The notes beneath the pieces are model-generated. The model had not been told where the DNA came from. It saw nothing but the letters and a program-made list of their open reading frames with translations, and searched no databases. Of a stretch of DNA of 64,000 nucleotides, positions 1-64,000 are shown piece after piece. The number at the start of each line of letters is the position of its first letter. Position 1 is the stretch's first letter. The DNA is from Patescibacteria group bacterium (GTDB taxonomy: Bacteria > Patescibacteriota > Minisyncoccia > UBA6257 > GWB1-50-10): assembly GCA_023474215.1 (NCBI GenBank), contig JAMCYI010000006.1, positions 1,452 to 65,451 on the forward strand. The letters run 5' to 3'. A program made the translations under genes and the position numbers.

Positions 1-150
1 ATTCCCCAAATTCTATCACAAATTTCGGCCCCCCGCTCTCCTTCAAAAATTAAAGGCCCCCCGGAGGCCTTTAAGTCTGTGGATAATTGATTTTCCCCGA
101 AAAGGAAAAGGGCAGCCATAAAGACATGCCCTGTTTGTTACCACCTCCTT

Positions 151-435
151 TCATTGTTTACTGATTTGTTGTAGATATAGTTCCGGCGACACTAGCTTAT
201 CCAGTTCAGCTTGAAGTCTGCTTATTCTTCGGGAGGTATTCCCAAAAAGAAAAAGACCGAATAGGACAAGGCATAGGCATGCCACCAAACTTATTATCAT
301 CAAACCCAGGGTGGGTTTCATGATAATGTCGATGACGAAAAATATCGCCACCGCAAGAACAAACAGCAAGGTGGAAACATAATATAACTTGCTTATTTTG
401 TTCATGCGGGCGGTCAACTGTTGCGGTGTATTCAT
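151..435 (-). CDS. small two-TM membrane protein (hypothetical); likely start at the internal Met (MNTPQQ...)
   Basis: Hydrophobic helices in the translation. Paralogous to the 2510..2761 product, sharing the TLGLMI...VFG...N motif. Followed by a conserved 3' element. Confidence 0.5.
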   Translation of the reverse strand: MNTPQQLTARMNKISKLYYVSTLLFVLAVAIFFVIDIIMKPTLGLMIISLVACLCLVLFGLFLFGNTSRRISRLQAELDKLVSPELYLQQISKQ

Positions 436-546
436 AACACACTCCTTTTTTAATGAACAAAAAAACTCTCGGCTGACGCGATTTATTAAACTACGTTTGC
501 ATGTTGATGTCAATATCAGCCCCCGAATGTCAACTCCAAAAGGTTG

Positions 547-2373
547 CTACCAACTGCCGCCGCCTCCCCCGCCGAACCCGCCGCCGGAGAATCCGCCGGC
601 ACCAAAACCGCTCGATGCCGGCTGAGATGCAACATTGAACGTCCGATTGAACGAGCTATTAAACAGCATGATGTTCGCCATGAAGAGCGAACTATTGAAC
701 GCCGTTATGGTCGGATCCTCATACCACGTCGGCATTGCAGTCGTGATCCCTTCGAATTTTTTCGCCCATTCTTTTTCGACACCCAAAACCATCGCGTAGG
801 GCAGGTATTTTTCAAACTGTTCCGGCCTCAAGCTCGGCGCATTCATCATTTTCAAGCGATCCGTCTCGGTATAGCGGAGAAATTCGCGGAATCCGAGGAT
901 CTTCTGGAGTGCCGTCATACCCTTCGGCGTGAGCTTCGGTATCGGCGGTTTGCCGATCTCTCCGATAAGGAGCGCCACGGCGAACATAACCATAATGATA
1001 ACGAAGGAGGATCCTCCTCCCAGAGCCATACCGATAATGAAGAGGATAAGGAGGCCGAGCGCACTGAGGCCGAACAGAACCCTTTCTTTTTTGGTTTTCT
1101 CGCGGGATGCGGTATCGAAGTACCCTTCGGCATAAATGTTCTCGTCTGTTTTCTTCCCGACGCTCTTCAGGGTTTCGAAGAGAGCGGCACCTGAAGACTG
1201 GAGGTCACTCAAGGAAACGCTATCGCGGGCGGTGAAAAGCATGTTGAAAACGATCTGATATGCCGGGTGCCGGAGATCAGAACCGTCCTTCAGCTTCACA
1301 AGCTCAAAATCCTTCTTGTCCGGCCACAGCTTCATCTGCCGAACCGTGTAGCGGATCTTCAGGTACCCCTTGATCGCGAGATCCATGATGACCGACGAGA
1401 CATCGGCCATATCGACCTTCCGGTCGACGATCGTACCGACCTCAATCGGCAAAAGCCCGTCCGGCGGGTCATATTCGGCAACAAGCGGTATCTTCTTCAG
1501 TTCCCGCGGGATGATCGGGCGCGATCTCGTCCGCAAACTGATGCCCGAAAAGCCGCCGCGGCTTCTCAAAACGATGATCCGAAAGGCGGTCACTGCAAGG
1601 ATCAAGAAGAGAATGAACATAAGCGGAATGACTGACGGGATGCCGCCGGAGGATGAGAAGCCCGCCGGAGCGGATGCCGTGGGGGCGGCAGCAGCTGCCG
1701 GGAGCGCCAAGTGGCCGAACGGAATGCCGAGGACGACGGACAATCCCTCGCCGGAGCCCAAGGGGCGCGTTGTCGCATACGTCATTCCACTCCCCGACTC
1801 TGCAGAGGAACAATCTTTCGCGGTGCTTCCCGCGGCGCCTGTGTAACATGTCGCCGTGAGACCGGCGATCTGCCCCGGAAGAACAATTGATGCCGTGACA
1901 TTATTCAGGGGAACGCCCCAGCTGTTCCCCGTCACATTCCAATACACCTCGTCATGATCGCTGAATTCTCGAACGGCGTTTTTGACGATATAATCCACGA
2001 CATAGGTTTTGACGCCGCTGACCAAAACGTTTGGGTCGCCGATTCGTATGTCGAGGGTATTGTCCGATACGGACGCCGTATACGGATATGTCCCCCCTGC
2101 CCCATTCCCGACGCCCGTCACTGTGACTTGCAGCCCCGGGCCGTTCGGCGACGAAAGCGGGATATCGCGGAAGATGCCGTGTCTCTGGTCCGATCCGAAG
2201 TCGTAGACAATGGTCTCCGCAACGGAAAGCGTGCCATTCTGTGCGACCGCGATCTGCGAATTGAAACTCTGAACCGCTTCGGCGGAGGCGCGGGCCACAT
2301 GCCCGAAGCCGAAAGTCGCGACCGCAAAGGCGGCGAAAACGGTGAATCCCCAAGCGTATTTTTTCAATAACAT
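547..2373 (-). CDS. DUF2207-family membrane protein with a Gly-rich C-terminus
   Basis: 608-aa ORF. N-terminal signal/TM segment, internal TM helices, and a C-terminal GFGAGGFSGGGFGGGGGGSW tail, which are typical of DUF2207 proteins. Confidence 0.7.
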   Translation of the reverse strand: MLLKKYAWGFTVFAAFAVATFGFGHVARASAEAVQSFNSQIAVAQNGTLSVAETIVYDFGSDQRHGIFRDIPLSSPNGPGLQVTVTGVGNGAGGTYPYTASVSDNTLDIRIGDPNVLVSGVKTYVVDYIVKNAVREFSDHDEVYWNVTGNSWGVPLNNVTASIVLPGQIAGLTATCYTGAAGSTAKDCSSAESGSGMTYATTRPLGSGEGLSVVLGIPFGHLALPAAAAAPTASAPAGFSSSGGIPSVIPLMFILFLILAVTAFRIIVLRSRGGFSGISLRTRSRPIIPRELKKIPLVAEYDPPDGLLPIEVGTIVDRKVDMADVSSVIMDLAIKGYLKIRYTVRQMKLWPDKKDFELVKLKDGSDLRHPAYQIVFNMLFTARDSVSLSDLQSSGAALFETLKSVGKKTDENIYAEGYFDTASREKTKKERVLFGLSALGLLILFIIGMALGGGSSFVIIMVMFAVALLIGEIGKPPIPKLTPKGMTALQKILGFREFLRYTETDRLKMMNAPSLRPEQFEKYLPYAMVLGVEKEWAKKFEGITTAMPTWYEDPTITAFNSSLFMANIMLFNSSFNRTFNVASQPASSGFGAGGFSGGGFGGGGGGSW

Positions 2374-2403
2374 GTTCCCTTCAATTTTAACACAAATCGC
2401 TGG

Positions 2404-2432
2404 CCTCCGGGGCGCCTTCAGGGCCCCGGAGG
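2404..2432. repeat. GC hairpin 'cctccggggcgccttcagggccccggagg' (terminator-like), identical copy at 2847..2875
   Basis: Perfect inverted repeat seen directly in the sequence. Lies 3' of the minus gene 2510..2761. Confidence 0.6.
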
Positions 2433-2509
2433 AATCAGCCAGTTGCCAAGAAACCCAAAAGGGAAAAAGGGCAGTCGCAAAGACATGCCCCGTTTTTTAT
2501 CGTCTCCTT

Positions 2510-2761
2510 TTACCCTTCCTTTGATTCATTAAAGAATTCTTTATCTTCCCGATTTGCCGAAACCCGGGCGATCACACCAAACACCAGGAACCAGAATGCG
2601 ATCATAAGACCGAGGGTCCTGACATCGAACGTCAAGGATCCGCCGACGATCATCATGAAGATGATCACCGCTCCGATCGCGAAGAGGACGACGGATACCT
2701 TCTGCAGCCGGTTCGCCTTCTCGATGTGCCCAAGGATTTTCTCAAGTTTTTTACCTTTCAT
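2510..2761 (-). CDS. small two-TM membrane protein (hypothetical), paralog of 151..435
   Basis: Hydrophobic segments. Shares the TLGLMIAFWFLVFG motif with the 151..435 product. Followed by the same conserved 3' element as that gene (2456..2497 here, 100..137 there). Confidence 0.5.
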   Translation of the reverse strand: MKGKKLEKILGHIEKANRLQKVSVVLFAIGAVIIFMMIVGGSLTFDVRTLGLMIAFWFLVFGVIARVSANREDKEFFNESKEG

Positions 2762-2846
2762 GCTTCCTCCGAAATTGAGTAAAAATTATTTGAAAATAGA
2801 CTTGCTGTCGCCTATTTTGACATATTTTTCATATTTACGTCAATGG

Positions 2847-2875
2847 CCTCCGGGGCGCCTTCAGGGCCCCGGAGG
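2847..2875. repeat. GC hairpin identical to 2404..2432, followed by a second hairpin and an A-rich tract
   Basis: Exact 29-nt match to 2404..2432. Inverted repeat. Confidence 0.6.
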
Positions 2876-2946
2876 ACTAATACGGGGACTCCCGGGGGCT
2901 TCGCATCAGGAGTCCACTCAAAAAAGAAAAAAGACGGCCGCAAGGA

Positions 2947-3117
2947 TTATGCTTCCGGCGCATCTTTTACGGCATGCTCGATGATTTCGAGGTTGCAGCT
3001 TTTATGTTCCGCGCACCACGCTTGGCATTTTCCCGCCGTTTTTCGGTCCGTGTACCATAAACCGCACTCCTCGCATTGGTAGTACTTTTTGTCTCCCTTC
3101 ACGAGTTCTTTCGGCAT
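2947..3117 (-). CDS. small Cys-rich protein (56 aa; C15/C18/C31/C35/C41), zinc-ribbon-like. Not in the ORF track because it is under 60 aa.
   Basis: Manual translation gives MPKELVKGDKKYYQCEECGLWYTDRKTAGKCQAWCAEHKSCNLEIIEHAVKDAPEA. Lies immediately downstream of the permease in the arsR operon. Confidence 0.35.
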   Translation of the reverse strand: MPKELVKGDKKYYQCEECGLWYTDRKTAGKCQAWCAEHKSCNLEIIEHAVKDAPEA

Positions 3118-3140
3118 ACTTTCATTTTACCAAAATCCCG

Positions 3141-4100
3141 TTAAAGAATCGCGTTAAACAAGTACCCTATGAATATAATGCCGATCCCGACGATACCCGC
3201 GAAGATCAGGATGAGTTTCGGCTTCATCACTTTTTTCAGGATCATGAATTCCGGAAGCGAAAGCGCCGTGACTGACATCATGAAGGCCAAGGTCGTGCCC
3301 ATCGCGACTCCCTTCTCCGTCAAAGCCGACACAAGCGGGATCACGCCGGCGGCATTCGAATAGAGCGGGATGCCGATCAAAACCGCCAAGGGCACCGCGT
3401 ACCACTTGCCGGGGCCGGCATAGCGGGCGAGAAAGTCCATCGGCACATAGCCGTGGATCCAGGCGCCGACGCCGACGCCGATCAAAACGTACAGCCACAC
3501 TTTCTTCAAGATATCGGCGGTGTACCGTAACGCGTATTGTCTTCTGTCACGCCATGTCATCGTCACGCCCTCATACGAGGCTGAAAGCGTATGTTCAAAG
3601 ACAAACGGCTCCACGAGTTTCTCCGGTTTCAGTTTGCCGATCGCGATGCCGGATACGACAGCGATCACGAGCCCGCTCCCGATGTAAATGAGCGCGATGC
3701 TCCAGCCGAAAAGCCCCAAAAGCATCACGAGCGCGACCTCGTTTATCATCGGCGAAGCGACAAGGAACGAGAAGGTTACGCCCAAGGGGACCCCGGCTTC
3801 CACGAACCCGAGAAAGAGCGGGATCGCCGAACAGGAACAAAAGGGCGTCACGATGCCGAGGAGCGAGGCGAGGATGTTCCCCACATATACCCGCTTGCGC
3901 GCAAGAATCTTCCGCACCTTCTCGGCAGGCAGGAAGGAACGGATGAGTGAAACCGCGAAAATGATGACGGCCAAAAGAACGAAGATCTTCGTTGTATCGA
4001 AGATAAAAAAGTTGACCGCGCTTGCAAGGAGCGTCTGGGGCGCGATGCGAAAGACGCCATAGGTCAACCAGTCGGCCAATGCCTGGAGGGGGGCGAACAT
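3141..4100 (-). CDS. permease, COG0701/DUF318-type (arsenical-resistance-associated permease family) with a 'TPFCSCSAIP' motif
   Basis: Multi-TM 319-aa product with a CSCS motif. Operon context with ArsR and a thioredoxin-like protein. Confidence 0.7.
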   Translation of the reverse strand: MFAPLQALADWLTYGVFRIAPQTLLASAVNFFIFDTTKIFVLLAVIIFAVSLIRSFLPAEKVRKILARKRVYVGNILASLLGIVTPFCSCSAIPLFLGFVEAGVPLGVTFSFLVASPMINEVALVMLLGLFGWSIALIYIGSGLVIAVVSGIAIGKLKPEKLVEPFVFEHTLSASYEGVTMTWRDRRQYALRYTADILKKVWLYVLIGVGVGAWIHGYVPMDFLARYAGPGKWYAVPLAVLIGIPLYSNAAGVIPLVSALTEKGVAMGTTLAFMMSVTALSLPEFMILKKVMKPKLILIFAGIVGIGIIFIGYLFNAIL

Positions 4101-4101
4101 A

Positions 4102-4344
4102 TTACGGGATATTCTTAATAATCGTCTCTTTCACCTTTTTGACGTCGGGAACGAAACCTACGAGTGCGGGCTTCCCGTCGATCGCAAGGACGGGGCTCTG
4201 CATGAGGCCCATTGCGACGATCTTCCGGACATCCGTCACGTATTCCACCTCCGTGTCGAGTTTCAATTCCTCGACCGCCTGTTTCGTCAGTTTGAAAAGT
4301 TTTTCGCACGTCGGACATCCCGACCCCAAAACTTGAATGATCAT
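4102..4344 (-). CDS. thioredoxin-family redox-active disulfide protein (CPTC motif)
   Basis: 80 aa. The N-terminal 'IQVLGSGCPTCEKL' is typical of small thioredoxin-fold proteins found in arsR/permease operons. Confidence 0.65.
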   Translation of the reverse strand: MIIQVLGSGCPTCEKLFKLTKQAVEELKLDTEVEYVTDVRKIVAMGLMQSPVLAIDGKPALVGFVPDVKKVKETIIKNIP

Positions 4345-4346
4345 GG

Positions 4347-4685
4347 TTATAATAGTTGCTTGGCGCTTTCCACAAGTTTCCGGCCTTTGTCAGTTAAACG
4401 GTATTCGATGAATGTCCCCCGCCGCTCGGCTGCCACGAGCTTCTGGTTTGAAAAAGAGGTCAAGTGGTGAGAAATGAGCGTCTGGGAAAGGCCGGTGTGC
4501 TTTTCGAGATCGCACACGCAGTGGGGCGCTTTCCGGAGCGTGAAGAGAATGGCGAGCTTCGAGGGCACCGAGATGGCCTTCAGTTTCCTGAAATAATCGG
4601 AGGTTGGAGAAAAATCCTTCTGATTCAGCTCCGGCACTTTGCAAGAGCAGCCGATCGTCTTGTTGTTATATGAACGCATGTTCAT
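4347..4685 (-). CDS. arsR: ArsR/SmtB-family metalloregulatory transcriptional repressor
   Basis: HTH region plus a 'CVCDL' metal-binding motif. First gene of a three-gene operon. Confidence 0.75.
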   Translation of the reverse strand: MNMRSYNNKTIGCSCKVPELNQKDFSPTSDYFRKLKAISVPSKLAILFTLRKAPHCVCDLEKHTGLSQTLISHHLTSFSNQKLVAAERRGTFIEYRLTDKGRKLVESAKQLL

Positions 4686-4781
4686 ATAATACCCCGCCGG
4701 CGCGGAAAGTCAAATGTCGGCTTTTGGGGAATAACCAAAAAACAAGCAAGGGAGACATAAATGCCTCCCTTGAATCATTTC

Positions 4782-5456
4782 TCACTGCTGGAACATCACC
4801 GGGTGGTGATGCTCGCTGTGATTGCCGTCTTTCATCTGTTCGATCCTCTGCCGCCGATATTCCTTGGGATTCTCCTCTAACCAATCCTCCGGAATGTGGC
4901 GAATGTACCACAACCCAGAGCAGGGATCGTCCATTTCGACGATAACGACGAGCATGAGCGTCAAAACAAAAACAACCACGTATACGATTATCACGCCGGC
5001 AACGACACTCGGGTACTCAATAATGAGGAACCCGAAGAGCACCGTGAGTGACAGGACAACGATCAGAACATAGACCAAGGGCGAGAGATCCTCGTCGCGC
5101 AGGTCCATAAAAAGATCTTTATCGTACCTTTTTACCGCCGCCCGGAGCTGTTTGTATTCGCTCCAAACCGTGTTCATGGCAACCGTTGCCAGCAAACTGT
5201 ACCAGATGCCGAACATTGAGAGCCATGCGGTCGTCACGACGCCTTCTGCTTCTGCGGCAAAGTGTATCTCATTCCGGTAGAAGATCGCGTACCAGCCGTA
5301 CGTTACGACGATGCCGACAACAACCGGCCAGATGAGCATGAGAAAAATCTTTATTCCCAGCTCAACCCTTTTTCTGAACCGCTCCGCCGGCTTTTCGTGC
5401 CTGATCTTCTTTCTGAATATTTTCGCCCTACCTTCCTTTTCATTCGTGCTTTTCAT
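4782..5456 (-). CDS. hypothetical integral membrane protein
   Basis: Several hydrophobic helices. No recognisable catalytic motif. Confidence 0.45.
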   Translation of the reverse strand: MKSTNEKEGRAKIFRKKIRHEKPAERFRKRVELGIKIFLMLIWPVVVGIVVTYGWYAIFYRNEIHFAAEAEGVVTTAWLSMFGIWYSLLATVAMNTVWSEYKQLRAAVKRYDKDLFMDLRDEDLSPLVYVLIVVLSLTVLFGFLIIEYPSVVAGVIIVYVVVFVLTLMLVVIVEMDDPCSGLWYIRHIPEDWLEENPKEYRRQRIEQMKDGNHSEHHHPVMFQQ

Positions 5457-5595
5457 CCATACCTCCAGTTTTCAAAGATGTGAATAATATAACATCTTTT
5501 TATCTATCAGTCAATTACCCTCAAAAAGCTGGACAAGAAAACGGAAAAAGTGATACAACTATCCCTACAGCACATAAATAAATATAGGAGTACAT

Positions 5596-6030
5596 ATGGG
5601 CATAGGGTTATCCCCCAGTCACTACCAAGGCATGGCCATTGGTATGAAATATATCCTCGACGGAGAGGGTAAAATGAGGTCAAACGTTCTTGCCGAAGCG
5701 AAATATTTCTTCATTGCAGTTCGCCGCGGGAACAAGAGCGAACGACAAACAGCAGCGTTCATTCTCGCCGGCAAGACCCACCTTTCCCGGGAAACACGGG
5801 CAAAGATCGAAACATACATCGCTTTCATGGATGTCTTGGGCAAGCGCCGAGAGCTTCAAGAAGAAGAACTCACCGTCATCCGAGATCTCCGAACCTTTTT
5901 TGCCAAGCTTCAAGAGATCGGACATGAAATAAAAACGAGGGAGGTCCGGGAGTACGGATACTGGGATAAACGCCAGAACCGGAAGGAGTTCTGGCGAGAA
6001 AAAACGAGGTCGCGCTTTACGAAAGCGTGA
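5596..6030 (+). CDS. hypothetical protein (start uncertain)
   Basis: ORF with basic/charged composition. Its stop lies inside the first copy of a tandem hairpin repeat. Confidence 0.35.
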   Translation: MGIGLSPSHYQGMAIGMKYILDGEGKMRSNVLAEAKYFFIAVRRGNKSERQTAAFILAGKTHLSRETRAKIETYIAFMDVLGKRRELQEEELTVIRDLRTFFAKLQEIGHEIKTREVREYGYWDKRQNRKEFWREKTRSRFTKA

Positions 6031-6071
6031 CTTAAAAAATACGAGGTCGCGCTTTACGAAAGCGCGACTTA
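6004..6071. terminator. tandem duplicated 31-bp unit, each with a 10-bp-stem, 3-nt-loop hairpin (gtcgcgcttt-acg-aaagcgcgac). Bidirectional terminator between convergent genes.
   Basis: Direct repeat 'acgaggtcgcgctttacgaaagcg[t/c]gactta' x2 seen in the sequence. Copy 1 has one G·U wobble pair. Confidence 0.55.
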
Positions 6072-6076
6072 CTCGT

Positions 6077-6319
6077 TTAGGACTTCTTTTTCATTTCTTC
6101 GATCTTCGCGATCATTTCCTCGAAAACGATGCCGTTGCCGTTCGCGAAGAACGCGGCGAGCCAGTAGACGTCATTGATGTTGTCCTCGAGGTCATCTTTC
6201 AAAATCTCCATATCTTCTTCCAGCTTCACGGCATTCTTGAGCTCGCCGATCTCCCCCACGATGCTGCGGAGAATGTCCTTGGAATTGCGCGGCTGTTCTT
6301 CCTTGGAAAATGTATTCAT
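6077..6319 (-). CDS. hypothetical small acidic protein
   Basis: 80-aa ORF, convergent with 5596..6030. Confidence 0.35.
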   Translation of the reverse strand: MNTFSKEEQPRNSKDILRSIVGEIGELKNAVKLEEDMEILKDDLEDNINDVYWLAAFFANGNGIVFEEMIAKIEEMKKKS

Positions 6320-6323
6320 AAGG

Positions 6324-6671
6324 TCAAAGCTCCGTGTATTTTTTATGGCTCCCCTTCGATTTTTTCACCGGGTACTTCTTGTCGTTCTTCCTCATTTTCG
6401 CCATAAACGCCTTTGTAACGTCGATGCCGAGATCGTAGCTTAAGAGAAGCGTCCAATAGAGAACGTCCATCAGCTCTTCGCCGATGTGCTCCTTGTTCGC
6501 CTTTGAATAGTTTTCCATCTCTTCCCCGTTCTTCCACTGAAAGTGCTCCAAAACCTCCGACGCCTCAAGGGACAATGAAATGGCTAGATCCTTCGGGTTG
6601 TGGAATTGCTTCCAATTCCTCCGTTCCCTGAATTTCAGGATCTCGTCCGTCAGTTTCTTGATGTCCGACAT
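6324..6671 (-). CDS. MazG-type nucleoside triphosphate pyrophosphohydrolase (small all-alpha NTP-PPase)
   Basis: 115 aa with EASEVLEHF...EELMDVLYWTLLL EExxE/D-type motifs. Confidence 0.65.
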   Translation of the reverse strand: MSDIKKLTDEILKFRERRNWKQFHNPKDLAISLSLEASEVLEHFQWKNGEEMENYSKANKEHIGEELMDVLYWTLLLSYDLGIDVTKAFMAKMRKNDKKYPVKKSKGSHKKYTEL

Positions 6672-6777
6672 AATACTTGAATTTTAGCACAAACAGCTCG
6701 CCTCCGGGGCGCTTTTGCACCGGGAGGTTAAAAACAGAAACCTCCCGAGCGACAGAAACAAACCCGGGAGGCATCTT

Positions 6778-7155
6778 TTACGCGAAAAAGCCGGCGTAGC
6801 AAAGAAAAAGGCCGATAACGACCATAACAATGCCGCCGATCGTCGAACATTTCGCCTTGAACTCGCGGTAGAGCGAGACGGTGGATTCGGGGAAAACGAG
6901 AATGAAGAACCCCTTCAAAAGCGACAGCCAGCCGATGACCGAAATGACGATCCGCCAGTCCGAAAACCAAAAGCCGCCGAGCGACACGATGACCGCGCCG
7001 AAGACCGCAGCAATGAGGCCGCCGAGCCACGAGAACCCTCTCTGCCGTTCCATTTCATCGAGAAGAACCGCAACGGTCTTCCGATTGAAAAGGGAGATAC
7101 CGAGAATGAGGAACAAGATGCCTAAAATTCTCGCAAGCACGAGAGAAACATCCAT
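6778..7155 (-). CDS. hypothetical integral membrane protein
   Basis: 125 aa, about 4 predicted hydrophobic helices. Confidence 0.45.
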   Translation of the reverse strand: MDVSLVLARILGILFLILGISLFNRKTVAVLLDEMERQRGFSWLGGLIAAVFGAVIVSLGGFWFSDWRIVISVIGWLSLLKGFFILVFPESTVSLYREFKAKCSTIGGIVMVVIGLFLCYAGFFA

Positions 7156-7222
7156 ATGTGCAATGAGATACGATTTGCGACCTTTCCTTTATTATACAAA
7201 TCTCAGAGAAAAAATGATCCAT

Positions 7223-7251
7223 TTGACAAAATTTTTAAAACGTTATATTAT
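7223..7251 (+). promoter_or_regulatory. sigma70-like promoter TTGACA-N17-TATTAT upstream of the 3D-domain gene
   Basis: Motif spacing read directly. AT-rich intergenic region. RBS 'aaaggag' at about 7297. Confidence 0.4.
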
Positions 7252-7311
7252 GATAATCCTTAACGGGGCTGAAAGCAGTAATTTTTACAACCACATAAAG
7301 GAGAAACACTC

Positions 7312-7752
7312 TTGAAAACAAAAATCATATTTTTTTCATTGATCATGGTAGGCCTCCTTATTCTCTCTCTTCCGGTCAACACCGAAGAGTGCGGGAGCCG
7401 CCTTCCCCTACCGACCAAAAGCGTCGAACTTCAAAAGATCAGCAAAATCGGAAGCAACCAAAACGTCGAGATCATCGAAAACGTAGCGGTAACTGCCTAT
7501 ACGGACTCGGGACTCACGGCGAGCGGTATTCCCGCCAGCGACGGTATCGTTGCCTGTAACTTCAGGAAACTGGGAACGGTCATCCAAATACCGCATCTCT
7601 TTGGAACCAGAAAGTTCGTCATCCTCGACCGGATGAACAAGGATTACCGCACCTATCCGCGAAACCGAAGGGGTATCGACATTTGGATGCGCGACCACGA
7701 TTCAGCGATCGCGCTCGGGGTAAGGAGAACGACCATTCTTGTGATAAAATAA
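7312..7752 (+). CDS. 3D-domain (MltA-like) cell-wall-associated protein, TTG start, N-terminal signal peptide
   Basis: VAVTAYT..GLTASG...VACN...LGT.IQIP...DR...IDIW pattern of the 3D domain (YocH/YuiC-like). Confidence 0.65.
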   Translation: MKTKIIFFSLIMVGLLILSLPVNTEECGSRLPLPTKSVELQKISKIGSNQNVEIIENVAVTAYTDSGLTASGIPASDGIVACNFRKLGTVIQIPHLFGTRKFVILDRMNKDYRTYPRNRRGIDIWMRDHDSAIALGVRRTTILVIK

Positions 7753-7759
7753 AAAGATG

Positions 7760-7792
7760 GAGGAGCGCACTGCGCTCCTTTTCCCTTTTTTG
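7760..7792 (+). terminator. rho-independent terminator (ggagcgc-act-gcgctcc followed by a T-run)
   Basis: Hairpin and 'ttttcccttttttgg' seen directly after the stop of 7312..7752. Confidence 0.6.
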
Positions 7793-7800
7793 GATACGGC

Positions 7801-8274
7801 CTACAAGAGGCCCAAGGATCCGGCAAGGATCACGCCCGTGACGCTCCCCCCGAACCCAAACGTCAAATCACCCATCGTGTCGGCATTGGTCGGCTGCAGG
7901 AGCATATTTTCCTGCACCAAGTTCTCGTGAAAAACGTCCACCCTCACGTGATCATAGGTAAACTCCCACGCTTCCCACGACACGCTCACGAAAACGCAAA
8001 TGGCGACGATGACGAAGGCTTTTTTCCAAAATCCGTCGGGCAACACGTGAAAACGCGGGTGCGCTTCCATAAACCATAGGAGCGCCGAAGCGAACATAAT
8101 GCCGGCGAAGAAATGGACGACGGCATCATAGCCGAAAAAGCCGGCATTGCACCCCAAGTATTTGAAGCACTGGTAGTTCTTCGAGAGATCAAAAAGATCC
8201 CCTCCCACGAATTGCAGAAGAGAAAAGACGATAAAGGCAACAATGAAGAATGTAAGACGTTTTTTTGGCAGCAT
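7801..8274 (-). CDS. hypothetical integral membrane protein
   Basis: 157 aa, multiple hydrophobic segments. Confidence 0.45.
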   Translation of the reverse strand: MLPKKRLTFFIVAFIVFSLLQFVGGDLFDLSKNYQCFKYLGCNAGFFGYDAVVHFFAGIMFASALLWFMEAHPRFHVLPDGFWKKAFVIVAICVFVSVSWEAWEFTYDHVRVDVFHENLVQENMLLQPTNADTMGDLTFGFGGSVTGVILAGSLGLL

Positions 8275-8369
8275 TTACAATAGTCCCCTTTCGGTATTAG
8301 AATCAGGCTAAGTTCAGCAGGACATTTATAATTATACATCAACTAAACCAGAAAGGAGTACGAGACAGA

Positions 8370-9029
8370 ATGAATTATGATCATCGAGAGATGATGAACG
8401 AGCGAACGCTCGTTCTCATCAAACCGGAGACCGTCCAGCGCGGCTATATCGGGGAGATCATCACCATCTTCGAGAAAGCCGGACTGAAGATCGTTGCAGC
8501 AAAGTTCCTGGTAGCTACAAAAAAACAACTCGACGGCCATTTTCATGGCGGCGATGAGTGGCTCCGCGGCATTGGAAGGAAAACAACCGAAGGGTGCCGC
8601 GAAGACGGCTTGAGGGTCGAAGATGTCATGGGGACATCGGATCCCTTGGAGATCGGCAGAAAGATCAAGGAGCAGCTGTATCACTATCTTTCTTCCGGAC
8701 CCATGATGGCTCTTGTCCTTGAGGGCATCCATGCCGTCAAGGTCGTTCGAAAGCTCACTGGACACACCATTCCGGCAAAAGCGGAAACGGGGACCATACG
8801 CGCAATGTATTCCATCGCTTCCGCCGATCTCGCAAGCGTCGTGGGAAGCCCCGCGAGAAACGTCATCCACGCATCATCGAGCGTGGACGAAGCGAAAATC
8901 GAAATTCGCCATTGGTTCAAGGACAGTGAAGTCATCGAATGGAAAAAGATCGACGAAGACGTCCTGTTCACCGATGGAGATTATACCAAAATCTCAGACA
9001 AGACAGACAAGAAAGGAAACCAGTCATGA
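8370..9029 (+). CDS. ndk: nucleoside diphosphate kinase, long form with a ~35-aa insertion
   Basis: ERTLVLIKPE...RG.IGEII..FEKAG.KIV and NVIHAS(S) catalytic-His region. RBS 'aaaggag' upstream. Confidence 0.8.
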   Translation: MNYDHREMMNERTLVLIKPETVQRGYIGEIITIFEKAGLKIVAAKFLVATKKQLDGHFHGGDEWLRGIGRKTTEGCREDGLRVEDVMGTSDPLEIGRKIKEQLYHYLSSGPMMALVLEGIHAVKVVRKLTGHTIPAKAETGTIRAMYSIASADLASVVGSPARNVIHASSSVDEAKIEIRHWFKDSEVIEWKKIDEDVLFTDGDYTKISDKTDKKGNQS

Positions 9030-9328
9030 AAAAGACAAACACGGAAATTCTCGAAAAACAATTCCGGTCGCTGAAGCTCTCCAACCGACACGACGACCGC
9101 CGCAATGCAGCGGAACATGCTTACGCCTTGGCCGTTATCTTCAAAAACCAAGGCAAGATGCAGAAAGCCCGCCAGTTTGCAAAAGCGTCGATCGATCTCT
9201 TCGACGAAAATCAGGGGAAAAATCCGAACGACTACGCTCCCCAAAATGTCACAATCGGTGACGTTCCCATGCCGAGCTCGTACATTCACAGCGGTGTCGT
9301 CAAAGACCGCCTGAAAGCCCTCTTCTAA
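9026..9328 (+). CDS. hypothetical protein (start at internal MKKTNTE, overlapping the ndk stop)
   Basis: ORF with an ATGA-type overlap with ndk. Confidence 0.4.
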   Translation: MKKTNTEILEKQFRSLKLSNRHDDRRNAAEHAYALAVIFKNQGKMQKARQFAKASIDLFDENQGKNPNDYAPQNVTIGDVPMPSSYIHSGVVKDRLKALF

Positions 9329-9335
9329 ACGATAT

Positions 9336-9384
9336 AAAGGCCCCCGTGGCCGGCCACTTCTTCGGAAGTGGCTTTCTCTTTTTC
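9336..9384 (+). terminator. rho-independent terminator (gccacttc-ttcg-gaagtggc followed by tttctcttttt)
   Basis: Hairpin and T-run seen directly. Confidence 0.65.
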
Positions 9385-9402
9385 AGCTCCCTCTTTACTT
9401 TG

Positions 9403-9474
9403 GCCCCCCGTTCTCCTCGAATTTTCGAAGGAGAGCGGGGGGCCTGCAATTTTTGAAGGAGAGCGGGGGGCGGA
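9403..9474. repeat. tandem ~29-nt repeat element 'aattttYgaaggagagcggggggcc' x2 preceded by a complementary arm. Other copies at 29054..29124 and, in reverse orientation, 28..51.
   Basis: Near-identical sequence at three loci. Forms an imperfect hairpin. The ORFs 9368..9625 and 28922..29233 in the track are artefacts of this repeat. Confidence 0.6.
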
Positions 9475-9629
9475 AACTTTGGGGATAAATGAAAACGCCG
9501 GGCATAAAGCCCGACGTTATAAGAAAAAGAGGGGGTGTGGCCCTTTTAGGACCCCTAGGACCCGGCCACGGGGTTTCTTTTCCCAGGGGACATTACAGTA
9601 TACGTTAAATCCGCCCAAAATGTAACAGG

Positions 9630-10979
9630 CTAGTTATCCCCACCTCCGCTATTGTCGCCTCCCCTGTTATTCATCATGTTTTGGAGCTGCGGCAAGATGC
9701 CGTTCAGCGAGGATGTTGCCGGCATCATGGGAGCATTATCGCCTCCCGGCCGAACCGGCATGCCTGCCGGCCCTTGCCCCTGCCCTTCTCCTTCACCCGA
9801 TTGCGTGCTCGTCCCGAATGCCTGCACACAACTTGCAATGATCTGGCCGAGATTCGTGCTCGACGGATTTGCAAGAAGGTACGGCTGGACGCAGCTCTTC
9901 ACCCGGTCCGGCAAATTCATGCCGTCAAGCTGGTTTTGTATCGATTCCCGGTTCCGCTCTTGATTCTGAGTATCCCCTTGGTTTTGCTCTTGATTCTGAT
10001 TTTGCTCTTGAGTGCTCGTCTGACTTTGTTCCCCTTCCGGAGCTTGGCTTTCCGGACCCTTCAAGCATTCCTTGATCCGCTCCCCCATATCGGGGGCAAT
10101 CGCGCCGAAATTCCCTTCTTGTAGGTCGGGGATCGTCGACGTTCCGATATTTTGAAGACAGCCCTGCACCGTCGTCGAAGCGTTTTGGATCAAATTCTGG
10201 AATCTGTTTTGGATCTGGTTCTTGTAAGCATTGAAGCACGAGGCGACGGCGGCGCTCGTCGAAGCGTTCGGCGTGATGTTCCCGCTTTCAAGTTCGCCGA
10301 CCGCATTGTCGCCGAGTTCGCCCTTCAAGCAGGAGACCACCTGCCCCGGGAATGCGGTAAGGCCGATTTTCAAGCCCGTCGCGCTTTGCTGGATGTTTTT
10401 CGCCTGCACTTCAGAGATCAAGCCGTTCTGCTTTGCGAAGTTCAAACATACGCTTTGATTCTGCGGATTATTGCAGAATGCGGTGCACGATTGTTCCGAA
10501 TCGCAGCCGCCGGGCCCTTTGCCTGCATTTTGCTGGATCGCCTGCACTTGCGCTTGACTTACGAATCCCTCCCGTTCGGCAAAGGCCAAACATTCGCTCG
10601 CATGGCTTGAATCCGAACAGTATGTGCGGCATTCGCCCGCCGAAGAACAATTTCCCGGCGTTCCCCCGCTTTGGATCAAGGAAAGGAACGACTGCGCCCG
10701 ACGGACCTGCTCTTGCGTCATCAAATGATTTTGTTCGGCAAAAGCAAGGCAAGCATTTTCATTCGCCGGATTATTGCAATAGGTCCGGCAATCGTTGACG
10801 CTCCCGCAATTCCCGAGCGCTGCGATCGGATATTGCAAAGACGACGGCGAAACGATCGTACTCGACGCCGACGTCGTGACCGTCGTCGTTTGAGCGTTTG
10901 TCACGAGAACGTGCGACACAAAAAGCCCCATCCCGAGAATGACCACCGACAAAGCGATGGAAAAAGTTTTGTTTTTCAT
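9630..10979 (-). CDS. secreted Cys-rich repeat protein: four ~45-aa repeats with CxxxxCxxxCx8C spacing plus a Q/N/E-rich linker
   Basis: N-terminal signal peptide. Repeats 'NCGSVNDCRTYCNNPANENACLAFAEQNHL..', 'NCSSAGECRTYCSDSSHASECLAFAEREGF..', 'GCDSEQSCTAFCNNPQNQSVCLNFAKQNGL..' and a degenerate fourth. Confidence 0.6.
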   Translation of the reverse strand: MKNKTFSIALSVVILGMGLFVSHVLVTNAQTTTVTTSASSTIVSPSSLQYPIAALGNCGSVNDCRTYCNNPANENACLAFAEQNHLMTQEQVRRAQSFLSLIQSGGTPGNCSSAGECRTYCSDSSHASECLAFAEREGFVSQAQVQAIQQNAGKGPGGCDSEQSCTAFCNNPQNQSVCLNFAKQNGLISEVQAKNIQQSATGLKIGLTAFPGQVVSCLKGELGDNAVGELESGNITPNASTSAAVASCFNAYKNQIQNRFQNLIQNASTTVQGCLQNIGTSTIPDLQEGNFGAIAPDMGERIKECLKGPESQAPEGEQSQTSTQEQNQNQEQNQGDTQNQERNRESIQNQLDGMNLPDRVKSCVQPYLLANPSSTNLGQIIASCVQAFGTSTQSGEGEGQGQGPAGMPVRPGGDNAPMMPATSSLNGILPQLQNMMNNRGGDNSGGGDN

Positions 10980-10980
10980 G

Positions 10981-11220
10981 TTATTGGCCGAATGGATTGG
11001 TTTGCGGCAAGCTCTGCGGTACCGCAGCTTGGGGAGCGACGTTCGAGTAGATCTGAGCTCCCAAGCTCTGCGTGCTGCTGGTGGTGGCAGGAGCAGCCGG
11101 CGCCGAGTTCGCGTTCGAGGCAGGAGTTTGAGGCTTCGCTCCCACGAAAACGAAGAACACGACGAGGGCGACCACTAAAACCACTATAGCTACAACGAGC
11201 CAGGTTATTTGAGGTTTCAT
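10981..11220 (-). CDS. small membrane-anchored protein with a Pro/Ala/Ser-rich tail (hypothetical)
   Basis: A TM helix followed by a low-complexity segment. Confidence 0.35.
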   Translation of the reverse strand: MKPQITWLVVAIVVLVVALVVFFVFVGAKPQTPASNANSAPAAPATTSSTQSLGAQIYSNVAPQAAVPQSLPQTNPFGQ

Positions 11221-11242
11221 ACTTTTATTATACCAAAAAGCG

Positions 11243-12442
11243 CTACGCAATTCTCACGAGCTCGTTGAATTTGAAAATCCGCTCCCGGGCGGGGGCGCCG
11301 ATCTTCACGCCGTATGCGCCTGCAGCCTTCGCTACATGGATGATAAATGCGTCGTCGGTCTCTCCCGATCGGTGGGAAACGATGGTCCGTATCCCCCTCT
11401 CGTGGGCGCCTTGTACGGCCTCGATCGCTTCGGTCACCGTCCCCGCCTGGTTCGGCTTTATGATAACGCCCCCGATCAACCCCTTTTCCGCACATTCTTC
11501 GATGAGTCGGCGGTTGGTCACCGTAAGATCGTCGCCCACCACTATCCTCCCTTCGAGTTTCTTTGAAAGCAAAGCAAAGCCCGCCGTGTCGCGTTCCGAA
11601 AATGGATCTTCGATGGAATACAAAGCCGGGACTTTCTTGCAATACCCTTCGTAAATCCCGGCAAGCTTCGGAGCGGTCACTTTTTTGCCGCCGAAGGAAT
11701 ACGCACCGCCGGAGAAGAATCCATTCGCCGCGGCATCCATTCCCAAGCGGAAGGTTCCGGACAAACCCTTCTTCCGTACGAGGTCCGAGAGGATGGCCAA
11801 CGGCTCAAAGTTATTTTTGAAATCCAAAGAATACCCGCCCTCGTCGCCGATCGGAATGTTCGAAACGCGTTTCATCGTGCCGAGTTTTTCGCCGAGGTCG
11901 CGGTAAAACGAAATGAGCCTTTTGACCGCGCTCTTCACGTCGCCCTGCGTCTTGACGAGCACCATATACTCCTGGATATCGAGATCGTTCCGGGCGTGCT
12001 CGCCGCCGTTTATGAGATTCGAAAATATCACGGGCTTCCACGTCCTCTGTGCCGCCTTTCCAAAGAATTCCTTTTGCAAGGATTCCCACAGTTCCATTTT
12101 TCGGTTTGCCGACAGGGCGCGCGCAAAGGCCATGGAAAGCCCCAGCATCACGTTGCCGCCGATCATGCGCTTGTCCTCCGTTCCGTCGAGTTTGATCAAA
12201 AATTCGTCGAACGATCGCTGATTCGGAAAATCCTTCCCTTTCAGCGCAGCAAGTCTTCTTAAATTCTTCGCACTCGATGCTTCGGTAAAGCCTACGACCG
12301 CGGCTTCGCGCGATCCCCGGCTCTTGCCGGCCGGAACCGATGCGTAAAAGGCAAAGCCGTTACCGACCGCAATGCCCGCTTCGATCGTGGAATTTCCCCG
12401 CGAGTCGAAGATCTCGTCGATTGCAAAATCTTTTACCCTCAT
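11243..12442 (-). CDS. eno: enolase (phosphopyruvate hydratase)
   Basis: 399 aa with the SHRSGETED-type motif (SHRSGETDD) and overall enolase-like sequence. Confidence 0.9.
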   Translation of the reverse strand: MRVKDFAIDEIFDSRGNSTIEAGIAVGNGFAFYASVPAGKSRGSREAAVVGFTEASSAKNLRRLAALKGKDFPNQRSFDEFLIKLDGTEDKRMIGGNVMLGLSMAFARALSANRKMELWESLQKEFFGKAAQRTWKPVIFSNLINGGEHARNDLDIQEYMVLVKTQGDVKSAVKRLISFYRDLGEKLGTMKRVSNIPIGDEGGYSLDFKNNFEPLAILSDLVRKKGLSGTFRLGMDAAANGFFSGGAYSFGGKKVTAPKLAGIYEGYCKKVPALYSIEDPFSERDTAGFALLSKKLEGRIVVGDDLTVTNRRLIEECAEKGLIGGVIIKPNQAGTVTEAIEAVQGAHERGIRTIVSHRSGETDDAFIIHVAKAAGAYGVKIGAPARERIFKFNELVRIA

Positions 12443-12446
12443 TCTC

Positions 12447-13454
12447 TTACTCTTTCACCACGTTCGTCGGCGTGCCGGATGCGAACGCTTTGATATTTCC
12501 GATTGTCGTTGCAAGGATCCGCTGGAGCGCCTCTTTGGTGTTGAATGCATTGTGCGGAGTGATGAGAACTTTCGGATGCTTCATCAACATATCATTCTCG
12601 AGCACGGTCTTCAAACCTCCCCCCGCTGCCGCCGAACCCGACAAAAACTCGAACTCGTTCTTCGTGCCGCCTTCTTCCTCCAAAACATCCAACGCGACAC
12701 CGCCGAAAATATCCTCTTTGAGCCCCTGGATCACCGCATCGGTCTCAACCACCGCACCGCGGGACGTGTTCACGAGATATACCCCCTTCTTGAGAAGCGA
12801 TACGTTCTTCGTATTGATCAAATGTTCCGTTTGGGGCGTCAGCGGGCAATGCAGCGAGATCGCATCCGCGCTCTTCAAAAGCTCCTCGAGCGTGACATAC
12901 TTGACGTCGAACGCTTTTGCAAAATCATAGTCGGGATAAAGATCGTACGCATAGACCGTCATGCCGAATCCTTTTGCGATCCGAATCGCTTCCTTTCCAA
13001 TGCGGCCGGTCCCCACGATGCCCATGATCTTTCCCTTCAAATCGATCCCTTCAAGGCCCTCCAGCGAGAACGATTCCGTTTCTTTGACTTGATCGATCGC
13101 CCAATAAATCCGGCGCGTGAGGTTCAACAGGAGGCCGAACGCATACTCGGCGACGGTATTGTCGCCGTACCCCGGCACAGAGCTCACCGTGATCCCTTTC
13201 GCCCGGCACGCCGCAAGGTCGATGTGGTCGAAACCGGTCGAGCGCGTCGTGATGAGCTTGACGTTCGGGAAATTCCCCACGATCGAGGCGTCGATCTTTG
13301 TACCGATGAAAGTCGAAATGACGTCGAAATCCTTCTCTGGAGGCAGATTTTCCGCCGTAAGCTTTTCCTTCGAATAATAGACCTCATCCGTCGGGAAGGA
13401 TTGTTTGATCGTTTCGTTTTCCCACCCCTCTAATTCAAAGAATGCAATTTTCAT
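12447..13454 (-). CDS. D-isomer-specific 2-hydroxyacid dehydrogenase (NAD-binding GxGxxG 'GIVGTGRIG')
   Basis: Rossmann motif, a catalytic-region 'SLHCPLT..TEHLIN', and a conserved C-terminal region. Confidence 0.8.
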   Translation of the reverse strand: MKIAFFELEGWENETIKQSFPTDEVYYSKEKLTAENLPPEKDFDVISTFIGTKIDASIVGNFPNVKLITTRSTGFDHIDLAACRAKGITVSSVPGYGDNTVAEYAFGLLLNLTRRIYWAIDQVKETESFSLEGLEGIDLKGKIMGIVGTGRIGKEAIRIAKGFGMTVYAYDLYPDYDFAKAFDVKYVTLEELLKSADAISLHCPLTPQTEHLINTKNVSLLKKGVYLVNTSRGAVVETDAVIQGLKEDIFGGVALDVLEEEGGTKNEFEFLSGSAAAGGGLKTVLENDMLMKHPKVLITPHNAFNTKEALQRILATTIGNIKAFASGTPTNVVKE

Positions 13455-13519
13455 AATTTGATTATAGCACGGGCGACCCGTATTGAGCACCCGGCATTCG
13501 GCGAATTATAATAGAACAT

Positions 13520-14212
13520 ATGAATACTTACCAATCAAAATTATTGAAGAAAGAGGAGGTCGCACGAGGCACGACGGCCTTCCACTTCGAAAAACCGAAA
13601 GGGTTCACGTTCGTGGCCGGTCAGTACGCCGACCTCACCATCCTCGATCCCGCAGAAACCGACCAAGAAGGCAACATCCGGACATTCTCGATCGCGAGCG
13701 CTCCCTTCGACCCCGATCTCGTCTTCGCGACCCGCATGCGCGATACCGCATTCAAGCGGCAACTCGGAAAGATGCCCGAAGGCACGGCGCTTCAGATCGA
13801 CGGGCCGTACGGATCGTTCACGCTCCACGCGAAAAAGGAACGCCCAGCCGTCTTCATCGCCGGCGGCATCGGCATCACACCCTTCATGAGCATCCTTAGA
13901 ACCGCGGGGAAGGAAAAACCCGACCGGAAATTCTATCTTTTTTATTCCAATCATGCCAAAAATGACGCCGCATTTCTCGACGAGCTTTCGCGCTTGACCG
14001 AAGAAATACCGGATTTCACGTTCGTCCCCGTCATGTCGGATACGGAAGGGCATATCACCGACCAAACCGTCAGGAAGCACATTCAGCGCATCGACGGCCC
14101 CGTTTATTATCTTGCAGGACCCCCGGCGATGGTCGCCGCCATGCGGGAAATGCTTGCTGGTATGGGCATTTCCGAAGATGACATTCGATTCGAGGAATTC
14201 AGCGGCTACTAG
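13520..14212 (+). CDS. FAD/NAD(P)-binding oxidoreductase (ferredoxin-NADP reductase-like fold)
   Basis: 'RTFSIAS' FAD-binding and 'FIAGGIGITP' NAD-binding motifs. Confidence 0.65.
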   Translation: MNTYQSKLLKKEEVARGTTAFHFEKPKGFTFVAGQYADLTILDPAETDQEGNIRTFSIASAPFDPDLVFATRMRDTAFKRQLGKMPEGTALQIDGPYGSFTLHAKKERPAVFIAGGIGITPFMSILRTAGKEKPDRKFYLFYSNHAKNDAAFLDELSRLTEEIPDFTFVPVMSDTEGHITDQTVRKHIQRIDGPVYYLAGPPAMVAAMREMLAGMGISEDDIRFEEFSGY

Positions 14213-14224
14213 AGTTAACAAAAT

Positions 14225-14356
14225 TTTAATTTCAAAATCTTAAATTCTAAATAAATTCCAATGTTCCAAATTCAAAATACTAAACCCGCGCGTTTCGGTC
14301 ATTATGATTTTTGATTTCGGTATTGTTTAGGATTTAGTGCTTAGGATTTAGAGTTT
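14225..14356. repeat. ~130-150-bp AT-rich element with imperfect terminal inverted repeats (ctaaatcctaa / ttaggatttag). Second copy at 59590..59743.
   Basis: The two loci align at roughly 80% identity over more than 100 nt. Palindromic arms visible. Confidence 0.55.
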
Positions 14357-14367
14357 CGACTAAATTT

Positions 14368-15033
14368 ATGACTTCAGAGCAACTAAAAATAAGAAAAGCT
14401 CGCGCGAGGAAAATTGTTGCTACTTTGAAAAAGCTTTTCCCGAAAGCCTCGATCGCCCTCACATACCGCACCAACTGGGAACTTTTGGTTGCCGTCGAAC
14501 TCTCGGCCCAGTGCACGGACAAGAAAGTAAACGAAGTGACAAAGGAGCTTTTCAAGAAATACTGGAAATTGGATGACTACGTGCATGCCAAGCAAAGCGA
14601 ATTCGAACAAGATATTCGGGCGACCGGCTTTTACCGCAATAAAGCGAGGAACATCCTCGCGGCGGCGAAGATCGTGAAAGAAAAATTCCACGGGAAGATC
14701 CCGCGGACCATGGAAGAAATCCTCACCATTCCCGGCGTCGCGCGGAAGACGGCGAACGTCGTCCTCGGGAACGCGTACGGCGTCGTGGAAGGGATCGCCG
14801 TCGACACCCACGTGCGGCGGCTCGCCTTGAAGCTCGGCCTCACCGACCACGACGATCCCGTGAAGATCGAACGGGATCTCATGGAGATCTTCCCGAAGAA
14901 AGACTGGTTCAAGCTCACGTACTGGCTCATTGAATACGGACGGCACGTGTGCCCCGCGCGCCCGCACGATTGCATAAATCATCCATTGACGAAAATTTAT
15001 CCGCCGGCCGCAAACATCTGGCCGAAGCACTAG
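14368..15033 (+). CDS. nth: endonuclease III (HhH-GPD DNA glycosylase)
   Basis: HhH-GPD region 'LTIPGVARKTANVVL' and a C-terminal Cys cluster. Confidence 0.8.
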   Translation: MTSEQLKIRKARARKIVATLKKLFPKASIALTYRTNWELLVAVELSAQCTDKKVNEVTKELFKKYWKLDDYVHAKQSEFEQDIRATGFYRNKARNILAAAKIVKEKFHGKIPRTMEEILTIPGVARKTANVVLGNAYGVVEGIAVDTHVRRLALKLGLTDHDDPVKIERDLMEIFPKKDWFKLTYWLIEYGRHVCPARPHDCINHPLTKIYPPAANIWPKH

Positions 15034-15040
15034 GGGCCCA

Positions 15041-15109
15041 CTGATTACCTCTTTCTCAGGCTGTCTCCGGGGCGACGCCCAAGTCTTAGCCTTCGTAAGA
15101 GGTAATCAG
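15041..15109 (+). terminator. terminator-like element: a conserved 41-nt core 'tctcaggctgtctccggggcgacgcccaagtcttagccttcg' enclosed by a 13-bp helix, then 'gctcgcttttg'
   Basis: Perfect arms ctgattacctctt/aagaggtaatcag. The core recurs at 21688..21729 and, reverse-complemented, at 40534..40574. Confidence 0.55.
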
Positions 15110-15190
15110 CTCGCTTTTGAGAGATTGAAGATAGGGTTTAGGGATCAGGAGCTTTTTACTATACCCCATACCCTATTCCCTGTACCCTCG

Positions 15191-15532
15191 CTAATAGGCT
15201 TTTTGGGTGACGTTCTCGCATCCCGGAGGGATGATGCACCGCGTTCCGACGTCCGGCCCCGGCATGCAGTTCACCCACTCCGGGCAGCTCGAAAGCGCCT
15301 TCGTGCTCGATTCATCGATGGGTGCAGCGGCGGTCGACGTCGCTGCAGGTGCCGCGGACTCGCCGCATTCCGATACCGGCATCGGCGCCGATGGATGTCC
15401 GTGCTCAACCCACTGACCATTGACGCAAAGCCATGCGTCTTCGCCACTCCCAATGAGCCTTCCGACGGCCGCCACGACGGCAATGAGAAACAAAATGCTC
15501 CCGAAAAGCAAGACCCCCTTTTTCTTTTGCAT
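15191..15532 (-). CDS. hypothetical secreted or membrane-anchored Cys-containing protein
   Basis: N-terminal hydrophobic helix. 113 aa. Confidence 0.35.
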   Translation of the reverse strand: MQKKKGVLLFGSILFLIAVVAAVGRLIGSGEDAWLCVNGQWVEHGHPSAPMPVSECGESAAPAATSTAAAPIDESSTKALSSCPEWVNCMPGPDVGTRCIIPPGCENVTQKAY

Positions 15533-15539
15533 ATTTCAA

Positions 15540-17459
15540 CTATACCACAGTCGCCTTGAGCTTCGTCTTCAAAAAATAGATCTGAAAAACGTTCACGACG
15601 GGGAAAAAGTCCGTCACGAAGTTGTAGGCAGCGGCGCCCGTCGGACCCAAGACGCCGCCGAAAACCAAGACCAAGCCGAGCGCGTTCGTGACCCCCCAAA
15701 TCCAGAAATTGTTGTTGATGATCCGCATCGATTTTTTGCTCAAAAACATGAGCTCGGGGATCTTTTTCACGCTGTCGTGCATCAAGGCGATGTCGGCCGC
15801 TTCGATCGCCGCATCCGACCCGATCGCGCCCATCGCGATCGACACATCCGCAAGCGCGAGCGATGCTGCGTCGTTCACGCCATCCCCCATCATGGCGAGA
15901 TCGCCGGGATATTTTTTCTTGATCTCTTTCAGGATCCGAAGCTTATCTTCCGGCTTCAAATTGGCGTGGTACTCGTCGAGGCCGACCTCGTCGGAAACTT
16001 TCTTCGCCACCCGCTCATTGTCACCGGTAAGCATAATCCAATGTTCGGCACCAAGCTTTCTTGTTTCGGCAACGCTCGACTTCGCGAGTGGCCGCAGTTC
16101 ATCCTCCATAACCATGAGACCGACGAGGCGCCCGTCGGATCCGAAAGCGGTCAAACTGTATCCCTTCTCCTCCAGTTCGGCTATTTTTTTCTTTTCCTCT
16201 TCGGTGAATTTTATTCCGTTTGATTCCAAAAACGATATCTTCCCGGCATAGTAGCTTTTCTTTTCCTTGGTAACGGCAATACCGTCTCCCGGCGTTTCGT
16301 GGAACTCGTCCGGCGACGGGAACGATATGCCTTTTTCTTTCAAGAACTTCAGCATCGCGAGGCTCACCGGATGGCGGGAATTCACCTGGCAGGTCCCCAC
16401 GAGTTTCAGAAAATCGTTTTCGGCGATGTCGCCGAACCGGACGATGTCGACGACATGCGCCATCCCTTTCGTGAGTGTGCCGGTCTTGTCGGTCACGAAC
16501 GTCTTAAGCTTCCGGATCCTCTCGAAGATGGCCGCACCTTTCACGATGACACCTTCTTTGCCCGCCTTTGCGATCGCGATCGTGAACCCGAGAGGCACCG
16601 CAACCGCAATATCGTCGGCACACGTCACGAGAAGAACGGAAAGAACGAGATTCAAGTCGCCGGAAGCAACATACAAAATGAATGAACCTACAAGGGAAAG
16701 GATGATGTAATACGTACTGAACCGGTCGGCGATCCGCTCGATCGACGTCTTCGCGCGCGAGGCCTCATCGACGAGCGCGATCATCTTCGCGAGCGTCGTG
16801 TCGGCGCCGACCTTCTCCGCCCGCACGAGAAGCGAGCCGGAATCGTTCAAGGTGGAACTCCAAACTTTGTCTCCCTCTTTCTTCGTCACATGCTCGCTCT
16901 CACCCGTCAAGGATGACTCATCGATGCTTGCTTGACCCTGAACAATCGCCCCGTCGACCGGGACCCGTTCGCCCGATTCAACGACGACGAGGTCGCCGAT
17001 TTTCACTCGGTCAATTGGGATCTCTTCCAATTTGTCACCCACTTTGATTTTCACCCGGTCCGGTCGGAGTTTCATGAGGTGCTCAATCACATGCTTCGTC
17101 CGGACTTCCGTGAAATTGTCGAAAAGGCGGGCGGAAGCGAGCATCAAGTTGATAAAGGCGGCCGAAAGCCACTCGCCTTTGATGAACGTGAAGGCGAGCG
17201 CGATCGAAGCCAAAAGATCTATCGTGATCTTCCGGCGCCAGATCGCTTTTGCTGCGCTCCATGCGACCGGCAGAACGCCCGCGATGGAAACGATGACCAA
17301 GATGTTGTTTTCAAGGGCCGGAGAAAAGAATTTCAGCCATGCCGAAAGAAGCGCTACAACCAAAACGGCGATGAGCGCTTCGTTGAAGGCGATGTTCCAG
17401 CGAAGATCCCCTTTTTCCTGTTCCTTATTTTTTTCTTTATCTTTTCTTTCCTGCAACAA
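15540..17459 (-). CDS. cation-transporting P-type ATPase (P1B-like, no N-terminal metal-binding domain; TM motif 'TCADD' rather than CPC)
   Basis: DKTGTLT phosphorylation site and the GDGVNDAASLALADVSIAMG hinge. Actuator-domain TGES motif present ('SLTGESEH'). Confidence 0.8.
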   Translation of the reverse strand: MLQERKDKEKNKEQEKGDLRWNIAFNEALIAVLVVALLSAWLKFFSPALENNILVIVSIAGVLPVAWSAAKAIWRRKITIDLLASIALAFTFIKGEWLSAAFINLMLASARLFDNFTEVRTKHVIEHLMKLRPDRVKIKVGDKLEEIPIDRVKIGDLVVVESGERVPVDGAIVQGQASIDESSLTGESEHVTKKEGDKVWSSTLNDSGSLLVRAEKVGADTTLAKMIALVDEASRAKTSIERIADRFSTYYIILSLVGSFILYVASGDLNLVLSVLLVTCADDIAVAVPLGFTIAIAKAGKEGVIVKGAAIFERIRKLKTFVTDKTGTLTKGMAHVVDIVRFGDIAENDFLKLVGTCQVNSRHPVSLAMLKFLKEKGISFPSPDEFHETPGDGIAVTKEKKSYYAGKISFLESNGIKFTEEEKKKIAELEEKGYSLTAFGSDGRLVGLMVMEDELRPLAKSSVAETRKLGAEHWIMLTGDNERVAKKVSDEVGLDEYHANLKPEDKLRILKEIKKKYPGDLAMMGDGVNDAASLALADVSIAMGAIGSDAAIEAADIALMHDSVKKIPELMFLSKKSMRIINNNFWIWGVTNALGLVLVFGGVLGPTGAAAYNFVTDFFPVVNVFQIYFLKTKLKATVV

Positions 17460-17471
17460 TCAAATTCTACC

Positions 17472-17512
17472 ATACCAAAAGGAAAACGGCTGTCATCGCG
17501 CGTATGACAGCC
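17472..17512 (-). terminator. rho-independent terminator for 17532..17819 (ggctgtcat-cgcgcgt-atgacagcc, then on the minus strand GTTTTCCTTTTGG)
   Basis: Perfect 9-bp stem and T-run seen directly. Confidence 0.6.
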
Positions 17513-17531
17513 GCAGGTTTTGGGGGAAATC

Positions 17532-17819
17532 CTATCCCCCGAGGTTTCCGAGATTCCAGAGCTCGTCCGAATCCATCGATCCGATTGGAATGCCAACCGG
17601 GTAACAATCTCCGACGCCGGCCGTTACAGGGATGGTAACTCCCTTAAAAATGAGAATTTCTCCCTTCTGGAGCGAGCCATGGTACTTGCTCATGCACACA
17701 CCGCAAAGAACTCCGATCTTTTCATTGTTCTTCTGAAGAACATACACCGTTTCCCCATTCTTAACGAGACCACGGTGTGCAACGCAATGCACGAGCGTTT
17801 CCATCTCAACTTGATCCAT
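17532..17819 (-). CDS. hypothetical protein (start at internal MDQVEM)
   Basis: ORF only. Lies between a terminator and ppsA. Confidence 0.3.
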   Translation of the reverse strand: MDQVEMETLVHCVAHRGLVKNGETVYVLQKNNEKIGVLCGVCMSKYHGSLQKGEILIFKGVTIPVTAGVGDCYPVGIPIGSMDSDELWNLGNLGG

Positions 17820-17926
17820 ATTGATGCCTCTCTTTTTTGAGTGATCAGATAATGGAAGATAGCAAAAAGAACAAACTCTATGGTTTTCAATATACCAGAA
17901 AATTGACAAAATGTCAATCCTCCAGC

Positions 17927-20326
17927 TTATTTGCTGAGCTTCAAGATTGTTTTCACCACCGTGTCAGGATTCAACGAAATACTCTCGATCCCCTCCTTCA
18001 TGAGGAACGCGGCGAACTCCGGATAGTCGGACGGCGCTTGGCCGCAAATGCCGATGTACTTTCCGCGTTTTTTGCACGTCCGGATGACGCTTCGGATCAA
18101 GGTTTTCACCGATTCATCGTTCTCGTTCGTGATGCTCCGGATCCGATCGTTCCCGTCGCGGTCGATGCCGACCGTGAGCTGCGTCAAATCGTTCGATCCG
18201 ATCGACATGCCGTCGAAAACGTCGAGGAATTTGTCCGCGAGGACCACGTTCGACGGGATCTCGCACATGACGTAGATCCGCAAGGCCTTGTCCTTTTTCC
18301 TCGAGAGGCCGTTCTTTTCCATGACCTCCACCACCTTCTTCCCTTCGTCGGCGGTCCGGCAGAACGGGATCATCGGCACGACGTTCGTGAGCCCCATTTC
18401 TTCGCGCACTTTTTTCATCGCCTTCACTTCGAGCGCAAAGGCGGGCGCGAACGCCGGATGATAGTACCGCGAAGCGCCGCGCCATCCGATCATCGGATTT
18501 TCTTCCTTCGGTTCATACGCATCGCCCCCGAGAAGCGCCCGATATTCGTTCGTTTTGAAATCGGAAAAGCGGACGATCACGTCCAGCGGATGGAATGCCG
18601 CGGCAATCTTTGCAATGCCGTAAGCCAATTTATCAACGTAAAATTGCTCTTTATTACTCCAACCGCGCGTCTTTTCGTCGATCGCCCGGGCAAGTTTTTT
18701 GTCCTTCTTCGCGATCTTCCCGTATTCGATCAAGGCCATCGGATGGACGCCGACGTCACCCGCAATGATGAATTCTTCGCGCGCAAGGCCGACGCCCTTC
18801 GTCGGCAGGAACGATTTTTCGAACGCCGAATCGGGCGTTGCAATGTTCACCATGATCTTCACCTTCGGCTTTGGCAATCTCCGAACGTCCCGCTCTTCCA
18901 CCTTGAATTTCAACTGGCCCGCAAGAACCAAACCTTCCGTGCCCGTCGTGTCGACGGTTATCACATCTCCCGTTTTCAAAACGCGCGTCGCGTTTTCCGT
19001 CCCCACGACGCACGGGATGCCGAGTTCGCGCGAAACGATCGCGGCATGGCTCGTTCGTCCGCCTTTATTCGTCACGATCGCCGAGGCGATCTTCATGATC
19101 GGCTCCCAATCCGGATCGGTCATATCGGTCACGAGAACCTCGCCCGCTTTGAAACTTCCGATGTTTTTCGCGTTCAAAATGATCCGCGCAGTGCCCGTCG
19201 CGATCTTCGAGCCGACCGAATACCCTTTCGCGAGCACTTTGCCGTTTCCGATCCGTTCGTATTCCTTGAGCTTTGAAAAATCACGGCTTGCCTGCACGGT
19301 CTCGGGGCGCGATTGGACAATAAAGAGCTCACCGCTCCGGCCGTCTTTGGCCCATTCCATATCCATCGGCGTCCATTTGCGGTCCTTCTTCGAATAATGC
19401 TCCTCGATCAAAACGCCCCAGCGGGCGAGTTCCAATACCTCCTTTTCCGAAAGGACGAAGGTTTCTTTTTCTTTTTCGCTCGTCGGAACGATCTTCGTCG
19501 TCTTGATGCCCCGGCCGACCGAATAGATCATCTTCCGGTTTTTCACGCCGAGCTTCCGGTCGATGATCGCCTTTTTTCCCGTCCGAAGGGACGGTTTGAA
19601 AACCAAAAATTCGTCCGGCGTCACCTCCCCTTGCACGATCATTTCCCCAAGCCCCCACGAGCCGTTGATCAAAACGACATTCTTGAACCCCGACTCGGTA
19701 TCGATGCTGAACATGACGCCCGAGCAGCCGAGGTCCGACCGCACCATTTTTTGAACGCCCGCCGAGAGCGCCACTTTCATGTGATCGAATCCCTTGTCCG
19801 CCCGGTACGAGATCGCCCGGTCGGTGAAGAGCGATGCAAAATCCGCTTGGACCGCTTCCAAGAGTTCATCGACGCCCCGGATATTCAAATATGTTTCATG
19901 TTCGCCGGCAAAGCTCGCCCCCGGCAAGTCCTCCGCCGTCGCCGATGACCGAACTGCAACATCCGCATTCCGGCCGTATATCTTTTCAAGCTGGATATAA
20001 TTTTTCACGATCGCCTGCTTCAAGTCGGAAGGCATTTTCGCCGCCCGGATCACTTTCCGAATTTCCTCGCCGCGCTTCGCGAGATCTTTCAGGTTTTTCG
20101 TATCGAGGCCTTTCAGGGCCTTCTTGATGAACTTGTCGAGGCCGGTCTTCTTCATGAAGTGGCGGTAGGCCTCCGCTGTAACAACGAAACCATTCGGTAC
20201 CCGGACCCCCTGCGGTTCGAGATACTTGATCATTTCGCCCAAAGAGGCGTTCTTGCCGCCGACGAGCGGTACATCTTTGATGGTGATGTCCTTGTACCAG
20301 AGGACGAGTTTTTTATTTTTATTCAT
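17927..20326 (-). CDS. ppsA: phosphoenolpyruvate synthase (pyruvate, water dikinase)
   Basis: 800 aa. N-terminal ATP-grasp region 'VPLVGGKNASLGEM', a phospho-His domain 'GGRTSHAAIVSRELGIPCVVG', and a C-terminal PEP-utilising TIM domain. Start trimmed to MNKNKK. Confidence 0.9.
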   Translation of the reverse strand: MNKNKKLVLWYKDITIKDVPLVGGKNASLGEMIKYLEPQGVRVPNGFVVTAEAYRHFMKKTGLDKFIKKALKGLDTKNLKDLAKRGEEIRKVIRAAKMPSDLKQAIVKNYIQLEKIYGRNADVAVRSSATAEDLPGASFAGEHETYLNIRGVDELLEAVQADFASLFTDRAISYRADKGFDHMKVALSAGVQKMVRSDLGCSGVMFSIDTESGFKNVVLINGSWGLGEMIVQGEVTPDEFLVFKPSLRTGKKAIIDRKLGVKNRKMIYSVGRGIKTTKIVPTSEKEKETFVLSEKEVLELARWGVLIEEHYSKKDRKWTPMDMEWAKDGRSGELFIVQSRPETVQASRDFSKLKEYERIGNGKVLAKGYSVGSKIATGTARIILNAKNIGSFKAGEVLVTDMTDPDWEPIMKIASAIVTNKGGRTSHAAIVSRELGIPCVVGTENATRVLKTGDVITVDTTGTEGLVLAGQLKFKVEERDVRRLPKPKVKIMVNIATPDSAFEKSFLPTKGVGLAREEFIIAGDVGVHPMALIEYGKIAKKDKKLARAIDEKTRGWSNKEQFYVDKLAYGIAKIAAAFHPLDVIVRFSDFKTNEYRALLGGDAYEPKEENPMIGWRGASRYYHPAFAPAFALEVKAMKKVREEMGLTNVVPMIPFCRTADEGKKVVEVMEKNGLSRKKDKALRIYVMCEIPSNVVLADKFLDVFDGMSIGSNDLTQLTVGIDRDGNDRIRSITNENDESVKTLIRSVIRTCKKRGKYIGICGQAPSDYPEFAAFLMKEGIESISLNPDTVVKTILKLSK

Positions 20327-21611
20327 AACGCAATGCAATGACGAGGTCCGATACATTCGAACCCGTATCTCCCGTCTCGATGTAATCCCCCACTTTCTCA
20401 AAAAACGCCGCCGAGTCGTTGTTCTCCAAAAATTCACCCGCTTCCAAACCGAGCCCTTCGGTTTTTTCCTTCGTCATTATATCACAGAACGCACCTGCGT
20501 ATCTCCCTTGGTTGTCGTGCCCGTCCGAATCGAATGAAAGGACAAGTGTTTTTTCCGAAATTCCGCCAAGAGCCCCGAGGACCAACTCCTGATTTCTGCC
20601 GCCTCTTCCCGATTTCCTGACGGTCACCGTCGTTTCGCCGCCGTAGAGGCGCGCCGTTTTGGGGGGTAACCCCGCGGTATCGCCTGCTATTTTCCGTCCG
20701 ACATCACGCGCTTCACCGGAGAGTGTCGCCGTTACAACCTCCGCCTTGAAACCGAGAGTATCCGCCTTTTCTTTCATCGCCCCGAGGGCGGTTGCATTGG
20801 AGATAAAAAGGATGTTTTTCACTTTCTCGAAATATTTGTCTTCCTTCGGAGTTTTCAACGGCTCTATTTTCAAACCGGTGCTCTTCTCGAGATCGTACTT
20901 CGCGACGATCGTCTTCGCCTCATCGACCGTCGTCGCGTCTTTCACCGTCGGGCCCGAAGCGATGAACCCGAGATTGTCCCCCGGCACATCCGAAAAAATC
21001 AGGGCGACGGACGATGCCGGATATGCGTATTCCGCCAAACGGCCGCCGCGCGCCAATGACAAATGCTTCCGGAGCGTATTGATCTCCTCGATCGTCGCCC
21101 CTTTCTCGAAGAGAACCTTCAATATCTCAGCCTCCTCGGCACATACCATGTTCTGCGGCTGACACAGGAGCGTCGAACCGCCGCCGGAAATAACGAAAGT
21201 AACGAAATCCTTCTCGGTAAGGGATGACAAGAGCCGGATGATGTCGCTTGTCGCATCGACATTCGCTTCCGTCGGGAAAGGATGCGTGCCGGAATACGCC
21301 TTGATCTTCTTCAAAACCCCCCGGTGCACGTCCAAAACAATGCCGCCGGAGAGCCGATCGCCGAGGACGTTTTCAAGCGCCCTTCCGGCCTCAAGCGAAC
21401 ATTTGCCAACGCCCACGACGAAAATCCGATCGAAATTCCCGACATCGAACGAACGATCGTCGATTTTCAACGTATCGTCTTTCAGCGACACCCGCGACTG
21501 GATCGCTTGCTCGGTATCGATTGCGAACAATCCCGCCTCGACAATTTCCAAGGCGGCTTTCCTCGCCGGCGTCACGGCAATCGCATCAAAATTTTTTATC
21601 TTGCCCCTCAT
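20319..21611 (-). CDS. glycerate 2-kinase, MOFRL family (GckA/TM1585-like)
   Basis: 430 aa, MOFRL-type sequence. Overlaps the ppsA start by 8 nt. Confidence 0.75.
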   Translation of the reverse strand: MRGKIKNFDAIAVTPARKAALEIVEAGLFAIDTEQAIQSRVSLKDDTLKIDDRSFDVGNFDRIFVVGVGKCSLEAGRALENVLGDRLSGGIVLDVHRGVLKKIKAYSGTHPFPTEANVDATSDIIRLLSSLTEKDFVTFVISGGGSTLLCQPQNMVCAEEAEILKVLFEKGATIEEINTLRKHLSLARGGRLAEYAYPASSVALIFSDVPGDNLGFIASGPTVKDATTVDEAKTIVAKYDLEKSTGLKIEPLKTPKEDKYFEKVKNILFISNATALGAMKEKADTLGFKAEVVTATLSGEARDVGRKIAGDTAGLPPKTARLYGGETTVTVRKSGRGGRNQELVLGALGGISEKTLVLSFDSDGHDNQGRYAGAFCDIMTKEKTEGLGLEAGEFLENNDSAAFFEKVGDYIETGDTGSNVSDLVIALRYE

Positions 21612-21673
21612 CGTTCACCATTATAAGACTCGCCGGGCAGAGTGTTAAATCGACCGGTGGATAACCCTCGCTC

Positions 21674-21756
21674 GCCCAAGCACCCCGCTCAGGCTGTCTC
21701 CGGGGCGACGCCCAAGTCTTAGCCTTCGCCGGGGTGCTTGGCTCGCTTTTTTTATT
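21674..21756 (+). terminator. second copy of the conserved-core hairpin element (arms gcccaagcaccccg/cggggtgcttggc) followed by 'tcgctttttttatttt'
   Basis: Core identical to 15053..15093. Arms differ but remain complementary. T-run on the + strand. Confidence 0.55.
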
Positions 21757-21758
21757 TT

Positions 21759-22142
21759 TCATTCCGGAAGCCTGCAGCCGCTCGCCGTACTCAAAGTTTC
21801 GAGCGTTTGCGTCCCCACAAGACGAGCACCGCTCGGTTCGATCCACGTCGGCACCGCATCAACGCCGTCGGCCGTACATTTCTGCGCATTTTCCGAACAT
21901 TCAATATAGTCCACATATTTGAAGGAGTCGCCGAAAAGCTGTTTTTCTGCCTGACAGTGCGGGCAGGAATACAATCCGTACATCGTAAAACCCTTACTCG
22001 CAAGGCATTTTGCGAACGAATCGAGCGAATGCACCGATGAATTACCCGCATTCGGCTTGAGCGCGAAGTATCCCGCGACGCCTACGACGACAACAAGTAC
22101 AACAAAGACAAGTGCATATGATTTTGATTTGTTGAGTTTCAT
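21759..22142 (-). CDS. membrane-anchored thioredoxin-fold protein (CPHC active site)
   Basis: N-terminal TM helix and a 'YSCPHCQ' motif. Adjacent region encodes CcdA. Confidence 0.6.
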   Translation of the reverse strand: MKLNKSKSYALVFVVLVVVVGVAGYFALKPNAGNSSVHSLDSFAKCLASKGFTMYGLYSCPHCQAEKQLFGDSFKYVDYIECSENAQKCTADGVDAVPTWIEPSGARLVGTQTLETLSTASGCRLPE

Positions 22143-22149
22143 ATTTTTT

Positions 22150-22245
22150 CCTTTTACATCAATTTTGGGCCCTCGGGAGCCCTCTGGCTTCCCGAGGGCC
22201 AGTAACGACGCAGGTGTCCAAGGACACCCTCGTCGTTACTCTTCG
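22150..22245 (-). terminator. two consecutive GC-rich hairpins (ggccctcgggagcc..gcttcccgagggcc; agtaacgacg..cgtcgttact) 3' of 22236..22739
   Basis: Inverted repeats seen directly, including a perfect 10-bp outer stem. Confidence 0.5.
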
Positions 22246-22739
22246 CAACAGTTGATAAGCTCCGTCATAATGCTCTCGAAATCGAGCGGCTTTCCCTCTT
22301 CTTTCGCTTTCTTGATGTTCGAAGCATCGACAAGTTTCAAGCGGAGCGCCCAAAAGAGCGAGTAGAGCTTGAAGGCCGAATCGTATGCTTGCTTCGCTTC
22401 TTCCCGGCGATCAGAAGCATCGAGTTTGGTTCCCACTTCGATCAAGCGCATCGTGGAAGCCAAAAGGTGCTTTGAAATGCACCACGTTTCGCCTTCGTTC
22501 ACAGGCATCAGTTTCGCGAGCAAGTCCTTCCGGACGCTTCGTACTTCCTCCAAAAGATCGAGATAGCCGTCTTCCTTGGTCTTTTCGGCCGTGAAGAAGA
22601 AGTGCTCTTCCAAACTCACCAGATTCATGACGCCGATCGAAAGATCTTCGTCCGTCGAAAGATCAAGCTTGTGCTCGAGGTGAGCTTTTTTGATCTTCTC
22701 CAAAAGCTCTTCCCATTTTTTCCTTTTTGATTCATCCAT
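22236..22739 (-). CDS. hypothetical acidic cytoplasmic protein
   Basis: 167-aa ORF, no recognised motifs. Confidence 0.4.
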   Translation of the reverse strand: MDESKRKKWEELLEKIKKAHLEHKLDLSTDEDLSIGVMNLVSLEEHFFFTAEKTKEDGYLDLLEEVRSVRKDLLAKLMPVNEGETWCISKHLLASTMRLIEVGTKLDASDRREEAKQAYDSAFKLYSLFWALRLKLVDASNIKKAKEEGKPLDFESIMTELINCCEE

Positions 22740-22879
22740 AGTAATAACAACCTATCTTAAATTTGTACCATTCGCATAACCTCATCCGCAATTTTCGCAT
22801 TATATTGGGGAACTTGAGCAGAATGCGAAACAACGAATACTCTATACGAATGCCACGAATGATAATTTCAAGAAAGGCT

Positions 22880-23623
22880 CTAAAAGAAGATGACAACGGC
22901 AGCGAGCGCGATCATGATCGTTCCCACGACGATCCGCGTCGCGCGGCCGTTTTCCCTTCTTGCTTTATCGACCTTTTCCAAAACTTCTTTCTTGCTCGCA
23001 ACGGCCAAAACCACCGCGAGCGGCACAATAAAGATCAGGTTATAAAGGATCAAGTATCCAAGGCCCGCAAACTCTGTCGCCCGATCGTGCAAGAGCCCCA
23101 GAACGAAAAGATACGGGCCTCCGACACATGGGAACTCAAAAAGGCCGACCAGAATGCCAAGTACAAAGGATGCGACAAGCGATCCCCTTTCGATGAAACG
23201 GGCAAGCGTCCGATGCGTCGACTCCGGCATCTTGAGGCGGATGGGGAACTTCGGGAACATGCCGTCTGCGATCTCGATCGCACCGAACGCGACGAGGATA
23301 ACGGCAACGATCTTCGACAAGAAATCCGGAATGCCAAAGAGCGTCAAGGCGCCGAGGACGCCGAGTCCTATCAATACATACGTCAAGAATATTCCGAATA
23401 TGTAAAGACCGCCTGCCGCAAGAACATCAACGCGCTCGCGTCCCAAACCGAAGAGAAAAGTGATCGTAAGAAAGAGAACCGAGAAGGCGCACGGATTCAA
23501 ACTGTCGACGAACGCGGAACCCACGAGAAGCGGCACAAAACTGCCCGTCCAAAAGAAAGACCCCACGAGGAGCGCGCACGCAACGACTAAAAACACCAAT
23601 AACCCTTTTTTCATTGAATCCAC
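22880..23623 (-). CDS. ccdA: cytochrome c-type biogenesis / disulfide-reductant transporter CcdA (DsbD transmembrane-domain family)
   Basis: Two conserved Cys in TM helices ('NPCAFSVL', 'FPCVGGPYL'). Confidence 0.75.
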   Translation of the reverse strand: MDSMKKGLLVFLVVACALLVGSFFWTGSFVPLLVGSAFVDSLNPCAFSVLFLTITFLFGLGRERVDVLAAGGLYIFGIFLTYVLIGLGVLGALTLFGIPDFLSKIVAVILVAFGAIEIADGMFPKFPIRLKMPESTHRTLARFIERGSLVASFVLGILVGLFEFPCVGGPYLFVLGLLHDRATEFAGLGYLILYNLIFIVPLAVVLAVASKKEVLEKVDKARRENGRATRIVVGTIMIALAAVVIFF

Positions 23624-23659
23624 AAAAAATAAACCGACCTTGAACTACAAGAATCCGAT

Positions 23660-24013
23660 CTATTTTGTGGGGCTCGCTTCGTGAAGCGAAAACCAGAACG
23701 TTATTTTTTTGAAGACGAGATTGGAAAGTTCCTCGATTTCAGCAGCCGTGGAAACCGCCGCCGATCTGTCCCCAACCGGCAATCCGATAATAAGCGCTAT
23801 CCCGAACGCAAGGAGAAGGATGACAATGACCGCAAATGCGGAACCGGCAAGCGTTCCATTCCCCGAAGACGCGGACGATGCAAAAACGCCGTTCGTCAAA
23901 GGACAAGCGAAACCGCAGGAAGAGCTCTCGCCGAGCATCTTGAAATTCAAAAATCCAAAGACCGCCGATCCGAGGAACAGCACCGAAAGGATTATGGCGG
24001 CTGTTTTGAACAT
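23660..24013 (-). CDS. hypothetical membrane protein (start at internal MFKTAAII)
   Basis: Two hydrophobic helices and a Cys pair. Confidence 0.35.
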   Translation of the reverse strand: MFKTAAIILSVLFLGSAVFGFLNFKMLGESSSCGFACPLTNGVFASSASSGNGTLAGSAFAVIVILLLAFGIALIIGLPVGDRSAAVSTAAEIEELSNLVFKKITFWFSLHEASPTK

Positions 24014-24192
24014 AGTTTCAAACAAAAATCCCGTTCTTGGAATTATTCCCGGTTCATACCAGGTGGGTCTTCTAAGTTCGACCCTTAAGAAAATTTTGAA
24101 AATTCTCTGTCGAGCCGAATCAAGTTGAAGTCCCAATGTAATTGAATAATCCGGAATTCACATTGAACGGGACATTCATATTATACCACGAT

Positions 24193-25269
24193 CTAGAGAT
24201 CGAGCACCTTGACTACTTGATGTAAGAATGACACAACGACGGGGGCCGGAAGCAAGCTCACGGAAGGCTTGCCGTTATCGTCCGGAACCACCCATGGCTC
24301 CTCGATAACATTCACTTCTTTCTTCGCGGGATCCCATTCGTAGCGGTAGCCGGGCGTTACCTCGTAATCATCGACATATCCCTTTGCAACGTCCGCCGGG
24401 ATCGAATTCCGGAGGTAAATCTTCGGCACGCCTTCAAGCTTCAAAAGCGTCCGCATAACGGCATCGTCCACCTCGATACGGTCTCGGATCGCTTCGATGC
24501 CGAGCTCATCCCCTTCTTTCGGGACCATGCGCTTCCCGCCGCACGCCGGGTTATCGCAAATGAGATAAAACTTCTTTTCAGCTTCGTCATATTCCACCTT
24601 CTTTGTTCTTAAGAGCCGCAGGTTCCTCGGCGTATGGCACACGGGACAAACGACGCGGTACTTCATCCGCTCGTCGATGATCGGCTCCGGCAGATCGATG
24701 AACGCCAAAAAGTCCGGATCGTCGCGGTATCCCATCAGTTCGCGGAAGTATAGGGAGTACGAAACTTGATCCAAGCTCCGGGGAAAACCATCCACGAAGA
24801 TCGCTTTGTGTTCGCTCTTTGCAATCTCCCGCTCCACAAGAGCAAGGATGAATTCGGTCGGTAAAAGCGAGGAAGTCGATCGTCCCGACAAAGCGTTGAA
24901 CGCTTCATCGAGCGACATCGTTCCCCGATACTTTTCTTTCAAATAATCCGCCAATTCCTCTTTTTTCGCCGGGTCTTCAATATCCTCGTGTGCGGCACGC
25001 ACGATGTCGCCGACCGACACGTGGCGCAAATGCTCGGAACCAACGGCTTCCATAAAAAGCTTCGAGTAGGTCCCCTTTCCCGAGTTTTTCTTCCCGAGAA
25101 GAATGCCGAGGAATGAATTTCCCCCGTCCAAGTATTCCTTGATCTTTTCGATTTGCGGACCTGCCTTCAGCGCGAAATATTTTTTCCGTTCGACCGGATC
25201 ATCCAGCGCGAACGTTTGGCTTGCTCCTTCGACTTTCGTCTTGAACAATGGGAACTCGAAATCTTTCAT
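24193..25269 (-). CDS. adenylate-kinase-family NMP kinase with a Zn-binding LID (CPVC...CDNPAC), plus N- and C-terminal extensions
   Basis: P-loop 'GKKNSGKGT', 'IFVDGFPRSLDQ', and LID cysteines. Confidence 0.5.
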   Translation of the reverse strand: MKDFEFPLFKTKVEGASQTFALDDPVERKKYFALKAGPQIEKIKEYLDGGNSFLGILLGKKNSGKGTYSKLFMEAVGSEHLRHVSVGDIVRAAHEDIEDPAKKEELADYLKEKYRGTMSLDEAFNALSGRSTSSLLPTEFILALVEREIAKSEHKAIFVDGFPRSLDQVSYSLYFRELMGYRDDPDFLAFIDLPEPIIDERMKYRVVCPVCHTPRNLRLLRTKKVEYDEAEKKFYLICDNPACGGKRMVPKEGDELGIEAIRDRIEVDDAVMRTLLKLEGVPKIYLRNSIPADVAKGYVDDYEVTPGYRYEWDPAKKEVNVIEEPWVVPDDNGKPSVSLLPAPVVVSFLHQVVKVLDL

Positions 25270-25281
25270 GGTTTTGTTTTT

Positions 25282-26697
25282 TTATTTCTTTTTATTTTTT
25301 TCTTCGACGCTTATGTGCAGTTCTTTCAATTGCTCTTTTGAAACTTCCGACGGCGCATCCATCATAAGGTCTTTGCCGTCGCCGGTCTTCGGGAACGCGA
25401 TGACCTCGCGGATGTTCGGCTCATTTTCCAAGATCATCATGAACCGGTCAATACCCGGCGCGATCCCCCCGTGAGGGGGAACGCCGTATGCGAAAGCTTC
25501 GAGCATGTGCCCGAATTTCTCCTGGATATCCTTTGGATCGTTGCCCATTGCTTCGAAAACGGCTGCCAAGAGTTTCGGATCGTGGATCCTGATGGATCCG
25601 CCGCCGATCTCATAGCCGTTCAAAACGAAATCGTATTGGAAGGCCGGGATGGAAGCGGGATCTTTCTTGAATTTTGCCCAGAAATCATCGGTATCCTTGA
25701 CCTGGGGCATGGTGAACGGGTGATGAACCGCATCCCATCGCTTCTCCGTCTCCTTCCACTCGAACATCGGGAAATTGACGACAAAAGCGAAGGCTAATTC
25801 GTTCGGATCGTTCTTGTCGTCCCTCAAGTCCGGCTTATCGGAATGATATTTCGCCATCACATCCGCATAGTTCAGGCGCGGAAACGGAGACCATTTTATC
25901 TTCTTTTCGGGATACAGCTCTTTCACCATCTTCGCGTAAAGCTCCTCGATGAGCGCCAAAACTTCATCCTGGGATGTGAAGCTCATTTCGATGTCGAGCT
26001 GCGTGAATTCCGGCTGGCGGTCGCCCCGCGTGTCCTCGTCGCGGAAGCACCGCACGATTTGGAAATATCTCTCCATCCCCGCAACCATCAAAAGCTGCTT
26101 GTATTGCTGGGGCGACTGCGGGAGTGCGTAGAATTTCCCGGGATAAAGCCGGCTCGGTATCAAATAGTCGCGCGCGCCTTCGGGCGTGGATTTCCCGATA
26201 TCCGGCGTTTCAATTTCAACAAAATCCCTTTCCGTCAAAAAGTCGCGGATGAATTTATTCACCTTCGCGCGCATGCGGAGGTTTTTCTGCATCCGGGGGC
26301 GCCGCAAATCCAAGTAGCGGTACTTCATTCTGATTTCTTCCCCGATCTCCCGCCCGTCGCCCGTAACGTCGATTGGCGGGGTTTTGGCTTCCGTGATGAT
26401 TTCCAAACCGGTTGCCTGCAGTTCGTGATAGCCGCTCGGTATTTTGGGGTTTTCCATCCCGGCCGGACGCTTGCCGATGGTTCCCTTGATTTTTATCACC
26501 CATTCCGGTCTCAGTTTCTCGGCGAGAGCGTGCAATTCCTTGTTTTTCGGAATAAAAACAACCTGTGTGACGCCGGTGCGGTCCCGGAGGTCGATGAAAA
26601 TCAACTTCCCGTGGTCACGCCGTGTATCAACCCAGCCGACGAGCTCGGCTTCCTTTCCCTCATGGTCTTTGATATCTCTCGATAAAACCCTATCCAT
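25282..26697 (-). CDS. aspS: aspartyl-tRNA synthetase, short form lacking the GAD insertion
   Basis: OB anticodon-binding N-terminus plus class II motifs ('FRDEDTRGDRQPEFTQLDIEMSF', 'GGGSIRIHD'). Confidence 0.9.
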   Translation of the reverse strand: MDRVLSRDIKDHEGKEAELVGWVDTRRDHGKLIFIDLRDRTGVTQVVFIPKNKELHALAEKLRPEWVIKIKGTIGKRPAGMENPKIPSGYHELQATGLEIITEAKTPPIDVTGDGREIGEEIRMKYRYLDLRRPRMQKNLRMRAKVNKFIRDFLTERDFVEIETPDIGKSTPEGARDYLIPSRLYPGKFYALPQSPQQYKQLLMVAGMERYFQIVRCFRDEDTRGDRQPEFTQLDIEMSFTSQDEVLALIEELYAKMVKELYPEKKIKWSPFPRLNYADVMAKYHSDKPDLRDDKNDPNELAFAFVVNFPMFEWKETEKRWDAVHHPFTMPQVKDTDDFWAKFKKDPASIPAFQYDFVLNGYEIGGGSIRIHDPKLLAAVFEAMGNDPKDIQEKFGHMLEAFAYGVPPHGGIAPGIDRFMMILENEPNIREVIAFPKTGDGKDLMMDAPSEVSKEQLKELHISVEEKNKKK

Positions 26698-26720
26698 TGA
26701 GAGAAATTGTACCCGAAAAT

Positions 26721-27620
26721 CTACTGCACCGCAAACACGCCGATGTTTCCGGCCGCTGTTTTTTCCACTTTAACAATCCCCTCTTCGTCGGTCCGAAAAA
26801 CCCGTACACCGACCGCACCGAGTGCGGATACCGTCTCCGCCGACGGATGTCCGTAGGAATTTTTTCCGACTTCGATCACTGCAATGCTCGGAGAAACTAT
26901 ACTGAAGAATCTTTTCGACAACGACCCCTTCGAGCCGTGATGAGCAACCTTCAAAACATCTACACGACCGATGCGGACGGCAAGCGTTTCTTCGATCTTC
27001 AAACTCGCATCGCTCATAAAGGCCGATTTTATATCTTCCGCATCGACCTTAATAACGATCGCCGAATCGTTCAAATCGTCTCCGGCAAGAAGCGTCTCAT
27101 TGGGCGAAAGAATGCGAATTTCCGTTTTACCGATCATTATCCGGTCGCCTTCCGCAACGACGAGCGAAGCGACATTCTCTTCGTTTAAAATTTTTTTGAA
27201 AGCTTCGAACGTTTCCGTCCCGCCGCCGATGCCGTTCCATAGAAATAAACCGACGTGATAGTTCTTTACGACATCCATAAGCCCGCCGAAGTGGTCGATC
27301 TGAGCATGCGTCATAATGACGATGTCGATGGAACGATCAAAAGGGGGAAGGATCGCATCCAGCGATTCCAAAACCGCGGAGTTCGCCGGACCGCCGTCGA
27401 TCAAAATCTTCGCTCCGCTCGCCGTCACAATAAGCTCGCTGTCCCCTTCGCCGACCGGCAGGAAATATTCGGCAAACGAATTTTTCCCGCCGGCTGCACC
27501 GAGAGAAAGGACGCTGATCACAACGACAACCAAAAGAAACGGCAAGAATTCTTTGAAATGTCTTTCAACGAAGTCAACGACAATCTTTAATTCCTTTGTG
27601 CAACCCTTTTCTTCCTCCAT
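26721..27620 (-). CDS. ComEC C-terminal-type metallo-beta-lactamase-fold domain protein (HAQIDHFGG)
   Basis: MBL motif 'MTHAQIDHFGG', a later 'HHGS'. One TM helix at the N-terminus. Overlaps the upstream ComEC membrane-domain ORF. Confidence 0.6.
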   Translation of the reverse strand: MEEEKGCTKELKIVVDFVERHFKEFLPFLLVVVVISVLSLGAAGGKNSFAEYFLPVGEGDSELIVTASGAKILIDGGPANSAVLESLDAILPPFDRSIDIVIMTHAQIDHFGGLMDVVKNYHVGLFLWNGIGGGTETFEAFKKILNEENVASLVVAEGDRIMIGKTEIRILSPNETLLAGDDLNDSAIVIKVDAEDIKSAFMSDASLKIEETLAVRIGRVDVLKVAHHGSKGSLSKRFFSIVSPSIAVIEVGKNSYGHPSAETVSALGAVGVRVFRTDEEGIVKVEKTAAGNIGVFAVQ

Positions 27621-29002
27621 ACGATAAGCGCAATAAGGCAACCGTAATACGCCGCCGTAAGCCACGAGCTGAACGGCAGTTGAACCGTGGCATGCAGTCC
27701 CCCGAAAAATTCGATGGTTGCCGTTTCGAATTTAAGGAACGGGAATGCGAGAAATGCTGCACCGAGAGCCGCTGTCCGCGACACGAATCCGAGGAGCGCT
27801 TCCGCAAATCCAAATGCCATGGTTGCAGGTATGAAGATCAAAACAAGAACGTTCGAAACAAGGGACACCGGTGAAATCGACCCGAAATGTGCCGCAATAA
27901 TCGGAAGGACCGCCGCTTGGGCGGCGAACGTCGACGACAAATTGTCTTTCCAATTCATGAAACTCTCGTTGAAGGACGGCTTCAAATACACGATGCCGAG
28001 GAAAGCCGCGAACGACAATTCAAAGCCGACGTCGAAAACGAGGAGTTTCGGATTCGCGATCAACATAAAAAATGCGGCAAGCACAATGACGTTCCGCGAA
28101 TCAAAGAAGCGGCCGCTCTCGGTTGCAAAGAGAACGAGGAATCCCATAATGGCTGCACGAACGACCGATGCTTCGGCGCCGGTCATGACAACGAAGAGGA
28201 AAATGGCGAATGAGGTAATGCCGAACGCCCATACCCGCGGCAAAAAGAGCGAAAAGGCGGCCATCGCTCCGATCACGACGAGTGATATGTTATAACCCGA
28301 GAGCGCCACGAGGTGCGTCGTGCCGCTCGACTGCATGGCGGCAGCGAAATCTTCCGAAAAACCTCCACGGTAGCCGAGGAGGAGGCCGGACATAAACGCA
28401 CCTTCTTTTTCCGGCAGCGTTCTTTTAAAAGTATCGACCACCTCCTCTCTTACCCCAAACAAGAAATGCCGCAATCCGCCGCCGGCAGATACCGAAACGA
28501 TCTCCGGAAAATTCGACGTCCCAATAATTTTTTCTTTCGCGAGATAATCGGCGTACCCGCCCGACGGCGGACGCTCCACCGTCCCTTTCAGCGTCAAAAC
28601 GTCGCCGACGGAGACCGATACATATCTCCGGAGCGTTATGAGTATTTTTCCGCCGCAGTCGAGATCGATCACGGCTTTCGTTGATGAATAATCCGATGTT
28701 TCCACGTCGACAACCTTTCCTCCAAAGGTGCTACCCGCGCCGCATGCAACGGCCGCTGTCGTTCTCAGATTCATGTCGAACGCTTCCGCATAAAACGCCC
28801 CGCCGAAGACAACGGGAGAAAGAAAAAGAAAAACCAGGTATTTCTTTTCTCGTCTCCAAAAGAAAAGTGCAGCGGATGTGATGGCTGAAAAAATGATGAC
28901 GGCCAAAATAACCCAGCCGGCATGGATACTTGCAAGGAAAATGCCGAAAATAAAAAACGCGATCCCGAAGAAAAGGACGTTGTATGCCGGCATTTCCCTC
29001 AT
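27587..29002 (-). CDS. comEC: ComEC/Rec2 competence membrane channel domain (DUF4131 + competence domain)
   Basis: N-terminal TM helices, a periplasmic OB-like segment, then a multi-TM 'competence' region. Confidence 0.7.
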   Translation of the reverse strand: MREMPAYNVLFFGIAFFIFGIFLASIHAGWVILAVIIFSAITSAALFFWRREKKYLVFLFLSPVVFGGAFYAEAFDMNLRTTAAVACGAGSTFGGKVVDVETSDYSSTKAVIDLDCGGKILITLRRYVSVSVGDVLTLKGTVERPPSGGYADYLAKEKIIGTSNFPEIVSVSAGGGLRHFLFGVREEVVDTFKRTLPEKEGAFMSGLLLGYRGGFSEDFAAAMQSSGTTHLVALSGYNISLVVIGAMAAFSLFLPRVWAFGITSFAIFLFVVMTGAEASVVRAAIMGFLVLFATESGRFFDSRNVIVLAAFFMLIANPKLLVFDVGFELSFAAFLGIVYLKPSFNESFMNWKDNLSSTFAAQAAVLPIIAAHFGSISPVSLVSNVLVLIFIPATMAFGFAEALLGFVSRTAALGAAFLAFPFLKFETATIEFFGGLHATVQLPFSSWLTAAYYGCLIALIVWRKKRVAQRN

Positions 29003-29053
29003 TATAGAGTTAAAAAGCCCTTTTCCTTTCCGTACTTATCCCCCAAAATCTTG

Positions 29054-29124
29054 CCCCCCGTTCTCCTCGAATTTTTGAAGGAGAGCGGGGGGCCTTCAAT
29101 TTTTGAAGGAGAGCGGGGGGCGGA
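29054..29124. repeat. tandem ~29-nt repeat element (same family as 9403..9474)
   Basis: Near-identical sequence. Confidence 0.6.
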
Positions 29125-29141
29125 AGTCGGGGACAGAAAAC

Positions 29142-30362
29142 TCAGGCGATCACGCCGCCGCCGAGGAGTTCACCCTTTTTCGAATAGAAGACGGCCGATT
29201 GGCCCGGCGCGACAAACTTTTGTGGATCATTGAACAAAAGTTTGTAGTATCCGGTATCTGGTATTTTGTATACAGTAGCTGACGACAAAGGCTGTCGGTA
29301 ACGGACACGGGCAAAAACCGGTAGTTGATATTTTGTATTGAGTATTTGGCGAACCTCCGGCGACATGAAATTCACCTGGCGGAGATTCATCTCTTTTTTG
29401 AAAAGTGCCGGATTGTCGTCCCCTTCCGCGACGATGAGCGTGTTCGTTTTCAAATCCTTTCCCGCAACGTAGTACGGTTTATGATCGGGATTTTTTACCT
29501 TCAAATCGACGCCAAGGTGCCGCTGGCCGATGGTATAAAAATAAATCCCTTCGTGCTGACCCACGACATCACCTTCAGTCGTTATGATATCGCCCGGCTT
29601 TTCCGGTAAATACTGTTTTAAAAAATCCTCCAAGTCCACCTGACCCAAGAAACAAATTCCCTGCGAGTCTTTTTTCTCCGCCGTCGGGAGCCCCGCCTTC
29701 CGCGCAATTTCACGCACCTCGGGTTTTGTATGCCCGCCGATCGGAAACAAACAATATTTGAGCTGCTCCGGCGTCAGTGTCCACAAAAAATATGACTGAT
29801 CCTTGTTTTTATCCTTCGCTTCCATCAGAGAATAATTTACGAGCTTCCCCCCGCGTTCCGAGCGGAACGTCTCGGAGGCGCGGGCGGCTTGGTCTCCGGA
29901 GGAGCGAACGCGCCGAGAGTCGAGGCTGCTTTTTTCCGCCGGAGAAAAAAGACGGCCGGTTCCTCGAGAAATGCGGCGGGAAGCGAGTCGTACGTAGTGT
30001 CCGGTTGCGATGTAATCCGCCCCCGCCGCGAGCGCTTTCTCGAGGAACAAGCCGAATTTGATGTCCTTGTTGCACATGACGTCAGGGTTCGGCGTAATGC
30101 CGTCGCGATAGGCGGAAATCATGTAATCCACGACGTTTTCTTTGTATTCCCGCTCCATGTCGAACACATAGAACGGGATACCGAGATGTTCGGCAGCCCG
30201 CCGGGCGTCTTCCGCATCGCGTTCCGCGCAACCATCCACGTTGTACCCGCGGATATAGACACCTGTCACTTCGCAGCCTTGCCTTTTCAGCAAATACGCG
30301 GCAACCGACGAATCCACTCCGCCGGACATTCCAACAAATACTTTATTCTTTGACTTGGCCAT
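29142..30362 (-). CDS. mnmA: tRNA-specific 2-thiouridylase MnmA, with a ~44-aa Arg/Ser-rich insertion
   Basis: PP-loop 'FVGMSGGVDSSV', 'ATGHY', 'KDQSYFL', and a C-terminal barrel. Confidence 0.85.
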   Translation of the reverse strand: MAKSKNKVFVGMSGGVDSSVAAYLLKRQGCEVTGVYIRGYNVDGCAERDAEDARRAAEHLGIPFYVFDMEREYKENVVDYMISAYRDGITPNPDVMCNKDIKFGLFLEKALAAGADYIATGHYVRLASRRISRGTGRLFSPAEKSSLDSRRVRSSGDQAARASETFRSERGGKLVNYSLMEAKDKNKDQSYFLWTLTPEQLKYCLFPIGGHTKPEVREIARKAGLPTAEKKDSQGICFLGQVDLEDFLKQYLPEKPGDIITTEGDVVGQHEGIYFYTIGQRHLGVDLKVKNPDHKPYYVAGKDLKTNTLIVAEGDDNPALFKKEMNLRQVNFMSPEVRQILNTKYQLPVFARVRYRQPLSSATVYKIPDTGYYKLLFNDPQKFVAPGQSAVFYSKKGELLGGGVIA

Positions 30363-30389
30363 GAAATTGGTCTAAAATGTGTTTCTGTT

Positions 30390-30956
30390 ATGGCACGGTT
30401 ATCCTACAACGAACTCAAAGTCGGCACAATCTTCGTGAAAGATGGGGCTCCGTACAAGGTCCTCGATTCGGCATTCGTCCGCATGCAACAGCGGAAACCC
30501 GTCATGCAACTCAAGATCGAAAACCTCGTGAGCGGCAAGGTGCAGGAATATGCAGCTCACCAAAACGAGGAATTCGAAGAAGCGGAGATCGAAGTGATGC
30601 CGGTCGTTTTTATTTATCAAAACCGTGGCGAATACTGGTTCAATGAAAAGGGTAATCCGAAAAACCGATTTCAACTGAAGGACGACATTTTGGGACGGGC
30701 GGCCCAATTCTTGAAAGCAAATACGGAACTCACCGCTTATAAATTCGACGGAAAGATCATCAACATCGAACTGCCGATCAAAATGGATCTCAAAGTGACC
30801 GAAGCGCCACCCGCCATCAAGGGCAATACCGCGCAAGGCGGCACCAAAACGGTAACCCTTGAAACCGGCGCAAAAGTGAACGTTCCCCTCTTCGTGGAGG
30901 AAGACGACACCGTGAAGGTCAACACGCAAACCGGCGAGTATATCGAACGGCTTTAA
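30390..30956 (+). CDS. efp: elongation factor P
   Basis: 188 aa with the KPGKG-like region 'RMQQRKPVMQLKIEN' and overall EF-P sequence. Confidence 0.9.
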   Translation: MARLSYNELKVGTIFVKDGAPYKVLDSAFVRMQQRKPVMQLKIENLVSGKVQEYAAHQNEEFEEAEIEVMPVVFIYQNRGEYWFNEKGNPKNRFQLKDDILGRAAQFLKANTELTAYKFDGKIINIELPIKMDLKVTEAPPAIKGNTAQGGTKTVTLETGAKVNVPLFVEEDDTVKVNTQTGEYIERL

Positions 30957-32689
30957 GAACCGAGGTTCTTTAAGGACTCTTTAAGCGACTCGCGGAGCGA
31001 TTCGATGTCGTGATTCCCCTCTTTGGGTCCTTTTGCCGATTTTGTCTCTTCTTTTAAATCCGCAAGTGAAATGGTTCCGGTATCCGGAGGTGTTTCCGGT
31101 GCCTCATCCCCGCCCACAATGGTTTGTTTTCTGGTATTCACGGGTTTTTGCACCGGCGATTGTCGCCTAAAATTATTCAAAAAAGGACGCCTTCGCTCGT
31201 AGTGACCATTATGACTCGCGTGACTCGGCGCAGAAGTCCGTCCGGCAGGATGCATTCCCGACGCTCCTCCTCCCTGATTTTCCTGAAATTCTATGCCGAG
31301 CTTCGCGAGGTCGGAAAATCTCGAGGCGGTCTCCTTTTCTTCGTGCCGATGCTCGAACCTCCGTTCCGTCATCCCTTCCTCCTTGGGAGCCATAACACCA
31401 CTCCATCGGTTTATTTCTTCCTCCACGGCCCACCGCGGACGGGCGTAGATTCTCCGCGACGTTTCGATGATTTTCTCCGCGATTGCCGGGGATGATTCCA
31501 AATTGAACGGCGGCAAGGTTGTCGCCGAGAAAGGACGTGACGTGACGCCATCCACCAAAAGTTTCAAATAGACATGGTAGTTGGGTAGGTTGACGAGATC
31601 TTGCGCCATGAACTCGGGCTCGAATTCTTTTTCCAAAAATTCCGCATCGGCCGCTCCAACCCGAAACGAGACCATGGTGCCGACGTTGCCGAACACGGCA
31701 TCGCGCACCTTCGTCGAAACGTCCGTCACAAGCTGCCCGACGTACTGGTGAGCAAGAATCAAGTCGAGGCGATATTTTCGCGCCTCGGACAAGATGTTCG
31801 CAAACGAGTCGGTGGCAAAATTTTGGAACTCGTCGACATAAAGATAGAAGTCGACGCGTTCGTCTTCCGGGATCCTCACCCGCTCCATGGCCGCAAGCTG
31901 CATCTTCGTGATGAGCATGGATCCCAAGAGTGCCGAGTTGTCTTCCCCAATCCTCCCTTTCGATACGTTCACGAGGAAAATCTTCCCCGTGTTCATAATG
32001 TCGAAGATATCGACGGTACTCTTCGATTGGCCAACGATGTTCCGTACGAGCGCAGTCGAAAGGAATTGGCCGACCTTGTTTTGAATCGGCGCGATGGCTT
32101 CATTCCGGAACTGGTCGCGCCATTCTTCGAACTCGTTCACCCAAAACGCCTTGACGACCGGATCTTTGATGTTGTCCACGATCTTTTGCCGATATTCCTT
32201 GTCGACTAAAATACGCGTGATGCCGAGCAAGGTCGTCCCGGGCGTATCGAGGAGCGCGAGGATGGCGTTGTTCAAAATGTATTCCATTCTCGCCGACCAA
32301 ACGTTCGACCAAATCTTCGTGAAAATGCCCATGAGGCCTGACGCGACCAAGTGCTTGTATTTCGGATCGGGCAGTTCCAAAACATTGAAGCCGATGTGAA
32401 AATCGGTATCGGCCGGATTGAAGTAAATGACGTCCTGCAACCGTTCCTCGGGAATTTTCTCGAGAAGTCCTTCGACGAGTTCGCCGTGAGGGTCGACGAC
32501 GCACAATCCTTCACCGTTCGCGATGTCCTGCACAATCAAGTTATTGAGCATCGCCGTCTTTCCGGTGCCCGTTTTTCCGATGACGTACATGTGCTGACGC
32601 CGGTCGCGGCGCTTGATGCCGAAAAGCTTGTTCGAGTTCCGGAAATCAACTCTCCCGAAGTATGCTACGTCTTTGTCGTTCTCGGCCAT
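30953..32689 (-). CDS. VirD4/TraD/TrwB-like type IV coupling-protein-family P-loop ATPase (paralog of 59733..61190)
   Basis: Walker A 'VIGKTGTGKT', Walker B 'LYVDEFQNF', 'LAHQYVGQL'. The C-terminal region is basic and low-complexity. Confidence 0.6.
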   Translation of the reverse strand: MAENDKDVAYFGRVDFRNSNKLFGIKRRDRRQHMYVIGKTGTGKTAMLNNLIVQDIANGEGLCVVDPHGELVEGLLEKIPEERLQDVIYFNPADTDFHIGFNVLELPDPKYKHLVASGLMGIFTKIWSNVWSARMEYILNNAILALLDTPGTTLLGITRILVDKEYRQKIVDNIKDPVVKAFWVNEFEEWRDQFRNEAIAPIQNKVGQFLSTALVRNIVGQSKSTVDIFDIMNTGKIFLVNVSKGRIGEDNSALLGSMLITKMQLAAMERVRIPEDERVDFYLYVDEFQNFATDSFANILSEARKYRLDLILAHQYVGQLVTDVSTKVRDAVFGNVGTMVSFRVGAADAEFLEKEFEPEFMAQDLVNLPNYHVYLKLLVDGVTSRPFSATTLPPFNLESSPAIAEKIIETSRRIYARPRWAVEEEINRWSGVMAPKEEGMTERRFEHRHEEKETASRFSDLAKLGIEFQENQGGGASGMHPAGRTSAPSHASHNGHYERRRPFLNNFRRQSPVQKPVNTRKQTIVGGDEAPETPPDTGTISLADLKEETKSAKGPKEGNHDIESLRESLKESLKNLGS

Positions 32690-32701
32690 GATGATTACAT
32701 T

Positions 32702-33958
32702 TTACAGCAAATTTTTGTACCGTTCCACCAGTTCTTCCGTCACGCCGTTTCGGAGACAAATGTCGCGGTAGAGGTGCGCCGACGGTCGCATCTTACGCTC
32801 GAGCGTTCGGTAATCAATTTCGATAAGGCCGAATCGCGGCCAAAAACCTTCCCCCCACTCGAAATTATCCAAAAGAGACCAGTGAAGGTACCCTCTCACA
32901 TCCACCCCGTTTTCGATCGCCCGATGAACCTGTTTCAAAGTTTCCACGATGAACCACGGCCGTTTTATGTCGCCCGCGTCCGCCAAGCCGTTTTCGGTGA
33001 TATAAATCGGTTTGCCGAAACGCCGCAGATCCATGAGGACGTGGTACATCGATTCAGGATGAAGTCGCCACCCCATATCCGAAAAAATTTCTTTTTCTTT
33101 CTTGCTCCACCAATGATCCATTTTTTTATGAAAATAGTGATTGAGACCGATAAAATCCTGGTAATCGCTAATCCTCCCCAAAAAATAGAAATTCCACCAC
33201 CAATCGGCAGCCGCCTTAAAAATGTGTCCCGTTAAACTCCTCCGGGAAGCATCAAAGTGCATATTATGCGAAGCTATGCCGATTTGCGCCGCCGGATGCT
33301 TTTTCTTGATGATCTTATATGCTGCGATATGCGCTTTTATGAGATTATGAAAGACTTTTAAATAAGAAAAAGGATTAATTTTTTGCGGTGGCCACTCACC
33401 GAGTAAAAACGATTCGGCGGTATAAACCTGCGGCTCATTTAACGTTATCCAAAATTTCACATCACCCCCCAACACCCCAATAACGCGCTCTGCGTATCGT
33501 GCAAAGTACTTTGGCGCATCTTTCGAATTCCATCCTCCCTTGTCACGGAGCCAGAGCGGGATCGGCCAGTGCCAGATCGTGACGAACGGTTCGAGACCGT
33601 TCCGGCGAGCAGAACGAATGACGTCGTGGTAATGTTCCAGTTCTTTCTCATTGAATTTTCCTTCTTCGGGCTCGATACGGGACCATTCAAGTGAAAACCG
33701 CGTGGCGTTGTGGCCCATTTCTTTCGCCATCTTGAAATCACCGTCAAACCTCGTGTAATGGCCCGTTCCCATGCCGGAGATGAAATTGTCCTCACCGTAT
33801 TGTTCTATCAGCTTCAGTTTCTTCAAATGCTTGAGTCGCTTCTCCGATTTTTCCCACTCACTCCAATCGTTCGTCGTGCCGCCTTCAACCTGATGCGCAG
33901 CGGTCGATGCGCCCCAGAAAAATCTCCTCGGAAAAATGAATTCCTTTCGATTGTTCAT
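32702..33958 (-). CDS. glycoside hydrolase family 1 beta-glucosidase
   Basis: 'FFWGASTAAHQVEGG', acid/base 'LNEP', nucleophile 'YITENG'. Confidence 0.85.
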   Translation of the reverse strand: MNNRKEFIFPRRFFWGASTAAHQVEGGTTNDWSEWEKSEKRLKHLKKLKLIEQYGEDNFISGMGTGHYTRFDGDFKMAKEMGHNATRFSLEWSRIEPEEGKFNEKELEHYHDVIRSARRNGLEPFVTIWHWPIPLWLRDKGGWNSKDAPKYFARYAERVIGVLGGDVKFWITLNEPQVYTAESFLLGEWPPQKINPFSYLKVFHNLIKAHIAAYKIIKKKHPAAQIGIASHNMHFDASRRSLTGHIFKAAADWWWNFYFLGRISDYQDFIGLNHYFHKKMDHWWSKKEKEIFSDMGWRLHPESMYHVLMDLRRFGKPIYITENGLADAGDIKRPWFIVETLKQVHRAIENGVDVRGYLHWSLLDNFEWGEGFWPRFGLIEIDYRTLERKMRPSAHLYRDICLRNGVTEELVERYKNLL

Positions 33959-34956
33959 TGACTTAACAACTCCTTCCCCACATTCCAGAAACTCGGGTCG
34001 CCGTGGATCTTCCTCCAATACCACCATTCGGACCCCCACAAATAGATGGGCGAGAGGCCGGTCTGTTCGGCAAACTGGAAATTATCGCGGAGCGTCGTCG
34101 TCGAGAAATCCGACGTTTGCGCATTCATGCTCTCATAGGCCAAAGGTGCGCCGTTCAAGGACCATGGTTCGGCTTGCAGTTCCGAAATGAAGACGTTCGA
34201 AACGCCCGTCAATTCCTTCACCAAAGCTGCCTTCAGAGCGTAAAAAGCCGGCGGAATGAAGAAGTAGTGGAACGCGCCGATCGTCGGCGCTGAAACGACG
34301 CGGTACAGCGTCGTCCCGAAGACGTTCACGTGCGATGCCGGGGCGAACCACCACCCCAATTCCCCGCTGTCGGTCGTTAAAACCGGCCGCGTCGGATCGA
34401 GCTTATGAACGAGTGCAATTTCCTCGTTAAAAAGATTTTGACTGAACGGCGGACAGTTGCCGAACACTCCAAGATACGGTTCGTTCTCGATCTGCCATGC
34501 TTTGATCGCCGAATACGACTTGTAATGTTCAATCACGTGCGTGAGGTACGAAAGAAGCGCTTGATCATAGCCGTTCGAACCGGGTGCCGGGGCCCAATTC
34601 GGAATGTGGCACTCTGGCCATCGCGGCACGCGCTCCCCAACCGCAAGGATAACGTTTTTCCCTTTCGCTTCCGCAAGATTCATTTCCCAATCCAAATCGG
34701 AAAAGTCATACGAGCCCTCGCGCGGTTCGAGGTACTGCCAATATGCCATAAGAAGAAGGTTTTGCGGATTCAAATCATTCACGATCGATTCATAGGCGGC
34801 TTTCCAATCGAGCCCCAGCCCTTCTTTTGCGTAGAGCTCACTGAACGAAAGGCCCGTTTCGGGATGACCGTTCCCAAAGCTCAAGAGAAAACTCCCGAGA
34901 TACAGGGAAAAAAGAACGGCAACGATCGCCCCGGCGACTCTCAAAAACTTCTTCAT
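33955..34956 (-). CDS. membrane-anchored glycoside hydrolase, clan GH-A TIM barrel (QIENEP motif); family uncertain
   Basis: Signal/TM N-terminus and an 'WQIENEPYLG' acid/base motif. 4-nt overlap with the GH1 gene. Confidence 0.45.
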   Translation of the reverse strand: MKKFLRVAGAIVAVLFSLYLGSFLLSFGNGHPETGLSFSELYAKEGLGLDWKAAYESIVNDLNPQNLLLMAYWQYLEPREGSYDFSDLDWEMNLAEAKGKNVILAVGERVPRWPECHIPNWAPAPGSNGYDQALLSYLTHVIEHYKSYSAIKAWQIENEPYLGVFGNCPPFSQNLFNEEIALVHKLDPTRPVLTTDSGELGWWFAPASHVNVFGTTLYRVVSAPTIGAFHYFFIPPAFYALKAALVKELTGVSNVFISELQAEPWSLNGAPLAYESMNAQTSDFSTTTLRDNFQFAEQTGLSPIYLWGSEWWYWRKIHGDPSFWNVGKELLSQ

Positions 34957-34957
34957 A

Positions 34958-35860
34958 CTACACAAAAAGCACGGCAACGCCAGCCGTTATCAGGACGATC
35001 GAAATGACCTTTTGACGCACGATTCCCGGCCTTAAGGGCTCCTTGAGAAGTTTTGGATATTTTTTCGAAAGGAAAACAATGAATCCGAAAAGGAACGCAT
35101 ACTGGATCCCCGAGAGCGCGTTCACCAGGGACACCGGCCCCAGGGAAAACGCATAGTTCACCAAAATGAACGAAAGAAGCGCTGCGATTTGGCCGACAAT
35201 GAAAATGGAGTCGGTCTTCACGTTCGATTTTTTGAACGATTTGAAAATATTCCGTCGCGGGACTTTCGGGAAAAGTAAGAATGCCGCACCGAGGACGGCA
35301 CCGAACCCCCGCCACATGAAACCGTTGATAAAGGTGTCGTTATTGAAAACGAATTTCATCAAAACCTGCGACGCGCCGAAGAGGACCGCCGCAAGGATCG
35401 AACCCAAAAAGAGCCTTGCGCCCATGTGCGCCAAGCGTTCTTTCAAGGACTCTTCGTGGGACACGATGAATCCGCCGATGACGATGAGAGCGAAGCCGAT
35501 CAATTGATCCGTGTTCAGAAATTCGCCGAGCGCGAAGAAAGCCATCAAAAAGACGAAGATCGGCGTCATGCCCCCCGTCAAAGGAACCACTTGAGACGCT
35601 TCTTCGCGCGCAAGCAGCTTATAGAGAATGAGGAGCGCATAGACATATGTCACGCCCGATGCGAGAGCTGCGAGGACAACGGCGACCGACGGCGCGAAAA
35701 AACTGAACGGTAAAAGAACGACGGTTAAGGCGCCGAGGACGTTCACAAAAAATGTGTAAACCCACGGATCAGGGATGAGATCTTTCAGCATCACCTTCGA
35801 AACCACGAACGATATGGCATTCAAAAAATACGCGACGAGACCGATGTAAAGCCAGTTCAT
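34958..35860 (-). CDS. EamA/DMT-superfamily transporter
   Basis: About 10 TM helices and a duplicated EamA-like organisation. Confidence 0.65.
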   Translation of the reverse strand: MNWLYIGLVAYFLNAISFVVSKVMLKDLIPDPWVYTFFVNVLGALTVVLLPFSFFAPSVAVVLAALASGVTYVYALLILYKLLAREEASQVVPLTGGMTPIFVFLMAFFALGEFLNTDQLIGFALIVIGGFIVSHEESLKERLAHMGARLFLGSILAAVLFGASQVLMKFVFNNDTFINGFMWRGFGAVLGAAFLLFPKVPRRNIFKSFKKSNVKTDSIFIVGQIAALLSFILVNYAFSLGPVSLVNALSGIQYAFLFGFIVFLSKKYPKLLKEPLRPGIVRQKVISIVLITAGVAVLFV

Positions 35861-37164
35861 CCTTTTTTCTTTTCGATCAACTTTTCGATGTTATACGCTC
35901 CCATTTTTTCCGCTTCCAAAAATCCATGCATGGCAGCTTCCGCGAACCATCCGTCCTTCAAGTAATCAAAGAGCCACTCGTGGGTATATTCCGGATCGTA
36001 TTGGTCCATGCCGGCGCCGACTTTAAAAAGCCATTCCCGATTGAAATCTTCCTGCGAACCGATGGGCGGCGCAATGATGATCGGCAATCCCAAGCCGCAA
36101 TAAAACGAAAGTTCCGACGGCTTCGTCCAAAGAATATCCGTTACGCGGAGCATTTTATTGAATTTCTCGAAGTAATCGGGAATGCCGATGGCCCACAGGA
36201 TCTCAGCCCCGTCGTCGAACGGCTCCCTGAATCCGAGTTTTTTGAGCTCGTCCGCAAAATAATTCATCGCCGTTCGGTGAGTGCCGGCAGAAAGGACGAC
36301 CTTCACTTTCTTTGCCCTGATATCATCCTGCAAACTTTTTACGATCGCGATACCGATCTCTTTTTGTGCCCCCGCTCCACCGATCGAAAACATGAGTGTG
36401 AGCGGGCGTCCAGCTTCCTTCGGCAGTGCACCGAAGTTTTCCTTGATAACGGGGCCGTATTCACTTGCATACCGCCCCCTCGGGTCGAGATTCACGAGCC
36501 GCGGGCCCATATCTTTCCGCAACGTTTTCATTCCCGGTCCGCCGATGTTTTCTTTTGGAAGCGGATACCCGGTCAAATGGATGTTTTCTTCTTTGATACC
36601 GTAGAGTTTCAACCGCTCAAAGACCCGATCGGTCGAAGCACAGTAATGGATCCTTGTCTTTTCAGGATTCAAAGGAGCCCAACTCCGAGCGACGTCAGCA
36701 TCGGCTGTCACACAGTAAATGTCGCCGGGATAATGCCATTCTTCGGCCATGAACGCCGTCGTAAAGAATGTGGTGATGAGTGGGATCTTCCCCTTGGATA
36801 ACCGCTCAACGATGTCTCTCCCCCATCCGCGCCGAATGAGGCGGTATTCTTGCCGCAAAGTCCCGGTCGGGCGCGAAAGATCGCGTTTCGGGTAAAAGTT
36901 CAAAATGCGCTGAAAGCGATCGTATAAATAGAAAACGGCAGATCCTACGAGCGGCACCCGCTTGAAGCGGGAAATAAATTCATAAAAATGCGACGTACTG
37001 GACCAAATCTCCCGGTCGTCCGTCGGGATCCCTTCATAATCGTTTGCATTGATCACTTTCCCGTCGGGAGAGAGATCCTTCAACGGGAAGGCCGTCCGCT
37101 GATGGCCGTATCCCATGGAAACCGCGATGACCCATGCCTTCCCCTTCGGAGCATCTTTCGCCAT
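35857..37164 (-). CDS. GT-B-fold glycosyltransferase (MGDG-synthase/MurG-like); assignment tentative
   Basis: N-terminal 'SMGYGHQRTA' resembles the MGDG-synthase N-domain. The C-terminal domain is nucleotide-sugar-binding-like. Confidence 0.4.
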   Translation of the reverse strand: MAKDAPKGKAWVIAVSMGYGHQRTAFPLKDLSPDGKVINANDYEGIPTDDREIWSSTSHFYEFISRFKRVPLVGSAVFYLYDRFQRILNFYPKRDLSRPTGTLRQEYRLIRRGWGRDIVERLSKGKIPLITTFFTTAFMAEEWHYPGDIYCVTADADVARSWAPLNPEKTRIHYCASTDRVFERLKLYGIKEENIHLTGYPLPKENIGGPGMKTLRKDMGPRLVNLDPRGRYASEYGPVIKENFGALPKEAGRPLTLMFSIGGAGAQKEIGIAIVKSLQDDIRAKKVKVVLSAGTHRTAMNYFADELKKLGFREPFDDGAEILWAIGIPDYFEKFNKMLRVTDILWTKPSELSFYCGLGLPIIIAPPIGSQEDFNREWLFKVGAGMDQYDPEYTHEWLFDYLKDGWFAEAAMHGFLEAEKMGAYNIEKLIEKKKG

Positions 37165-37180
37165 ATGAAGTTATTATAAA

Positions 37181-38632
37181 TCACTGACGCAAAAACTGAA
37201 GGAGAAGCGGAACCGGAGATCCGGTTGCGCCTTTTGATAGATAGTCGCCGTCGATGGATGTCATCCGCGGCGCCATGTCGATATGCACCCACGAGACTCC
37301 TTTGGCGAATTGCCACAGGAAGGCGGCGGCAGTGATCGCCCCGCCGTAACGGGTTTTTGCATCGTTCGCCACATCGCCGAACGTTCCCTTGATATCGTCT
37401 TCATATTCTTCCCAGAGCGGGAACGGCCATACATAATCGCCTGACAATTCTCCACTCTCGATGATCTGTTCTTGCGTTTTCTCGTCCGTCGCAAAAATCG
37501 CCGATGCACGCTGGCCGAGTGCAACCATCGCGGCGCCGGTCAAGGTTGCAATATCAACGACGAGTTCGGGATCATACCGCTTTGCATAATGGAGCGCGTC
37601 CGAAAGGATCACCCGGCCCTCCGCATCGGTATTCAAAACTTCGATGGTCTTCCCCGACATCGTTTTCAAAAGATCGCCCGGCCGATAGCTCGAACCGGAC
37701 GGCATGTTTTCCACGGACGGCACGAGGCCTACGATATTCTTTTTAAGCTTCAACCGCGCCGCCGCCGCGATCGTATGGATCACTGCCGCACCGCCCGACA
37801 TATCCATGTGCATCTCATAAATGCCGCTCGAAGGCTTCAGGTTCAATCCACCGCTGTCGAACGTCACGCCTTTTCCGATCAAAACGATCGGCTTCCCTTT
37901 CCCGCCTTTCAAATACTCCATGATGATGAATTTCGGTTTCTCGGACGAACCGCGCGCGACACCGAGAACGCCGCCCATCTTCAATCTCTTGATCTCGCTC
38001 TCCTGGAGCACTTTTACCTTGAAACCGGATCTCCTTCCTGCAGCGATCGCGGCTTGGGCTAAGACCGTCGGCGTCATATCGCCGCCCGGTGTGTTTGAGA
38101 GCTCCCTCGTTCCGTTCGTCTCTTCCCCGATGATCGTTCCTTCCTTCAACTGCTTCTCAATATCCGCTACGATCCGCCCCTTATCCGCGTATATCAGTAT
38201 CTCACGAACGAAGTTCCATCCGCCCTTCGGCTGCGTTTTGTATTTTACGAATTCGAAATTCGCCATCTCAAATTCCATGGCGGCAACCCGCGGTATGACG
38301 GCATCGAATTCCTTTTCACCCGTCCGGAAATCATCGATATTTATGACTATGCTCTTCAACCTATTCGCTTTGGCGATCGCAACAATCTTCCGCATAAGAA
38401 GCATCGATTTCCGGTGGTTGAATTTTTCCGGAACCTTGGCGAAGAGCATCTTTCTGCCCCCCGGCAGCGGGACAACGCGTTCCCCCTCTTTCAAGTTCTT
38501 TTCAATGTTCCTCACATACTCTTTTTCCTTAGCGCTCAACATGCCGAAAAACGGATGTTTTTCGACGTCTTGGCGTATCGCAAAAACCACATCGACGTTC
38601 TGCGGAATTTTTCCAGTTTGTTTGATAAGCAT
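37181..38632 (-). CDS. pepA: leucyl aminopeptidase, M17 family
   Basis: 'NTDAEGRVILSDAL' signature and overall M17 sequence. Confidence 0.85.
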   Translation of the reverse strand: MLIKQTGKIPQNVDVVFAIRQDVEKHPFFGMLSAKEKEYVRNIEKNLKEGERVVPLPGGRKMLFAKVPEKFNHRKSMLLMRKIVAIAKANRLKSIVINIDDFRTGEKEFDAVIPRVAAMEFEMANFEFVKYKTQPKGGWNFVREILIYADKGRIVADIEKQLKEGTIIGEETNGTRELSNTPGGDMTPTVLAQAAIAAGRRSGFKVKVLQESEIKRLKMGGVLGVARGSSEKPKFIIMEYLKGGKGKPIVLIGKGVTFDSGGLNLKPSSGIYEMHMDMSGGAAVIHTIAAAARLKLKKNIVGLVPSVENMPSGSSYRPGDLLKTMSGKTIEVLNTDAEGRVILSDALHYAKRYDPELVVDIATLTGAAMVALGQRASAIFATDEKTQEQIIESGELSGDYVWPFPLWEEYEDDIKGTFGDVANDAKTRYGGAITAAAFLWQFAKGVSWVHIDMAPRMTSIDGDYLSKGATGSPVPLLLQFLRQ

Positions 38633-38697
38633 ACATCAATTCTATCACTCTTTTTGATTAGAGTAATTAGATTAATTAGAAATTAGAATAATTTTTA

Positions 38698-40473
38698 CTA
38701 AGATACTTCCTTCTGGTAGCATTCCTCGCAGTATACGATCTCGGGGCGGTCGGGGGCGTAGGTCGATTCGAACTCGTTCGGACAATGGCCGTCGCCATGC
38801 GCGTGGGACACGGTATTTTGATACACGCCGTTCTCAGATCTCGTTCCGGCGCATTGGCACTTCCGATGCCAAAGATCCAACGGATTCCTCTTCCGCAGCC
38901 GGTCGAAATGCCGGCAGTTGGGGCAGAGGCGCGGCAAGGCGACGCCCATTTTTTGATAGAGCGACAGCTCTTCGGCCGTCATACGGAAAGCCGTCGTGCA
39001 CTGCTCCGTGCACTTGCCGGCATGAGCGCACTCAATGATATTTTTCAGGATGTTTTCATCCGCCGCTTTTATGTCGTCCGGGATATCGGCGTTCTTCATC
39101 GTTACCTGATAGTTCCTCCCTTCGGGGTCCTTCCATGCGTATCCTTTCGCGAGCGCTTCTTCTTTCGCGAGCGGGAAATATTCGATCGCAACCGTTTCGT
39201 TGTACGCGAAGGGCGAGAGGTCCGGCGGGAAGAACTCGCCATAGCCGTATGTTCTCCCCTTCTGGTCCACATACGGCATATCCTTCATATGCTGAATAAG
39301 CTTCGGAACCAGAGCTTCGTACTCTTCCTTGGCATATTGCTTGTTCAAAATGCAGTAGTGTTTATCCTTCATACCGACGCATCCGAAGAGATTCGAAGAA
39401 CGTTCGCAATTAATGGAATGGTAAATATCATTTCCATTAATGACGATCCATGATCCCACAATGCGGCTTCCGGGATAAATGCTCATCGAATTGTAGACCA
39501 GCTCGCTCTTCAGACCCATGTGGCTCGACGAATGGCTGTCCTTCGCGCCCGCCGCAACGAGGAACATGTCGCGGCAATCCTCCGTGCCGTCGAAGACCTC
39601 GAACGACCGGTGCACGTTCTTCGAATTGAAGATGTTGTCGCCGGTGCAATTGAGCGAATTGATGATGCGGTACGGCCGCACGATGTTTTTCAGGCGCTCT
39701 TTCGCGAACCGCTCTTTCGTTTCCGTAAGCGTCCGGTAGCTTCCGAGATTCATTTCGCCGACGAGCTTCTTGTATTCTTCCGGCGTCTTCCGCTCGCCGA
39801 AATAGTAATATTTCTGATTCCGCAGGTTCACCGATCCGAAGCAATCCGTGCAGCCGTTCAAATCGAATCCGAATTTCACGTCGACACAGTTGTTGAGGAA
39901 TCCGCCGAACGCCGATCGGGAACAATTCTCCGAATCGGTCAGCTCGTAGGAGAGCTCGGCCCGCGTCACCCAGTAGAGCTCCATCGCATTCTTGCAGTGG
40001 AAATTGAACGTCGCATGGAGGCAATCCTCGTTGAAATCGCCGCCGAAAACCATATAGCAATTCTTGTTGCTCTCGGTGAAATTGCAATATTCACTGTTGA
40101 CGCCGTTCCAGTTGTTGAGCGAAGCGAATGGCACGTCGTGCATTAGTTCCTTGATCTGCTGGAACAAGGGCCGCGAAAAATCAACGTCGCGTCCGTATTC
40201 GGTCGGGTCCCACGAATCGCCGTGCCAGACGCTCTGTTCGTATACCTTGAAATCCTTTTCCGGAGAATAAATGGAAAGGATGTCCTTGCCGGTCTTGGAA
40301 TCCTTCCGCCGGTAGAGGTTCCGCTCGTTGCGGAACGCCAAGCGCTGCTGAAGCCGGCAGTCGGGACAAAGCGTCTCTGCCGGCACCTTCATCATCTCGA
40401 AAAAGCTGAAATCGTCCGCTTCGAGCGTGAAATCTTGCTTGCAGTTTTGGCATTGCCGAATTTCCGAAGTCAT
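38698..40473 (-). CDS. Cys-rich multi-zinc-ribbon paralog family, member 1 of 10 (591 aa). Family not recognised.
   Basis: N-terminal CQNC..F.LE..DF.F...KVP..T.CPDCR.QQR.AFRNER.LY. Duplicated internal module '..CFGC..LR.K.YCILNKQYAKEEYEALVPKL'. C-terminal LCPNCRH..RL..RNP..LWHRKCQC...CPNEFE..YAPDRPE.VYCEECY. Confidence 0.6.
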   Translation of the reverse strand: MTSEIRQCQNCKQDFTLEADDFSFFEMMKVPAETLCPDCRLQQRLAFRNERNLYRRKDSKTGKDILSIYSPEKDFKVYEQSVWHGDSWDPTEYGRDVDFSRPLFQQIKELMHDVPFASLNNWNGVNSEYCNFTESNKNCYMVFGGDFNEDCLHATFNFHCKNAMELYWVTRAELSYELTDSENCSRSAFGGFLNNCVDVKFGFDLNGCTDCFGSVNLRNQKYYYFGERKTPEEYKKLVGEMNLGSYRTLTETKERFAKERLKNIVRPYRIINSLNCTGDNIFNSKNVHRSFEVFDGTEDCRDMFLVAAGAKDSHSSSHMGLKSELVYNSMSIYPGSRIVGSWIVINGNDIYHSINCERSSNLFGCVGMKDKHYCILNKQYAKEEYEALVPKLIQHMKDMPYVDQKGRTYGYGEFFPPDLSPFAYNETVAIEYFPLAKEEALAKGYAWKDPEGRNYQVTMKNADIPDDIKAADENILKNIIECAHAGKCTEQCTTAFRMTAEELSLYQKMGVALPRLCPNCRHFDRLRKRNPLDLWHRKCQCAGTRSENGVYQNTVSHAHGDGHCPNEFESTYAPDRPEIVYCEECYQKEVS

Positions 40474-40514
40474 ACGTTTATTTTACACTAAATCACCACT
40501 CCGGCCTAAAAGGA

Positions 40515-40598
40515 GCGAGCCAGATGCCTCCGCGAAGGCTAAGACTTGGGCGTCGCCCCGGAGACAGCCTGAGCGGAGGTATCCGGCGAGCGACAAAG
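40515..40598 (-). terminator. third copy of the conserved-core hairpin element (arms cctccgc/gcggagg), reverse orientation, 3' of array member 2, with a 'gctcgctccttttagg' tail on the minus strand
   Basis: Core is an exact reverse complement of the 15053..15093 core. Alternative pairing partner 'gcggagg' lies within the last codons of member 2. Confidence 0.55.
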
Positions 40599-42341
40599 TT
40601 ACACTACCTCCGCGTTATAGCACTCTTCGCAGTAGACCGTTTCTGGCCGGTCGGGAGCGAACGCCGTCTCAAATTCGTTCGGACACTTTCCCGAATGGCC
40701 GTGATTGGACTTATCGCACATGCAAGAGCGACGCCAGAGCTTGAGGGGCGTTCCCTGCTTCAGGCGCTCGTAGTGCCGGCAGTTCGGACAGAGATGCGGA
40801 AGCGGCAAATCCATCCTCCTCAAGAACTGCAACTCCGGAGCGATGATCCTGAACGCGCCCGTGCATTGCTCGCCGCATTTTCCTCCGTGAGGGCATTCAA
40901 TGATCTGATCCAGAATATCGTCTTCTACACCCTTAATATCGTCAGGCAATTCGCTCGCTTTCATTGAAACCGCATAATCTTTCGCCGCCGCGTTTTCCCA
41001 CTGATATTTCTCTTCCGCCGCTCCTTCCGCCGTCAGCGGGAAATACTCCTCAGCGATCGTCTCGTTGTACGCGAAGGGCGAGATCTCGATCGGGAAGAAC
41101 TCTCCGTATTTATATATTCTCCCCTTCTCGTCTGCATACGGCATCTCGTCCATGTGTTTTTTGATCTTCGGGATCAGGGCCTCGTATTCCTCCTTGGAGT
41201 ACTGCTTGTTCAGGATGCAAAAATCCTTTTTCCGCACGCCGACGCACCCGAAAAGATTGGACCCTCCCCGGCAGTAATCCGAATACTCCACGTTCACGAT
41301 ATTCTCGTAGGTATTCGAGGAGAAGAAATTGCGGGAATCGTGATAAGCGACATTGACCCCCTCGTAACTCAGTTCCCCGCCGTCCCCCGCGCCGTGGAGG
41401 TCCATGCAGTCCTTGATCTTGAGTGCCTGCGTGCAATACCGCAGGTTTTCGCATTCATCGATGTTGAACGATTTGAAAATGTTTTTGGAATTGATGATAT
41501 GGTTGCCGCTCACGTTCACAACCTTATTCGTGAACGCAAACCTCTGGATGGAATTCTTCTTCAGTTCGGCATACTCGCCCTTGAGCGACTCGATGGTTTT
41601 CGCACTCCCCAATCCTATCCTTTTCAGCCTTTCTTCGTAATCCTCTTTGGTAAGCTGTTCGCCCCGGAATACATATGATTTGTTTCTCAAATTGGACCCC
41701 ATGAAACAGCTCTTGCAGCCCGCGCAGTTGTACAGAAAATAAGAATCCATGCAGTCGCGGCAATTCTGGAGGTAGGCGGAATGGACCGCATGGTTGGTAT
41801 CCATAGATTCATAGCAAAATTCCGAATCGGTAACGACATTCGAGTCAAAGACGTCGCGATCGTGGAATGCTTTATGGCTGTAAGCGATATTTTCGGAATA
41901 AAAAGTCGAAGGCGCCATATAGACATCTTTCGAAAGCCACGTGAAATTGGAGTAGGGCGCATTCTGATTTTGAAGGCTTTCCAAGGCCAGACGGGGAACC
42001 TCCGCTAAAAGCTCCCGGAATTGCTCGAAGAACGGCTTCGAGAAATCGTAGTCGCGGCCGTACGACATGACGTCCCATTTATCGGAAAACCAGCAGTCGT
42101 AGCAGTGAACTTTAAACGGCCGGTCTCCGGAGTACATCGAGATGATGGATTTGCCGCAAAGATCGCACGTATCCTTGTACAAACTGCGTTCGTTCCGGAA
42201 CGCCATTCGCCGCTGCCGCCGGCATTCCGGGCACCAGGTTGGCGGAGGAACTTCGATCTTCTCGTAGAATGCGAAATCCTCCGGCTCAACCGTGAACTCT
42301 TTTTTGCAATTCTGGCAGGTTCTGGTTTCGGCTTTGGTCAT
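40599..42341 (-). CDS. Cys-rich multi-zinc-ribbon paralog family, member 2 (580 aa)
   Basis: Same architecture. The N-terminus MTKAETRTCQNCKKEF and the 5' flank are shared with member 7. Confidence 0.6.
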   Translation of the reverse strand: MTKAETRTCQNCKKEFTVEPEDFAFYEKIEVPPPTWCPECRRQRRMAFRNERSLYKDTCDLCGKSIISMYSGDRPFKVHCYDCWFSDKWDVMSYGRDYDFSKPFFEQFRELLAEVPRLALESLQNQNAPYSNFTWLSKDVYMAPSTFYSENIAYSHKAFHDRDVFDSNVVTDSEFCYESMDTNHAVHSAYLQNCRDCMDSYFLYNCAGCKSCFMGSNLRNKSYVFRGEQLTKEDYEERLKRIGLGSAKTIESLKGEYAELKKNSIQRFAFTNKVVNVSGNHIINSKNIFKSFNIDECENLRYCTQALKIKDCMDLHGAGDGGELSYEGVNVAYHDSRNFFSSNTYENIVNVEYSDYCRGGSNLFGCVGVRKKDFCILNKQYSKEEYEALIPKIKKHMDEMPYADEKGRIYKYGEFFPIEISPFAYNETIAEEYFPLTAEGAAEEKYQWENAAAKDYAVSMKASELPDDIKGVEDDILDQIIECPHGGKCGEQCTGAFRIIAPELQFLRRMDLPLPHLCPNCRHYERLKQGTPLKLWRRSCMCDKSNHGHSGKCPNEFETAFAPDRPETVYCEECYNAEVV

Positions 42342-42390
42342 TTGATCATTCGTATATTGAAAATTAAAAATTGTAAATTGAAAATTTTAA

Positions 42391-44133
42391 CTACACGACT
42401 TCGGCGTTGAAGCATTGTTCGCAATAGATGACCTCCTTCCTCTCGGGCGCGTAGCTCGTCTCGAACTCGTTCGGGCACGGTTTGCCTCCGTGGAAATGAG
42501 TTTTCAAATCACACATGCACGTACGGTGCCACAATTTCATGGGATTCCGCTGTTTCAAGCGTTCGTAGTGCCGGCAGTTCGGGCATAACCGAGGCAGGGA
42601 CAGATTCATCCGCTTATAGAATTGAAGTTCCTGGGGAGCAATCTTAAAGGCGCCGACACACTGATGGAGACATTTCCCCTCGTGCGCACACCCGATAACC
42701 TCGTTCACGATGGAGTCGGTGACGTCTTTGATATTGTCCGGAAGATCCCGAGAAAGAATGGTTGTTTTGTATTCCTTTATGTCTAGATCTTTCCACCGAT
42801 ATCCTCGGCTTATCGCTTCTTCCTTCATAAGGGGGAAATATTCCTGCGCGATGGTTTCGTTATAGGCGAAAGGAGAAATTTCCGGCGGAAAGAATTCACC
42901 GTAGCGGTATACTCTCCCCTTCTTGTCGATGTAAGGAACATCATTCATCTGTTTTATGATTTCCGGGATCAACTCCTCGTATTCTTCCTTCGCGTACTGC
43001 TTATTCAGGATGCAGTATTGCTTGCTTCGGAGACCGATACAGCCGAAACAATCATTACATCCGTGGCAGTTGTAACTGTAGAGAATATTCTTTCCGCCCC
43101 AAACGACAATGTCATTCACCAAACGATGAGCCTTCAGCCCAGAATCGATGATCTCGTAGCCCAATTCGAGGTCGCCCGGGCCATAACTGTCATAAATGTC
43201 ACTCATGACGACGCCGCCGTTCATGGTATATTTGCAATCTTTTGCGTTATCGAAAAGGTCGAAGCAAGACTTGCAGTTTTTTACGTTCGTCAAATTGTCG
43301 CCCGTCGAATCCGGCGCGTTTACCAAAAAAGCGAATTTGCGGATCGCTTTCAACTTAAGGGCATCAAAATCGCGCTTGAGCCGTTCGAGTTCTTGGTAAC
43401 TCCCCAGATTGAATTTTTTCAGTTCCCTTGCGTACCCCTCCGAAGAGTACTGCTTATTGAACATGCAATAACTCTTATTCCTCAAATTCGAACACCCGAA
43501 GCAGTTCGAGCATCCTTTGCAGTTATAGAGAAAATACGAATTGTTGCATGAATCGCAATTATCGGAAAAAAAAGTGCGGTACAATTTCATACCCGTGATG
43601 GTCTCGTAGCAAAGTTCGAGATAGGAGGACGACAAAACATCAAGGGAGTCCTTCGACATCCACGCTTTATTCGCATACATCACCCGCTCGTTCATCCACG
43701 AGCCGAACACCAGGTAGCAATCCTTGGAACGCCCGCTATGATTGGTGTATTCGCAGTTCTCGGACTGGGCATTGAAGATCGCCGGCATTGGCGCGCGTTC
43801 GAGAAGCAACCGGAATTGATCAAAGAACGTCTCCTTGAAATCATAGGGGCGGCCGGAACCAAGCGGGTCCCACTGATCGCTCCACCAAACATCACGATCA
43901 TACACCGTCACCTTGGCATCCGGCGAAAAGATAGAAATGACCCGTTTCCCCGTCAGGTCACAATTCCTCTGATAGAGCGAACGTTCATTCCGCCACGTCA
44001 TCTTGCGCATCAGGCGGCAATCCGGGCAGAAGGTCGGCGGCGGAACCTTGATCTTTTCATAGAAAGAAAGGTCCTCGGCTTCGATCGTGAACTCCCGGTG
44101 GCAATTCTGGCACGTCTTTTTCCTCGATTCCAT
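42391..44133 (-). CDS. Cys-rich multi-zinc-ribbon paralog family, member 3 (580 aa)
   Basis: Same architecture. Confidence 0.6.
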   Translation of the reverse strand: MESRKKTCQNCHREFTIEAEDLSFYEKIKVPPPTFCPDCRLMRKMTWRNERSLYQRNCDLTGKRVISIFSPDAKVTVYDRDVWWSDQWDPLGSGRPYDFKETFFDQFRLLLERAPMPAIFNAQSENCEYTNHSGRSKDCYLVFGSWMNERVMYANKAWMSKDSLDVLSSSYLELCYETITGMKLYRTFFSDNCDSCNNSYFLYNCKGCSNCFGCSNLRNKSYCMFNKQYSSEGYARELKKFNLGSYQELERLKRDFDALKLKAIRKFAFLVNAPDSTGDNLTNVKNCKSCFDLFDNAKDCKYTMNGGVVMSDIYDSYGPGDLELGYEIIDSGLKAHRLVNDIVVWGGKNILYSYNCHGCNDCFGCIGLRSKQYCILNKQYAKEEYEELIPEIIKQMNDVPYIDKKGRVYRYGEFFPPEISPFAYNETIAQEYFPLMKEEAISRGYRWKDLDIKEYKTTILSRDLPDNIKDVTDSIVNEVIGCAHEGKCLHQCVGAFKIAPQELQFYKRMNLSLPRLCPNCRHYERLKQRNPMKLWHRTCMCDLKTHFHGGKPCPNEFETSYAPERKEVIYCEQCFNAEVV

Positions 44134-44182
44134 ATTTTGTCTTAGGGTAATTAGGTTAATCAGAAATTAGAATAATTCGCCT

Positions 44183-45985
44183 TTATACTTTCTCCTTCTG
44201 GTAGCATTCGGCGCAATAAACAATATCGGGCCTCTCCGGTGCGAAGCTCGTCTCGAACTCATTCGAACAATGCCCATCGCCGTGTGCATGCTTCGAGAGA
44301 TTTGTATAGACGTAACTTGTTTCCTGCCCTGAGCCTGTCGAAGGGTCGCTTGCTGCTCCCCCACACTGGCATTTCCGATGCCACAGCTTGAACGGATTCC
44401 TTAATGCCAGGCGCTCGTAGTGCCGGCAGTTCGGACAGAGGCGCGGGAGGGGCAGGTTGAATTTGCGGTAGAAATCCAATTCTCCGGGAATGATTTTGAA
44501 GGCCTCGGTGCACTGATGGGTGCACTCACCCTTATGCGCACAGCCGATCACTTCTTTCAGAATATCGTCCGACACATCTTTGATGTGGTCGGGAAGATCT
44601 TCCGCTTCCACCGTGACGGCGTATTCCTTTTTTCCGAGATTCTTCCATACATACTTCTTCGAGAGTGCCTCTTCCTTTTTTAACGGGAAATATTCCTGCG
44701 CGAGGGTCTCGTTGTACGCGAAGGGTGATATTTCATGCGGGAAAAATTCGCCGTACGCGTATTTCCTTCCGGCTGCGTCCACGTACAGCGTTGCGTTCAT
44801 CTGTGCGATAATCTTCGGGACCAATGCTTCATATTCATTCTTGGAGTACTGTTTGTTCAAAATGCAGTATTCTCTGCTTCGCAAACCAACGCAGCCGAAG
44901 AGATGCGAGGAGGTGTGACAGCAATAGACGTATTGGACGTCATGGCAGCCGTGCGTATAAACGGTGAATTTGTAGTTCGACCCATTGATGCCTGAGTCGA
45001 CGCCTTCATACAGCAGTTCGCCGTTCGCCCCGAATCCGTACCCGTCGTATGAATCCTTGAGATCGATGGCGTGGATGGCGTATTTGGAATCCTCCGTTCC
45101 GCCGTAGCCGTCAAAACACTCTTTGCAGTTCTTGGCATCGCCGACATGGTCCCCCGTCGTACCAGCGCATCGGAGGAACGCCGCAAATTCCCGCGGAAAT
45201 TTGCGGTGGAATTCCTCGAACTCTTTCTTGAACGCTTCGAGATTCTGATAGCTTCCGAAATCGTATTTGGCCCGTTCTTTTTGGTATTCTTCTTTTGAGT
45301 ATTGCTCGTTGAAGATGCAGTATTGCTTGTTCCTCAAGTTGACGCATCCGAGCGAATTGTTCGTGTTGGTGCAATGCCGGAGGAACATCGAATCCATACT
45401 TTGTCCCGCATCGTACGAGAAAAACACCCGATTCAAGTTGTCAGAGAGCGTATCCTCATAGCAAAGCTCGGCCTTCAAATCATTGTAGAGATCCATCGAG
45501 TCCTTCCCTTCCACGATGCCACTCGAGAACGAAACGTTATCGCACTCATAGGAGGCATAGAGAAGATAGCAATCCTTCGAATCGGCATTGTGGTTCCCGT
45601 AATCGCTCCGTGTGACGTTGGTATTCGCGAGATTGGGAAGCGGCGCTTGGTGCAGGAGTTCTCTATACTGCTCAAAAAACGGACGCGAGAAATCATAGTC
45701 GCGGCCCGACTGGAGATTATCCCATTTGTCGCTCCACCAATAATCCCGATCGTAGACGACCATGTTGCTCTCAGGTGAGAACATCGTGAGAAATTCCTTT
45801 CCCGTCGCTGCACACTTCCCCTTGTAGAGCGTCCGCTCATTTCGCCACGTGAACCTCCTTTGCATCCGGCAATCCGGACAAAACGTGGGTGGTGGTACTT
45901 GAATCCTTTCATAGAAACTGAAATCCTCGGGTTCGATAACGAACTCTTTCTTGCAGTTTTGGCAGGTTTTCGATTCGGCAGCCAT
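44183..45985 (-). CDS. Cys-rich multi-zinc-ribbon paralog family, member 4 (600 aa)
   Basis: Same architecture. The C-terminus 'HAHGDGHCSNEFETSFAPERPDIVYCAECYQKEKV' and the 3' flank are shared with member 1. Confidence 0.6.
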   Translation of the reverse strand: MAAESKTCQNCKKEFVIEPEDFSFYERIQVPPPTFCPDCRMQRRFTWRNERTLYKGKCAATGKEFLTMFSPESNMVVYDRDYWWSDKWDNLQSGRDYDFSRPFFEQYRELLHQAPLPNLANTNVTRSDYGNHNADSKDCYLLYASYECDNVSFSSGIVEGKDSMDLYNDLKAELCYEDTLSDNLNRVFFSYDAGQSMDSMFLRHCTNTNNSLGCVNLRNKQYCIFNEQYSKEEYQKERAKYDFGSYQNLEAFKKEFEEFHRKFPREFAAFLRCAGTTGDHVGDAKNCKECFDGYGGTEDSKYAIHAIDLKDSYDGYGFGANGELLYEGVDSGINGSNYKFTVYTHGCHDVQYVYCCHTSSHLFGCVGLRSREYCILNKQYSKNEYEALVPKIIAQMNATLYVDAAGRKYAYGEFFPHEISPFAYNETLAQEYFPLKKEEALSKKYVWKNLGKKEYAVTVEAEDLPDHIKDVSDDILKEVIGCAHKGECTHQCTEAFKIIPGELDFYRKFNLPLPRLCPNCRHYERLALRNPFKLWHRKCQCGGAASDPSTGSGQETSYVYTNLSKHAHGDGHCSNEFETSFAPERPDIVYCAECYQKEKV

Positions 45986-46009
45986 ACTAAATACTATATA
46001 CCAAATACC

Positions 46010-47752
46010 TTATACTATCTCTTTCTGGTAGCACTCCTCACAGTAAACCCTCAAGTGCAATTCAGGGTCATAAGCCGTCTTGATATCTTTCCCGCAGTTG
46101 GAGCAATGAGATCCAAAAAGATCATACGGGCTTCTTTTTCTGAAGCGGTTCAGCAATCTGGTTCGGGGATGCAAGAGCGGCACCGGGATTGAATGTTTCC
46201 GGTAGAAGTCGAATTCCTGCTTGGTTATCTTGAAAGGTTTTCTCGAGACCTCACAAATAATGGTTGAATCCAGTATCGAATCAGCGACATTCTTTATGTT
46301 ATCCGGTATGTTATTAGCGGCCGGAGACGCTTCAGGCGCTTTCTCGTTCTTGAGGCGGGGTTTCATTGTGCTGTACCTATTTTCATCAAGAGGACACAGG
46401 GCTCCGGCATAACTGTCTTCATAAAAGAAGAACGCGTTACCAAGCGGCAAGAATTCGCCGTAACCACCTCCCTGAACCATGCTTGTTTTTATTTCATCAA
46501 CCAGTTTCCAATATTCGTCTTCGGAGTACTGTTTATTCAAAATACAGTATTTCTTTTTGCTGAGTCCGCTGCAACCAAAACAATACTGGCAATCGGAACA
46601 CTCGAATGAGTACTCGGTCTCCAGGCAGTTTTCCACGAAGTAAGAAGCTATTACCCTGTTGACGGATAAGGCCTCAATGACGTTATAGCATTCTTGCCCC
46701 GGCCCGAAGATCGTGACATCCATGCAATCCGTAGCGCCGATGAAGTCCTGCCCATAGCGGATGTTTTCGTTTTTATAAAAAGTTAAAAGGAATTTGGCGC
46801 TGGTACCCCAGAAGGACTGAACACAATTCTTGCAGTCTCTCAAGTGGTCACCCAAAGAGCCGGGGGAATTCTTTGCCCAGAGGGCCTTAAAAATGCCGTT
46901 GGTACGCAGGAATTCATCGAACTTCTTCTTGTACTCTTCGCGTATTTTTCTGCTCCCCAAATCAATCTCCGCCATCCTCTTTTCATAGTCCTCTTTCGAA
47001 AGCTGCTCGTTGAAGAAGCAGAATTTTTTATTCCTTAAGTTACTGCACCCGAAGCAGTTCTGGCAGTTATGGCAGTCAAAGAGGAAATACGAATTGATGC
47101 AGTCGCTGGAATTTTGAATATGCTGGGAATTGTGGATGCGGTCCGAGTCGATGATTTCGTAAGAATCCTGGACGTGGTCTGCAGACGACAAATCAAGCGA
47201 ATTCTGTGAATAAATCACCCAAAAGCCGTACGAAACGTCTTGAGCCATGCCGATGATCGAGGAAAGATAACAGTTTTTGACATCGAAACTCTGAACGGTG
47301 TATTCGCTGTTCACAATATCTTTGTTGTACCTTGCGAGAGCCCGGTGAGGCACCGCTCTTAAGAGATCAATGAACTGGCTCGAAAAATCGCGGTTCGCAT
47401 CATAATTTTGCCCGAAGGTGAGCGGATCCCACGCGTCCGACCACCAAAATTTATTGTCGTAGATCCGGTATTCGTTCTCCTCGGACATTTGAGACAATGC
47501 TTTTTCTTCCGGATGGGCAAAACAGGTCTTCTTGTAGAACTGGAAAATGCTTCCCGACATCGCGGTCCTTTTTATCATCCTGCACTTCGGACATTCTCTC
47601 GGCGGTAAAACGTTCAACTTGCGGCAGAAATCGATGTCCTCCGAAAAAATCTCAAAGCCTGAACCGCACATCGTGCATATGCGCGAGCCCGGTTTCGCTT
47701 CATTCAAAACCTTCCCAATCACCGCATCAAATTTTGGTGTTTTATCCTTCAT
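46010..47752 (-). CDS. Cys-rich multi-zinc-ribbon paralog family, member 5 (580 aa), the most divergent copy
   Basis: Retains the WWSDAWDP, '..CFGCS.LR.K.FCF.NEQLSKEDYE', 'KKYCILNKQYSEDEY' and terminal CxxC pairs, but has a different N-terminus. Confidence 0.55.
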   Translation of the reverse strand: MKDKTPKFDAVIGKVLNEAKPGSRICTMCGSGFEIFSEDIDFCRKLNVLPPRECPKCRMIKRTAMSGSIFQFYKKTCFAHPEEKALSQMSEENEYRIYDNKFWWSDAWDPLTFGQNYDANRDFSSQFIDLLRAVPHRALARYNKDIVNSEYTVQSFDVKNCYLSSIIGMAQDVSYGFWVIYSQNSLDLSSADHVQDSYEIIDSDRIHNSQHIQNSSDCINSYFLFDCHNCQNCFGCSNLRNKKFCFFNEQLSKEDYEKRMAEIDLGSRKIREEYKKKFDEFLRTNGIFKALWAKNSPGSLGDHLRDCKNCVQSFWGTSAKFLLTFYKNENIRYGQDFIGATDCMDVTIFGPGQECYNVIEALSVNRVIASYFVENCLETEYSFECSDCQYCFGCSGLSKKKYCILNKQYSEDEYWKLVDEIKTSMVQGGGYGEFLPLGNAFFFYEDSYAGALCPLDENRYSTMKPRLKNEKAPEASPAANNIPDNIKNVADSILDSTIICEVSRKPFKITKQEFDFYRKHSIPVPLLHPRTRLLNRFRKRSPYDLFGSHCSNCGKDIKTAYDPELHLRVYCEECYQKEIV

Positions 47753-48074
47753 CCAAAAGTTCCCTCGCTATCCGTTTCTCAAGTCGGTCCATCGCTTTTG
47801 GAAAAGAAGTCTCCATATTAACGTCGAACTTCTTCGAGAGAACGAGGATTGACCACAAGCAATCCATGAGTTCGTGTTCCAGTTTTTCGTTTAGTGCTTC
47901 TGCGGTTCGTACTCCTTCTCTCGCCATGACGAGTTTCATGAGATCCCCCACATCACCCACGAATCCTTCCATGATCTGGGCTTCTGTCCACTCCTTCCCG
48001 TATTTCTTCTTTTCGAGCTCCGCGTACTTTTCCCGTACCTCCACAGCACGGGAGATTAAGTCTTTAATTTCCAT
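47742..48074 (-). CDS. MazG-like nucleotide pyrophosphohydrolase (YpjD-type all-alpha NTP-PPase) embedded in the paralog array
   Basis: 110 aa. 'EGFVGDVGDLMKLV...EHELMDCLWSILVL' EExxE/D motifs. Overlaps the member-5 start by 11 nt. Confidence 0.65.
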   Translation of the reverse strand: MEIKDLISRAVEVREKYAELEKKKYGKEWTEAQIMEGFVGDVGDLMKLVMAREGVRTAEALNEKLEHELMDCLWSILVLSKKFDVNMETSFPKAMDRLEKRIARELLDEG

Positions 48075-48092
48075 AGATTCATTATAAGCGAA

Positions 48093-49784
48093 CTATCCAA
48101 CCTCCGCATTATAACAGCTTTCACAATACACAATCTCCGGACGTTCGGGGGCGTACGAGGTTTCAAATCCATTTTGACACGAGCTGGAATGATTGTGATT
48201 TTGCTTATCACACATACAACTCCTGTGCCAAAGCTTCACGGGGTTTTTGAGCTTCAACCGATCCTTGAGCCGGCAGAAAAAGCACCTTCGCGGCACCGGG
48301 ATGCCATTCTTTTTGTAGAACGCCAGCTCTTCGGCGATGACTTTGTAATTTCTCCCGCATTCCATACAAGCGAGAATTTCATCCACGATTGAATCGGGTA
48401 CGTCACTGATCGCGTCGGGGATTTCTCGCATTGTCTCTTTTCCCGTCGTGAATTGGAGCTTGTCTTGCCATCGATACCCTTTCGCGAGCGCTTCGTCTTT
48501 CGTAAGCGGATAGCTGTCCTGCGCGAGAGTTTCGTTGTATCCGAAAGTGGAAAGCGGCACCGGGAAAAACTCGCCCCATTCCCCTCTTTTTTTCATATTC
48601 TCTATGATTTCCGCCTTGAGCTTCTCATACGATCCTTTGTCGTACTGTTTGTTCAAGATGCAGTACTTGGCGCTCTTCAAGCCCACACATCCAAAAAGTT
48701 CTTCCGACGATTGGCAACTGTCTGCATAGAGAACGTTCCGATCCTTATGGCAGTACGACGTGAAATGCGTACCGTACGAATTATCCGGATTGATTCCTTC
48801 GTAGCAAAGCTCCTGCTCGCCCCCGCTTGCGCAGTCGTAACTGTCTTTGATCGTGTCGCCATTCTCGAAGAATTTCGAATCCTCGACGCGGACAGCATTC
48901 CAGCAATTCAGAGCATTTTTCGAATTCACAAGATAATTTCCCGTGCAATTTACGCAATTCATGAAATTCGCCGGTCTTCGCGGGAATTTCAGTATGAAAC
49001 CGAAAAACTCCTTTTTAGCCCGTTCCGATCCGCTCCACGTGTCGAGCCGGTAACCGGCCACTATTTTTCCATACTCCTCTTTCGAGTACTGCTCGTTCTT
49101 CACACAGTACTTTTTGTGGCGGAGGCCGATCGACATAAAGCAGTCGGTGCAATCCTTGCAGTCGTAGCAGAAAGCGCAATCGATGAGCGATTCCGAATTG
49201 AAGATGAATCGGCACGAATTACTCTCTCCCACGTAAATCGACTCGTAGATATTCCGGGCATTCGAGAAAACCGTCATCACGTCCACCATATCCTTCGCGT
49301 TCACCATATGGTAGCAATACATGCAATTCTCCACTTTCCATGAGTTCATCGTGAGGTAACAGTTTTTGCCGAGGGCGAAGTAGTTCGTGTATTCGCACCC
49401 GACGCTCGCGATGTTGTTGTCGTTCAGAATCGCGAGAGCCGGCACGGTATCAAGAAGTTCCCGATACTGTTCGAAGAACGGCCGCGAGGGATCGTAATCC
49501 CGCCCGTACTGTCCAGGATCCCAGCCATCGCTCCACCAGCACTTATTGCAGTAGATCGGAACGAGCTTCTCCGGCGAGTAGATAGAAATGATTTTTCGGC
49601 CGCAGAGCCCGCACTCGCGATTATAGAAATTGTAGTCGTTCCGCCAGGCAAGCCGCCGCTGCCTCCGGCAGTCGGGGCATTGGGTCGCCGCCGGTACGCC
49701 GATGCGGTTATAAAAAGAAAAGTCATCAGGTTCGATGACGAACTCCTGACGGCAGTTTTGGCAGCTTTTTGTTTCCGGACTCAT
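48093..49784 (-). CDS. Cys-rich multi-zinc-ribbon paralog family, member 6 (563 aa)
   Basis: Same architecture. ATGA overlap with member 7. Confidence 0.6.
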   Translation of the reverse strand: MSPETKSCQNCRQEFVIEPDDFSFYNRIGVPAATQCPDCRRQRRLAWRNDYNFYNRECGLCGRKIISIYSPEKLVPIYCNKCWWSDGWDPGQYGRDYDPSRPFFEQYRELLDTVPALAILNDNNIASVGCEYTNYFALGKNCYLTMNSWKVENCMYCYHMVNAKDMVDVMTVFSNARNIYESIYVGESNSCRFIFNSESLIDCAFCYDCKDCTDCFMSIGLRHKKYCVKNEQYSKEEYGKIVAGYRLDTWSGSERAKKEFFGFILKFPRRPANFMNCVNCTGNYLVNSKNALNCWNAVRVEDSKFFENGDTIKDSYDCASGGEQELCYEGINPDNSYGTHFTSYCHKDRNVLYADSCQSSEELFGCVGLKSAKYCILNKQYDKGSYEKLKAEIIENMKKRGEWGEFFPVPLSTFGYNETLAQDSYPLTKDEALAKGYRWQDKLQFTTGKETMREIPDAISDVPDSIVDEILACMECGRNYKVIAEELAFYKKNGIPVPRRCFFCRLKDRLKLKNPVKLWHRSCMCDKQNHNHSSSCQNGFETSYAPERPEIVYCESCYNAEVG

Positions 49785-51550
49785 GCGACTTCACTGTTAT
49801 AACATTGCTCGCAGTAGATGATTTCCTTCCCCTCGGGAGCATATGGCGTCTCGAACTCGTTCGGACACCGGCCGGAATGATCATGGTCAGGTTTCTCACA
49901 CATACATTGCCGATGCCAGAGCTTCATGGGCGTGCGCCCCTTGAGGCGTCCGTAATGCCGGCAATTCGGGCAAAGTGTCGGGAGCGGAATGTTCATCTTT
50001 TTATAGAACGCGAGTTCTTCCGGCGTGATGCGGAATGCTTCCGTGCATTGCTCGTCGCATTTCCCCTCATGTGCGCATCCGATAACCTCTTTCACCATAT
50101 CGTCCGAAACGATGCGAATGGCGTCGGGCAAGTCGGCCGGCTTCAGGGTTATTTCGTAATTTCTCGCCTCCGGATCACGCCACTGGTATCCCATTGCCGT
50201 CGCTTTTTCTTTCGTCGAAGGGAAATACTCCTCGGCCACCGTCTCGTTGTATGAAAAAAGGGCGATTTCCGGCGGGAAAAACTCGCCGAAACCGTACCGC
50301 ACTCCCCTTTTATCGACATACGGCATCTCGTCCATGTGTTTTTTAATTTTCGGGAGAAGTTCTTCATATTCCTCCTTCGAGTATTGCTTGTTCAAAATGC
50401 AATACTCCTTGTTCCGCATGCCGTAACATCCGAACATATGGTGCGACCCGTGCGTGTGGACACTCCACCACACGTCGCTCGAATCATAGACTACGACACC
50501 GCCCACGATCCTCGATGAGCTGTTGATATCGACGCCTTCGTAGAGGAGTTCCGACTTCCAGCCGGCCCCCGGCCCGCAATCGTATATTCCCTTGCTTCCG
50601 AATCCGCTCCAGTTTACATACCGGCAATCTTCCGTGTCGTCGCCCACGAAATCGAAGCAATCCCGGCAGTTCTTCGTATTCTGCAAATGATCGCCCGTCG
50701 AACCGACCGAATTCACGATGTCCGCATATTTATGGATCGCTTTCACATACACCTCGTCCTGGAATTTCCGTCGGACTTCTTCGAGGACCTTCCGGCTTCC
50801 GAGGTTCAGTTCCTTGACCCTCTTTTCGTATTCGTCCTTCGATATCTGCTCGTTGAAAATACAATATTGCTTATTTCTCAAATTCGCACATCCAATGCAG
50901 TCCCGGCAGTTCTTGCAGTTGTAAAGGAACCAGGAATCGCTGCAACCCTCGCAGTTCGAGGAATACAAGAGCCGGTACGAACCGCTGACGTACGAACCAT
51001 CGTAGCAAAGCTCGCTGCCGTCGACGATATAGAGATCGAGCGAATCCTTATCCTTCACCATCCGGTTCGCGTACATCACGTTCTCGTTCCATCCGCCGGC
51101 GGAAACGAGGTGACAGTTCTTGTTCCACGCGGCGGAGCTGCAATATTCGCTATTCACCGAATTCGTGTTCGAAAGCGTGATTAAGGGCACGCGGCTGAGA
51201 AGCTCCGCGTACTGTTCAAAGAACGGCCTCGAGAAATCATAGTCCTTCCCGTACTGCATCGGATCCCACGCGTCACTCCACCAGTATTTCTGATCGTAGA
51301 CGGTGTACGGCGCGTTCGCCGGATGGAGGCTGATAATGTCTTCCGAATGTCCCGGTACACCGCACTTCCGCTTATAGTAGGTACGTTCGTTCCGCCACAC
51401 CATTCGCCGCGCGGCGCGGCATGCCGGGCACCACGTCGGGACCGGCACGCCGATCTGTTGGTAAAAATCAAAATCTGCAGAATCGATAACGAACTCTTCT
51501 TTGCAATTTTGGCAAGTTCTGGTTTCAGTTTTGGTCATTTGATCATTCAT
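49781..51550 (-). CDS. Cys-rich multi-zinc-ribbon paralog family, member 7 (589 aa; true start probably MTKTETR at about 51538)
   Basis: Same architecture. 5' UTR contains AT-rich direct repeats shared with member 2. Confidence 0.6.
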   Translation of the reverse strand: MNDQMTKTETRTCQNCKEEFVIDSADFDFYQQIGVPVPTWCPACRAARRMVWRNERTYYKRKCGVPGHSEDIISLHPANAPYTVYDQKYWWSDAWDPMQYGKDYDFSRPFFEQYAELLSRVPLITLSNTNSVNSEYCSSAAWNKNCHLVSAGGWNENVMYANRMVKDKDSLDLYIVDGSELCYDGSYVSGSYRLLYSSNCEGCSDSWFLYNCKNCRDCIGCANLRNKQYCIFNEQISKDEYEKRVKELNLGSRKVLEEVRRKFQDEVYVKAIHKYADIVNSVGSTGDHLQNTKNCRDCFDFVGDDTEDCRYVNWSGFGSKGIYDCGPGAGWKSELLYEGVDINSSSRIVGGVVVYDSSDVWWSVHTHGSHHMFGCYGMRNKEYCILNKQYSKEEYEELLPKIKKHMDEMPYVDKRGVRYGFGEFFPPEIALFSYNETVAEEYFPSTKEKATAMGYQWRDPEARNYEITLKPADLPDAIRIVSDDMVKEVIGCAHEGKCDEQCTEAFRITPEELAFYKKMNIPLPTLCPNCRHYGRLKGRTPMKLWHRQCMCEKPDHDHSGRCPNEFETPYAPEGKEIIYCEQCYNSEVA

Positions 51551-51662
51551 TGGAAATTGATTGAAAATTAAAAATTGGAAATTGAAAATTCCACCTTGAA
51601 TTCATTATAAAACAAATGCTCCACGGTTAGCCGCAGAGCATTAAAACAGTCAACAAGGGGGG

Positions 51663-52103
51663 TTATATCGTGGGGCTGACGACGATGATCCCGCCGAGGA
51701 TCGGATCTTCTTTTTCCTCGGACTTGAAAGAAACGATCTTCCAGTCCGGTCGCAAGCTCAAGTCGTCATATTCGACATCGCCGAGTTCGGCGTGCACCGA
51801 CGACCAGAACACCTTGCGAAGGATGTCCGCCTTGTCCATGAGGTTGCGGTAATCGCGGAAAACTTTTTCGCACTCTTTTTCCATGCCGTCGCCGCCGAAG
51901 AGGAACCGAGCGTGCTTTTGCTCGTGATCTTTCTTCATCTTACTTGCTTCTTTGGCAAGTTTGGCATGGAGAGAATAGATCCGCTTCAAGTTATCATTGA
52001 CCTCGATTACCACACGACCTTCCGGATAGGGACCTTCCGCTACCGGCTTCACGATCGTAGTACTGTCGATCTCCTTTTGGAGATCTTCGAGAAATGTGGC
52101 CAT
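51663..52103 (-). CDS. hypothetical protein (146 aa) within the array interruption
   Basis: ORF only. No recognised motif. Confidence 0.4.
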   Translation of the reverse strand: MATFLEDLQKEIDSTTIVKPVAEGPYPEGRVVIEVNDNLKRIYSLHAKLAKEASKMKKDHEQKHARFLFGGDGMEKECEKVFRDYRNLMDKADILRKVFWSSVHAELGDVEYDDLSLRPDWKIVSFKSEEKEDPILGGIIVVSPTI

Positions 52104-52169
52104 AAACCACCTCCTGTATTAGTGAGAAATATGTTTAGTTACAGGACTATACTATAAACTATTTTCATA

Positions 52170-53303
52170 TTATTTGTCAATCTCTGTTCGCCTCTTGCCG
52201 AAAAAGCGGACATAGAGATACATATTTGCGGCCATAACGGCGCCATACGCAAAAAACGGGACATCGAGGAGCGCTGCATCCATGAGGTATCCGGCGAGCC
52301 CCGTGCCGGCCGAGGAAGCCGCAAGACGCGCGACTTGGTTCACGCCGAGCGCGCGGCCCATTTCATCGCCATCCACCCGGCGCGTAAGTTCCGCCTGCTG
52401 GATCGGAAGCGCCATGATGCGGAGCGCCGGTCCAAAAACGTACACGAAAACGGCAAAAGGCAGGAAACGAATGATCGGGAAAGCGACGAAGAGAGCCGTT
52501 CCGATCCCCCTGCTCCACACCATGCTTTTTACGAATCCGAGATGTTTTTCGAGGAGCGGCGCTGCGAGAATGGCAACGGACCCTACAACACCCGAAAGAA
52601 AAGCGTATTCCGCCATTTGTGATTTTGGAATGTTATAAACCAAAAGAAAGAATGGGATGAGGAACGGAACGATGAGGCCTTGCGAAAATCCGTTCAAAAT
52701 GCCGGTCAAGGTGAATTTTCCGATGGTCGTTTTCGTCTTCAAAACGCGGAGCTTGCCCTTGGATTCCGTAACTTCGATGAATGGCAATGCAACGACACCC
52801 AATGCCGCGACAACGGTCGCAATGAGAAAAATATCTTGGACCGAGAAAACTTTCGCAAAGAGCGCGCCGATGGCCGCCACGATGCCCGAGAGGAAGGTAA
52901 AGAAGGAAAAGTATTTCGTCCGTTTTTCGCTCGGCGTGAGTTCCGTGATGACGGTGTTTTGGATCGGTTGGACTGCACCGCCAATGCCGCCGCCGGCCAA
53001 GGATCCGGTTGCGGAGTACCCCCCCACCATCGCTGCAAGGAATACCACCCACAAACTCGACGAAAAATATACCAAAGCGGAACTCACCGGCAGGAGCGCG
53101 CTTGCAATGAAAAGCGTCCCCCGCTTCCCCCACACGTCGGTCGTGATGCCGGCAAAGAAACTCAAGACCGCCGTCGCAATCGTCGCTGCGACGTAAATAA
53201 GGCCGATCATCCCGGCGCTTTGATGAAGGTCGACCAACACGTAGTACGGAAATGCGATATTGATCATCCCGGCCGCAATGCTCCGGGTGATCCTTGAAAC
53301 CAT
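52170..53303 (-). CDS. MFS transporter (start at internal MVSRITRS)
   Basis: About 12 TM helices and an MFS-type 'G..TDVWGKRG' loop motif. Confidence 0.7.
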   Translation of the reverse strand: MVSRITRSIAAGMINIAFPYYVLVDLHQSAGMIGLIYVAATIATAVLSFFAGITTDVWGKRGTLFIASALLPVSSALVYFSSSLWVVFLAAMVGGYSATGSLAGGGIGGAVQPIQNTVITELTPSEKRTKYFSFFTFLSGIVAAIGALFAKVFSVQDIFLIATVVAALGVVALPFIEVTESKGKLRVLKTKTTIGKFTLTGILNGFSQGLIVPFLIPFFLLVYNIPKSQMAEYAFLSGVVGSVAILAAPLLEKHLGFVKSMVWSRGIGTALFVAFPIIRFLPFAVFVYVFGPALRIMALPIQQAELTRRVDGDEMGRALGVNQVARLAASSAGTGLAGYLMDAALLDVPFFAYGAVMAANMYLYVRFFGKRRTEIDK

Positions 53304-53373
53304 AATGAGGTAAATGCCTTTTTTCTTGGGCCTTAGTTCAATTTCCACAGTAAGAACGATTATATCACACTGA

Positions 53374-53613
53374 ATGAAACCAGGTGGTATAATAAGAGTG
53401 ATGAAAAGCCGCGAGAATGCCATGTACGACACCACGAAACTCGCCAAATTCTTCGGCGTGACCGAACGAACCGTTCTCGAATGGTGCCGGAAGGGCAAAT
53501 TGCCGGCTTTCAAAATCGGCAGAAAGTGGAAAATCAGGGTCGTCGACCTCCAGAAAATGATCGACCGCAAAATACACACTTCCAAGGGAAATACTCCCCC
53601 ACACTTACTGTAA
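53374..53613 (+). CDS. excisionase/Xis-family helix-turn-helix DNA-binding protein (HTH_17-like)
   Basis: 'TTKLAKFFGVTERTVLEWCRKGKLPAFKIGRKWKI' matches the excisionase-type HTH pattern. It is the only + strand gene within the array. Confidence 0.55.
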   Translation: MKPGGIIRVMKSRENAMYDTTKLAKFFGVTERTVLEWCRKGKLPAFKIGRKWKIRVVDLQKMIDRKIHTSKGNTPPHLL

Positions 53614-53732
53614 TGATTTAATTACCGAAGGTCGGCGGCGGGACTTTAATCCGTTCGTAGAAACTAAAATCCTCCGGCTCGATAGCGAACTCCCGGTGGC
53701 AATTCTGGCATTGCCTCGTTTCAGAGTTCATG

Positions 53733-55442
53733 TCAGTTGAAGATATCCCTCAAGTAGCATTCCGTGCAGTAGACGACGGGGGCTTCATCCTCGCGGTAGT
53801 GCGTCCGGAGCTCTTTCCCGCACTTCGTGCATGTCCGTTCGATGAGAGACATCTGCTTGGCCCATTGCCGCACTTTTTCCTCAATACGACAGAAGGGACA
53901 TCGCCGCGGGAGGGGGAAGTTGTACTGCCGCAGGAACTGCAACTCATAGGGCGTGATTTTGTATCCCCGCGGGCACGCCGTGCACTTGATCACTTCTTTC
54001 AAAATATCATCCTTCGCATCCCGGATATGATCGGGGAGATCGGCGGCATCCATAGTCGATGCGTGTTCGGAGGGCGAGATCTCTACCCATGAAAGCCCTT
54101 CTCGCTGCGCTTCACCCTCTTCCAAGGGATGGAAGAGGTAGGCAAACGTGTCATTATAATCATGCGGCGAAAGCGTCGCCGGGAAGAACTCTCCGTAGCG
54201 GTACGTCCGCCCGGCGGGATCCACATACGGCGTCGAATTCATCTGCCCGATGATCTTTTCCCGCATCGCGTGGTATTCTTCCTTCGTATACGGCTTATTG
54301 AAGATGTAATACTGTTTGTTCCGAAGACCCGAGCATCCAAAAAGATAGGAACATCCCATGCAGCTTTTCGAATATTCCACGTGGTGGCTCGCGTGAATGT
54401 CCTGGCTGAATTTGACGTCGGCGACCTGGTTTCCCACCGTGATGCTGTCGTAGATGCGCTCCGCGCCCTCCCCCCAGTCGGTATAATCATAGCTGTCTTT
54501 CACGGTCGGCGCCTTGATGAGCATCATATACTTCGAATCTTCGCAGTAGCCGGAGTCGTAGCATTCCTTGCAGTTCTTGGAATAGAAAACGTAGCTCCCC
54601 GTGCAGTTGTCGTTGAACATATAGTCGTAGCAGGGATTCGGGATCGAATTTTTCCACACTTCCGCCGAACGCTTTTTCATTTCCTGGTACGTTTTGTAGG
54701 AACCGAGGTCGATCCCGTCCATCTTTTTCTCATACTCTTCCTTGGTCAACTGCTCGTTGAGGAACACGTACTTCTTATTGTGGACGTTCGCGGATCCGAA
54801 GCAATGCTCCGCATTCCGGGCATCCCGCAGGAAATAGGAGTCGAGCGAGCTGTGGACGTTCCCCCGCGAACCGTGGACGCGGTTGTTCCGGAAACCGTTC
54901 ATGCCGTCGTAGCATTCGGTACACTCCCAATAGACGCTGCAGTCGAGGAGCGCTTTGTCTTTCGTCAGATAAAAGCCGTACTCGCAGTCGTCGCTGTTGT
55001 CGGAATAAAAGATGAGATAGGAATTCTTCGAGCTCGCGCAATGGTTGGTGTAGGGAGAAAGTTCCTGCACGTCCTTCGTCACGGCGAGTCCCCGAATCGG
55101 AACTCGGTGGAAATGCTCGTTCAGTTGTTCGAAAAACGGCCGCGAGAAATCATAATCACGTGCATAGTCCTCGGTATTCCATCCATCACCCCACCAGCAG
55201 TCGGGGCAGTAAACCCGATAGGGCGAATTCGGCCGGTACATCGATATTTTCTCTTTCCCGCAAAGATCGCACTTCCGCTTATACAAACGGAAGCCCTTGA
55301 GCCACATGAGCCGCCTTTCGAGCCGGCATGCAGGACAGAAGGTCGGCGGCGGGACCTGGATCTTCTCGTAAAAGATGAAATCATCGGGTTCGATAATGAA
55401 TCCTTGATGACAATTCTGGCAAATTCTTGATTCGGAACTCAT
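53733..55442 (-). CDS. Cys-rich multi-zinc-ribbon paralog family, member 8 (start at MSSESRICQNC)
   Basis: Same architecture. ATGA overlap with member 9. Confidence 0.6.
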   Translation of the reverse strand: MSSESRICQNCHQGFIIEPDDFIFYEKIQVPPPTFCPACRLERRLMWLKGFRLYKRKCDLCGKEKISMYRPNSPYRVYCPDCWWGDGWNTEDYARDYDFSRPFFEQLNEHFHRVPIRGLAVTKDVQELSPYTNHCASSKNSYLIFYSDNSDDCEYGFYLTKDKALLDCSVYWECTECYDGMNGFRNNRVHGSRGNVHSSLDSYFLRDARNAEHCFGSANVHNKKYVFLNEQLTKEEYEKKMDGIDLGSYKTYQEMKKRSAEVWKNSIPNPCYDYMFNDNCTGSYVFYSKNCKECYDSGYCEDSKYMMLIKAPTVKDSYDYTDWGEGAERIYDSITVGNQVADVKFSQDIHASHHVEYSKSCMGCSYLFGCSGLRNKQYYIFNKPYTKEEYHAMREKIIGQMNSTPYVDPAGRTYRYGEFFPATLSPHDYNDTFAYLFHPLEEGEAQREGLSWVEISPSEHASTMDAADLPDHIRDAKDDILKEVIKCTACPRGYKITPYELQFLRQYNFPLPRRCPFCRIEEKVRQWAKQMSLIERTCTKCGKELRTHYREDEAPVVYCTECYLRDIFN

Positions 55443-57136
55443 ATGATTTCTTTCTGATAACATTCTTCACAATAAATGATTTCCTTGCTTTCCGGAGAAA
55501 AACTCGTCTCGAACTCGTTCGGGCACCGGCCGGAATGATCATGATCCGGTTTCTCGCACATGCAATTGCGGTGCCACGTTTTGTTCGGCCCGCGCGCCGC
55601 GAACCGCCGTTCGTGTCGGCAATCCGGGCACTCGCGCGGGAGCGAAATCTCCAGGTGTTTGTAAAACTCGAATTCGCTCGGGATGATGCGGAAATTTTTC
55701 TTGCATTTCACGCAAACGAAGATCTCCTTCGGCACGTCGATACTCCCGACGTCGCGAATCGAATCGGGTATTTTGTCCCATGGTATCGTTTCCTTGCCGT
55801 AGGTCCCCCGCGGATGGTCCTCCCACTTGAACCCCTGCCGCAACGCTTCTTCTTTCGTGAGAGGAAACTGGCCCTCTGCGGCCGTCTCGTTGTATCCGAA
55901 GGCACTGACGGATGCCGGGAAGAATTCTCCGTAGATCCCCTCCTCCCTCATTTTCGCGATGATCTCCTTCCGCAATGTTCTGTACTCTTCGGGCGAATAT
56001 TGCTTATTCAGGATGCAGTAATTCTGCTTTCGGAGGCCCGTGCATCCGAAGCAGTTCGTGCAGTTGAAGCAGTAGGAAGAATAGTCCATGAAACTCGATG
56101 ACCAGCAGACGGCGGTGGCAACATAATGCGAGACGTCGATGCCGGCATTGATCGAATTGTAGACCAGCTCCGCGCTTCTGCCCGCCGTGTCGGCATCGAC
56201 GCAATCTTTCGCGTTCCGCCAGATATGGACGCCGTATTTACTGTCCTCGGAATCGTAGCAGTGGAAGCATGACTTGCAATTCTTCGCGTCTTCGATGTAG
56301 TTCCCCGAAGAGCCGGGCGAGTTGTAGACCTGAGCGAACCGGCGCGGCTCCGTCATCGCGAAATCCTCGAATTTCTTTTTAAATTCCTCGAGACCGGTCC
56401 ACGTATCGAACCGCGCTTCTTCGAGGAACTTTTCGTAATCTTCTTTCGAGACCGGTTTGTTGAAAATGTGGTACTGCTTATTGAACAGATTGACGCAACC
56501 CACGCAATTCGAGCAGCCGCGGCAATCAAGGAGAAAATACCCGTCGTGCGAATCGTGGCATCCCTTGCTCCAAAACAAACGGTACGAGTTATAGCAGTCG
56601 TCGCTCTCGTACGAAAGTTCCGTCTTGCTCGCGAAGGACGTATCGACGCAATCCTTGCACTCTTGGATCCAGTAGCAGTGGGTACATCCCTCGTTGTTCG
56701 ACGACTCCACGAGCATATAACAATTCTTGTTGTCGGCCGATATGTTCACATACTCGGAGTTGACGCTCCGCTCGTGCATCAGACCGACCTTCGGCACTTT
56801 GTTCCAAAGTTCGGCGAACTGATCTAAGAACGGCTTTGCGAGGTCGTACTCAATACCGAGATCGCGACCATCCCAGCCGTCGGAAAACCAGCAATCGTGG
56901 CACCACACCGCGTACGGTTTATTCGGACTGTACATCGAGATGCCATCCTTGCCGCATTTGTCGCACTTCCGGGAATAGAATGAGCGTTCATTTCTGAACG
57001 CCAATCTTCTTTGTGCGCGGCACGCCGGGCACAGCCTAGGCGAAAGAACGTCCATCTTTTCGTAAAAACCAAAATCCTCCGGTTCGATGGCAAATTCCTC
57101 ATGGCAATTCTGACAAATTTTCTTCTCGGGAGACAT
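55439..57136 (-). CDS. Cys-rich multi-zinc-ribbon paralog family, member 9 (565 aa)
   Basis: Same architecture. Confidence 0.6.
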   Translation of the reverse strand: MSPEKKICQNCHEEFAIEPEDFGFYEKMDVLSPRLCPACRAQRRLAFRNERSFYSRKCDKCGKDGISMYSPNKPYAVWCHDCWFSDGWDGRDLGIEYDLAKPFLDQFAELWNKVPKVGLMHERSVNSEYVNISADNKNCYMLVESSNNEGCTHCYWIQECKDCVDTSFASKTELSYESDDCYNSYRLFWSKGCHDSHDGYFLLDCRGCSNCVGCVNLFNKQYHIFNKPVSKEDYEKFLEEARFDTWTGLEEFKKKFEDFAMTEPRRFAQVYNSPGSSGNYIEDAKNCKSCFHCYDSEDSKYGVHIWRNAKDCVDADTAGRSAELVYNSINAGIDVSHYVATAVCWSSSFMDYSSYCFNCTNCFGCTGLRKQNYCILNKQYSPEEYRTLRKEIIAKMREEGIYGEFFPASVSAFGYNETAAEGQFPLTKEEALRQGFKWEDHPRGTYGKETIPWDKIPDSIRDVGSIDVPKEIFVCVKCKKNFRIIPSEFEFYKHLEISLPRECPDCRHERRFAARGPNKTWHRNCMCEKPDHDHSGRCPNEFETSFSPESKEIIYCEECYQKEII

Positions 57137-57139
57137 GTA

Positions 57140-57262
57140 GAAATTTTACATCAAATATAGGGCTCTCGGCAGTCCTCCGGATTCCCGAGGACCAAAAAAA
57201 GCGAGCGGGGCGCCCATGGTGCCCCGCCCGCGATACCCCCGAGCTGCCTTCGGTGTTCGGGG
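57140..57262 (-). terminator. cluster of three GC hairpins between array members 10 and 9
   Basis: Inverted repeats gcggggc/gccccgc and cccccga/tcggggg seen directly. Confidence 0.4.
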
Positions 57263-57265
57263 GGG

Positions 57266-58972
57266 TTAGGCCGTCAGTTCACTGTAGCATTTCTTGCAAA
57301 GGATGTTTTGGGCATCGTGATTACTGATCGATGTCATAAATTCGGCCCCACACTTCGAACACGCTCTCTTTTCCATCTTCAAGTTATCGACCCACTGGTC
57401 GATCTTCTCATCGATCCTGCAGAAAGGACATTCACGGGGCAAGGGGTAGTTCATCTTCCGCAGGAACTCCAATTCGTCTCGTATCAACCGGAACCCCCTG
57501 CCACACTTGGCACAGCCGATAATTTCATTCAAAAGATCATCCGGCGCGTCTTTAATGTGATCCGGCAGATCGGCTGCTTTTTTCGTTACCTCGTATTCCT
57601 TTTTTTCGATATTTCGCCATCCGTATCCTTCGGCGCGAGCGGCATCTTCGGTCAGTGGAAAAAAATTCTGGGCCAGAGTTTCATTGTAGGAAAACGTGCT
57701 CATTTCGACGGGGAAGAACTCCCCGTATGTATACACCCTCCCCTTCTGGTCCGTATAGGGCATCTCGTCCATATGGCTCTTGATTTTCGGGATCAGAACT
57801 TCATATTCCTCTTTGGTGTATTGTTTGTTCAGAATACAATATTCTTTCTTCTTCAGGGAAACACATCCGAAAACGTGCGCTCCACCGTAAATCAGGAACG
57901 AATATTCGGAATCCATCAAATTCAAACCCGAGCCGTAGTTGAACTTCACCTCGCTCGCGTTTTCGCCCACGTTCGGCGAATCGTAGGAAAGCGTGAGATT
58001 GTTCCCCCAGCTCGTGATGTCGTAGGAATCTCTCGTCCCTGGAAGATACAGCATCGAAAGATATTTTGAATTCTCGGCGCCTAAAACTTCGTAGCATTCC
58101 TTGCAGTTCCGCGATTGGAAAACGTTGTTCCCCGTGCAATTCTCCGTGAATTCGTCGAAAACCGGTTTCGGCGGGAATTTTTTCCAGTGCTCTTCGGCGA
58201 GTTTTTGGATTTCCCGATACTCACGGTATGACCCCAAATCCCACTTTTTAATTTCTTTGAAATAATCTTCTTTCGCATACGGCTTATTGAAGATGTAATA
58301 CTTCTTGTTCCTCAAATTGATCGAGGCGAAGCAGTTCTGGCATCCCCAGCAATATTTGAGGAAATACGAATCAATCGACTCCGTCACCTGCCCCCGGAGA
58401 CCGGCACACCGGTTGCATCGGTAGGCGTGCATCGAGTCGTAGCAAAGCTCGGAATTCATGATGAGTGATGAGTCAAAGACCGATTTACTGTTCGTTGCAT
58501 AAAAACCGTAGGCGGAGTCTTCGTCGAAATCGGCATGGAAGAGCATATACACGTTTTTGTTATTACCGCTCAGGTGCGTGTAGGGTGACGTTTTGAGGGT
58601 CATGAAATCAGTCGAGAGCGCCGGAAGCGGCGCCTCGCTCAGAAACTCACGGAATTGTTCGAAAAACGGACGGGAGAAATCGTAATCGCGGCCGTATGCG
58701 AGCGGATCCCACCGGTCGCTGAACCAGCACGGAACACAGAAGACCCGATACGGAGCATCGGGGGCATAAACCGAAATGGTTTCTTTCCCGCAAAGGTCGC
58801 ACTTCCGCTTATAGAGATTCACGACGTTCATAAACGACAAGCGCCGCCTGAAGCGGCACTCGGGACAAAACGTCGGCGGAGGGACTTTTATCCTTTCATA
58901 AAAAGCGAGATCCTCAGGCTCAATGATAAATTCGCGGCGGCAGTTCTGGCAAACTTCTTTCCGGGAACTCAT
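57266..58972 (-). CDS. Cys-rich multi-zinc-ribbon paralog family, member 10 (568 aa), first gene of the array
   Basis: Same architecture. Confidence 0.6.
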   Translation of the reverse strand: MSSRKEVCQNCRREFIIEPEDLAFYERIKVPPPTFCPECRFRRRLSFMNVVNLYKRKCDLCGKETISVYAPDAPYRVFCVPCWFSDRWDPLAYGRDYDFSRPFFEQFREFLSEAPLPALSTDFMTLKTSPYTHLSGNNKNVYMLFHADFDEDSAYGFYATNSKSVFDSSLIMNSELCYDSMHAYRCNRCAGLRGQVTESIDSYFLKYCWGCQNCFASINLRNKKYYIFNKPYAKEDYFKEIKKWDLGSYREYREIQKLAEEHWKKFPPKPVFDEFTENCTGNNVFQSRNCKECYEVLGAENSKYLSMLYLPGTRDSYDITSWGNNLTLSYDSPNVGENASEVKFNYGSGLNLMDSEYSFLIYGGAHVFGCVSLKKKEYCILNKQYTKEEYEVLIPKIKSHMDEMPYTDQKGRVYTYGEFFPVEMSTFSYNETLAQNFFPLTEDAARAEGYGWRNIEKKEYEVTKKAADLPDHIKDAPDDLLNEIIGCAKCGRGFRLIRDELEFLRKMNYPLPRECPFCRIDEKIDQWVDNLKMEKRACSKCGAEFMTSISNHDAQNILCKKCYSELTA

Positions 58973-58974
58973 AA

Positions 58975-59163
58975 CTACTCCGCGTCATCGCCTTCCTCTT
59001 CCACATTAATATGATTCTCGGTAAGGAACCCGGCTTCCTTCAGTTTTTTCTGCTGCATTTTGAAAATCCTCTTGCATCGAGCGGTTAAAATCAAACCCCT
59101 CACGATCTTGTACGCGAGAAAAAGAATGACTAATCCTATTACGATGTACCAAAAAACATTCAT
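58975..59163 (-). CDS. small single-TM protein (62 aa) immediately upstream of array member 10
   Basis: One hydrophobic helix and an acidic tail. 2-nt gap to the next gene. Confidence 0.4.
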   Translation of the reverse strand: MNVFWYIVIGLVILFLAYKIVRGLILTARCKRIFKMQQKKLKEAGFLTENHINVEEEGDDAE

Positions 59164-59172
59164 CGTAAGAGT

Positions 59173-59201
59173 ATTATATCACAAATATGATGAAAAATCA
59201 A
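59173..59201 (-). promoter_or_regulatory. near-consensus sigma70 promoter TTGATT-N17-TATAAT on the minus strand, about 10 nt upstream of the 58975..59163 start (near-leaderless)
   Basis: Motif and spacing read directly from the reverse complement of 59166..59212. Confidence 0.5.
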
Positions 59202-59212
59202 GATTTCTTTTT

Positions 59213-59518
59213 CTATCCCACAACCGTCGTCATCCATTCCTTGTATGCCCTATTGACGCGTCGAACATCCACGACCGCAACAAGCGGCGTTGAATAGGAA
59301 TGGTTTTGGTGAATGAGATCTTCGACATCCTGCACTTTCGATTCATTGGTCTTAATGAGAAGCGCATACTCGTTCTCACACTTCATTTTCCCCTCCCAGG
59401 TATAGCACGATTCAATCGGCCATGTGTTGACGCACGCGGCGATCTTCCGCTCGACGATGAGCTTTGCAAGCTTTCTGGCTTCCTCAACGCCTTCACAGGT
59501 TGAATAAATAAAAACCAT
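59213..59518 (-). CDS. cutA: divalent-cation tolerance protein CutA
   Basis: 101-aa CutA1-like sequence ('..KLAACVN...SIYTWEG...E..LL.KT'). Confidence 0.7.
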   Translation of the reverse strand: MVFIYSTCEGVEEARKLAKLIVERKIAACVNTWPIESCYTWEGKMKCENEYALLIKTNESKVQDVEDLIHQNHSYSTPLVAVVDVRRVNRAYKEWMTTVVG

Positions 59519-59589
59519 ACTTCAATTTATTTACTTTTTACTCGACCTTTGGAGAAAAAATGAAGAAATCCAAATTCCAAATGTCAAAT

Positions 59590-59743
59590 CAATGCTCAAA
59601 ATCCTAATTTCAAAATCCTAAATCCTAAATAAACCCCCCAATACTCTAAATTCAAAATTCTAAACGCATGTTTTGGTCATTAAAATTTGTATTTCGATAT
59701 TGTTCAGGATTTGGTGCTTAGGATTTAGAATTTTAAACCAGGG
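59590..59743. repeat. second copy of the ~150-bp inverted-repeat AT-rich element (see 14225..14356)
   Basis: Aligns with the first copy at roughly 80% identity. Same orientation on the + strand although the flanking genes are on the opposite strand. Confidence 0.55.
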
Positions 59744-61190
59744 GCTCCGGTGTTTGATCGTTCGCGTCGGCGGGCTTCCCCGTGATAGCTGCCTTTTCTT
59801 GAGCGCTCCGCCAAATGCCGGCTTCTTCCTCGGCGATAAGTTTTTTCGCGGCATCCGCCGAAATGGAATATTTTTCGCGCGAACGTTTGATAATCTCGTC
59901 CTTGAACGAGGGATGGGTCGGCGGCAAAACGCGCAACGTTTCCGCCGAGAATGGATCGTAGGTTTCGCCGTCAATCGTCATTTTGATGTAAATTTGGCCC
60001 ATGCCGAGATTGATCATATCCTTCACGTCAAAAACCGGCGCCATTTCCGGCTTCAGCTTTACCGCATCTTCACCGCCGACACGGAAAATAATGATAGTTC
60101 CGGTATTCCCCAAAACGGCGGCTTGCACCTTCGGCAGCAGCTGTCCGACGTACTGGTGGGCAACGGTAAGGCAAAGGCCGTACTTCCTGGCTTCCGACAA
60201 AAGGTTTTCGAACGTATCGGTCACGAGATTCTGAAACTCATCGACATACAGATAAAAGTCGTTCCGCTCGGCTTGCGGCAAGGTTGCCCGCGCCATACCC
60301 GCTTGCTTAATCTTCGTAATGAACATCGATCCGAAGAAGCTTGAATTTTCTTCGCCGATCTTCCCCTTCGAGAGATTGATAAGGATGATCTTTTTGTCGT
60401 TCATTAATTTCTCGAGGTCGATTTTGTTCTCCTTTTGGCCGAAGATGTTCCGGAGCATCGGATTCGAAAGGAATTGGCCGAGTTTGTTCACCAAAGGAAT
60501 GATGGCTTCCGTATCGAATTTCTCCGACCAGTCGGCGAACTCGATAGCCCAAAAGCGTTTCACCATGTCGTCTTCGATGTACTCCACAACCTTTTGGCGG
60601 TAGTTTCGGTCGGAAAGCATCGAAATCATGCCGCGCATCGTAGCATGTGGATAATCGAGGAGTGCAAGGCATGTGAACCGGAATACGTGCTCCAAGCGGG
60701 GCGTCCAGTTCGCGCCGAATTGTTTTTCCATAACCTCGATCAAACCTTGCGTCAGCTGATGTTTGAACGAAGGATCGATGTTTGCAAGCGGGTTGAATGA
60801 TGCCGGATATTCGATATCAGAGGGGTCGATGATGCACACATCGTCGATACGGTTTTCGGGAATGGACGGGAGGATGTCGTCGATGGTATCGCCGTGCGGA
60901 TCGATCAAGCAAAGACCGTACCCGTATTCAATATCCTGCCTGACCAAAAGTTCCATCAGCTTCGATTTGCCGACGCCGCTTTTGCCGATGATATAGGTAT
61001 GCCGGCGGCGATCGACCCGCTTCAGGCCGAAAATGAATTTTTTTTCCTCGAGCGAAGCGACATAGTTCGTCCGGCCGATGTACGATATCTCGGACGGTGA
61101 GATGTTGCCGTAAACCGGGAGTTGCGGCGGCGGCGGCGCATACTTGATGATCTGTAACCTGGTTTGTCTTTGTTGCGGTTGTTGTGCCAT
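59733..61190 (-). CDS. VirD4/TraD/TrwB-like coupling-protein-family P-loop ATPase (second paralog)
   Basis: Walker A 'IIGKSGVGKS', Walker B 'LYVDEFQNL', 'VAHQYVGQL'. Confidence 0.6.
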   Translation of the reverse strand: MAQQPQQRQTRLQIIKYAPPPPQLPVYGNISPSEISYIGRTNYVASLEEKKFIFGLKRVDRRRHTYIIGKSGVGKSKLMELLVRQDIEYGYGLCLIDPHGDTIDDILPSIPENRIDDVCIIDPSDIEYPASFNPLANIDPSFKHQLTQGLIEVMEKQFGANWTPRLEHVFRFTCLALLDYPHATMRGMISMLSDRNYRQKVVEYIEDDMVKRFWAIEFADWSEKFDTEAIIPLVNKLGQFLSNPMLRNIFGQKENKIDLEKLMNDKKIILINLSKGKIGEENSSFFGSMFITKIKQAGMARATLPQAERNDFYLYVDEFQNLVTDTFENLLSEARKYGLCLTVAHQYVGQLLPKVQAAVLGNTGTIIIFRVGGEDAVKLKPEMAPVFDVKDMINLGMGQIYIKMTIDGETYDPFSAETLRVLPPTHPSFKDEIIKRSREKYSISADAAKKLIAEEEAGIWRSAQEKAAITGKPADANDQTPEPLV

Positions 61191-61193
61191 GTT

Positions 61194-61733
61194 CTACTTT
61201 AAGGCCCGTAGGGTCCTTAGAAACGATTCATACACGCGAAGCATTTCCTCCGCCTCCTCCTTTTTTAACTCAAAGCCAGGCGTATGAACTAATTCGTTCC
61301 GGAGCTTGTGCGCCCGCCAGAGATCTTCGATCTGATTGAAGTCGTCGTAGGTGAAGTGTTGCAACCGATCGGCCATATGTTCTCCCGGGAGTCCCATTTG
61401 TTTCAATGCGGAATCGACGAGATTGTCGGCCGATATGACGGCGAGCATGAGCGATTGCGCTTTTCCTTCCCGCGCCTTTTCTTCGATGCCCGACCAATGC
61501 GCCGCAAAGTTCGCCGTATTGAAGGAAAAAGGTTTTGCTTCCATCCCTGACCCTTCCTTCTTGCCTTCAACCCCTTCTTCTTCGAACTCCCCTTCAATGG
61601 GCGGGCGGATCTCCCACCCCTTTGCAAAATAAATTATCGTCGCCACGAAAAGGATCACATCCAAAACGATGAACGCGATGCGGAAACCGCCATAGAGTCC
61701 TTCCCAATTGATCGCTTCAAAAAAATGGATCAT
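61194..61733 (-). CDS. membrane-anchored protein with a HEPN-like Rx4H motif (RNELVH) in the C-terminal helical domain
   Basis: N-terminal TM helix. Acidic linker. C-terminal helical domain with 'HKLRNELVHTPG'. Confidence 0.35.
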   Translation of the reverse strand: MIHFFEAINWEGLYGGFRIAFIVLDVILFVATIIYFAKGWEIRPPIEGEFEEEGVEGKKEGSGMEAKPFSFNTANFAAHWSGIEEKAREGKAQSLMLAVISADNLVDSALKQMGLPGEHMADRLQHFTYDDFNQIEDLWRAHKLRNELVHTPGFELKKEEAEEMLRVYESFLRTLRALK

Positions 61734-61737
61734 TTGA

Positions 61738-63165
61738 TTACTTATACCGCTCTATTTCTTCGTCGGCGCCGAAGATGGCGAGCCCTGCCGACGGGCCTGT
61801 CTTTCTGCTTTCGAGATGTCTCAAATGCGGTTCCGTGAGAACGATGGACGTTGGGATATGAAAGAGCGTCGCGATGCACTTTGTGTTCATAAGGAAATTT
61901 CTCGATGCGTTCCAGTTGAAGAAATATGAGGTCATGACGCGACCCACCAGGCTTTCGGGAGGAATTTCCCGCTCTTTATAATCAAAGAGGATGCGGGCTT
62001 TACGGTATTCGCCGCGCGTCTTGGGGAAAACGTACGGGCTGCTCCAAAGCTTCGTACGCGTCGAGACATTGTAGTTTTGCGTAAAACCGTTCATATCGAG
62101 CGCCGCATATTGACTGAAGGCGCCGATCAAACCTCGCCGCGGATAGCTGTCCGTAAAGGTGGCGCGCGGTGAAATGTACACGAAACGCGTCAACGTCTCG
62201 AAGGCCGGCTTCGAGAGATTTTCCTCGACGGCTTTCAAAATTTCCGTTTGTCGAGGGCTCCGCATCGTAAACATGCTGAATTCCCCTTCGCCGGGGTTTA
62301 TTTCCGTTTTCGTTCTTTTCGACTGCTGCCGCAATTCCTCCAATTCCACCTTCGAACCATCAAGCCACTTGTCGTAATCGGTCATCGGGTCCTTTCCGGT
62401 CGGCGCAATCAAAAGCTGGATCCCCACAAACTCGTCCTTCATAAGCTTTCCCATAACCTCGAGGAAAGATGAAATGGGATCGAATCTTTTTTCTTCGTCG
62501 GGGCTCGCTTCGAAATCGGCATACGTTTTAATTGGATACAATTCTTCCTTTTGGAGAAGCATTTCCGTCCCCCACAAATCGAATCCTTCTTCGTACATCG
62601 ACGTAACGCTCTTCGGAAGCCTGTCGATATAGTCGGGTACTTCGATAATATCGATATCCGGATAATACGAAAAGAACGACGCTTCAACCAGATTTTTCAA
62701 GCCAGCGTAAATGCGGATATAAAAATGGATTTCTCCTCCGAAACTCGCCATTTCGAGCGAAAACCACCGCGTCACTTCTCCTTCGATATATTTTTCTTTG
62801 AAATCGGACGGTGCGTTTCTGAGCGCATGGATCGCCGTCAAGACCTGCTCCATCGCTTGAGGGCTTTTTTGAATGTTCCGGGGAACCCGAAGCTCCAAAA
62901 GGACCCACTTCAAAGATTTTTTATACATCTCCCGCTTGTAATGGAGCCACAATTCCTTGAATAAATTGAAGAGAATGATGAAAACCCACAGCCACCACGT
63001 ATATTCGAGGAAATACAAAAAAGCCCTCCAAATGGACGCGGGGCCGGTGAAGGGCACCAAAAAAGATCCGATGAGTCCGGCAACAAAAATAGCAAGCCAG
63101 ATCTCCCACGTCGAGAAGAGATCCTTCAGGATATCGCCAAAACCACCAACAATATCTTTCAGCAT
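61738..63165 (-). CDS. large hypothetical membrane protein (3 N-terminal TM helices plus a ~380-aa soluble domain), operonic with the VirD4-like ATPase
   Basis: Hydrophobic N-terminus. Gaps of 3-5 nt to neighbouring genes. Confidence 0.4.
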   Translation of the reverse strand: MLKDIVGGFGDILKDLFSTWEIWLAIFVAGLIGSFLVPFTGPASIWRAFLYFLEYTWWLWVFIILFNLFKELWLHYKREMYKKSLKWVLLELRVPRNIQKSPQAMEQVLTAIHALRNAPSDFKEKYIEGEVTRWFSLEMASFGGEIHFYIRIYAGLKNLVEASFFSYYPDIDIIEVPDYIDRLPKSVTSMYEEGFDLWGTEMLLQKEELYPIKTYADFEASPDEEKRFDPISSFLEVMGKLMKDEFVGIQLLIAPTGKDPMTDYDKWLDGSKVELEELRQQSKRTKTEINPGEGEFSMFTMRSPRQTEILKAVEENLSKPAFETLTRFVYISPRATFTDSYPRRGLIGAFSQYAALDMNGFTQNYNVSTRTKLWSSPYVFPKTRGEYRKARILFDYKEREIPPESLVGRVMTSYFFNWNASRNFLMNTKCIATLFHIPTSIVLTEPHLRHLESRKTGPSAGLAIFGADEEIERYK

Positions 63166-63203
63166 TCCCTTACGGGAATTATACTACGTTCCGAGCCGGC
63201 TTT

Positions 63204-63962
63204 CTACGCCTCTCGAACGGAGAACCTGCCGTCATCGAGCTTCTTAAAATGATTCTTATTTTGCAGATTCAAGATGACGGTGTTTTCCTTCACCAACCGC
63301 TGAGCCTTCACAAGTTCAATGATCTTGTCCACCTTTTGAGGCCCATTCTTCTTCAAAAGATCCACCAGAACGTCTTTCACCGTTCCCGGCTCGAAGCCGT
63401 GCTCACGAAGCGCGTACATTCCCCTTCCAACCAAAACAAATCGATGATCTTTAATGAGTTCGTTGTGCACCGTTTGAACATGCGGAACTTTTTTGTCCAA
63501 TCCGTATTTATACGAGTACTTGGCAATGTCCGTGAAGTGGAGCGGCGCTCCGTGCTTCCTTAATACCAAGTAGACTCTGTCGCGGATCGTTTTCGGTTCT
63601 ATTTCCGGCCAGCTTTTAAGGCCGAAATCTCCGAAAATGTTCGTCCCGAAGTGCTTCGGGATCGAGAGGAAATGGCACGATGCAAGATCCTTGCACTGGC
63701 CGAGGTATGACTTACTCGTCAAGATCGCCGTTTTTTCTTTCGTGGTCAAAAACTTCGTCATACCGTTCACGAACTCGAGGAATTTCTTCCGCGCATCGTT
63801 CGTTGCATACCAGTAAGCGTTCATTTTGTCATCTTCCTTGGCATACATCGGTTCGTTGGAGACCAACAAAACGAAGCGCACTTTTTCTTTCGCGTTCTTC
63901 GTCTTTGCGTCGATCTTCAGACCGTAAAGGACGTCGTTTAAAAAATCTTCGTCCAGCTTCAC
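63204..63962 (-). CDS. hypothetical protein, GTG start as called. May extend beyond the window edge.
   Basis: 252-aa ORF. The C-terminal basic region could be nucleic-acid binding. Confidence 0.3.
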   Translation of the reverse strand: MKLDEDFLNDVLYGLKIDAKTKNAKEKVRFVLLVSNEPMYAKEDDKMNAYWYATNDARKKFLEFVNGMTKFLTTKEKTAILTSKSYLGQCKDLASCHFLSIPKHFGTNIFGDFGLKSWPEIEPKTIRDRVYLVLRKHGAPLHFTDIAKYSYKYGLDKKVPHVQTVHNELIKDHRFVLVGRGMYALREHGFEPGTVKDVLVDLLKKNGPQKVDKIIELVKAQRLVKENTVILNLQNKNHFKKLDDGRFSVREA

Positions 63963-64000
63963 GCCACCCGCCGACAGGAGGTGTTTTTTCGCAAAATCGA

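Follow-up and report, generated by a model that had tools for sequence, protein, structure and literature searches.

The window, i.e., the whole 64-kb stretch of DNA analysed here, contains three copies of a real, previously undescribed hairpin repeat family, type A, which is probably a non-autonomous, insertion-competent mobile palindromic element. The repeated unit is the whole hairpin, ~87–95 bp in length. A sequence-only reading of the window had taken the three copies for structured intrinsic terminators and had offered a small mobile or REP-like element as an alternative; it is this alternative that best fits the evidence, i.e., copies that lie in frame inside genes and sites that are empty in relatives.

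Three copies of type A in the window

The 41-nt core CTCAGGCTGTCTCCGGGGCGACGCCCAAGTCTTAGCCTTCG occurs exactly three times in the 64-kb window, with 0 occurrences expected from 100 shuffles of the window. This bears out the earlier report of one exact core at three loci, the coordinates given then being 1–2 nt off. No fourth copy of the core with up to three mismatches is present in the 64-kb window, and a covariance-model (CM) scan of the whole window with the filters off returned the three copies and no others. The copies and the genes beside them are as follows.

14368–15033, + strand: nth (endonuclease III, HhH-GPD), the gene upstream of copy 1
15030–15122, + strand: copy 1, type A; arms 15041–15053 and 15097–15109, core 15055–15095, tail CTCGCTTTT at 15110–15118; 88.6 bits (CM R1)
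20319–21611, − strand: glycerate kinase-like gene (DUF4147/MOFRL), downstream of copy 2
21664–21754, + strand: copy 2, type A; 5′ box GCTCGCC 21670–21676, core 21688–21728, tail GGCTCGC+T7 at 21740–21754; 91.5 bits (CM)
21759–22142, − strand: conserved 127-aa ORF (orf127); its stop codon is right at the T-run end of copy 2, which lies on the other strand
40507–40597, − strand: copy 3, type A; core 40533–40573; 101.3 bits (CM)
40599–42341, − strand: 580-aa Cys-rich paralogue without a Pfam match, the gene preceding copy 3

Each locus folds into one long hairpin (−41 to −53 kcal/mol, z-scores of −3.8 to −4.4 vs. shuffles), and (G)GCTCGC followed by a T-run lies 3′ of all three copies, as had been seen before (tails CTCGCTTTT, GGCTCGCTTTTTTT and GGCTCGCTCCTTTT for copies 1, 2 and 3, respectively). 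The enclosing stems had been described as completely different in sequence and yet each perfectly complementary. Perfect complementarity holds for copy 1, whose 13-bp stem is the only perfect one among the window copies, whereas the stem of copy 2 has one bulged C, and that of copy 3, previously given as 7 bp (cctccgc/gcggagg), folds as 14 bp including an A.C mismatch. Nor do the stems differ completely: copies 2 and 3, at unrelated loci, are 84% identical over 87 nt, and a common consensus, GCTCGCC-N4-ACCYCCG-CTCA-core-TTCG-CGGRGGT-N4-GGCTCGC-Tn, fits all copies. The alignment indicates that the stems of copies 2 and 3 are diverged homologues carrying compensatory changes. The 84% identity of copies 2 and 3 and the stem consensus common to unrelated loci both speak against insertion of the core into pre-existing terminator hairpins, a reading that was rejected.

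Copy 1 starts directly after the TAG stop of nth, and another contig has a copy at the same place after nth (L005:2346-2438). The exact Nth protein is encoded in the MAG GCA_027423645.1 (contig DAIBZB010000001.1), to which the window was assigned on this basis. Copy 3 lies between two tandem ~580-aa paralogues, with ~8 nt from the upstream stop codon to the 5′ box GCTCGCC, and two other contigs have copies with related stems at a comparable place in a paralogue array (L050:12222-12312, L018:2681-2771). Copy 2 lies between two minus-strand genes and is antisense to both, and therefore its hairpin and T-run are on the non-coding strand. All three copies had been placed at gene 3′ ends; this stands for copies 1 and 3, each of which follows a same-strand stop, but not for copy 2. 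By tblastn, relatives of the 127-aa ORF were found at 79% identity in L037 and 51% in L068, and a promoter-like TTAACA-17-TATAAT is present at 21648–21620, between copy 2 and the glycerate kinase-like gene.

Several other features of these neighbourhoods were observed. Beside copy 2, ~44 extra nt (21612–21667) are present relative to the empty site in L037; they include a further CTCGCC box and supply the −35-like TTAACA of the promoter-like site of the glycerate kinase gene, and they may have been left by another copy or represent promoter donation. The paralogues around copy 3 belong to ten tandem genes (38698–58972, −) encoding Cys-rich proteins of ~565–600 aa without a Pfam match, and similar arrays are found in L050, L032 and L018. 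The window also encodes two VirD4/TraG-like type IV coupling-protein homologues (30953–32689, − and 59733–61190, −).

Extent and anatomy of the family

With an exact pattern searched in one genome per species, 28 stretches were obtained, with several copies per MAG; a second anchor, applied to metagenomes, yielded 50 further stretches. The covariance model R1, built from 31 copies, produced 84 matches over the genomic and metagenomic stretches, 72 of them distinct, so that the family has at least 72 distinct members, from Parcubacteria MAGs and from metagenomes. The carrier records are labelled Minisyncoccia, Paceibacterota, Brennerbacteria, Candidatus Saccharibacteria or simply "bacterium", and protein names on two host contigs add Wolfebacteria and Jorgensenbacteria; type A is confined to one clade of Parcubacteria/Paceibacteria. 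The viral contigs, plasmids and phages searched yielded zero copies of type A.

No Rfam 15 family matched over the elements at the gathering threshold in the window and 16 loci. When copy 2, a second hairpin type (type B, see below) and a CTCATCA subtype were ranked by E-value on both strands, the best hits had E = 0.28–0.43 or were irrelevant miRNA models (mir-497); a weak match to the Rfam Transposase-2 model (E = 0.43) falls far short of threshold. Searches of the literature, by core sequence and by palindromic or in-frame CPR repeats as a topic, turned up no account of the repeat.

Read 5′ to 3′ on the top strand, the one used in the sequence-only reading, type A consists of the box GCTCGCC, a variable arm P1 of 12–16 nt, CUCA, P2, the apex, P2′, UUCG, P1′, the box GGCUCGC and a short T-run; in a subfamily, CUCAUCA...UUCUUCG replaces CUCA...UUCG. 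The 41-nt apex is a structured module, not a short unstructured loop of about 3–8 nt. Its near-invariant sequence is GUCUCC-GGGGCGACGCCC-AAGUCUUA, an invariance that is overstated because the search patterns fixed parts of the apex; copies with variant apices were recovered by model-based and protein-based sampling. The most conserved part of the whole element is the internal loop GUCUCC / AAGUCUUA.

The compensatory covariation of the stems, claimed earlier from the three window copies, is confirmed over the 72 distinct copies. Standard pairs fill 93.1% of the pair cells, vs. 72.5% in shuffles and 34–45% with slid partners, and double-sided changes number 430 vs. 133 expected, being present in 20 of the 27 pairs. 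Helices P1 and P2 co-vary strongly. The outer helix P1 varies freely, and P2 occurs as GGCU/AGCC, GGGU/ACCC, GAGU/ACUC and other variants, including a C-G to G-C exchange. In the apical hairpin, one clean compensatory change was found, C-G to U-A (GGGGUGACACCC, L026), as well as two length variants, one shortened (L021) and one with a 19-nt extension (L004).

This architecture, with three stacked helices and two conserved internal loops, resembles that of small ribozymes, and the reverse strand of the subfamily has the strings CUGAUGAG and CGAAGAA. A family of stand-alone sRNA genes or self-cleaving ribozymes, in which the closing helix varies and the core serves catalysis or recognition, is nevertheless very improbable: there is no Rfam family at threshold on either strand, no three-way junction and no conserved promoter apparent upstream, and some copies lie in frame in essential genes, which self-cleavage would destroy. 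The stand-alone sRNA that had been mentioned as a further alternative thus receives no support. Among known motifs, the hammerhead, the twister and the K-turn were rejected, as type A has neither a three-way junction nor an asymmetric bulge and matches no such model, and so was an archaeal-type bulge-helix-bulge intron, as the unpaired bases lie opposite each other and are not offset.

Copies inside housekeeping genes

Type A is found in frame inside mnmA (at two sites), uvrC, recG and a cysteine desulfurase gene, in both orientations and with the Pfam domains intact on either side. There are 19 candidate in-ORF copies, ~15 of them in identified genes and the remainder in unverified open frames. 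In mnmA, the first site follows GHYVR and is occupied in the forward orientation in at least 7 contigs, while the second precedes ARVRYRQ and is occupied forward in L032 and in reverse in L037 and L051. The uvrC site is a linker before RIEGYDIS, where L001 and L020 have the element forward and L048 and L082 have it in reverse. The recG insert is in reverse, between the DEQH and SAT helicase motifs (L008), as is that of the cysteine desulfurase (L039). Overall, the two orientations are about equally common inside genes.

Four of the six reading frames of type A are open. Those mnmA copies that are read in the TAG-bearing frame all possess the P2 variant ACCC or ACUU, by which TAG becomes TAC. 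The kept frame and the avoidance of TAG argue that these copies are translated, and from their sequences the in-ORF copies of type A in general are presumably translated as well. In an AlphaFold model of the Wolfebacteria MnmA P0001 (pLDDT 85.5, pTM 0.84), the insert appears as a loop of low confidence that caps a β-hairpin (130–134 / 158–162), and the model thus predicts that the MnmA insert forms a surface loop. Given its in-frame copies inside housekeeping genes, the behaviour of type A is that of a small mobile element rather than of an ordinary terminator.

The first mnmA site of the window is occupied by another element.

29839–29992, − strand: type B, a larger, Y-shaped hairpin of ~150 nt with CTCGC boxes at both ends, in frame in the window mnmA (29142–30362, −)

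This is the site after GHYVR that holds type A in other genomes. Type B is also present in L032, in L037 and in many of the 120 MnmA homologues described below. By their sequences, types A and B seem to belong to a broader group of hairpin elements in these genomes.

Other repeats are found around mnmA and elsewhere in the window. A separate palindromic repeat family, GGCCCCCCGCTCTCCTTC...GAAGGAGAGCGGGGGGCC, is present at 11–74, 9402–9479 and 29065–29138, the last copy being directly 3′ of the mnmA stop. Short TTAGGG/TTTAGGA-like intergenic repeats, some of them inverted, are present at 14323–14359, 15130–15190 and 59596–59632, and AT-rich periodic sequence like these repeats forms the in-frame insert of the MnmA P0053 (L081).

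Turnover between relatives

The site of copy 2 is empty in L037, where three neighbouring proteins are 79–94% identical and the stop-to-start distance is ~20 nt, and it is also empty in the syntenic relative L068. These comparisons indicate that copy 2 is a lineage-specific gain.

In mnmA, 16 of the 120 closest homologues contain type A, with a patchy distribution. For example, the MnmA P0002 has type A at a site where the 84%-identical P0053 has an unrelated AT-rich insert. Over the same 120 homologues, the first site (GHYVR..KDQSYFL) contains 14 to 105 residues, with many unrelated and mostly palindromic inserts, which is why the tip of the MnmA β-hairpin is regarded as a hot spot for the insertion of hairpin elements. 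Near-identical type A copies are present at both mnmA sites in P0017, and P0103 has copies at both sites too. Decayed copies were found in P0010, P0027, P0043 and P0107.

In UvrC, type A is present in 7 of the 120 closest homologues. The proteins P0121 and P0122 are 85% identical and carry type A in the same linker, forward and of the CUCAUCA subtype in the former, reverse and of the CUCA subtype in the latter; the next UvrC relatives, P0123–P0126, are without type A. Looking at the UvrC linker and the MnmA linker before ARVRYRQ, we note that the UvrC linker behaves like the MnmA insertion hot spot.

The patchy patterns at mnmA, at uvrC and at the site of copy 2 require that copies were repeatedly gained, lost or replaced at a small number of permissive sites. 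Neither a target-site duplication nor a clean insertion boundary emerged from the filled and empty sites, the forward and reverse copies, the paralogue spacers or the pair P0002/P0053. The GCTCGC boxes were rejected as target-site duplications, as the empty sites are without GCTCGC and the uvrC subtype is without the boxes. Among the ten genes adjoining paired copies, all of which are housekeeping genes, no transposase or other candidate enzyme was found.

Orientation and terminator-like use

Gene contexts were scored on ORF calls made in this analysis. Among the 31 copies from genomes, those in tandem contexts are sense in 7 cases and antisense in 2, and in convergent contexts the 5′ end abuts a same-strand stop (0–22 nt) in 8 of 8 clear cases, with the longer spacer on the T-run side. 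In a cruder automatic count over 42 intergenic copies, the 5′ end lies at a same-strand stop in 20, while 9 are flanked by stops on either side, 8 adjoin an opposite-strand stop only and 5 adjoin neither. The T-run has at least three T in 30 of these 42 copies and at least four in 16. The short T-run is part of type A, because it persists even in coding copies.

All three window copies have a stable G+C-rich hairpin followed by a T-run on the same strand. A terminator consensus scan did not call the elements, and only a sub-hairpin at 21728–21742 was detected. An ordinary-looking terminator at 57193–57237 (−), GCGGGCGGGGC...GCCCCGCTCGC + T7, ends in GCTCGC and a T-run like the type A tail. From their arrangement, sense-oriented intergenic copies probably double as intrinsic terminators or 3′-end stabilisers, and it is plausible that such copies are favoured because the hairpin with its U-run would act in this way.

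It may be asked whether type A is instead a host cis-acting RNA, i.e., a dedicated structured terminator or 3′-UTR motif whose apex binds a host protein (for termination efficiency, 3′-end protection or localisation) and whose in-gene copies are accidental. The G-C-closed hairpins of the window copies directly precede the T-run, most intergenic copies begin 0–22 nt 3′ of a same-strand stop, covariation is strong, and the apex is conserved far beyond synonymous-site divergence, all of which speak for it. However, copy 2, the L022 copy and others are antisense to the adjoining genes, the 16 of 42 intergenic copies with at least four T are a minority, reverse-oriented in-ORF copies retain an intact apex, and the presence/absence turnover among close relatives is hard to square with a fixed regulatory site. 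The internal mismatches conserved on the top strand, moreover, are destabilising U.C/C.U, and those of the stems are mostly A.C, not G.U. A host RNA of this kind is therefore unlikely. What stands of the earlier terminator assignment is that a hairpin and T-run after a stop is the commonest arrangement; the orientation of copy 2, the in-frame copies and the T-run counts do not agree with it.

Which strand folds

With each copy folded, single stem mismatches on the top strand are A.C in 41 cases vs. G.T in 17; on the CM alignment, the counts are 87 A.C vs. 50 G.T (binomial p = 0.002), p-values for this comparison being indicative only because the copies are not phylogenetically independent. A.C mismatches of the top strand are G.U/G.T wobbles on the complementary strand, and the bottom strand has the more stable fold in 54 of 70 copies. 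The conserved mismatches differ as well: on the bottom strand they are tandem G.A pairs in a favourable CGAG context (GCGAGC/GCGAGC, CGAA/UGAG), whereas on the top strand they are U.C/C.U. This suggests, weakly to moderately, that it is the folded bottom strand on which selection acts, as single-stranded DNA or antisense RNA. A bottom-strand preference conflicts with a sense RNA hairpin as the selected form, and a folded bottom strand accords better with a copying intermediate than with a sense mRNA hairpin. A link to the replication strand was not supported, the local GC skew being 31:22 (p = 0.27).

Constraint on the apex

The constraint on the apex can be gauged from copies at equivalent positions. 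After nth, the window and L005 have cores identical in 41 of 41 positions and unrelated stems, where the proteins are 88% identical and third codon positions 55% identical. In uvrC, L001 and L020 are identical at 44% of third positions; their cores are identical, and their stems differ by compensatory changes. The stems of copy 3 and of the array copies of L050 and L018 are related and differ by paired changes, TT/AA to CC/GG. Thus, the apex is held at the nucleotide level, as the cores are identical although third codon positions are only 44–55% identical.

Equivalent positions across genomes (after nth, in the paralogue array and in the uvrC of L001/L020) keep an intact apex with neutral sites near saturation. 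Since ordinary selfish repeats should decay, this points to host-level selection, gene conversion or repeated re-insertion. The constancy of the apex could stem from host selection, from conversion, or from selection for mobility together with rapid turnover. A structured apex that does not vary, carried on free stems, points to a putative protein partner.

Such constancy could also be expected of a host DNA-level signal, i.e., a folded or duplex binding site for a chromosome-handling or DNA-uptake system, with every copy under host selection. parS, REP-gyrase sites and uptake sequences also occur inside genes and as terminator-like inverted repeats. Coding and non-coding copies of type A share the same invariant apex whichever way they face relative to transcription, DNA repair genes make up two of the four host genes, and competence proteins are encoded in these genomes (ComEC beside mnmA in L080/L081). 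Yet at ~90 bp with an obligatory hairpin potential, type A is far larger than known duplex-binding signals; its density is low (3 copies per 64 kb), its presence between close relatives is patchy, and there is no replication-strand association (GC skew). We consider such a signal quite unlikely.

A possible mode of propagation and its significance

The preferred reading, a non-autonomous mobile palindromic element, would account for the observations as follows. Type A copies come and go between close relatives, and they are placed in the short intergenic spacers of compact genomes and in a few permissive loops of housekeeping proteins. Intergenic copies would be kept preferentially where the hairpin and U-run follow a stop, so as to serve as portable terminators or 3′-end stabilisers. 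The invariant apex may be the recognition site of a putative enzyme that copies or moves type A, and the stems would need only to pair in order to present it. The bottom strand is probably the one that folds, which would suggest a single-stranded DNA or RNA intermediate.

More tentatively, and on the doubtful side, types A and B could be the cis part of a long-lived, Parcubacteria-specific replicator, in which a putative enzyme (e.g., an HUH-type nuclease) recognises the apex on the folded bottom strand, or else type A could represent a new protein-binding nucleic-acid motif. With a replicator, copies at orthologous sites would be kept by benefit to the host, as terminators, or by enzyme-driven conversion. 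The folded strand with its tandem G.A motifs resembles parvoviral T-shaped ITRs with GCTC repeats, and the relationship would be a symbiosis of the REPIN/RAYT kind in which the logic of conservation is reversed.

CPR/Parcubacteria genomes are tiny and are usually called poor in repeats and mobile DNA, whereas here an active hairpin-repeat family is seen. It supplies terminator-like structures behind genes and repeatedly remodels surface loops of MnmA, UvrC and RecG, and it bears on the persistence of mobile DNA in streamlined genomes. For annotation, type A hairpins should be taken as neither sRNAs nor riboswitches, and the 20–30 extra residues in the host proteins are repeat-derived, which also affects alignments of CPR protein families. 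The covariance model and the motif GUCUCC-GGGGCGACGCCC-AAGUCUUA provide a precise handle for finding an enzyme or a binding protein.

Comparison with known systems

Membership in REP, MITE, attC or an Rfam family fails, because the defining features are absent. We note likenesses as well as differences between type A and each of the following systems.

First, copies 1 and 3 share with intrinsic terminators a G-C-closed, G+C-rich stem, an immediate U-run and a position downstream of a stop. However, type A has a 41-nt invariant, structured "loop" in place of one of 3–8 nt, and it recurs across loci and genomes, within ORFs and in antisense orientation.

Second, REP/BIME and REPIN-RAYT elements are, like type A, palindromes located just after stops or between convergent genes, with proposed roles in termination or in stabilising mRNA 3′ ends. 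REPINs show a long vertical persistence, and a single-strand-specific HUH enzyme such as theirs would fit the strand asymmetry of type A. However, REP sequences are 20–40 nt long, carry a GTAG/CGTC tag, have conserved stems with variable loops and are essentially extragenic, whereas type A is ~90 nt long, ends in GCTCGCC/GGCTCGC, has the inverted pattern of conservation and commonly lies in ORFs. The GTAG/CGTC tag is absent from the type A alignments, and no RAYT gene was found among the ten housekeeping genes adjoining paired copies.

Third, integron attC sites resemble type A in being a folded single-strand hairpin directly after an ORF stop, in a fixed orientation and with a bottom strand that folds better. 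In contrast, attC sites conserve the ends R′′ (RYYYAAC) and R′ (GTTRRRY) around a variable centre, form part of cassette arrays that have an integrase (intI) and are not known to occur in frame within genes. An attC assignment was rejected, as type A has the ends GCTCGCC/GGCTCGC and an invariant centre and is flanked by syntenic housekeeping genes. A MITE derived from a DDE transposon was likewise rejected: the end boxes are direct, not inverted (CTCGC on both sides), and there is no target-site duplication.

Fourth, the fungal mitochondrial GC clusters, double-hairpin elements and "byp" elements are, like type A, tiny G+C-rich hairpins in compact genomes, including coding or permissive sites. 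They differ in being organellar, and byps are skipped by the ribosome, whereas the frame and stop avoidance of type A indicate translation.

Finally, the Rickettsia palindromic elements (RPE), reportedly described by Ogata et al. in 2000, are also short dispersed hairpin repeats that lie between genes and in frame in housekeeping ORFs, form surface-loop inserts and are patchy among relatives. No transposase is known for RPE. Type A differs in belonging to an unrelated host phylum, in its invariant structured apex with freely co-varying stems, in its strong intergenic orientation bias and built-in T-run, and in the existence of a second type, type B, that shares the end boxes. The resemblance between RPE and type A would thus be a functional analogy only.

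Follow-up and report, generated by a model that had tools for sequence, protein, structure and literature searches.

A Patescibacteria array of ten diverged zinc-finger proteins linked to a putative split coupling ATPase

What do ten similar genes encode that follow each other on the minus strand of a Patescibacteria contig, and are they functionally connected to the ATPase operon that precedes them? The window, i.e., the whole stretch of 64,000 nucleotides that was analyzed, contains the features collected in Table 1. Judged from sequence comparison, the genes appear to belong to a very large, unnamed and Patescibacteria-restricted family of soluble zinc proteins of ~580 aa.

The first-pass annotation had described ten full-length ORFs of 563-600 aa on the minus strand without frameshift or premature stop. 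The ORF listing of the window returned the same ten intact genes with identical coordinates, and internal stops are absent from all ten translations. A family HMM recognized the ten copies with 561-979 bits and no further full copy in the window. The description as a 20-kb array is correct for the ten copies, but the span also holds non-family genes and a truncated eleventh copy. The latter had been overlooked; it consists of the first 35 family residues, MNSETRQCQNCHREFAIEPEDFSFYERIKVPPPTF, followed by a stop, and adjoins the non-family insert.

Table 1. Features in and around the array, from high to low coordinates (L160, sister strain)
Feature	Coordinates	Strand	Basis or position	Further observations
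DUF8128 protein (PF26449), 475 aa, two N-terminal TM helices	61738-63165	-	Upstream of ATPase	
179-aa protein, one N-terminal TM helix	61194-61733	-	Hydropathy; 4 nt upstream of ATPase gene	
Soluble VirD4/TraD/HerA-superfamily ATPase, T4CP homologue, 485 aa	59733-61190	-	Pfam, NCBIfam, PHROG, position	
CutA1	59213-59518	-	Between ATPase and array	
Family copy, 568 aa	57266-58972	-	ORF; HMM 716 bits; ten-way alignment; first after ATPase operon	ZnF2 retained, ZnF3 and ZnF4 of simple CxxC type; 97.8-99% nt identity to strains L164/L165
Family copy, 565 aa, 38 Cys	55439-57136	-	ORF, family HMM	Overlaps next copy by 25 nt; 91-100% nt identity to L160 as far as position 55521
Family copy, 576 aa	53733-55463	-	ORF, family HMM	L160 gene in same slot 45% identical; slot replaced between strains
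Truncated eleventh copy	53627-53731	-	tblastn of family vs window; translation; repeat family D3	
Non-family insert within array	51663-53613	mixed	146-aa gene, MFS transporter, HTH_17 ORF	
HTH_17 ORF, excisionase-type	53422-53613	+	Part of insert	
MFS transporter	52170-~53303	-	Part of insert	
146-aa gene without assigned function	51663-52103	-	Part of insert	
Family copy, 589 aa	49781-51550	-	ORF, family HMM	Overlaps next copy by 4 nt; mosaic vs L160, 65-97% nt identity
Family copy, 563 aa, 37 Cys	48093-49784	-	ORF, family HMM	L160 gene in same slot 35% identical
MazG-like gene, 110 aa	47742-48074	-	Embedded in array	Missing in L160 together with neighboring family copy
Most divergent family copy, ORF 580 aa	46010-47752	-	ORF, alignment	Start ambiguous (NCBI annotation 492 aa vs ORF 580 aa); ZnF3 cysteines lost; 30-36% identity to other copies; missing from L160
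Family copy, 600 aa	44183-45985	-	ORF, family HMM	L160 counterpart: 83% aa identity, dS 2.5, dN/dS 0.047
Family copy, 580 aa	42391-44133	-	ORF, family HMM	L160 counterpart: 84% aa identity, dS 1.8, dN/dS 0.055
Family copy, 580 aa	40599-42341	-	ORF, family HMM	L160 counterpart: 92% aa identity, dS 0.71, dN/dS 0.066
Family copy, 591 aa, last in array	38698-40473	-	ORF, family HMM	Adjoined by M17 peptidase gene; L160 gene in same slot 50% identical, breakpoint at M17 gene boundary
Second coupling-ATPase paralogue, 578 aa	30953-32689	-	Far side of array	Finger cysteines lost

Searches of Pfam and NCBIfam returned nothing for the family beyond weak matches of terminal treble-clef zinc fingers, and neither a BID or other effector domain nor a nuclease or toxin domain was recognizable with these models. 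The family is unmatched in PADLOC, PHROGs and the PDB (PADLOC-DB scan of three copies: none at E<=0.01), in agreement with the earlier statement that no named family could be assigned. For PF13451 (zf_Tbcl), defined by two CxxC/CPxC pairs ~25 residues apart and a gathering cut-off of 24 bits, the 48093-49784 copy scored 26.0 bits, the other five scanned copies 13.5-18.3 bits or not at all. The CxxC-x17-CxxC ribbon, in which the first pair is a CxC plus a distant Cys and not CxxC in 7/10 copies, was compared with PF23477 (zf_Tbcl_2, cut-off 27 bits) and TIGR04272 (36 bits). Here the 46010-47752 copy scored best with 26.4 and 24.4 bits, respectively, both below cut-off; precomputed Pfam assigns PF23477.2 to this protein and several relatives. 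Zinc binding by this domain type has been shown experimentally in small proteins of M. mazei (PMC12704099). The likeness to zf_Tbcl and zf_Tbcl_2/TIGR04272 lies in the terminal modules of the family. These models describe ~40-residue domains without known function, mostly from small proteins, cover <25% of a family protein and are uninformative on its putative solenoid core.

Each protein starts with a treble clef and a CxxC-x17-CxxC ribbon, followed by two putative solenoid halves, a conserved alpha/beta part and the finger pair again. The finger modules are internally duplicated (HHalign P 99.1%, E 6e-19) and the two halves are homologous to each other (P 99.9%, E 6e-33). These halves probably form a beta-solenoid, for which curli CsgA, the UspA1/YadA heads, left-handed beta-helix acyltransferases and insect antifreeze proteins serve as comparators. 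In the structure model of the 42391-44133 copy, which was also the query of the database searches, the solenoid part has a pLDDT of 58-79. Pairwise identities in the ten-way alignment are 30-53% (median 41%). Mean column identity reaches 0.44-0.55 within the terminal modules; between them it mostly falls to 0.25-0.36, except for conserved blocks at columns 241-270 and 391-480 of the alignment. The contrast of conserved termini and variable middle noted before is therefore real, but "hypervariable" is too strong a word. Each copy contains 27-38 Cys (4.6-6.7%), with C8, C11, C36 and C39 invariant in 10/10 copies, and a conserved zinc ribbon forms the C-terminus, with the final residues ...VYCEECYxxEV(V). 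With pI values of 5.5-7.6, the proteins range from neutral to acidic. In the Kyte-Doolittle analysis the most hydrophobic 19-residue stretch had a mean of 1.02, too low for a TM helix or a signal-peptide core, in line with the reported absence of both. The lack of a signal peptide had been the sole basis for predicting cytoplasmic products; the conserved association of the family with a coupling ATPase of the VirD4/TraD type, described below, opens a possible export route without signal peptide.

Clustering at 50% identity yielded 5,325 family clusters at E<=1e-3 and 2,318 at E<=1e-30, with a constant length of ~550-600 aa. Named matches are nearly all from Patescibacteria, and the other-phylum labels of three genome-contig loci are taken to be binning errors. 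Homologous arrays, which the first-pass annotation had proposed to look for, are common in other genomes, where as many as 8 copies occur within 22 kb. Every copy in the window has a closer relative in another Patescibacteria genome than within its own array, so that the expansion described initially is neither lineage-specific nor recent; the 46010-47752 copy even has an orthologous subfamily of its own in other genomes. The ten copies thus are ancient paralogues from old diverged lineages.

Compared with the sister strain, the family genes show dN/dS values of 0.05-0.09. Each copy is under purifying selection, and maintenance of all ten by selection, as had been assumed, is confirmed. For the same strain pair dS amounts to 0.7-2.5 in family genes vs 0.07-0.16 in flanking genes. 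The flanks are 97-100% identical between strains, yet array copies are replaced, inserted or deleted (Table 1). Between L113 and L114 the middle of a gene is swapped while the ends are identical. Mapping of this swap, the only one mapped inside a gene, placed its breakpoints within the conserved finger-coding ends, which may serve as homology arms for recombination. By these comparisons the array is a recombination hot spot. The proposed diversifying character of the family is seen at population level, as replacement, insertion and a swapped middle, but not as fast point substitution; the source of variation is recombination among old alleles.

The ATPase that precedes the array (59733-61190) combines a P-loop NTPase with a TrwB-type all-alpha domain and TraG-D_C, as expected for a coupling protein. 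Its Pfam scores in bits (cut-offs in brackets) are 30.9 (20.5) for TrwB_AAD_bind, 26.4 (22) for TraG-D_C, 24.0 (20.1) for T4SS-DNA_transf and 32.8 (23.2) for DUF87, and its Walker A motif reads GKSGVGKS. The TraD and CD1115 VirD4-like models of NCBIfam match below their equivalog cut-offs, PHROG 5156 with E 1.6e-55. The ATPase is conserved with ~77-87% identity across many metagenomes and is 27% identical to the pBM69 DUF87 protein, which adjoins a relaxase and conjugal-transfer genes. The ATPase itself contains no TM segment. The genes for the DUF8128 protein and the 179-aa protein lie in conserved order directly 5' of it, the latter in 51/80 ATPase-centred loci. The soluble domain of the DUF8128 protein has homologues in long, fused coupling ATPases, where they form the N-terminal domain. 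We infer that the DUF8128 protein is likely the membrane anchor of a split T4CP. No virB4, channel or relaxase genes were found within the window.

The connection of family and ATPase was followed in loci centred on either gene. An ATPase gene is adjacent on the same strand in 26/79 family-centred loci, where copies are often bracketed by two ATPase paralogues, and across diverse loci with three ATPase architectures the gaps are 4-90 bp. Conversely, the family is present in 61/80 ATPase-centred loci; when enough flank was available, a family gene lies <=1.5 kb downstream of the ATPase in 33/49 and upstream in 4/49. In addition, the second ATPase paralogue carries elsewhere a C-terminal CxxC-x17-CxxC finger of the family type (PF23477, E 3.6e-15), the cysteines of which are lost in the window. 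However, the short ATPase is ~80% conserved and accompanied by CutA1, a syntenic passenger in 25-30/80 ATPase-centred loci, and a sigma/HARE-HTH gene, and therefore the linkage may in part reflect synteny among related genomes.

From this gene linkage we tentatively propose that the family proteins are candidate variable clients, i.e., translocated effectors, of the coupling ATPase, a reading that we regard as possible but short of likely. The array is genetically coupled to a putative split T4CP of the Gram-positive type, composed of the 2-TM DUF8128 protein, the 1-TM protein and the soluble ATPase. The proteins, which have no signal peptide, would be handed to the relaxase-less type IV secretion system found in Patescibacteria and brought to host cells or presented to them. 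The conserved finger modules could be the handle recognized by the ATPase, and the variable solenoid a target-binding surface with a diversity kept by frequency-dependent selection. With more doubt, the proteins may even be the missing cargo of this relaxase-less system, an effector repertoire reshuffled by cassette recombination at the finger-coding ends. If true, an orphan split coupling ATPase would recruit zinc-finger/solenoid effectors and send them into or onto host cells, and the array would resemble an antigenic-variation locus of an episymbiont. Against clients speaks that the proteins carry neither a BID domain nor a positively charged unstructured tail; their acidic zinc-ribbon C-terminus is unlike the positively charged, disordered tails of known type IV signals, and a folded zinc protein is a difficult substrate for type IV secretion. 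A core function in the cytoplasm would also be compatible with ancient paralogues that keep a constant length and evolve under strong purifying selection.

HerA works with effectors in known anti-phage systems. On this model the array might be a cytoplasmic immune or sensor repertoire, whose solenoids recognize phage or other foreign molecules and signal to, or are powered by, the adjacent HerA/FtsK/VirD4-superfamily ATPase, which we judge unlikely. Proteins without signal peptide and TM helix, cassette turnover between strains with old allele classes as typical of defence loci, and the truncated copy and excisionase-like HTH_17 ORF within the array are consistent with it, and the ATPases weakly match PADLOC mad8 (E 1e-13 to 4e-15) and HerA models. 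The family itself, however, has no counterpart in PADLOC or PHROG and no recognizable nuclease, toxin or other effector domain, and the ATPase is very widespread and ~80% conserved, with membrane partners and conjugation-type relatives, whereas defence genes are patchy. Similarly improbable are ordinary cytoplasmic nucleic-acid-binding or zinc proteins (regulators, RNA/DNA chaperones, zinc buffers) beside an ATPase by inherited gene order. Four zinc-finger modules per protein, of types for which nucleic-acid binding is generally assumed, the constant architecture and the strong purifying selection would suit them, and CutA1, DnaK and DnaJ recur nearby, so that synteny contributes to the neighborhood. 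Yet the close same-strand linkage persists in diverse loci with three ATPase architectures, a finger domain is common to the family and the ATPase paralogue, and swaps between 99-100% identical strains are not normal for housekeeping genes.

A role as DNA-transfer accessory proteins, which would bind, pilot or coat DNA for the coupling ATPase as a relaxase substitute or VirE2-like factor in export or uptake, is clearly improbable. Coupling-protein genes usually adjoin relaxase genes, which are nearly absent in Patescibacteria (PMC12102498), plasmid relatives of the ATPase adjoin a relaxase, and zinc fingers are present at both protein ends; but relaxase, HUH, nuclease and OB-fold signals were not found in the family proteins, their pI is neutral to acidic, and ten diverged paralogues with strain-specific turnover fit DNA processing poorly. 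An assembly artefact or decaying pseudogene cluster, conceivable for a metagenome-assembled genome with one truncated copy, has a negligible probability: collapsed repeats are excluded by a DNA identity of 60-75% between copies without long near-identical repeats, all ten copies are full length with low dN/dS, and the arrangement recurs in independent assemblies.

The proposed clients of a coupling ATPase can be compared with three known systems. Gram-positive coupling proteins (pLS20/pBM69-type DUF87, TraD/VirD4/TrwB) have TrwB_AAD_bind, TraG-D_C, T4SS-DNA_transf and a DUF8128-like N-domain in common with the window system. In contrast to them, the latter is chromosomal and has its membrane part and its ATPase on separate proteins, the ATPase being soluble, ~80% conserved, without relaxase neighbor and away from virB4 (PMC12102498). 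In Patescibacteria 5,713 VirD4-like homologues were counted in 2,918 genomes. Only 148 of them lie close to virB4, and hardly any relaxases occur; the VirD4-like function was left open in that study (PMC12102498).

The window resembles the Bartonella VirB/VirD4-bepA-G locus in a coupling-protein gene followed by a same-strand tandem array of diverged paralogues, which in both cases encode a conserved module and a variable part without signal peptide. The Bartonella effector genes bepA-G form a paralogous array behind virD4. Unlike the Beps, the family has no BID domain or positively charged tail and carries zinc fingers at both ends; moreover, its members are putative substrates, the coupling protein of the window is split and of the Gram-positive type, and T4SS channel genes lie elsewhere. 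Type VIIb systems, which carry variable substrate arrays behind EssC, differ from the window by WXG100/LXG helical domains, immunity genes and EssA/B/EsaA partners, and the window ATPase is VirD4/TraD-like and not EssC. Common to both are a membrane-associated FtsK/HerA-superfamily ATPase, a strain-variable array of signal-less proteins behind it, and diversification of this array through recombination at conserved ends.

The ten minus-strand ORFs of the array (563-600 aa) were found in the ORF list at exactly the coordinates reported by the first-pass annotation, and all of them translate cleanly. Each translated copy contains 27-38 cysteines and has a pI of 5.5-7.6. In line with the earlier proposal that the proteins lack TM helices and signal peptides, none of the ten copies contains a hydrophobic segment that would suit a TM helix or the core of a signal peptide. 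The idea that they act as DNA mimics was dropped, as the net charge per region is only mildly acidic. The description of the locus as a 20-kb array of ten full copies holds for the copies themselves, but the same span also includes genes for a MazG-like protein, a 146-aa protein, an MFS transporter and an HTH_17 protein. The window, part of a Patescibacteria chromosome, carries genes for enolase, PPDK, an Asp/Asn-tRNA synthetase, MnmA and an M17 peptidase; contig DAIBZB010000001.1 of GCA_027423645.1 matches it at 100% identity.

Features in and around the array (positions in the window)
Feature	Position	Strand	Remarks
Second ATPase paralogue	30953-32689	-	brackets the array together with the operon 59733-63165
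MazG-like gene, 110 aa	47742-48074	-	between two family copies; overlaps the next copy by 11 nt
146-aa protein gene	51663-52103	-	beside the MFS gene
HTH_17 (PF12728) excisionase-type ORF, 63 aa	53422-53613	+	opposite strand within the array
Truncated eleventh family copy	53627-53731	-	first 35 family residues, then stop; directly after copy 53733-55463
62-aa ORF, one predicted TM helix	58975-59163	-	between CutA1 and the first family copy
Coupling ATPase, 485 aa	59733-61190	-	
Sigma-70 region 4 + HARE-HTH protein	63204-63962	-	continues past the window; 338 aa in the source genome

The truncated copy resembles a remnant left behind by an insertion or a deletion. The MFS transporter probably starts near 53303 (377 aa in the NCBI call). 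The HTH_17/MFS insert abuts the truncated copy, and the HTH_17 ORF shares sequence with the MFS ORF at the latter's 5' end, which is spuriously extended. The MazG-like gene and the adjoining family copy are both missing in the sister strain L160, and the MazG-like gene was not found in 80 loci centred on the ATPase. For the 146-aa protein no match was obtained in any library searched; it is 86% conserved in L160, and in locus L169 a counterpart of 144 aa occupies the same position beside the MFS gene. Between the 146-aa gene and the next family copy there is a strong hairpin with a 12-bp stem (51615-51642). Four independent assemblies (L162, L164-L166) have the 62-aa ORF annotated as a gene. 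The start of copy 46010-47752 (-) is ambiguous, as the ORF encodes 580 aa including the N-terminal finger, whereas the NCBI product (P0270) has 492 aa. The gap that separates the first copy from the second (57137-57265) is taken up by GC-rich, terminator-like hairpins with a T-run. Scans of the array for sigma-70 promoters (14 promoter-like sites, 19 expected from shuffles) and terminators (28 terminator-like sites, 24 in shuffles) gave no better result than shuffled sequence, and a search of the window for tRNA genes was negative.

In the ten-way alignment (A1) pairwise identity is 30-53% (median 41%), and many of the 53 invariant columns are cysteines. Column identity reaches 0.44-0.55 over the first ~120 and last ~250 columns and drops to 0.25-0.36 across most of the middle, where a conserved island surrounds the motif FGCxNLRNKxYC. 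Profile-profile comparison of sub-alignments revealed two internal duplications: residues 3-83 (treble clef and ribbon) are homologous to 477-575 (P 99.1%, E 6e-19), and residues 119-241 to 270-392 (P 99.9%, E 6e-33). Each half of the probable solenoid terminates with FGCxGLRxKxYCI(L/F)NKQYSKEEYE followed by a helix, and the best-conserved segment, YGEFFPxExSPFxYNETxAxEYFPL, follows the second half and precedes the C-terminal fingers. Five copies retain an intact second finger (CxxC...YCxxC) and the other five have lost it; the third and fourth fingers occur in two variants each.

No named family fits, as the earlier reading had found: searches of Pfam, NCBIfam, PADLOC, PHROGs and PDB profiles gave weak finger matches or nothing. 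Pfam zf_Tbcl (PF13451) matches the N-terminus, and zf_Tbcl_2 and the NCBIfam model TIGR04272 match CxxC-x17-CxxC near the C-terminus, most of these finger matches lying just below the cut-offs. Zinc binding by this CxxC-x17-CxxC domain type was shown in small Methanosarcina proteins (PMC12704099). Foldseek against PDB and BFVD returned nothing significant except zinc ribbons. Neither the family nor DUF8128 was found to be described in the searchable literature, which leaves out most subscription journals.

A word-indexed search gave at least about 8,000 matches; all those listed are unnamed, and their named sources are all Patescibacteria (Paceibacterota, Lipton-, Giovannoni-, Nomura-, Staskawicz-, Sung-, Brenner- and Kuenenbacteria). 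In an exhaustive profile search 5,325 clusters at 50% identity were obtained with a cut-off of E<=1e-3, and 2,318 with the stricter E<=1e-30, with lengths nearly all of 550-600 aa. The genome scan found at least 581 family loci, of which 79 were kept for analysis. Three of these are labelled Gammaproteobacteria, Burkholderiales or Bacteroidales, which we take to be binning or labelling errors. Homologous arrays are common among the 79 loci (eight copies in 22 kb in L009, seven in L044, six each in L034 and L063), so that the ten-copy array of the window is large but not unique. The array had been regarded as an expansion; it is not a recent local one, as every copy is closer to a relative in another genome (43-68% identity) than to members of its own array (36-53%). 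The most divergent copy belongs to an orthologous subfamily at 52-65% identity, the next relatives dropping to 42%. The paralogues are older than the divergence of these lineages.

When neighbours of family genes were clustered across the 79 loci, the commonest was a homologue of the ATPase 59733-61190, which directly adjoins a family gene in the same orientation in 26 loci. Two ATPase paralogues often bracket family copies, with gaps of 4-90 bp. In the reciprocal test 80 metagenome loci centred on ATPase orthologues (77-87% identity) were collected, and 61 of them carry family genes. Where the downstream flank measures 2.5 kb or more, 33 of 49 loci have a same-strand family gene no further than 1.5 kb downstream; where the upstream flank reaches that length, only 4 of 49 loci have a family gene within 1.5 kb upstream. 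Upstream of the ATPase, genes for a 475-aa DUF8128 protein (PF26449, two TM helices) and a 179-aa protein (one TM helix) are found in 45 and 51 of the 80 loci, respectively. A sigma-r4/HARE-HTH gene precedes both in 31 loci, and its product may be a regulator or a mere syntenic neighbour.

The ATPase scores above the Pfam cut-offs for TrwB_AAD_bind, TraG-D_C, T4SS-DNA_transf and DUF87, and matches the TraD and CD1115 VirD4-like models below their equivalog cut-offs; phmmer against PDB gave no meaningful match. It also matches PHROG 5156, a DUF8128-ATPase fusion. A related 833-aa DUF87 protein of Bacillus methanolicus plasmid pBM69 (27% identity to the ATPase), encoded beside relaxase and conjugal-transfer genes, has an N-domain that aligns with DUF8128. 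The system therefore looks like a split coupling protein of Gram-positive type, as is also suggested by the operon (59733-63165, -) in which the ATPase, DUF8128 and 179-aa genes lie 4 nt apart. Neither virB4 nor relaxase genes were found in the window. In many genomes the second paralogue carries a C-terminal CxxC-x17-CxxC finger (PF23477, E 3.6e-15) of a type common to the family; in L044:13055-15514, L002:6024-8126 and nine other loci this finger precedes a conserved LGIEF motif, after which comes a low-complexity tail. The paralogue in the window has lost the finger cysteines and kept the flanking INxWSG and LGIEF motifs. A 2025 survey counted 5,713 VirD4-like homologues in 2,918 Patescibacteria genomes, about two per genome, with only 148 near virB4 and relaxases almost absent; its authors left the role open, exaptation to another function being still possible (PMC12102498).

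Strain comparison showed how the array varies. On the syntenic contig of L160 (GCA_027423705.1) the flanking M17, DUF6938, EamA and MFS genes are 97-99% identical in amino acids (dS 0.07-0.16), whereas four family 'orthologues' are only 83-92% identical (dS 0.7-2.5) and three array positions are filled by non-orthologous members (35-53% identity). The counterpart of copy 55439-57136 is partial and shows the same degree of conservation as the flanking genes. Sliding identity breaks sharply at gene boundaries, from 94-100% until 38600 to 47-81% over the last copy, and from 91-100% until 55521 to 42-74%. A breakpoint inside the last copy (38698-40473), taken from a BLAST match, was rejected, as sliding identity places it at the gene boundary. 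The ENA contigs L164 and L165 are 99.0-99.9% identical to the window over the ATPase operon and two family copies, yet in both contigs an additional family gene of 594 aa takes the place of the gap between these copies, with AT-rich direct repeats (AATTTACAATTTTTAATTTTCAAT) on its flanks. This additional gene is 79% identical to the L160 gene adjoining M17, so cassettes appear at differing slots by strain. In the unrelated pair L113/L114, 7.9 kb upstream and 1.9 kb downstream are 99.96% and 99.0% identical; in the first family gene the first ~34 and last ~45 residues are identical and the middle ~490 only 23-63%, which maps one intragenic swap with breakpoints in the conserved finger-coding ends. 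Among the ATPase-centred loci, one of four near-identical pairs with enough flank shows an array difference. In this handful of metagenomic strain pairs the variation arises by recombination that imports old alleles. The copies had been assumed to be maintained by selection, and selection is indeed purifying on every allele (dN/dS 0.05-0.09 for the four L160 'orthologues'). In these few pairs, the combination is the signature of balancing or frequency-dependent repertoire selection.

The data establish a huge unnamed zinc-finger and probable solenoid family, with ancient paralogues under purifying selection and strain-level cassette exchange, in conserved operon-like linkage to a split coupling ATPase, a paralogue of which shares a finger with the family. 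We tentatively propose that the family proteins are clients of the ATPase, most likely signal-less type IV substrates. They would be passed on to the type IV system, with the conserved finger modules as recognition handle and the variable solenoid as target-binding surface. Against this, the C-terminus is acidic and structured, folded zinc proteins are hard to export, and CutA1-type synteny could account for part of the linkage. CutA1 follows the ATPase in 25-30 of the 80 loci; genes for DnaK and DnaJ each recur at a distance of up to 4 kb from family genes in 11 of the 79 loci (e.g. L074:4810-6774, L005:13285-14433), probably through conserved gene order. That the family members are ordinary nucleic-acid- or zinc-binding proteins with a purely syntenic ATPase linkage seems unlikely, and we are similarly doubtful of a cytoplasmic sensor repertoire acting with a HerA-like ATPase. 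DNA-pilot proteins standing in for the missing relaxase are a still more improbable reading. An artefact can practically be dismissed, as the window copies share only 60-75% DNA identity, which excludes collapsed repeats.

Patescibacteria account for much of the diversity of bacteria and are generally believed to live on other cells, yet to our knowledge hardly any of the molecules with which they act on their hosts have been described. One conserved orphan ATPase operon is now tied to one of their largest unnamed protein families, and no part of the otherwise near-identical chromosome varies more between strains than the linked genes. The products of these genes are concrete, testable candidates either for type IV substrates or for some other variable repertoire that depends on an ATPase. 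The new multi-domain family merits a Pfam entry, and the array locus is a natural marker for strain tracking in CPR populations. Treble-clef fingers, solenoid, coupling ATPase and cassette recombination are each of a known kind, but their combination is new, and so is the connection of this combination with the still unexplained orphan coupling proteins found in Patescibacteria. The arrangement follows a comparable logic to that of type VIIb loci and of Bartonella, where virD4 is followed by bepA-G; the effector signals that define those two systems are absent here.

Follow-up and report, generated by a model that had tools for sequence, protein, structure and literature searches.

Exchange of short gene-end patches and dispersed AT-rich repeats as the probable origin of shared flanks in a patescibacterial gene array

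We find that the genes of an array in a Patescibacteria (CPR) genome are mosaics, and that AT-rich tracts beside some of them vary in presence among relatives and are dispersed. The array holds 10 paralogues of an uncharacterised cysteine-rich protein and lies within the window, the stretch of 64,000 nucleotides that was analysed. That diverged copies share AT-rich flanks is, on balance, probably explained by short-patch conversion of gene ends together with dispersed AT-rich repeat elements serving as spacers; the ends would have been swapped in short patches and the flanks would be copies of scattered repeats. The processes appear familiar, while the repeat elements appear to be undescribed.

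All family genes are read from the minus strand. Member 1 (38698..40473, 591 aa, from open reading frame and alignment) is accompanied by member 2 (40599..42341, 580 aa), member 3 (42391..44133, 580 aa), member 4 (44183..45985, 600 aa), member 5 (46010..47752, 580 aa, the most divergent), member 6 (48093..49784, 563 aa), member 7 (49781..51538, 585 aa, or 589 aa with the start at 51550) and members 8 to 10 (53733-55442, 55439-57136 and 57266-58972); the N-terminal 37 codons of an eleventh member remain at 53618..53731 on the same strand. Homologues number more than 7,900 in the protein database, none of them named, and arrays are frequent. NCBIfam and PDB sequence searches with the family proteins gave no match, and the Pfam treble-clef zinc-finger entries zf_Tbcl/zf_Tbcl_2 reach 24.3 bits with member 7 (cut-off 24), the other members staying under the cut-off. 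The predicted model has a zinc ribbon at each end and a central part that is beta-solenoid-like, the PDB fold matches all having E >= 0.05. The first-pass annotation had suggested a recent segmental duplication. The copies are instead old and diverged: between paralogues, protein identity is 30-53% and DNA identity 65-77%, the latter over local stretches only, and several members have orthologues at 71-94% DNA identity in other genomes (L003, L004, L005, L083), all genomes compared being metagenome-assembled. The body of member 2 is identical to its orthologues at 88% (L005), 85% (L003) and 71% (L004) of DNA positions, that of member 3 at 80% to L3d of L003, and member 4 has orthologues X5_c (79%) and X4_c (75%). 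Member 6 has an 82% orthologue in L083 at a different array position, and codons 101-500 of member 7 match the L083/L005 orthologue at 94% of DNA positions (1134/1200; 93% for the body in the best-neighbour table). The closest relative of member 1, X5_h of L005, agrees with it at 58% in the body, 90% over codons 1-16 and 83% at the 3' end.

When the array is compared with itself by BLAST, the equivalent of a dot-plot, off-diagonal matches extend from coding sequence into the flanks (42187-42386 against 51384-51590, 77% over 208 nt; 38658-39399 against 44142-44911, 66.5% over 780 nt), so that identity is not confined to the genes. Trees built from separate segments conflict, as modular exchange would have it: gene bodies group by orthology (100% bootstrap), whereas the first 16-40 codons cluster by genome or with other paralogues. 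The 5'-end tree joins L4c and L4d at 100% bootstrap and members 2 and 7 at 54.5%. Copies L4c and L4d are identical at 100% over codons 1-16, at 96% over codons 17-40 and at 51% over codons 41-500 (Fisher test, p = 8e-29); L3d and L3g agree at 96% in the 5' patch against ~50% in the rest of the gene, again codons 41-500 (p = 2e-11). Sliding windows and patch tables give such patches sharp boundaries, with Fisher p from 5e-3 to 8e-29. The pattern is seen in four genomes with differing partner pairs, and the same converted 5' end is found in an independent MAG, L006. These alignments give strong support to the exchange of short patches at the ends of genes.

Tract A (AATTTTCAATTTNCAATTTTTAATTTTCAAT on the gene strand, 31 nt) occurs in the window only upstream of members 2 and 7, at 42356..42386 and 51560..51590 on the minus strand, and the shared AT-rich repeats described there on first reading are present as described. 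For both copies Tandem Repeats Finder reports period 7 and 4.4 copies, the first having four 7-nt units; the units are AATTTTC, AATTTAC and AATTTTT. Window searches for tracts A and B tolerated <=3 mismatches, and 100 shuffles used as a control gave 0 matches to either, none being expected by chance. A third copy of tract A lies ~29 kb off in the same genome beside unrelated genes (L099, 20571-20601); it has the 31-nt tract alone in common with members 2 and 7, and the order of unit variants is the same in all three copies. In L003, L004, L005 and L083 the genes orthologous to members 2 and 7 do not carry the tract. It ends 14 nt before the ATG of member 2 and 21 nt before that of member 7, and no Shine-Dalgarno or GGAGG-like site was found near these ATGs. 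Most genes in this genome have TAnAAT 5-8 nt before the ATG, and the genome appears to be mostly leaderless. Upstream of the member 7 leader stands a putative TATAAT -10 box (51604..51609, minus strand) that is conserved in L083 and is preceded by a terminator-like hairpin (51615-51642); with this box 13 nt upstream of the tract, the proposal that the repeats are 5'-UTR or regulatory elements is plausible for member 7. Compared with shuffled sequence, tract A has less structure (z = +1.0 and +2.15); it is probably an AU-rich leader or intercistronic spacer free of structure, which would permit starts lacking a Shine-Dalgarno.

The N-terminus of member 2 is MTKAETRTCQNCK and that of member 7 is MTKTETRTCQNCK if translation starts at 51538; the in-frame ATG at 51550 would prepend MNDQ. 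The two genes do share their 5' ends, codons 1-16 being 90% identical against 54-62% elsewhere, and with the leader included the module agrees at 75/85 aligned bases against ~55% over codons 17-500 (Fisher p = 1e-10). In member 2 the exchanged module spans 42294..42390 (minus strand) and comprises the 49-nt spacer with tract A and codons 1-16. Beyond the common unit order, the tracts of members 2 and 7 mismatch solely at the tract's N position, and the genes share 19 further identical bases, GAATGATCAAATGACCAAA. Downstream of tract A the module reads AATGATCAAATGACC...CQNCK codons. Codons 1-16 of member 2 are 71% identical to its own orthologues and 90% to member 7; over codons 5-16 the score with member 7 is 33/36, against 27/36 with its own orthologue. 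In L003 and L005 the orthologue overlaps the upstream gene by ATGA and starts MNSETK or MNAETK, and in L004 it follows a spacer made of a GC-rich element and a predicted promoter and starts MPSESR. The conflict among segment trees, the 90% match and the orthologues that lack tract A together uphold the earlier proposal of modular exchange between copies at 5' ends. The downstream edge of the member 2 module falls within conserved CQNCK-coding DNA, and its upstream edge directly follows the member 3 stop, in sequence without homology to the donor; conversion by homology alone does not account for that edge.

Member 7 carries two replaced segments on the minus strand: a 5' module at 51485..51596, consisting of the 61-nt leader with tract A and approximately the first 18 codons, and, by comparison with the orthologue, a 3' segment at 49781..49930. 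Identity to the orthologue is 4-54% within the 5' module and 84-100% on both sides of it. The leader is unrelated to the orthologue, which is predicted to be leaderless (TATAAT, 7 nt, ATG), and codons 1-16 stand at 55% against the 94% of codons 101-500 (p = 1e-12). In the 3' segment identity drops from 92-98% to 62-68% (67% over the last 50 codons), and the downstream gene differs. Base-level alignment of the two genes places clean breakpoints at ~51596, 51485 and 49930.

Tract B (AATTATTCTAATTTCTRATTAAYCTAATTACYCTAA, 36 nt) has just two copies in the window, one following member 1, before pepA (38658..38693), the other following member 4, in the 49-nt spacer that separates it from member 3 (44142..44177), both on the minus strand. 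The first copy, which Tandem Repeats Finder assigns period 7/9 at 38657-38693, is followed by TGATAGAAT, 6 nt and the pepA ATG. The first-pass annotation had described near-identical C-termini followed by a shared 3' tract; the tract is real, but the C-termini are not near-identical, the last 50 codons agreeing at 64% of DNA positions. An exchange between members 1 and 4 finds no support: in the best-neighbour table the nearest 3' end to that of member 1 belongs to its closest relative in L005, and the nearest to that of member 4 belongs to the L004 orthologue; in a 3'-end bootstrap tree from which L005 was left out, member 4 joins X4_c, the L004 orthologue, at 81%. The long C-terminal insert is common to at least five further family members (L3a, L3e, L3f, L4b, L4c). 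In relatives, neither the member 4 orthologues nor the member-1-like gene is followed by tract B. The two window copies match each other at 33/36 bases, while foreign copies match window copies at 35/36, among them the L098 metagenome copy against copy 2. A 26-base core of the tract is exact in 11 unrelated metagenome contigs of 29-47% GC, one of which has three family genes, and in those contigs it forms the outer arm of AT-rich palindromic intergenic elements whose left arm is conserved far better than the right; the element L091a is predicted to fold at -50.4 kcal/mol (z = -6.3). These sequence matches identify tract B as the conserved arm of a dispersed element; it is probably a gene-end module supplying TAA in all three frames. 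Tracts A and B together would probably split a translationally coupled operon into separately started genes.

Further elements occupy other spacers. A portable promoter-like module, GGTATTTGGTATATAGTATTTAGT, forms the spacer at 45986..46009 (minus strand; TATAGT, 7 nt, ATG; period 7); the identical 24-mer stands upstream of pepA in L003, and near-identical copies precede pepA and a 551-aa family gene in L005. A GC-rich hairpin element (40474..40598, minus strand) is inserted between members 2 and 1 and is followed by TGTAAAAT, 6 nt and ATG; it has the repeat TAGTGTAA on its flanks, is known from other copies with stem covariation, and is missing from the corresponding junction in L005. Two AT-rich nested palindromic elements with heptamer arms lie at 14213..14367 (r6, centre AATGACCGAAAC) and 59519..59732 (r7, of the same class, absent from the same spacer in L004). 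Both share with two L091 elements a common centre, AATGACC[AG]AAA, after heptamer arrays, and this centre aligns with the leader. About 84 kb of this genome hold three copies of tract A, two of tract B and four r-type palindromes. The metagenome tract B elements are long palindromes, whereas the window copies of A and B are without a clear partner arm; for neither tract did the window yield a target-site duplication, a complete right arm or a transposase, and an IS200-like transposase stands beside one element, in L091 only. The whole window gave no Rfam match at gathering score, hits to r7 being at chance level only.

We infer that recombination lies behind the mosaic, namely short-patch homologous recombination (interlocus gene conversion) seeded by the DNA that encodes the terminal zinc ribbons. 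Conversion would repeatedly overwrite the ends of one copy, the first ~16-40 and the last ~50 codons, from another copy and carry the adjacent spacer along. One module in this lineage would run from tract A through AATGATCAA to ATGACCAAA and the ETRTCQNCK codons, and would have been placed before members 7 and 2 after the split from the closest relative. The spacers would be made of small dispersed AT-rich repeat elements with arms of 7-nt period, tract A being one dispersed unit and tract B the outer, highly conserved arm of another, a nested palindromic intergenic element of many Patescibacteria-like metagenome contigs; replication slippage may have altered the number of repeat units.

Because the third tract A copy has no family gene, members 2 and 7 might each have gained the element independently. 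Part of the likeness of their first codons would then be due to the CQNCKxEF motif common to the whole family, codons 1-16 having a baseline identity of 65-80% already. There would then have been no direct exchange between them: each would have received a mobile AT-rich element, the B copies would be independent insertions, and the codon similarity would stem from the element and from family conservation, the start codon itself being donated by the AATGACCAAAA contained in the element centre. The position of the third copy far from any family gene, the centre common to r6, r7 and the L091 elements, the foreign B copies, whose distance from the window copies is no greater than the distance between those two, and the variable presence of r7 and the GC-rich element among relatives all speak for it. 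We nevertheless consider it rather unlikely, though not to be dismissed, given the unit order, the 19 extra bases and the codon 5-16 scores that tie members 2 and 7 together, the restriction of the third copy's match to the tract, and the failure to find a terminal duplication or a transposase. Convergent slippage from AT-rich seeds, by which the two A and the two B tracts would have come to resemble each other independently, could draw on the abundance of period-7 AT-rich arrays (124 in 1.29 Mb) and on the leader at the head of the L003 array, an unexpanded form with a single TTTCAAT seed. The identical variant order across three tract A copies, and a 26-base B core that is not a simple repeat and yet is identical in unrelated contigs, make this the least credible reading, with next to no weight.

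Were the tracts old regulatory sequences, duplicated along with the genes and preserved by purifying selection as the coding regions diverged, their 92-97% identity beside adjoining coding DNA at 55-77% would follow; comparison with relatives contradicts this, since tract A is missing beside the orthologues of members 2 and 7, tract B is missing beside those of member 4 and beside the member-1-like gene, and copies stand beside unrelated genes and in unrelated genomes, which leaves it very improbable. A metagenome-assembly artefact, in which reads of paralogues or strains were joined at conserved segments, is about as improbable. Short-read assemblers do switch paths exactly at conserved gene ends, the related contig L102 terminates close to the array in a chimeric stretch, and this species' two NCBI assemblies, identical over 21.8 kb, are therefore not independent. 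A separate ENA assembly (L002) nonetheless agrees from the end of member 3 to pepA with 2 mismatches in 5.3 kb, in the order member 3 end, tract A, member 2, GC element, member 1, tract B, pepA; L004/L006 and L005/L083 confirm each other, and four genomes show the pattern, the partner pairs being different.

The favoured reading, exchange of gene ends combined with dispersed spacers, resembles interlocus (ectopic) gene conversion and concerted evolution in its short patches with sharp identity boundaries, in segment trees that disagree with the gene tree, in partner pairs that vary by genome, and in conserved terminal segments that would act as recombination anchors. It differs in that patches here are ~50-120 nt, lie at gene ends only, in copies otherwise ~50-55% identical in DNA, and take non-coding leader or spacer along, one edge in member 2 being without homology. 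The heptamer STRR repeats of heterocystous cyanobacteria are one example of intergenic heptamers. Another is TAACTGA, which forms direct repeats upstream of start codons in Beggiatoaceae, Cyanobacteria and Bacteroidetes, with a translational role (S1, Csp, leaderless-type ribosomes) proposed only (MacGregor 2015, PMC4679880). As with TAACTGA, the repeats here are 7-nt direct repeats of two to six copies just before starts without a Shine-Dalgarno, scattered over genomes of distant lineages; unlike it, the units are AATTTYC and TTCTAAT, copies are so far much fewer, the arrays also form arms of larger palindromes, and one lies within a module exchanged between paralogues. MITEs (Neisseria Correia elements) and REP/BIME share with our elements the form of 100-250-nt intergenic imperfect palindromes in multiple copies, the variable presence in close relatives, the gene-end sites and the promoter- or terminator-like features. 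In contrast to them, the arms here are arrays of AT-rich 7-9-nt units and not a single inverted repeat, the left arm is much more conserved than the right, no target duplication or cognate transposase was identified, and A and B in the window are half elements. TIGR arrays, of which TIGR-Tas systems occur in CPR bacteria, consist of two alternating 8-12-nt repeats with 9-nt spacers in a 36-nt unit beside a Nop-domain gene (Science 2025, PMC12045711). They too are short-period repeat arrays in small parasitic-bacterium genomes, but that identity was rejected for our tracts, which have period 7 and no spacers.

A broader reading, which we offer tentatively and with real doubt, is that Patescibacteria possess undescribed, widely shared AT-rich nested palindromic elements acting as portable gene-boundary cassettes, whose A and B halves were recruited into the array. 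Their arms would be arrays of 7-nt units, one with the 26-base core identical across genomes of 29-47% GC; they would provide three-frame stops and -10-like boxes for leaderless transcripts, and the centre could even supply a new start codon. The recruited halves would uncouple the operon into separately started genes and become hot spots for end-swapping.

Since the family's ends are homogenised within a genome and the middles are orthologous, the terminal 40-50 codons should be dropped when trees are built or orthologues defined, and the middle beta-solenoid is indicated as the carrier of each copy's own specificity. CPR bacteria cannot grow alone, and the AT-rich elements offer a concrete lead on the organisation of their promoters, translation starts and gene boundaries. 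A census across whole genomes, or assays of protein binding, could readily start from the conserved 26-base core.

The window is the reverse complement of contig DAIBZB010000001.1 (MAG GCA_027423645.1), from the Patescibacteria (CPR), and carries on its minus strand ten paralogous genes of 563-600 codons (members 1 to 10), at 38698-51538 and 53733-58972. The proteins have CxxC zinc ribbons at both termini, with borderline matches to Pfam zf_Tbcl and zf_Tbcl_2 and none to other named families. A confident structure model (pLDDT 87, pTM 0.90) predicts a beta-solenoid-like middle, and no PDB structure matches the model significantly. The protein database holds more than 7,900 homologues, all "hypothetical"; the few with a source name come from Patescibacteria lineages. 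An eleventh family gene is present as a 37-codon N-terminal remnant (MNSETRQCQNCHREFAIEPEDFSFYERIKVPPPTFGN, then a stop; 53618-53731, minus strand) that directly adjoins a small excisionase-type helix-turn-helix gene (53374-53613, plus strand), and together the two look like the scar of a deletion or insertion.

Two short tracts recur at the edges of these genes. Tract A, four 7-nt units within 31 nt (AATTTTCAATTTNCAATTTTTAATTTTCAAT, continued by the tail AATGATCAAATGACC), lies upstream of member 2 (42356-42386) and of member 7 (51560-51590), while the 36-nt tract B (AATTATTCTAATTTCTRATTAAYCTAATTACYCTAA) lies after member 1 (38658-38693) and after member 4 (44142-44177). These are the only copies in the window and shuffled sequence yielded no match to either tract, confirming the shared flanks described in the first-pass annotation; likewise, self-BLAST reveals off-diagonal similarity extending from the coding ends into the tract A and tract B flanks. 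A third copy of tract A (AATTTTCAATTTGCAATTTTTAATTTTCAAT), equal to the others except at the N position, is found elsewhere in this genome, ~9 kb outside the window on the side of position 1 (contig L099, 20571-20601), in a 270-nt spacer between a kinase-like and an rsgA-like gene with no family member adjoining. In a distant Staskawiczbacteria genome, a secA-like ORF contains (AATTTTC)4 followed by CAATCAAATCCCAATGA in frame (L021 4649-4692), a segment matching the member 7 leader at 41 of 45 bases. All sequences compared are metagenome assemblies. Two NCBI assemblies, GCA_027423645.1 and GCA_023380715.1 (L099 and L100), agree at every base over 21.8 kb and so do not count as independent. A separate ENA contig yields the same arrangement from member 3 through pepA, the neighbor gene beyond member 1, and contains both tracts. 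A JGI contig of the same organism becomes chimeric with TraD sequence at its end, just before the array (L102 14070-14189).

How did the tracts come to be shared? We consider it fairly probable that an old array, with spacers made up of dispersed AT-rich repeat elements, has undergone patchy gene conversion. The recent segmental duplication proposed initially is ruled out, because the copies are old, with a protein identity between paralogues of 30-53%, and because individual members have clear orthologues elsewhere. Three related genomes, represented by the loci L003 (equal to L007), L004 (of which L006 is an independent copy) and L005 (joined to L083), share the neighborhood, including pepA, a glycosyltransferase-like gene, EamA and TraD-like genes. 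In DNA, orthologues are 88, 85 and 71% identical for member 2, 80% for member 3, 79 and 75% for member 4, 82% for member 6 and 93% for member 7. The overlapping junction of members 7 and 6 (49468-50049) is homologous to that of members 9 and 8 (55126-55707; 68% over 582 nt), which suggests that a pair of genes was duplicated together long ago or that both junctions share a recombination joint.

Segment-wise phylogenies reveal that gene bodies follow orthology, with bootstrap trees recovering the orthologous groups at 100%, whereas 5' ends join other copies instead: in trees of the first ~37 codons, two genes of the L004 array, L4c and L4d, group at 100% and members 2 and 7 at 54.5%. L4c and L4d are 100% identical over codons 1-16 and 96% over codons 17-40, as against 51% over the rest of the gene (Fisher p = 8e-29), and the independent assembly L006 has the same 5' sequence. 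In the L003 array, L3d and L3g share 96% of codons 1-16 as against ~50% elsewhere (Fisher p = 2e-11), and L3e and L3f share a patch at 90%; member 1 and its L005 relative likewise share a patch at 90%, with 57% over the rest of the gene. Members 2 and 7 are 90% identical over codons 1-16, compared with 54-62% in the remainder, and when the leader is counted as well they agree at 75 of 85 bases, as against 55% (Fisher p = 1e-10); the unit variants come in one order in both, and the 19 bases that follow are also the same. Over codons 5-16, members 2 and 7 agree at 33 of 36 bases, whereas member 2 and its own orthologue agree at 27 of 36. Thus the modular exchange between copies that had been proposed for both pairs is upheld for members 2 and 7, given the local identity and the conflict between trees, and fails for members 1 and 4, whose 3' ends pair with their own relatives. 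The end-swapping is probably ordinary interlocus gene conversion, a process already known, and is unusual only in its short, terminal patches.

Judged from aligned sequence, the clearest case of end exchange is member 7 against its L083 orthologue. Identity is 84-100% across the upstream gene orf146, its terminator hairpin and the TATAAT box, drops to 4-54% from 51596 to ~51485, a region comprising a 61-nt leader absent from L083 and ~18 codons, recovers to 94% over codons 101-500, and falls to 62-68% across the last ~150 nt, beyond which the downstream gene differs. At member 2, the orthologues in L003, L004 and L005 have no tract A: in L003 and L005 they have an ATGA overlap with the gene before them and begin MNSETK or MNAETK, and in L004 the orthologue has a spacer in front and starts MPSESR. 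The L003 array opens with an unexpanded form of the leader before its first gene: TATAAT, 6 nt and ATGGTGGATTTCAATATACTAATGATCAAATGACCAAAACTGAAAC. The tract A module therefore reached member 2 after the split from the L005 lineage, and it may possibly have reached member 7 after that split as well. At the head of the L003 array (1170-1220), the TATAAT box and 6 nt are followed by a 10-codon upstream ORF (MVDFNILMIK, then a stop), whose TGA shares bases with the start codon of the first family gene, in the same ATGA coupling as within the array; the window counterpart of the upstream-ORF ATG is AGG.

For members 1 and 4 the proposed link does not hold, as their 3' ends pair elsewhere and foreign copies of tract B are equally close. 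Their C-termini, initially called near-identical, are only 64% identical over the last 50 codons. The best neighbor of the member 1 3' end is the L005 relative of that gene (83%), and the best neighbor of the member 4 3' end is the L004 orthologue (76%), a pairing that is also recovered at 81% in a bootstrap tree without L005. The long C-terminal insert of both members is also present in L3a, L3e, L3f, L4b and L4c. A conversion tract running from the C-termini through tract B was considered and rejected, since the DNA between a shared 17-mer (GAATGCTACCAGAAGGA) and tract B differs; the 17-mer also occurs in the L005 relative of member 1, and tract B is absent downstream of the member 4 orthologues and the member-1-like gene in the relatives. 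A scan of public metagenome contigs found the 26-base core of tract B (TTCTAATTTCTNATTAANCTAATTAC) exactly in 11 contigs (8-9 distinct) with a GC content of 29-47%, one of them (L090) carrying three family genes and a TraD-like gene; among 78 distinct GTDB loci around family genes there was no match. The copy in contig L098 matches a window tract B at 35 of 36 bases and the two window copies match each other at 33 of 36. Foreign copies being as close as those of the window, tract B is uninformative on exchange between members 1 and 4.

In the metagenome contigs, tract B forms the outer left arm of a nested imperfect palindrome of 100-250 nt, with inner arms of heptamer arrays such as (AAATTCC)n around the center CAATATCAAATGACCAAAA; one such element has a predicted fold of -50.4 kcal/mol (z = -6.3). 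The left arm is far more conserved than the right. In 7 of 12 cases the element directly adjoins the stop codon of a gene in the same orientation, or even provides that codon; as the 7-nt unit includes a TAA, this triplet appears in every reading frame of the core. Related elements of ~150 nt, with arms of AAATCCT and AGGATTT heptamers and the center AATGACC[AG]AAAC, occur in four copies in the ~84 kb of the source genome covered by our counts: the full elements r6 (14213-14367) and r7 (59519-59732; absent from the same spacer in L004), and two just outside the window (L101 1396-1500 and 3140-3270). Contig L091 holds relatives of this type. The tract A leader with ATGACCAAAAC aligns with the inner left arm and center of these elements, which suggests that the tract A module may derive from one half of such an element, with the ATG of the element turned into the start codon. 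A loose search with the center motif (up to 5 mismatches) returned only noise.

What are these repeats? They resemble the small palindromic mobile elements Correia and REP, and in copy number and presence/absence the tracts and palindromes behave as small mobile elements do; neither a target duplication nor a cognate transposase was found for them. Contig L091 does encode an IS200-like Y1 transposase (10587-10997; Pfam E = 1e-41), with its own GC hairpins, between AATTAG-type unit arrays of a B-type element. It is the only transposase near any of these elements, and mobilization by it was rejected because it occurs just once and neither the other contigs nor the window have it. A viral origin of tract B was likewise dismissed, as viral contigs had no match. 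TIGR arrays, which occur in CPR bacteria and have a 36-nt unit structure (PMC12045711), are ruled out by period and architecture. The entire window has no Rfam match at the gathering score, and a permissive E-value for r7 brought up only microRNA matches at chance level. Literature searches on the tract sequences and on Patescibacteria repeat elements yielded no description of the tracts or elements.

Most window genes lack a Shine-Dalgarno site and have, 5-8 nt ahead of the ATG, a TAnAAT box that often follows TG (e.g. 38633-38640, 40474-40487, 45986-46002 and 57137-57150), a pattern implying that transcripts are normally leaderless; orf146 (51663-52103) and a few others instead carry a strong AGGAGG site. 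The L003 family genes overlap by ATGA, a design for translational coupling. Against this leaderless or ATGA-coupled background, the window array would be broken up by spacers. At member 7, tract A separates the TATAAT box from the start codon, and the copy at member 2 occupies the gap between members 3 and 2. Its RNA is less structured than shuffles (z = +1.0 and +2.15), and a Shine-Dalgarno site is missing. Tract A probably serves as an AU-rich, structure-free leader or intercistronic spacer that would allow ribosome loading. The tracts resemble heptamer-repeat leaders, and for the TAACTGA heptamer repeats of Beggiatoaceae and cyanobacteria a ribosome-loading role has likewise been proposed without proof (PMC4679880). 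A scan for sigma-70 promoters across 38-53 kb gave fewer sites than shuffled sequence did and flagged tract A only on the opposite strand, as a weak consensus match (TTGAAA, 17 nt, GAAAAT), a possible antisense promoter.

On sequence grounds, other spacers are portable too. A 24-nt promoter-like spacer of period 7 (GGTATTTGGTATATAGTATTTAGT) lies before member 4 (45986-46009) and, in L003, before pepA (11747-11770), and near-identical copies in L005 precede pepA and another family gene (1057-1074 and 13533-13555). pepA has two alternative upstream modules, whose distribution departs from the species tree. Between members 2 and 1 (40474-40598) lies a GC-rich hairpin element, ~110 nt long, that has a conserved core of 41 nt and no Rfam match; it recurs at 15055-15118 and 21668-21754, as well as in L004 (9685-9752), L005 (6359-6419) and L006 (920-987). 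At the member 2/1 junction it is an insertion relative to L005, flanked by a direct repeat of TAGTGTAA. Its outer stem varies between copies with pairing kept, 6 of 25 pairs having compensatory changes. Two further GC-rich hairpin families are found at gene ends (9403-9475, 29053-29125 and 11-63; 2401-2433, 2844-2876 and 6676-6715); these are terminator-like, with copies up to 97-100% identical.
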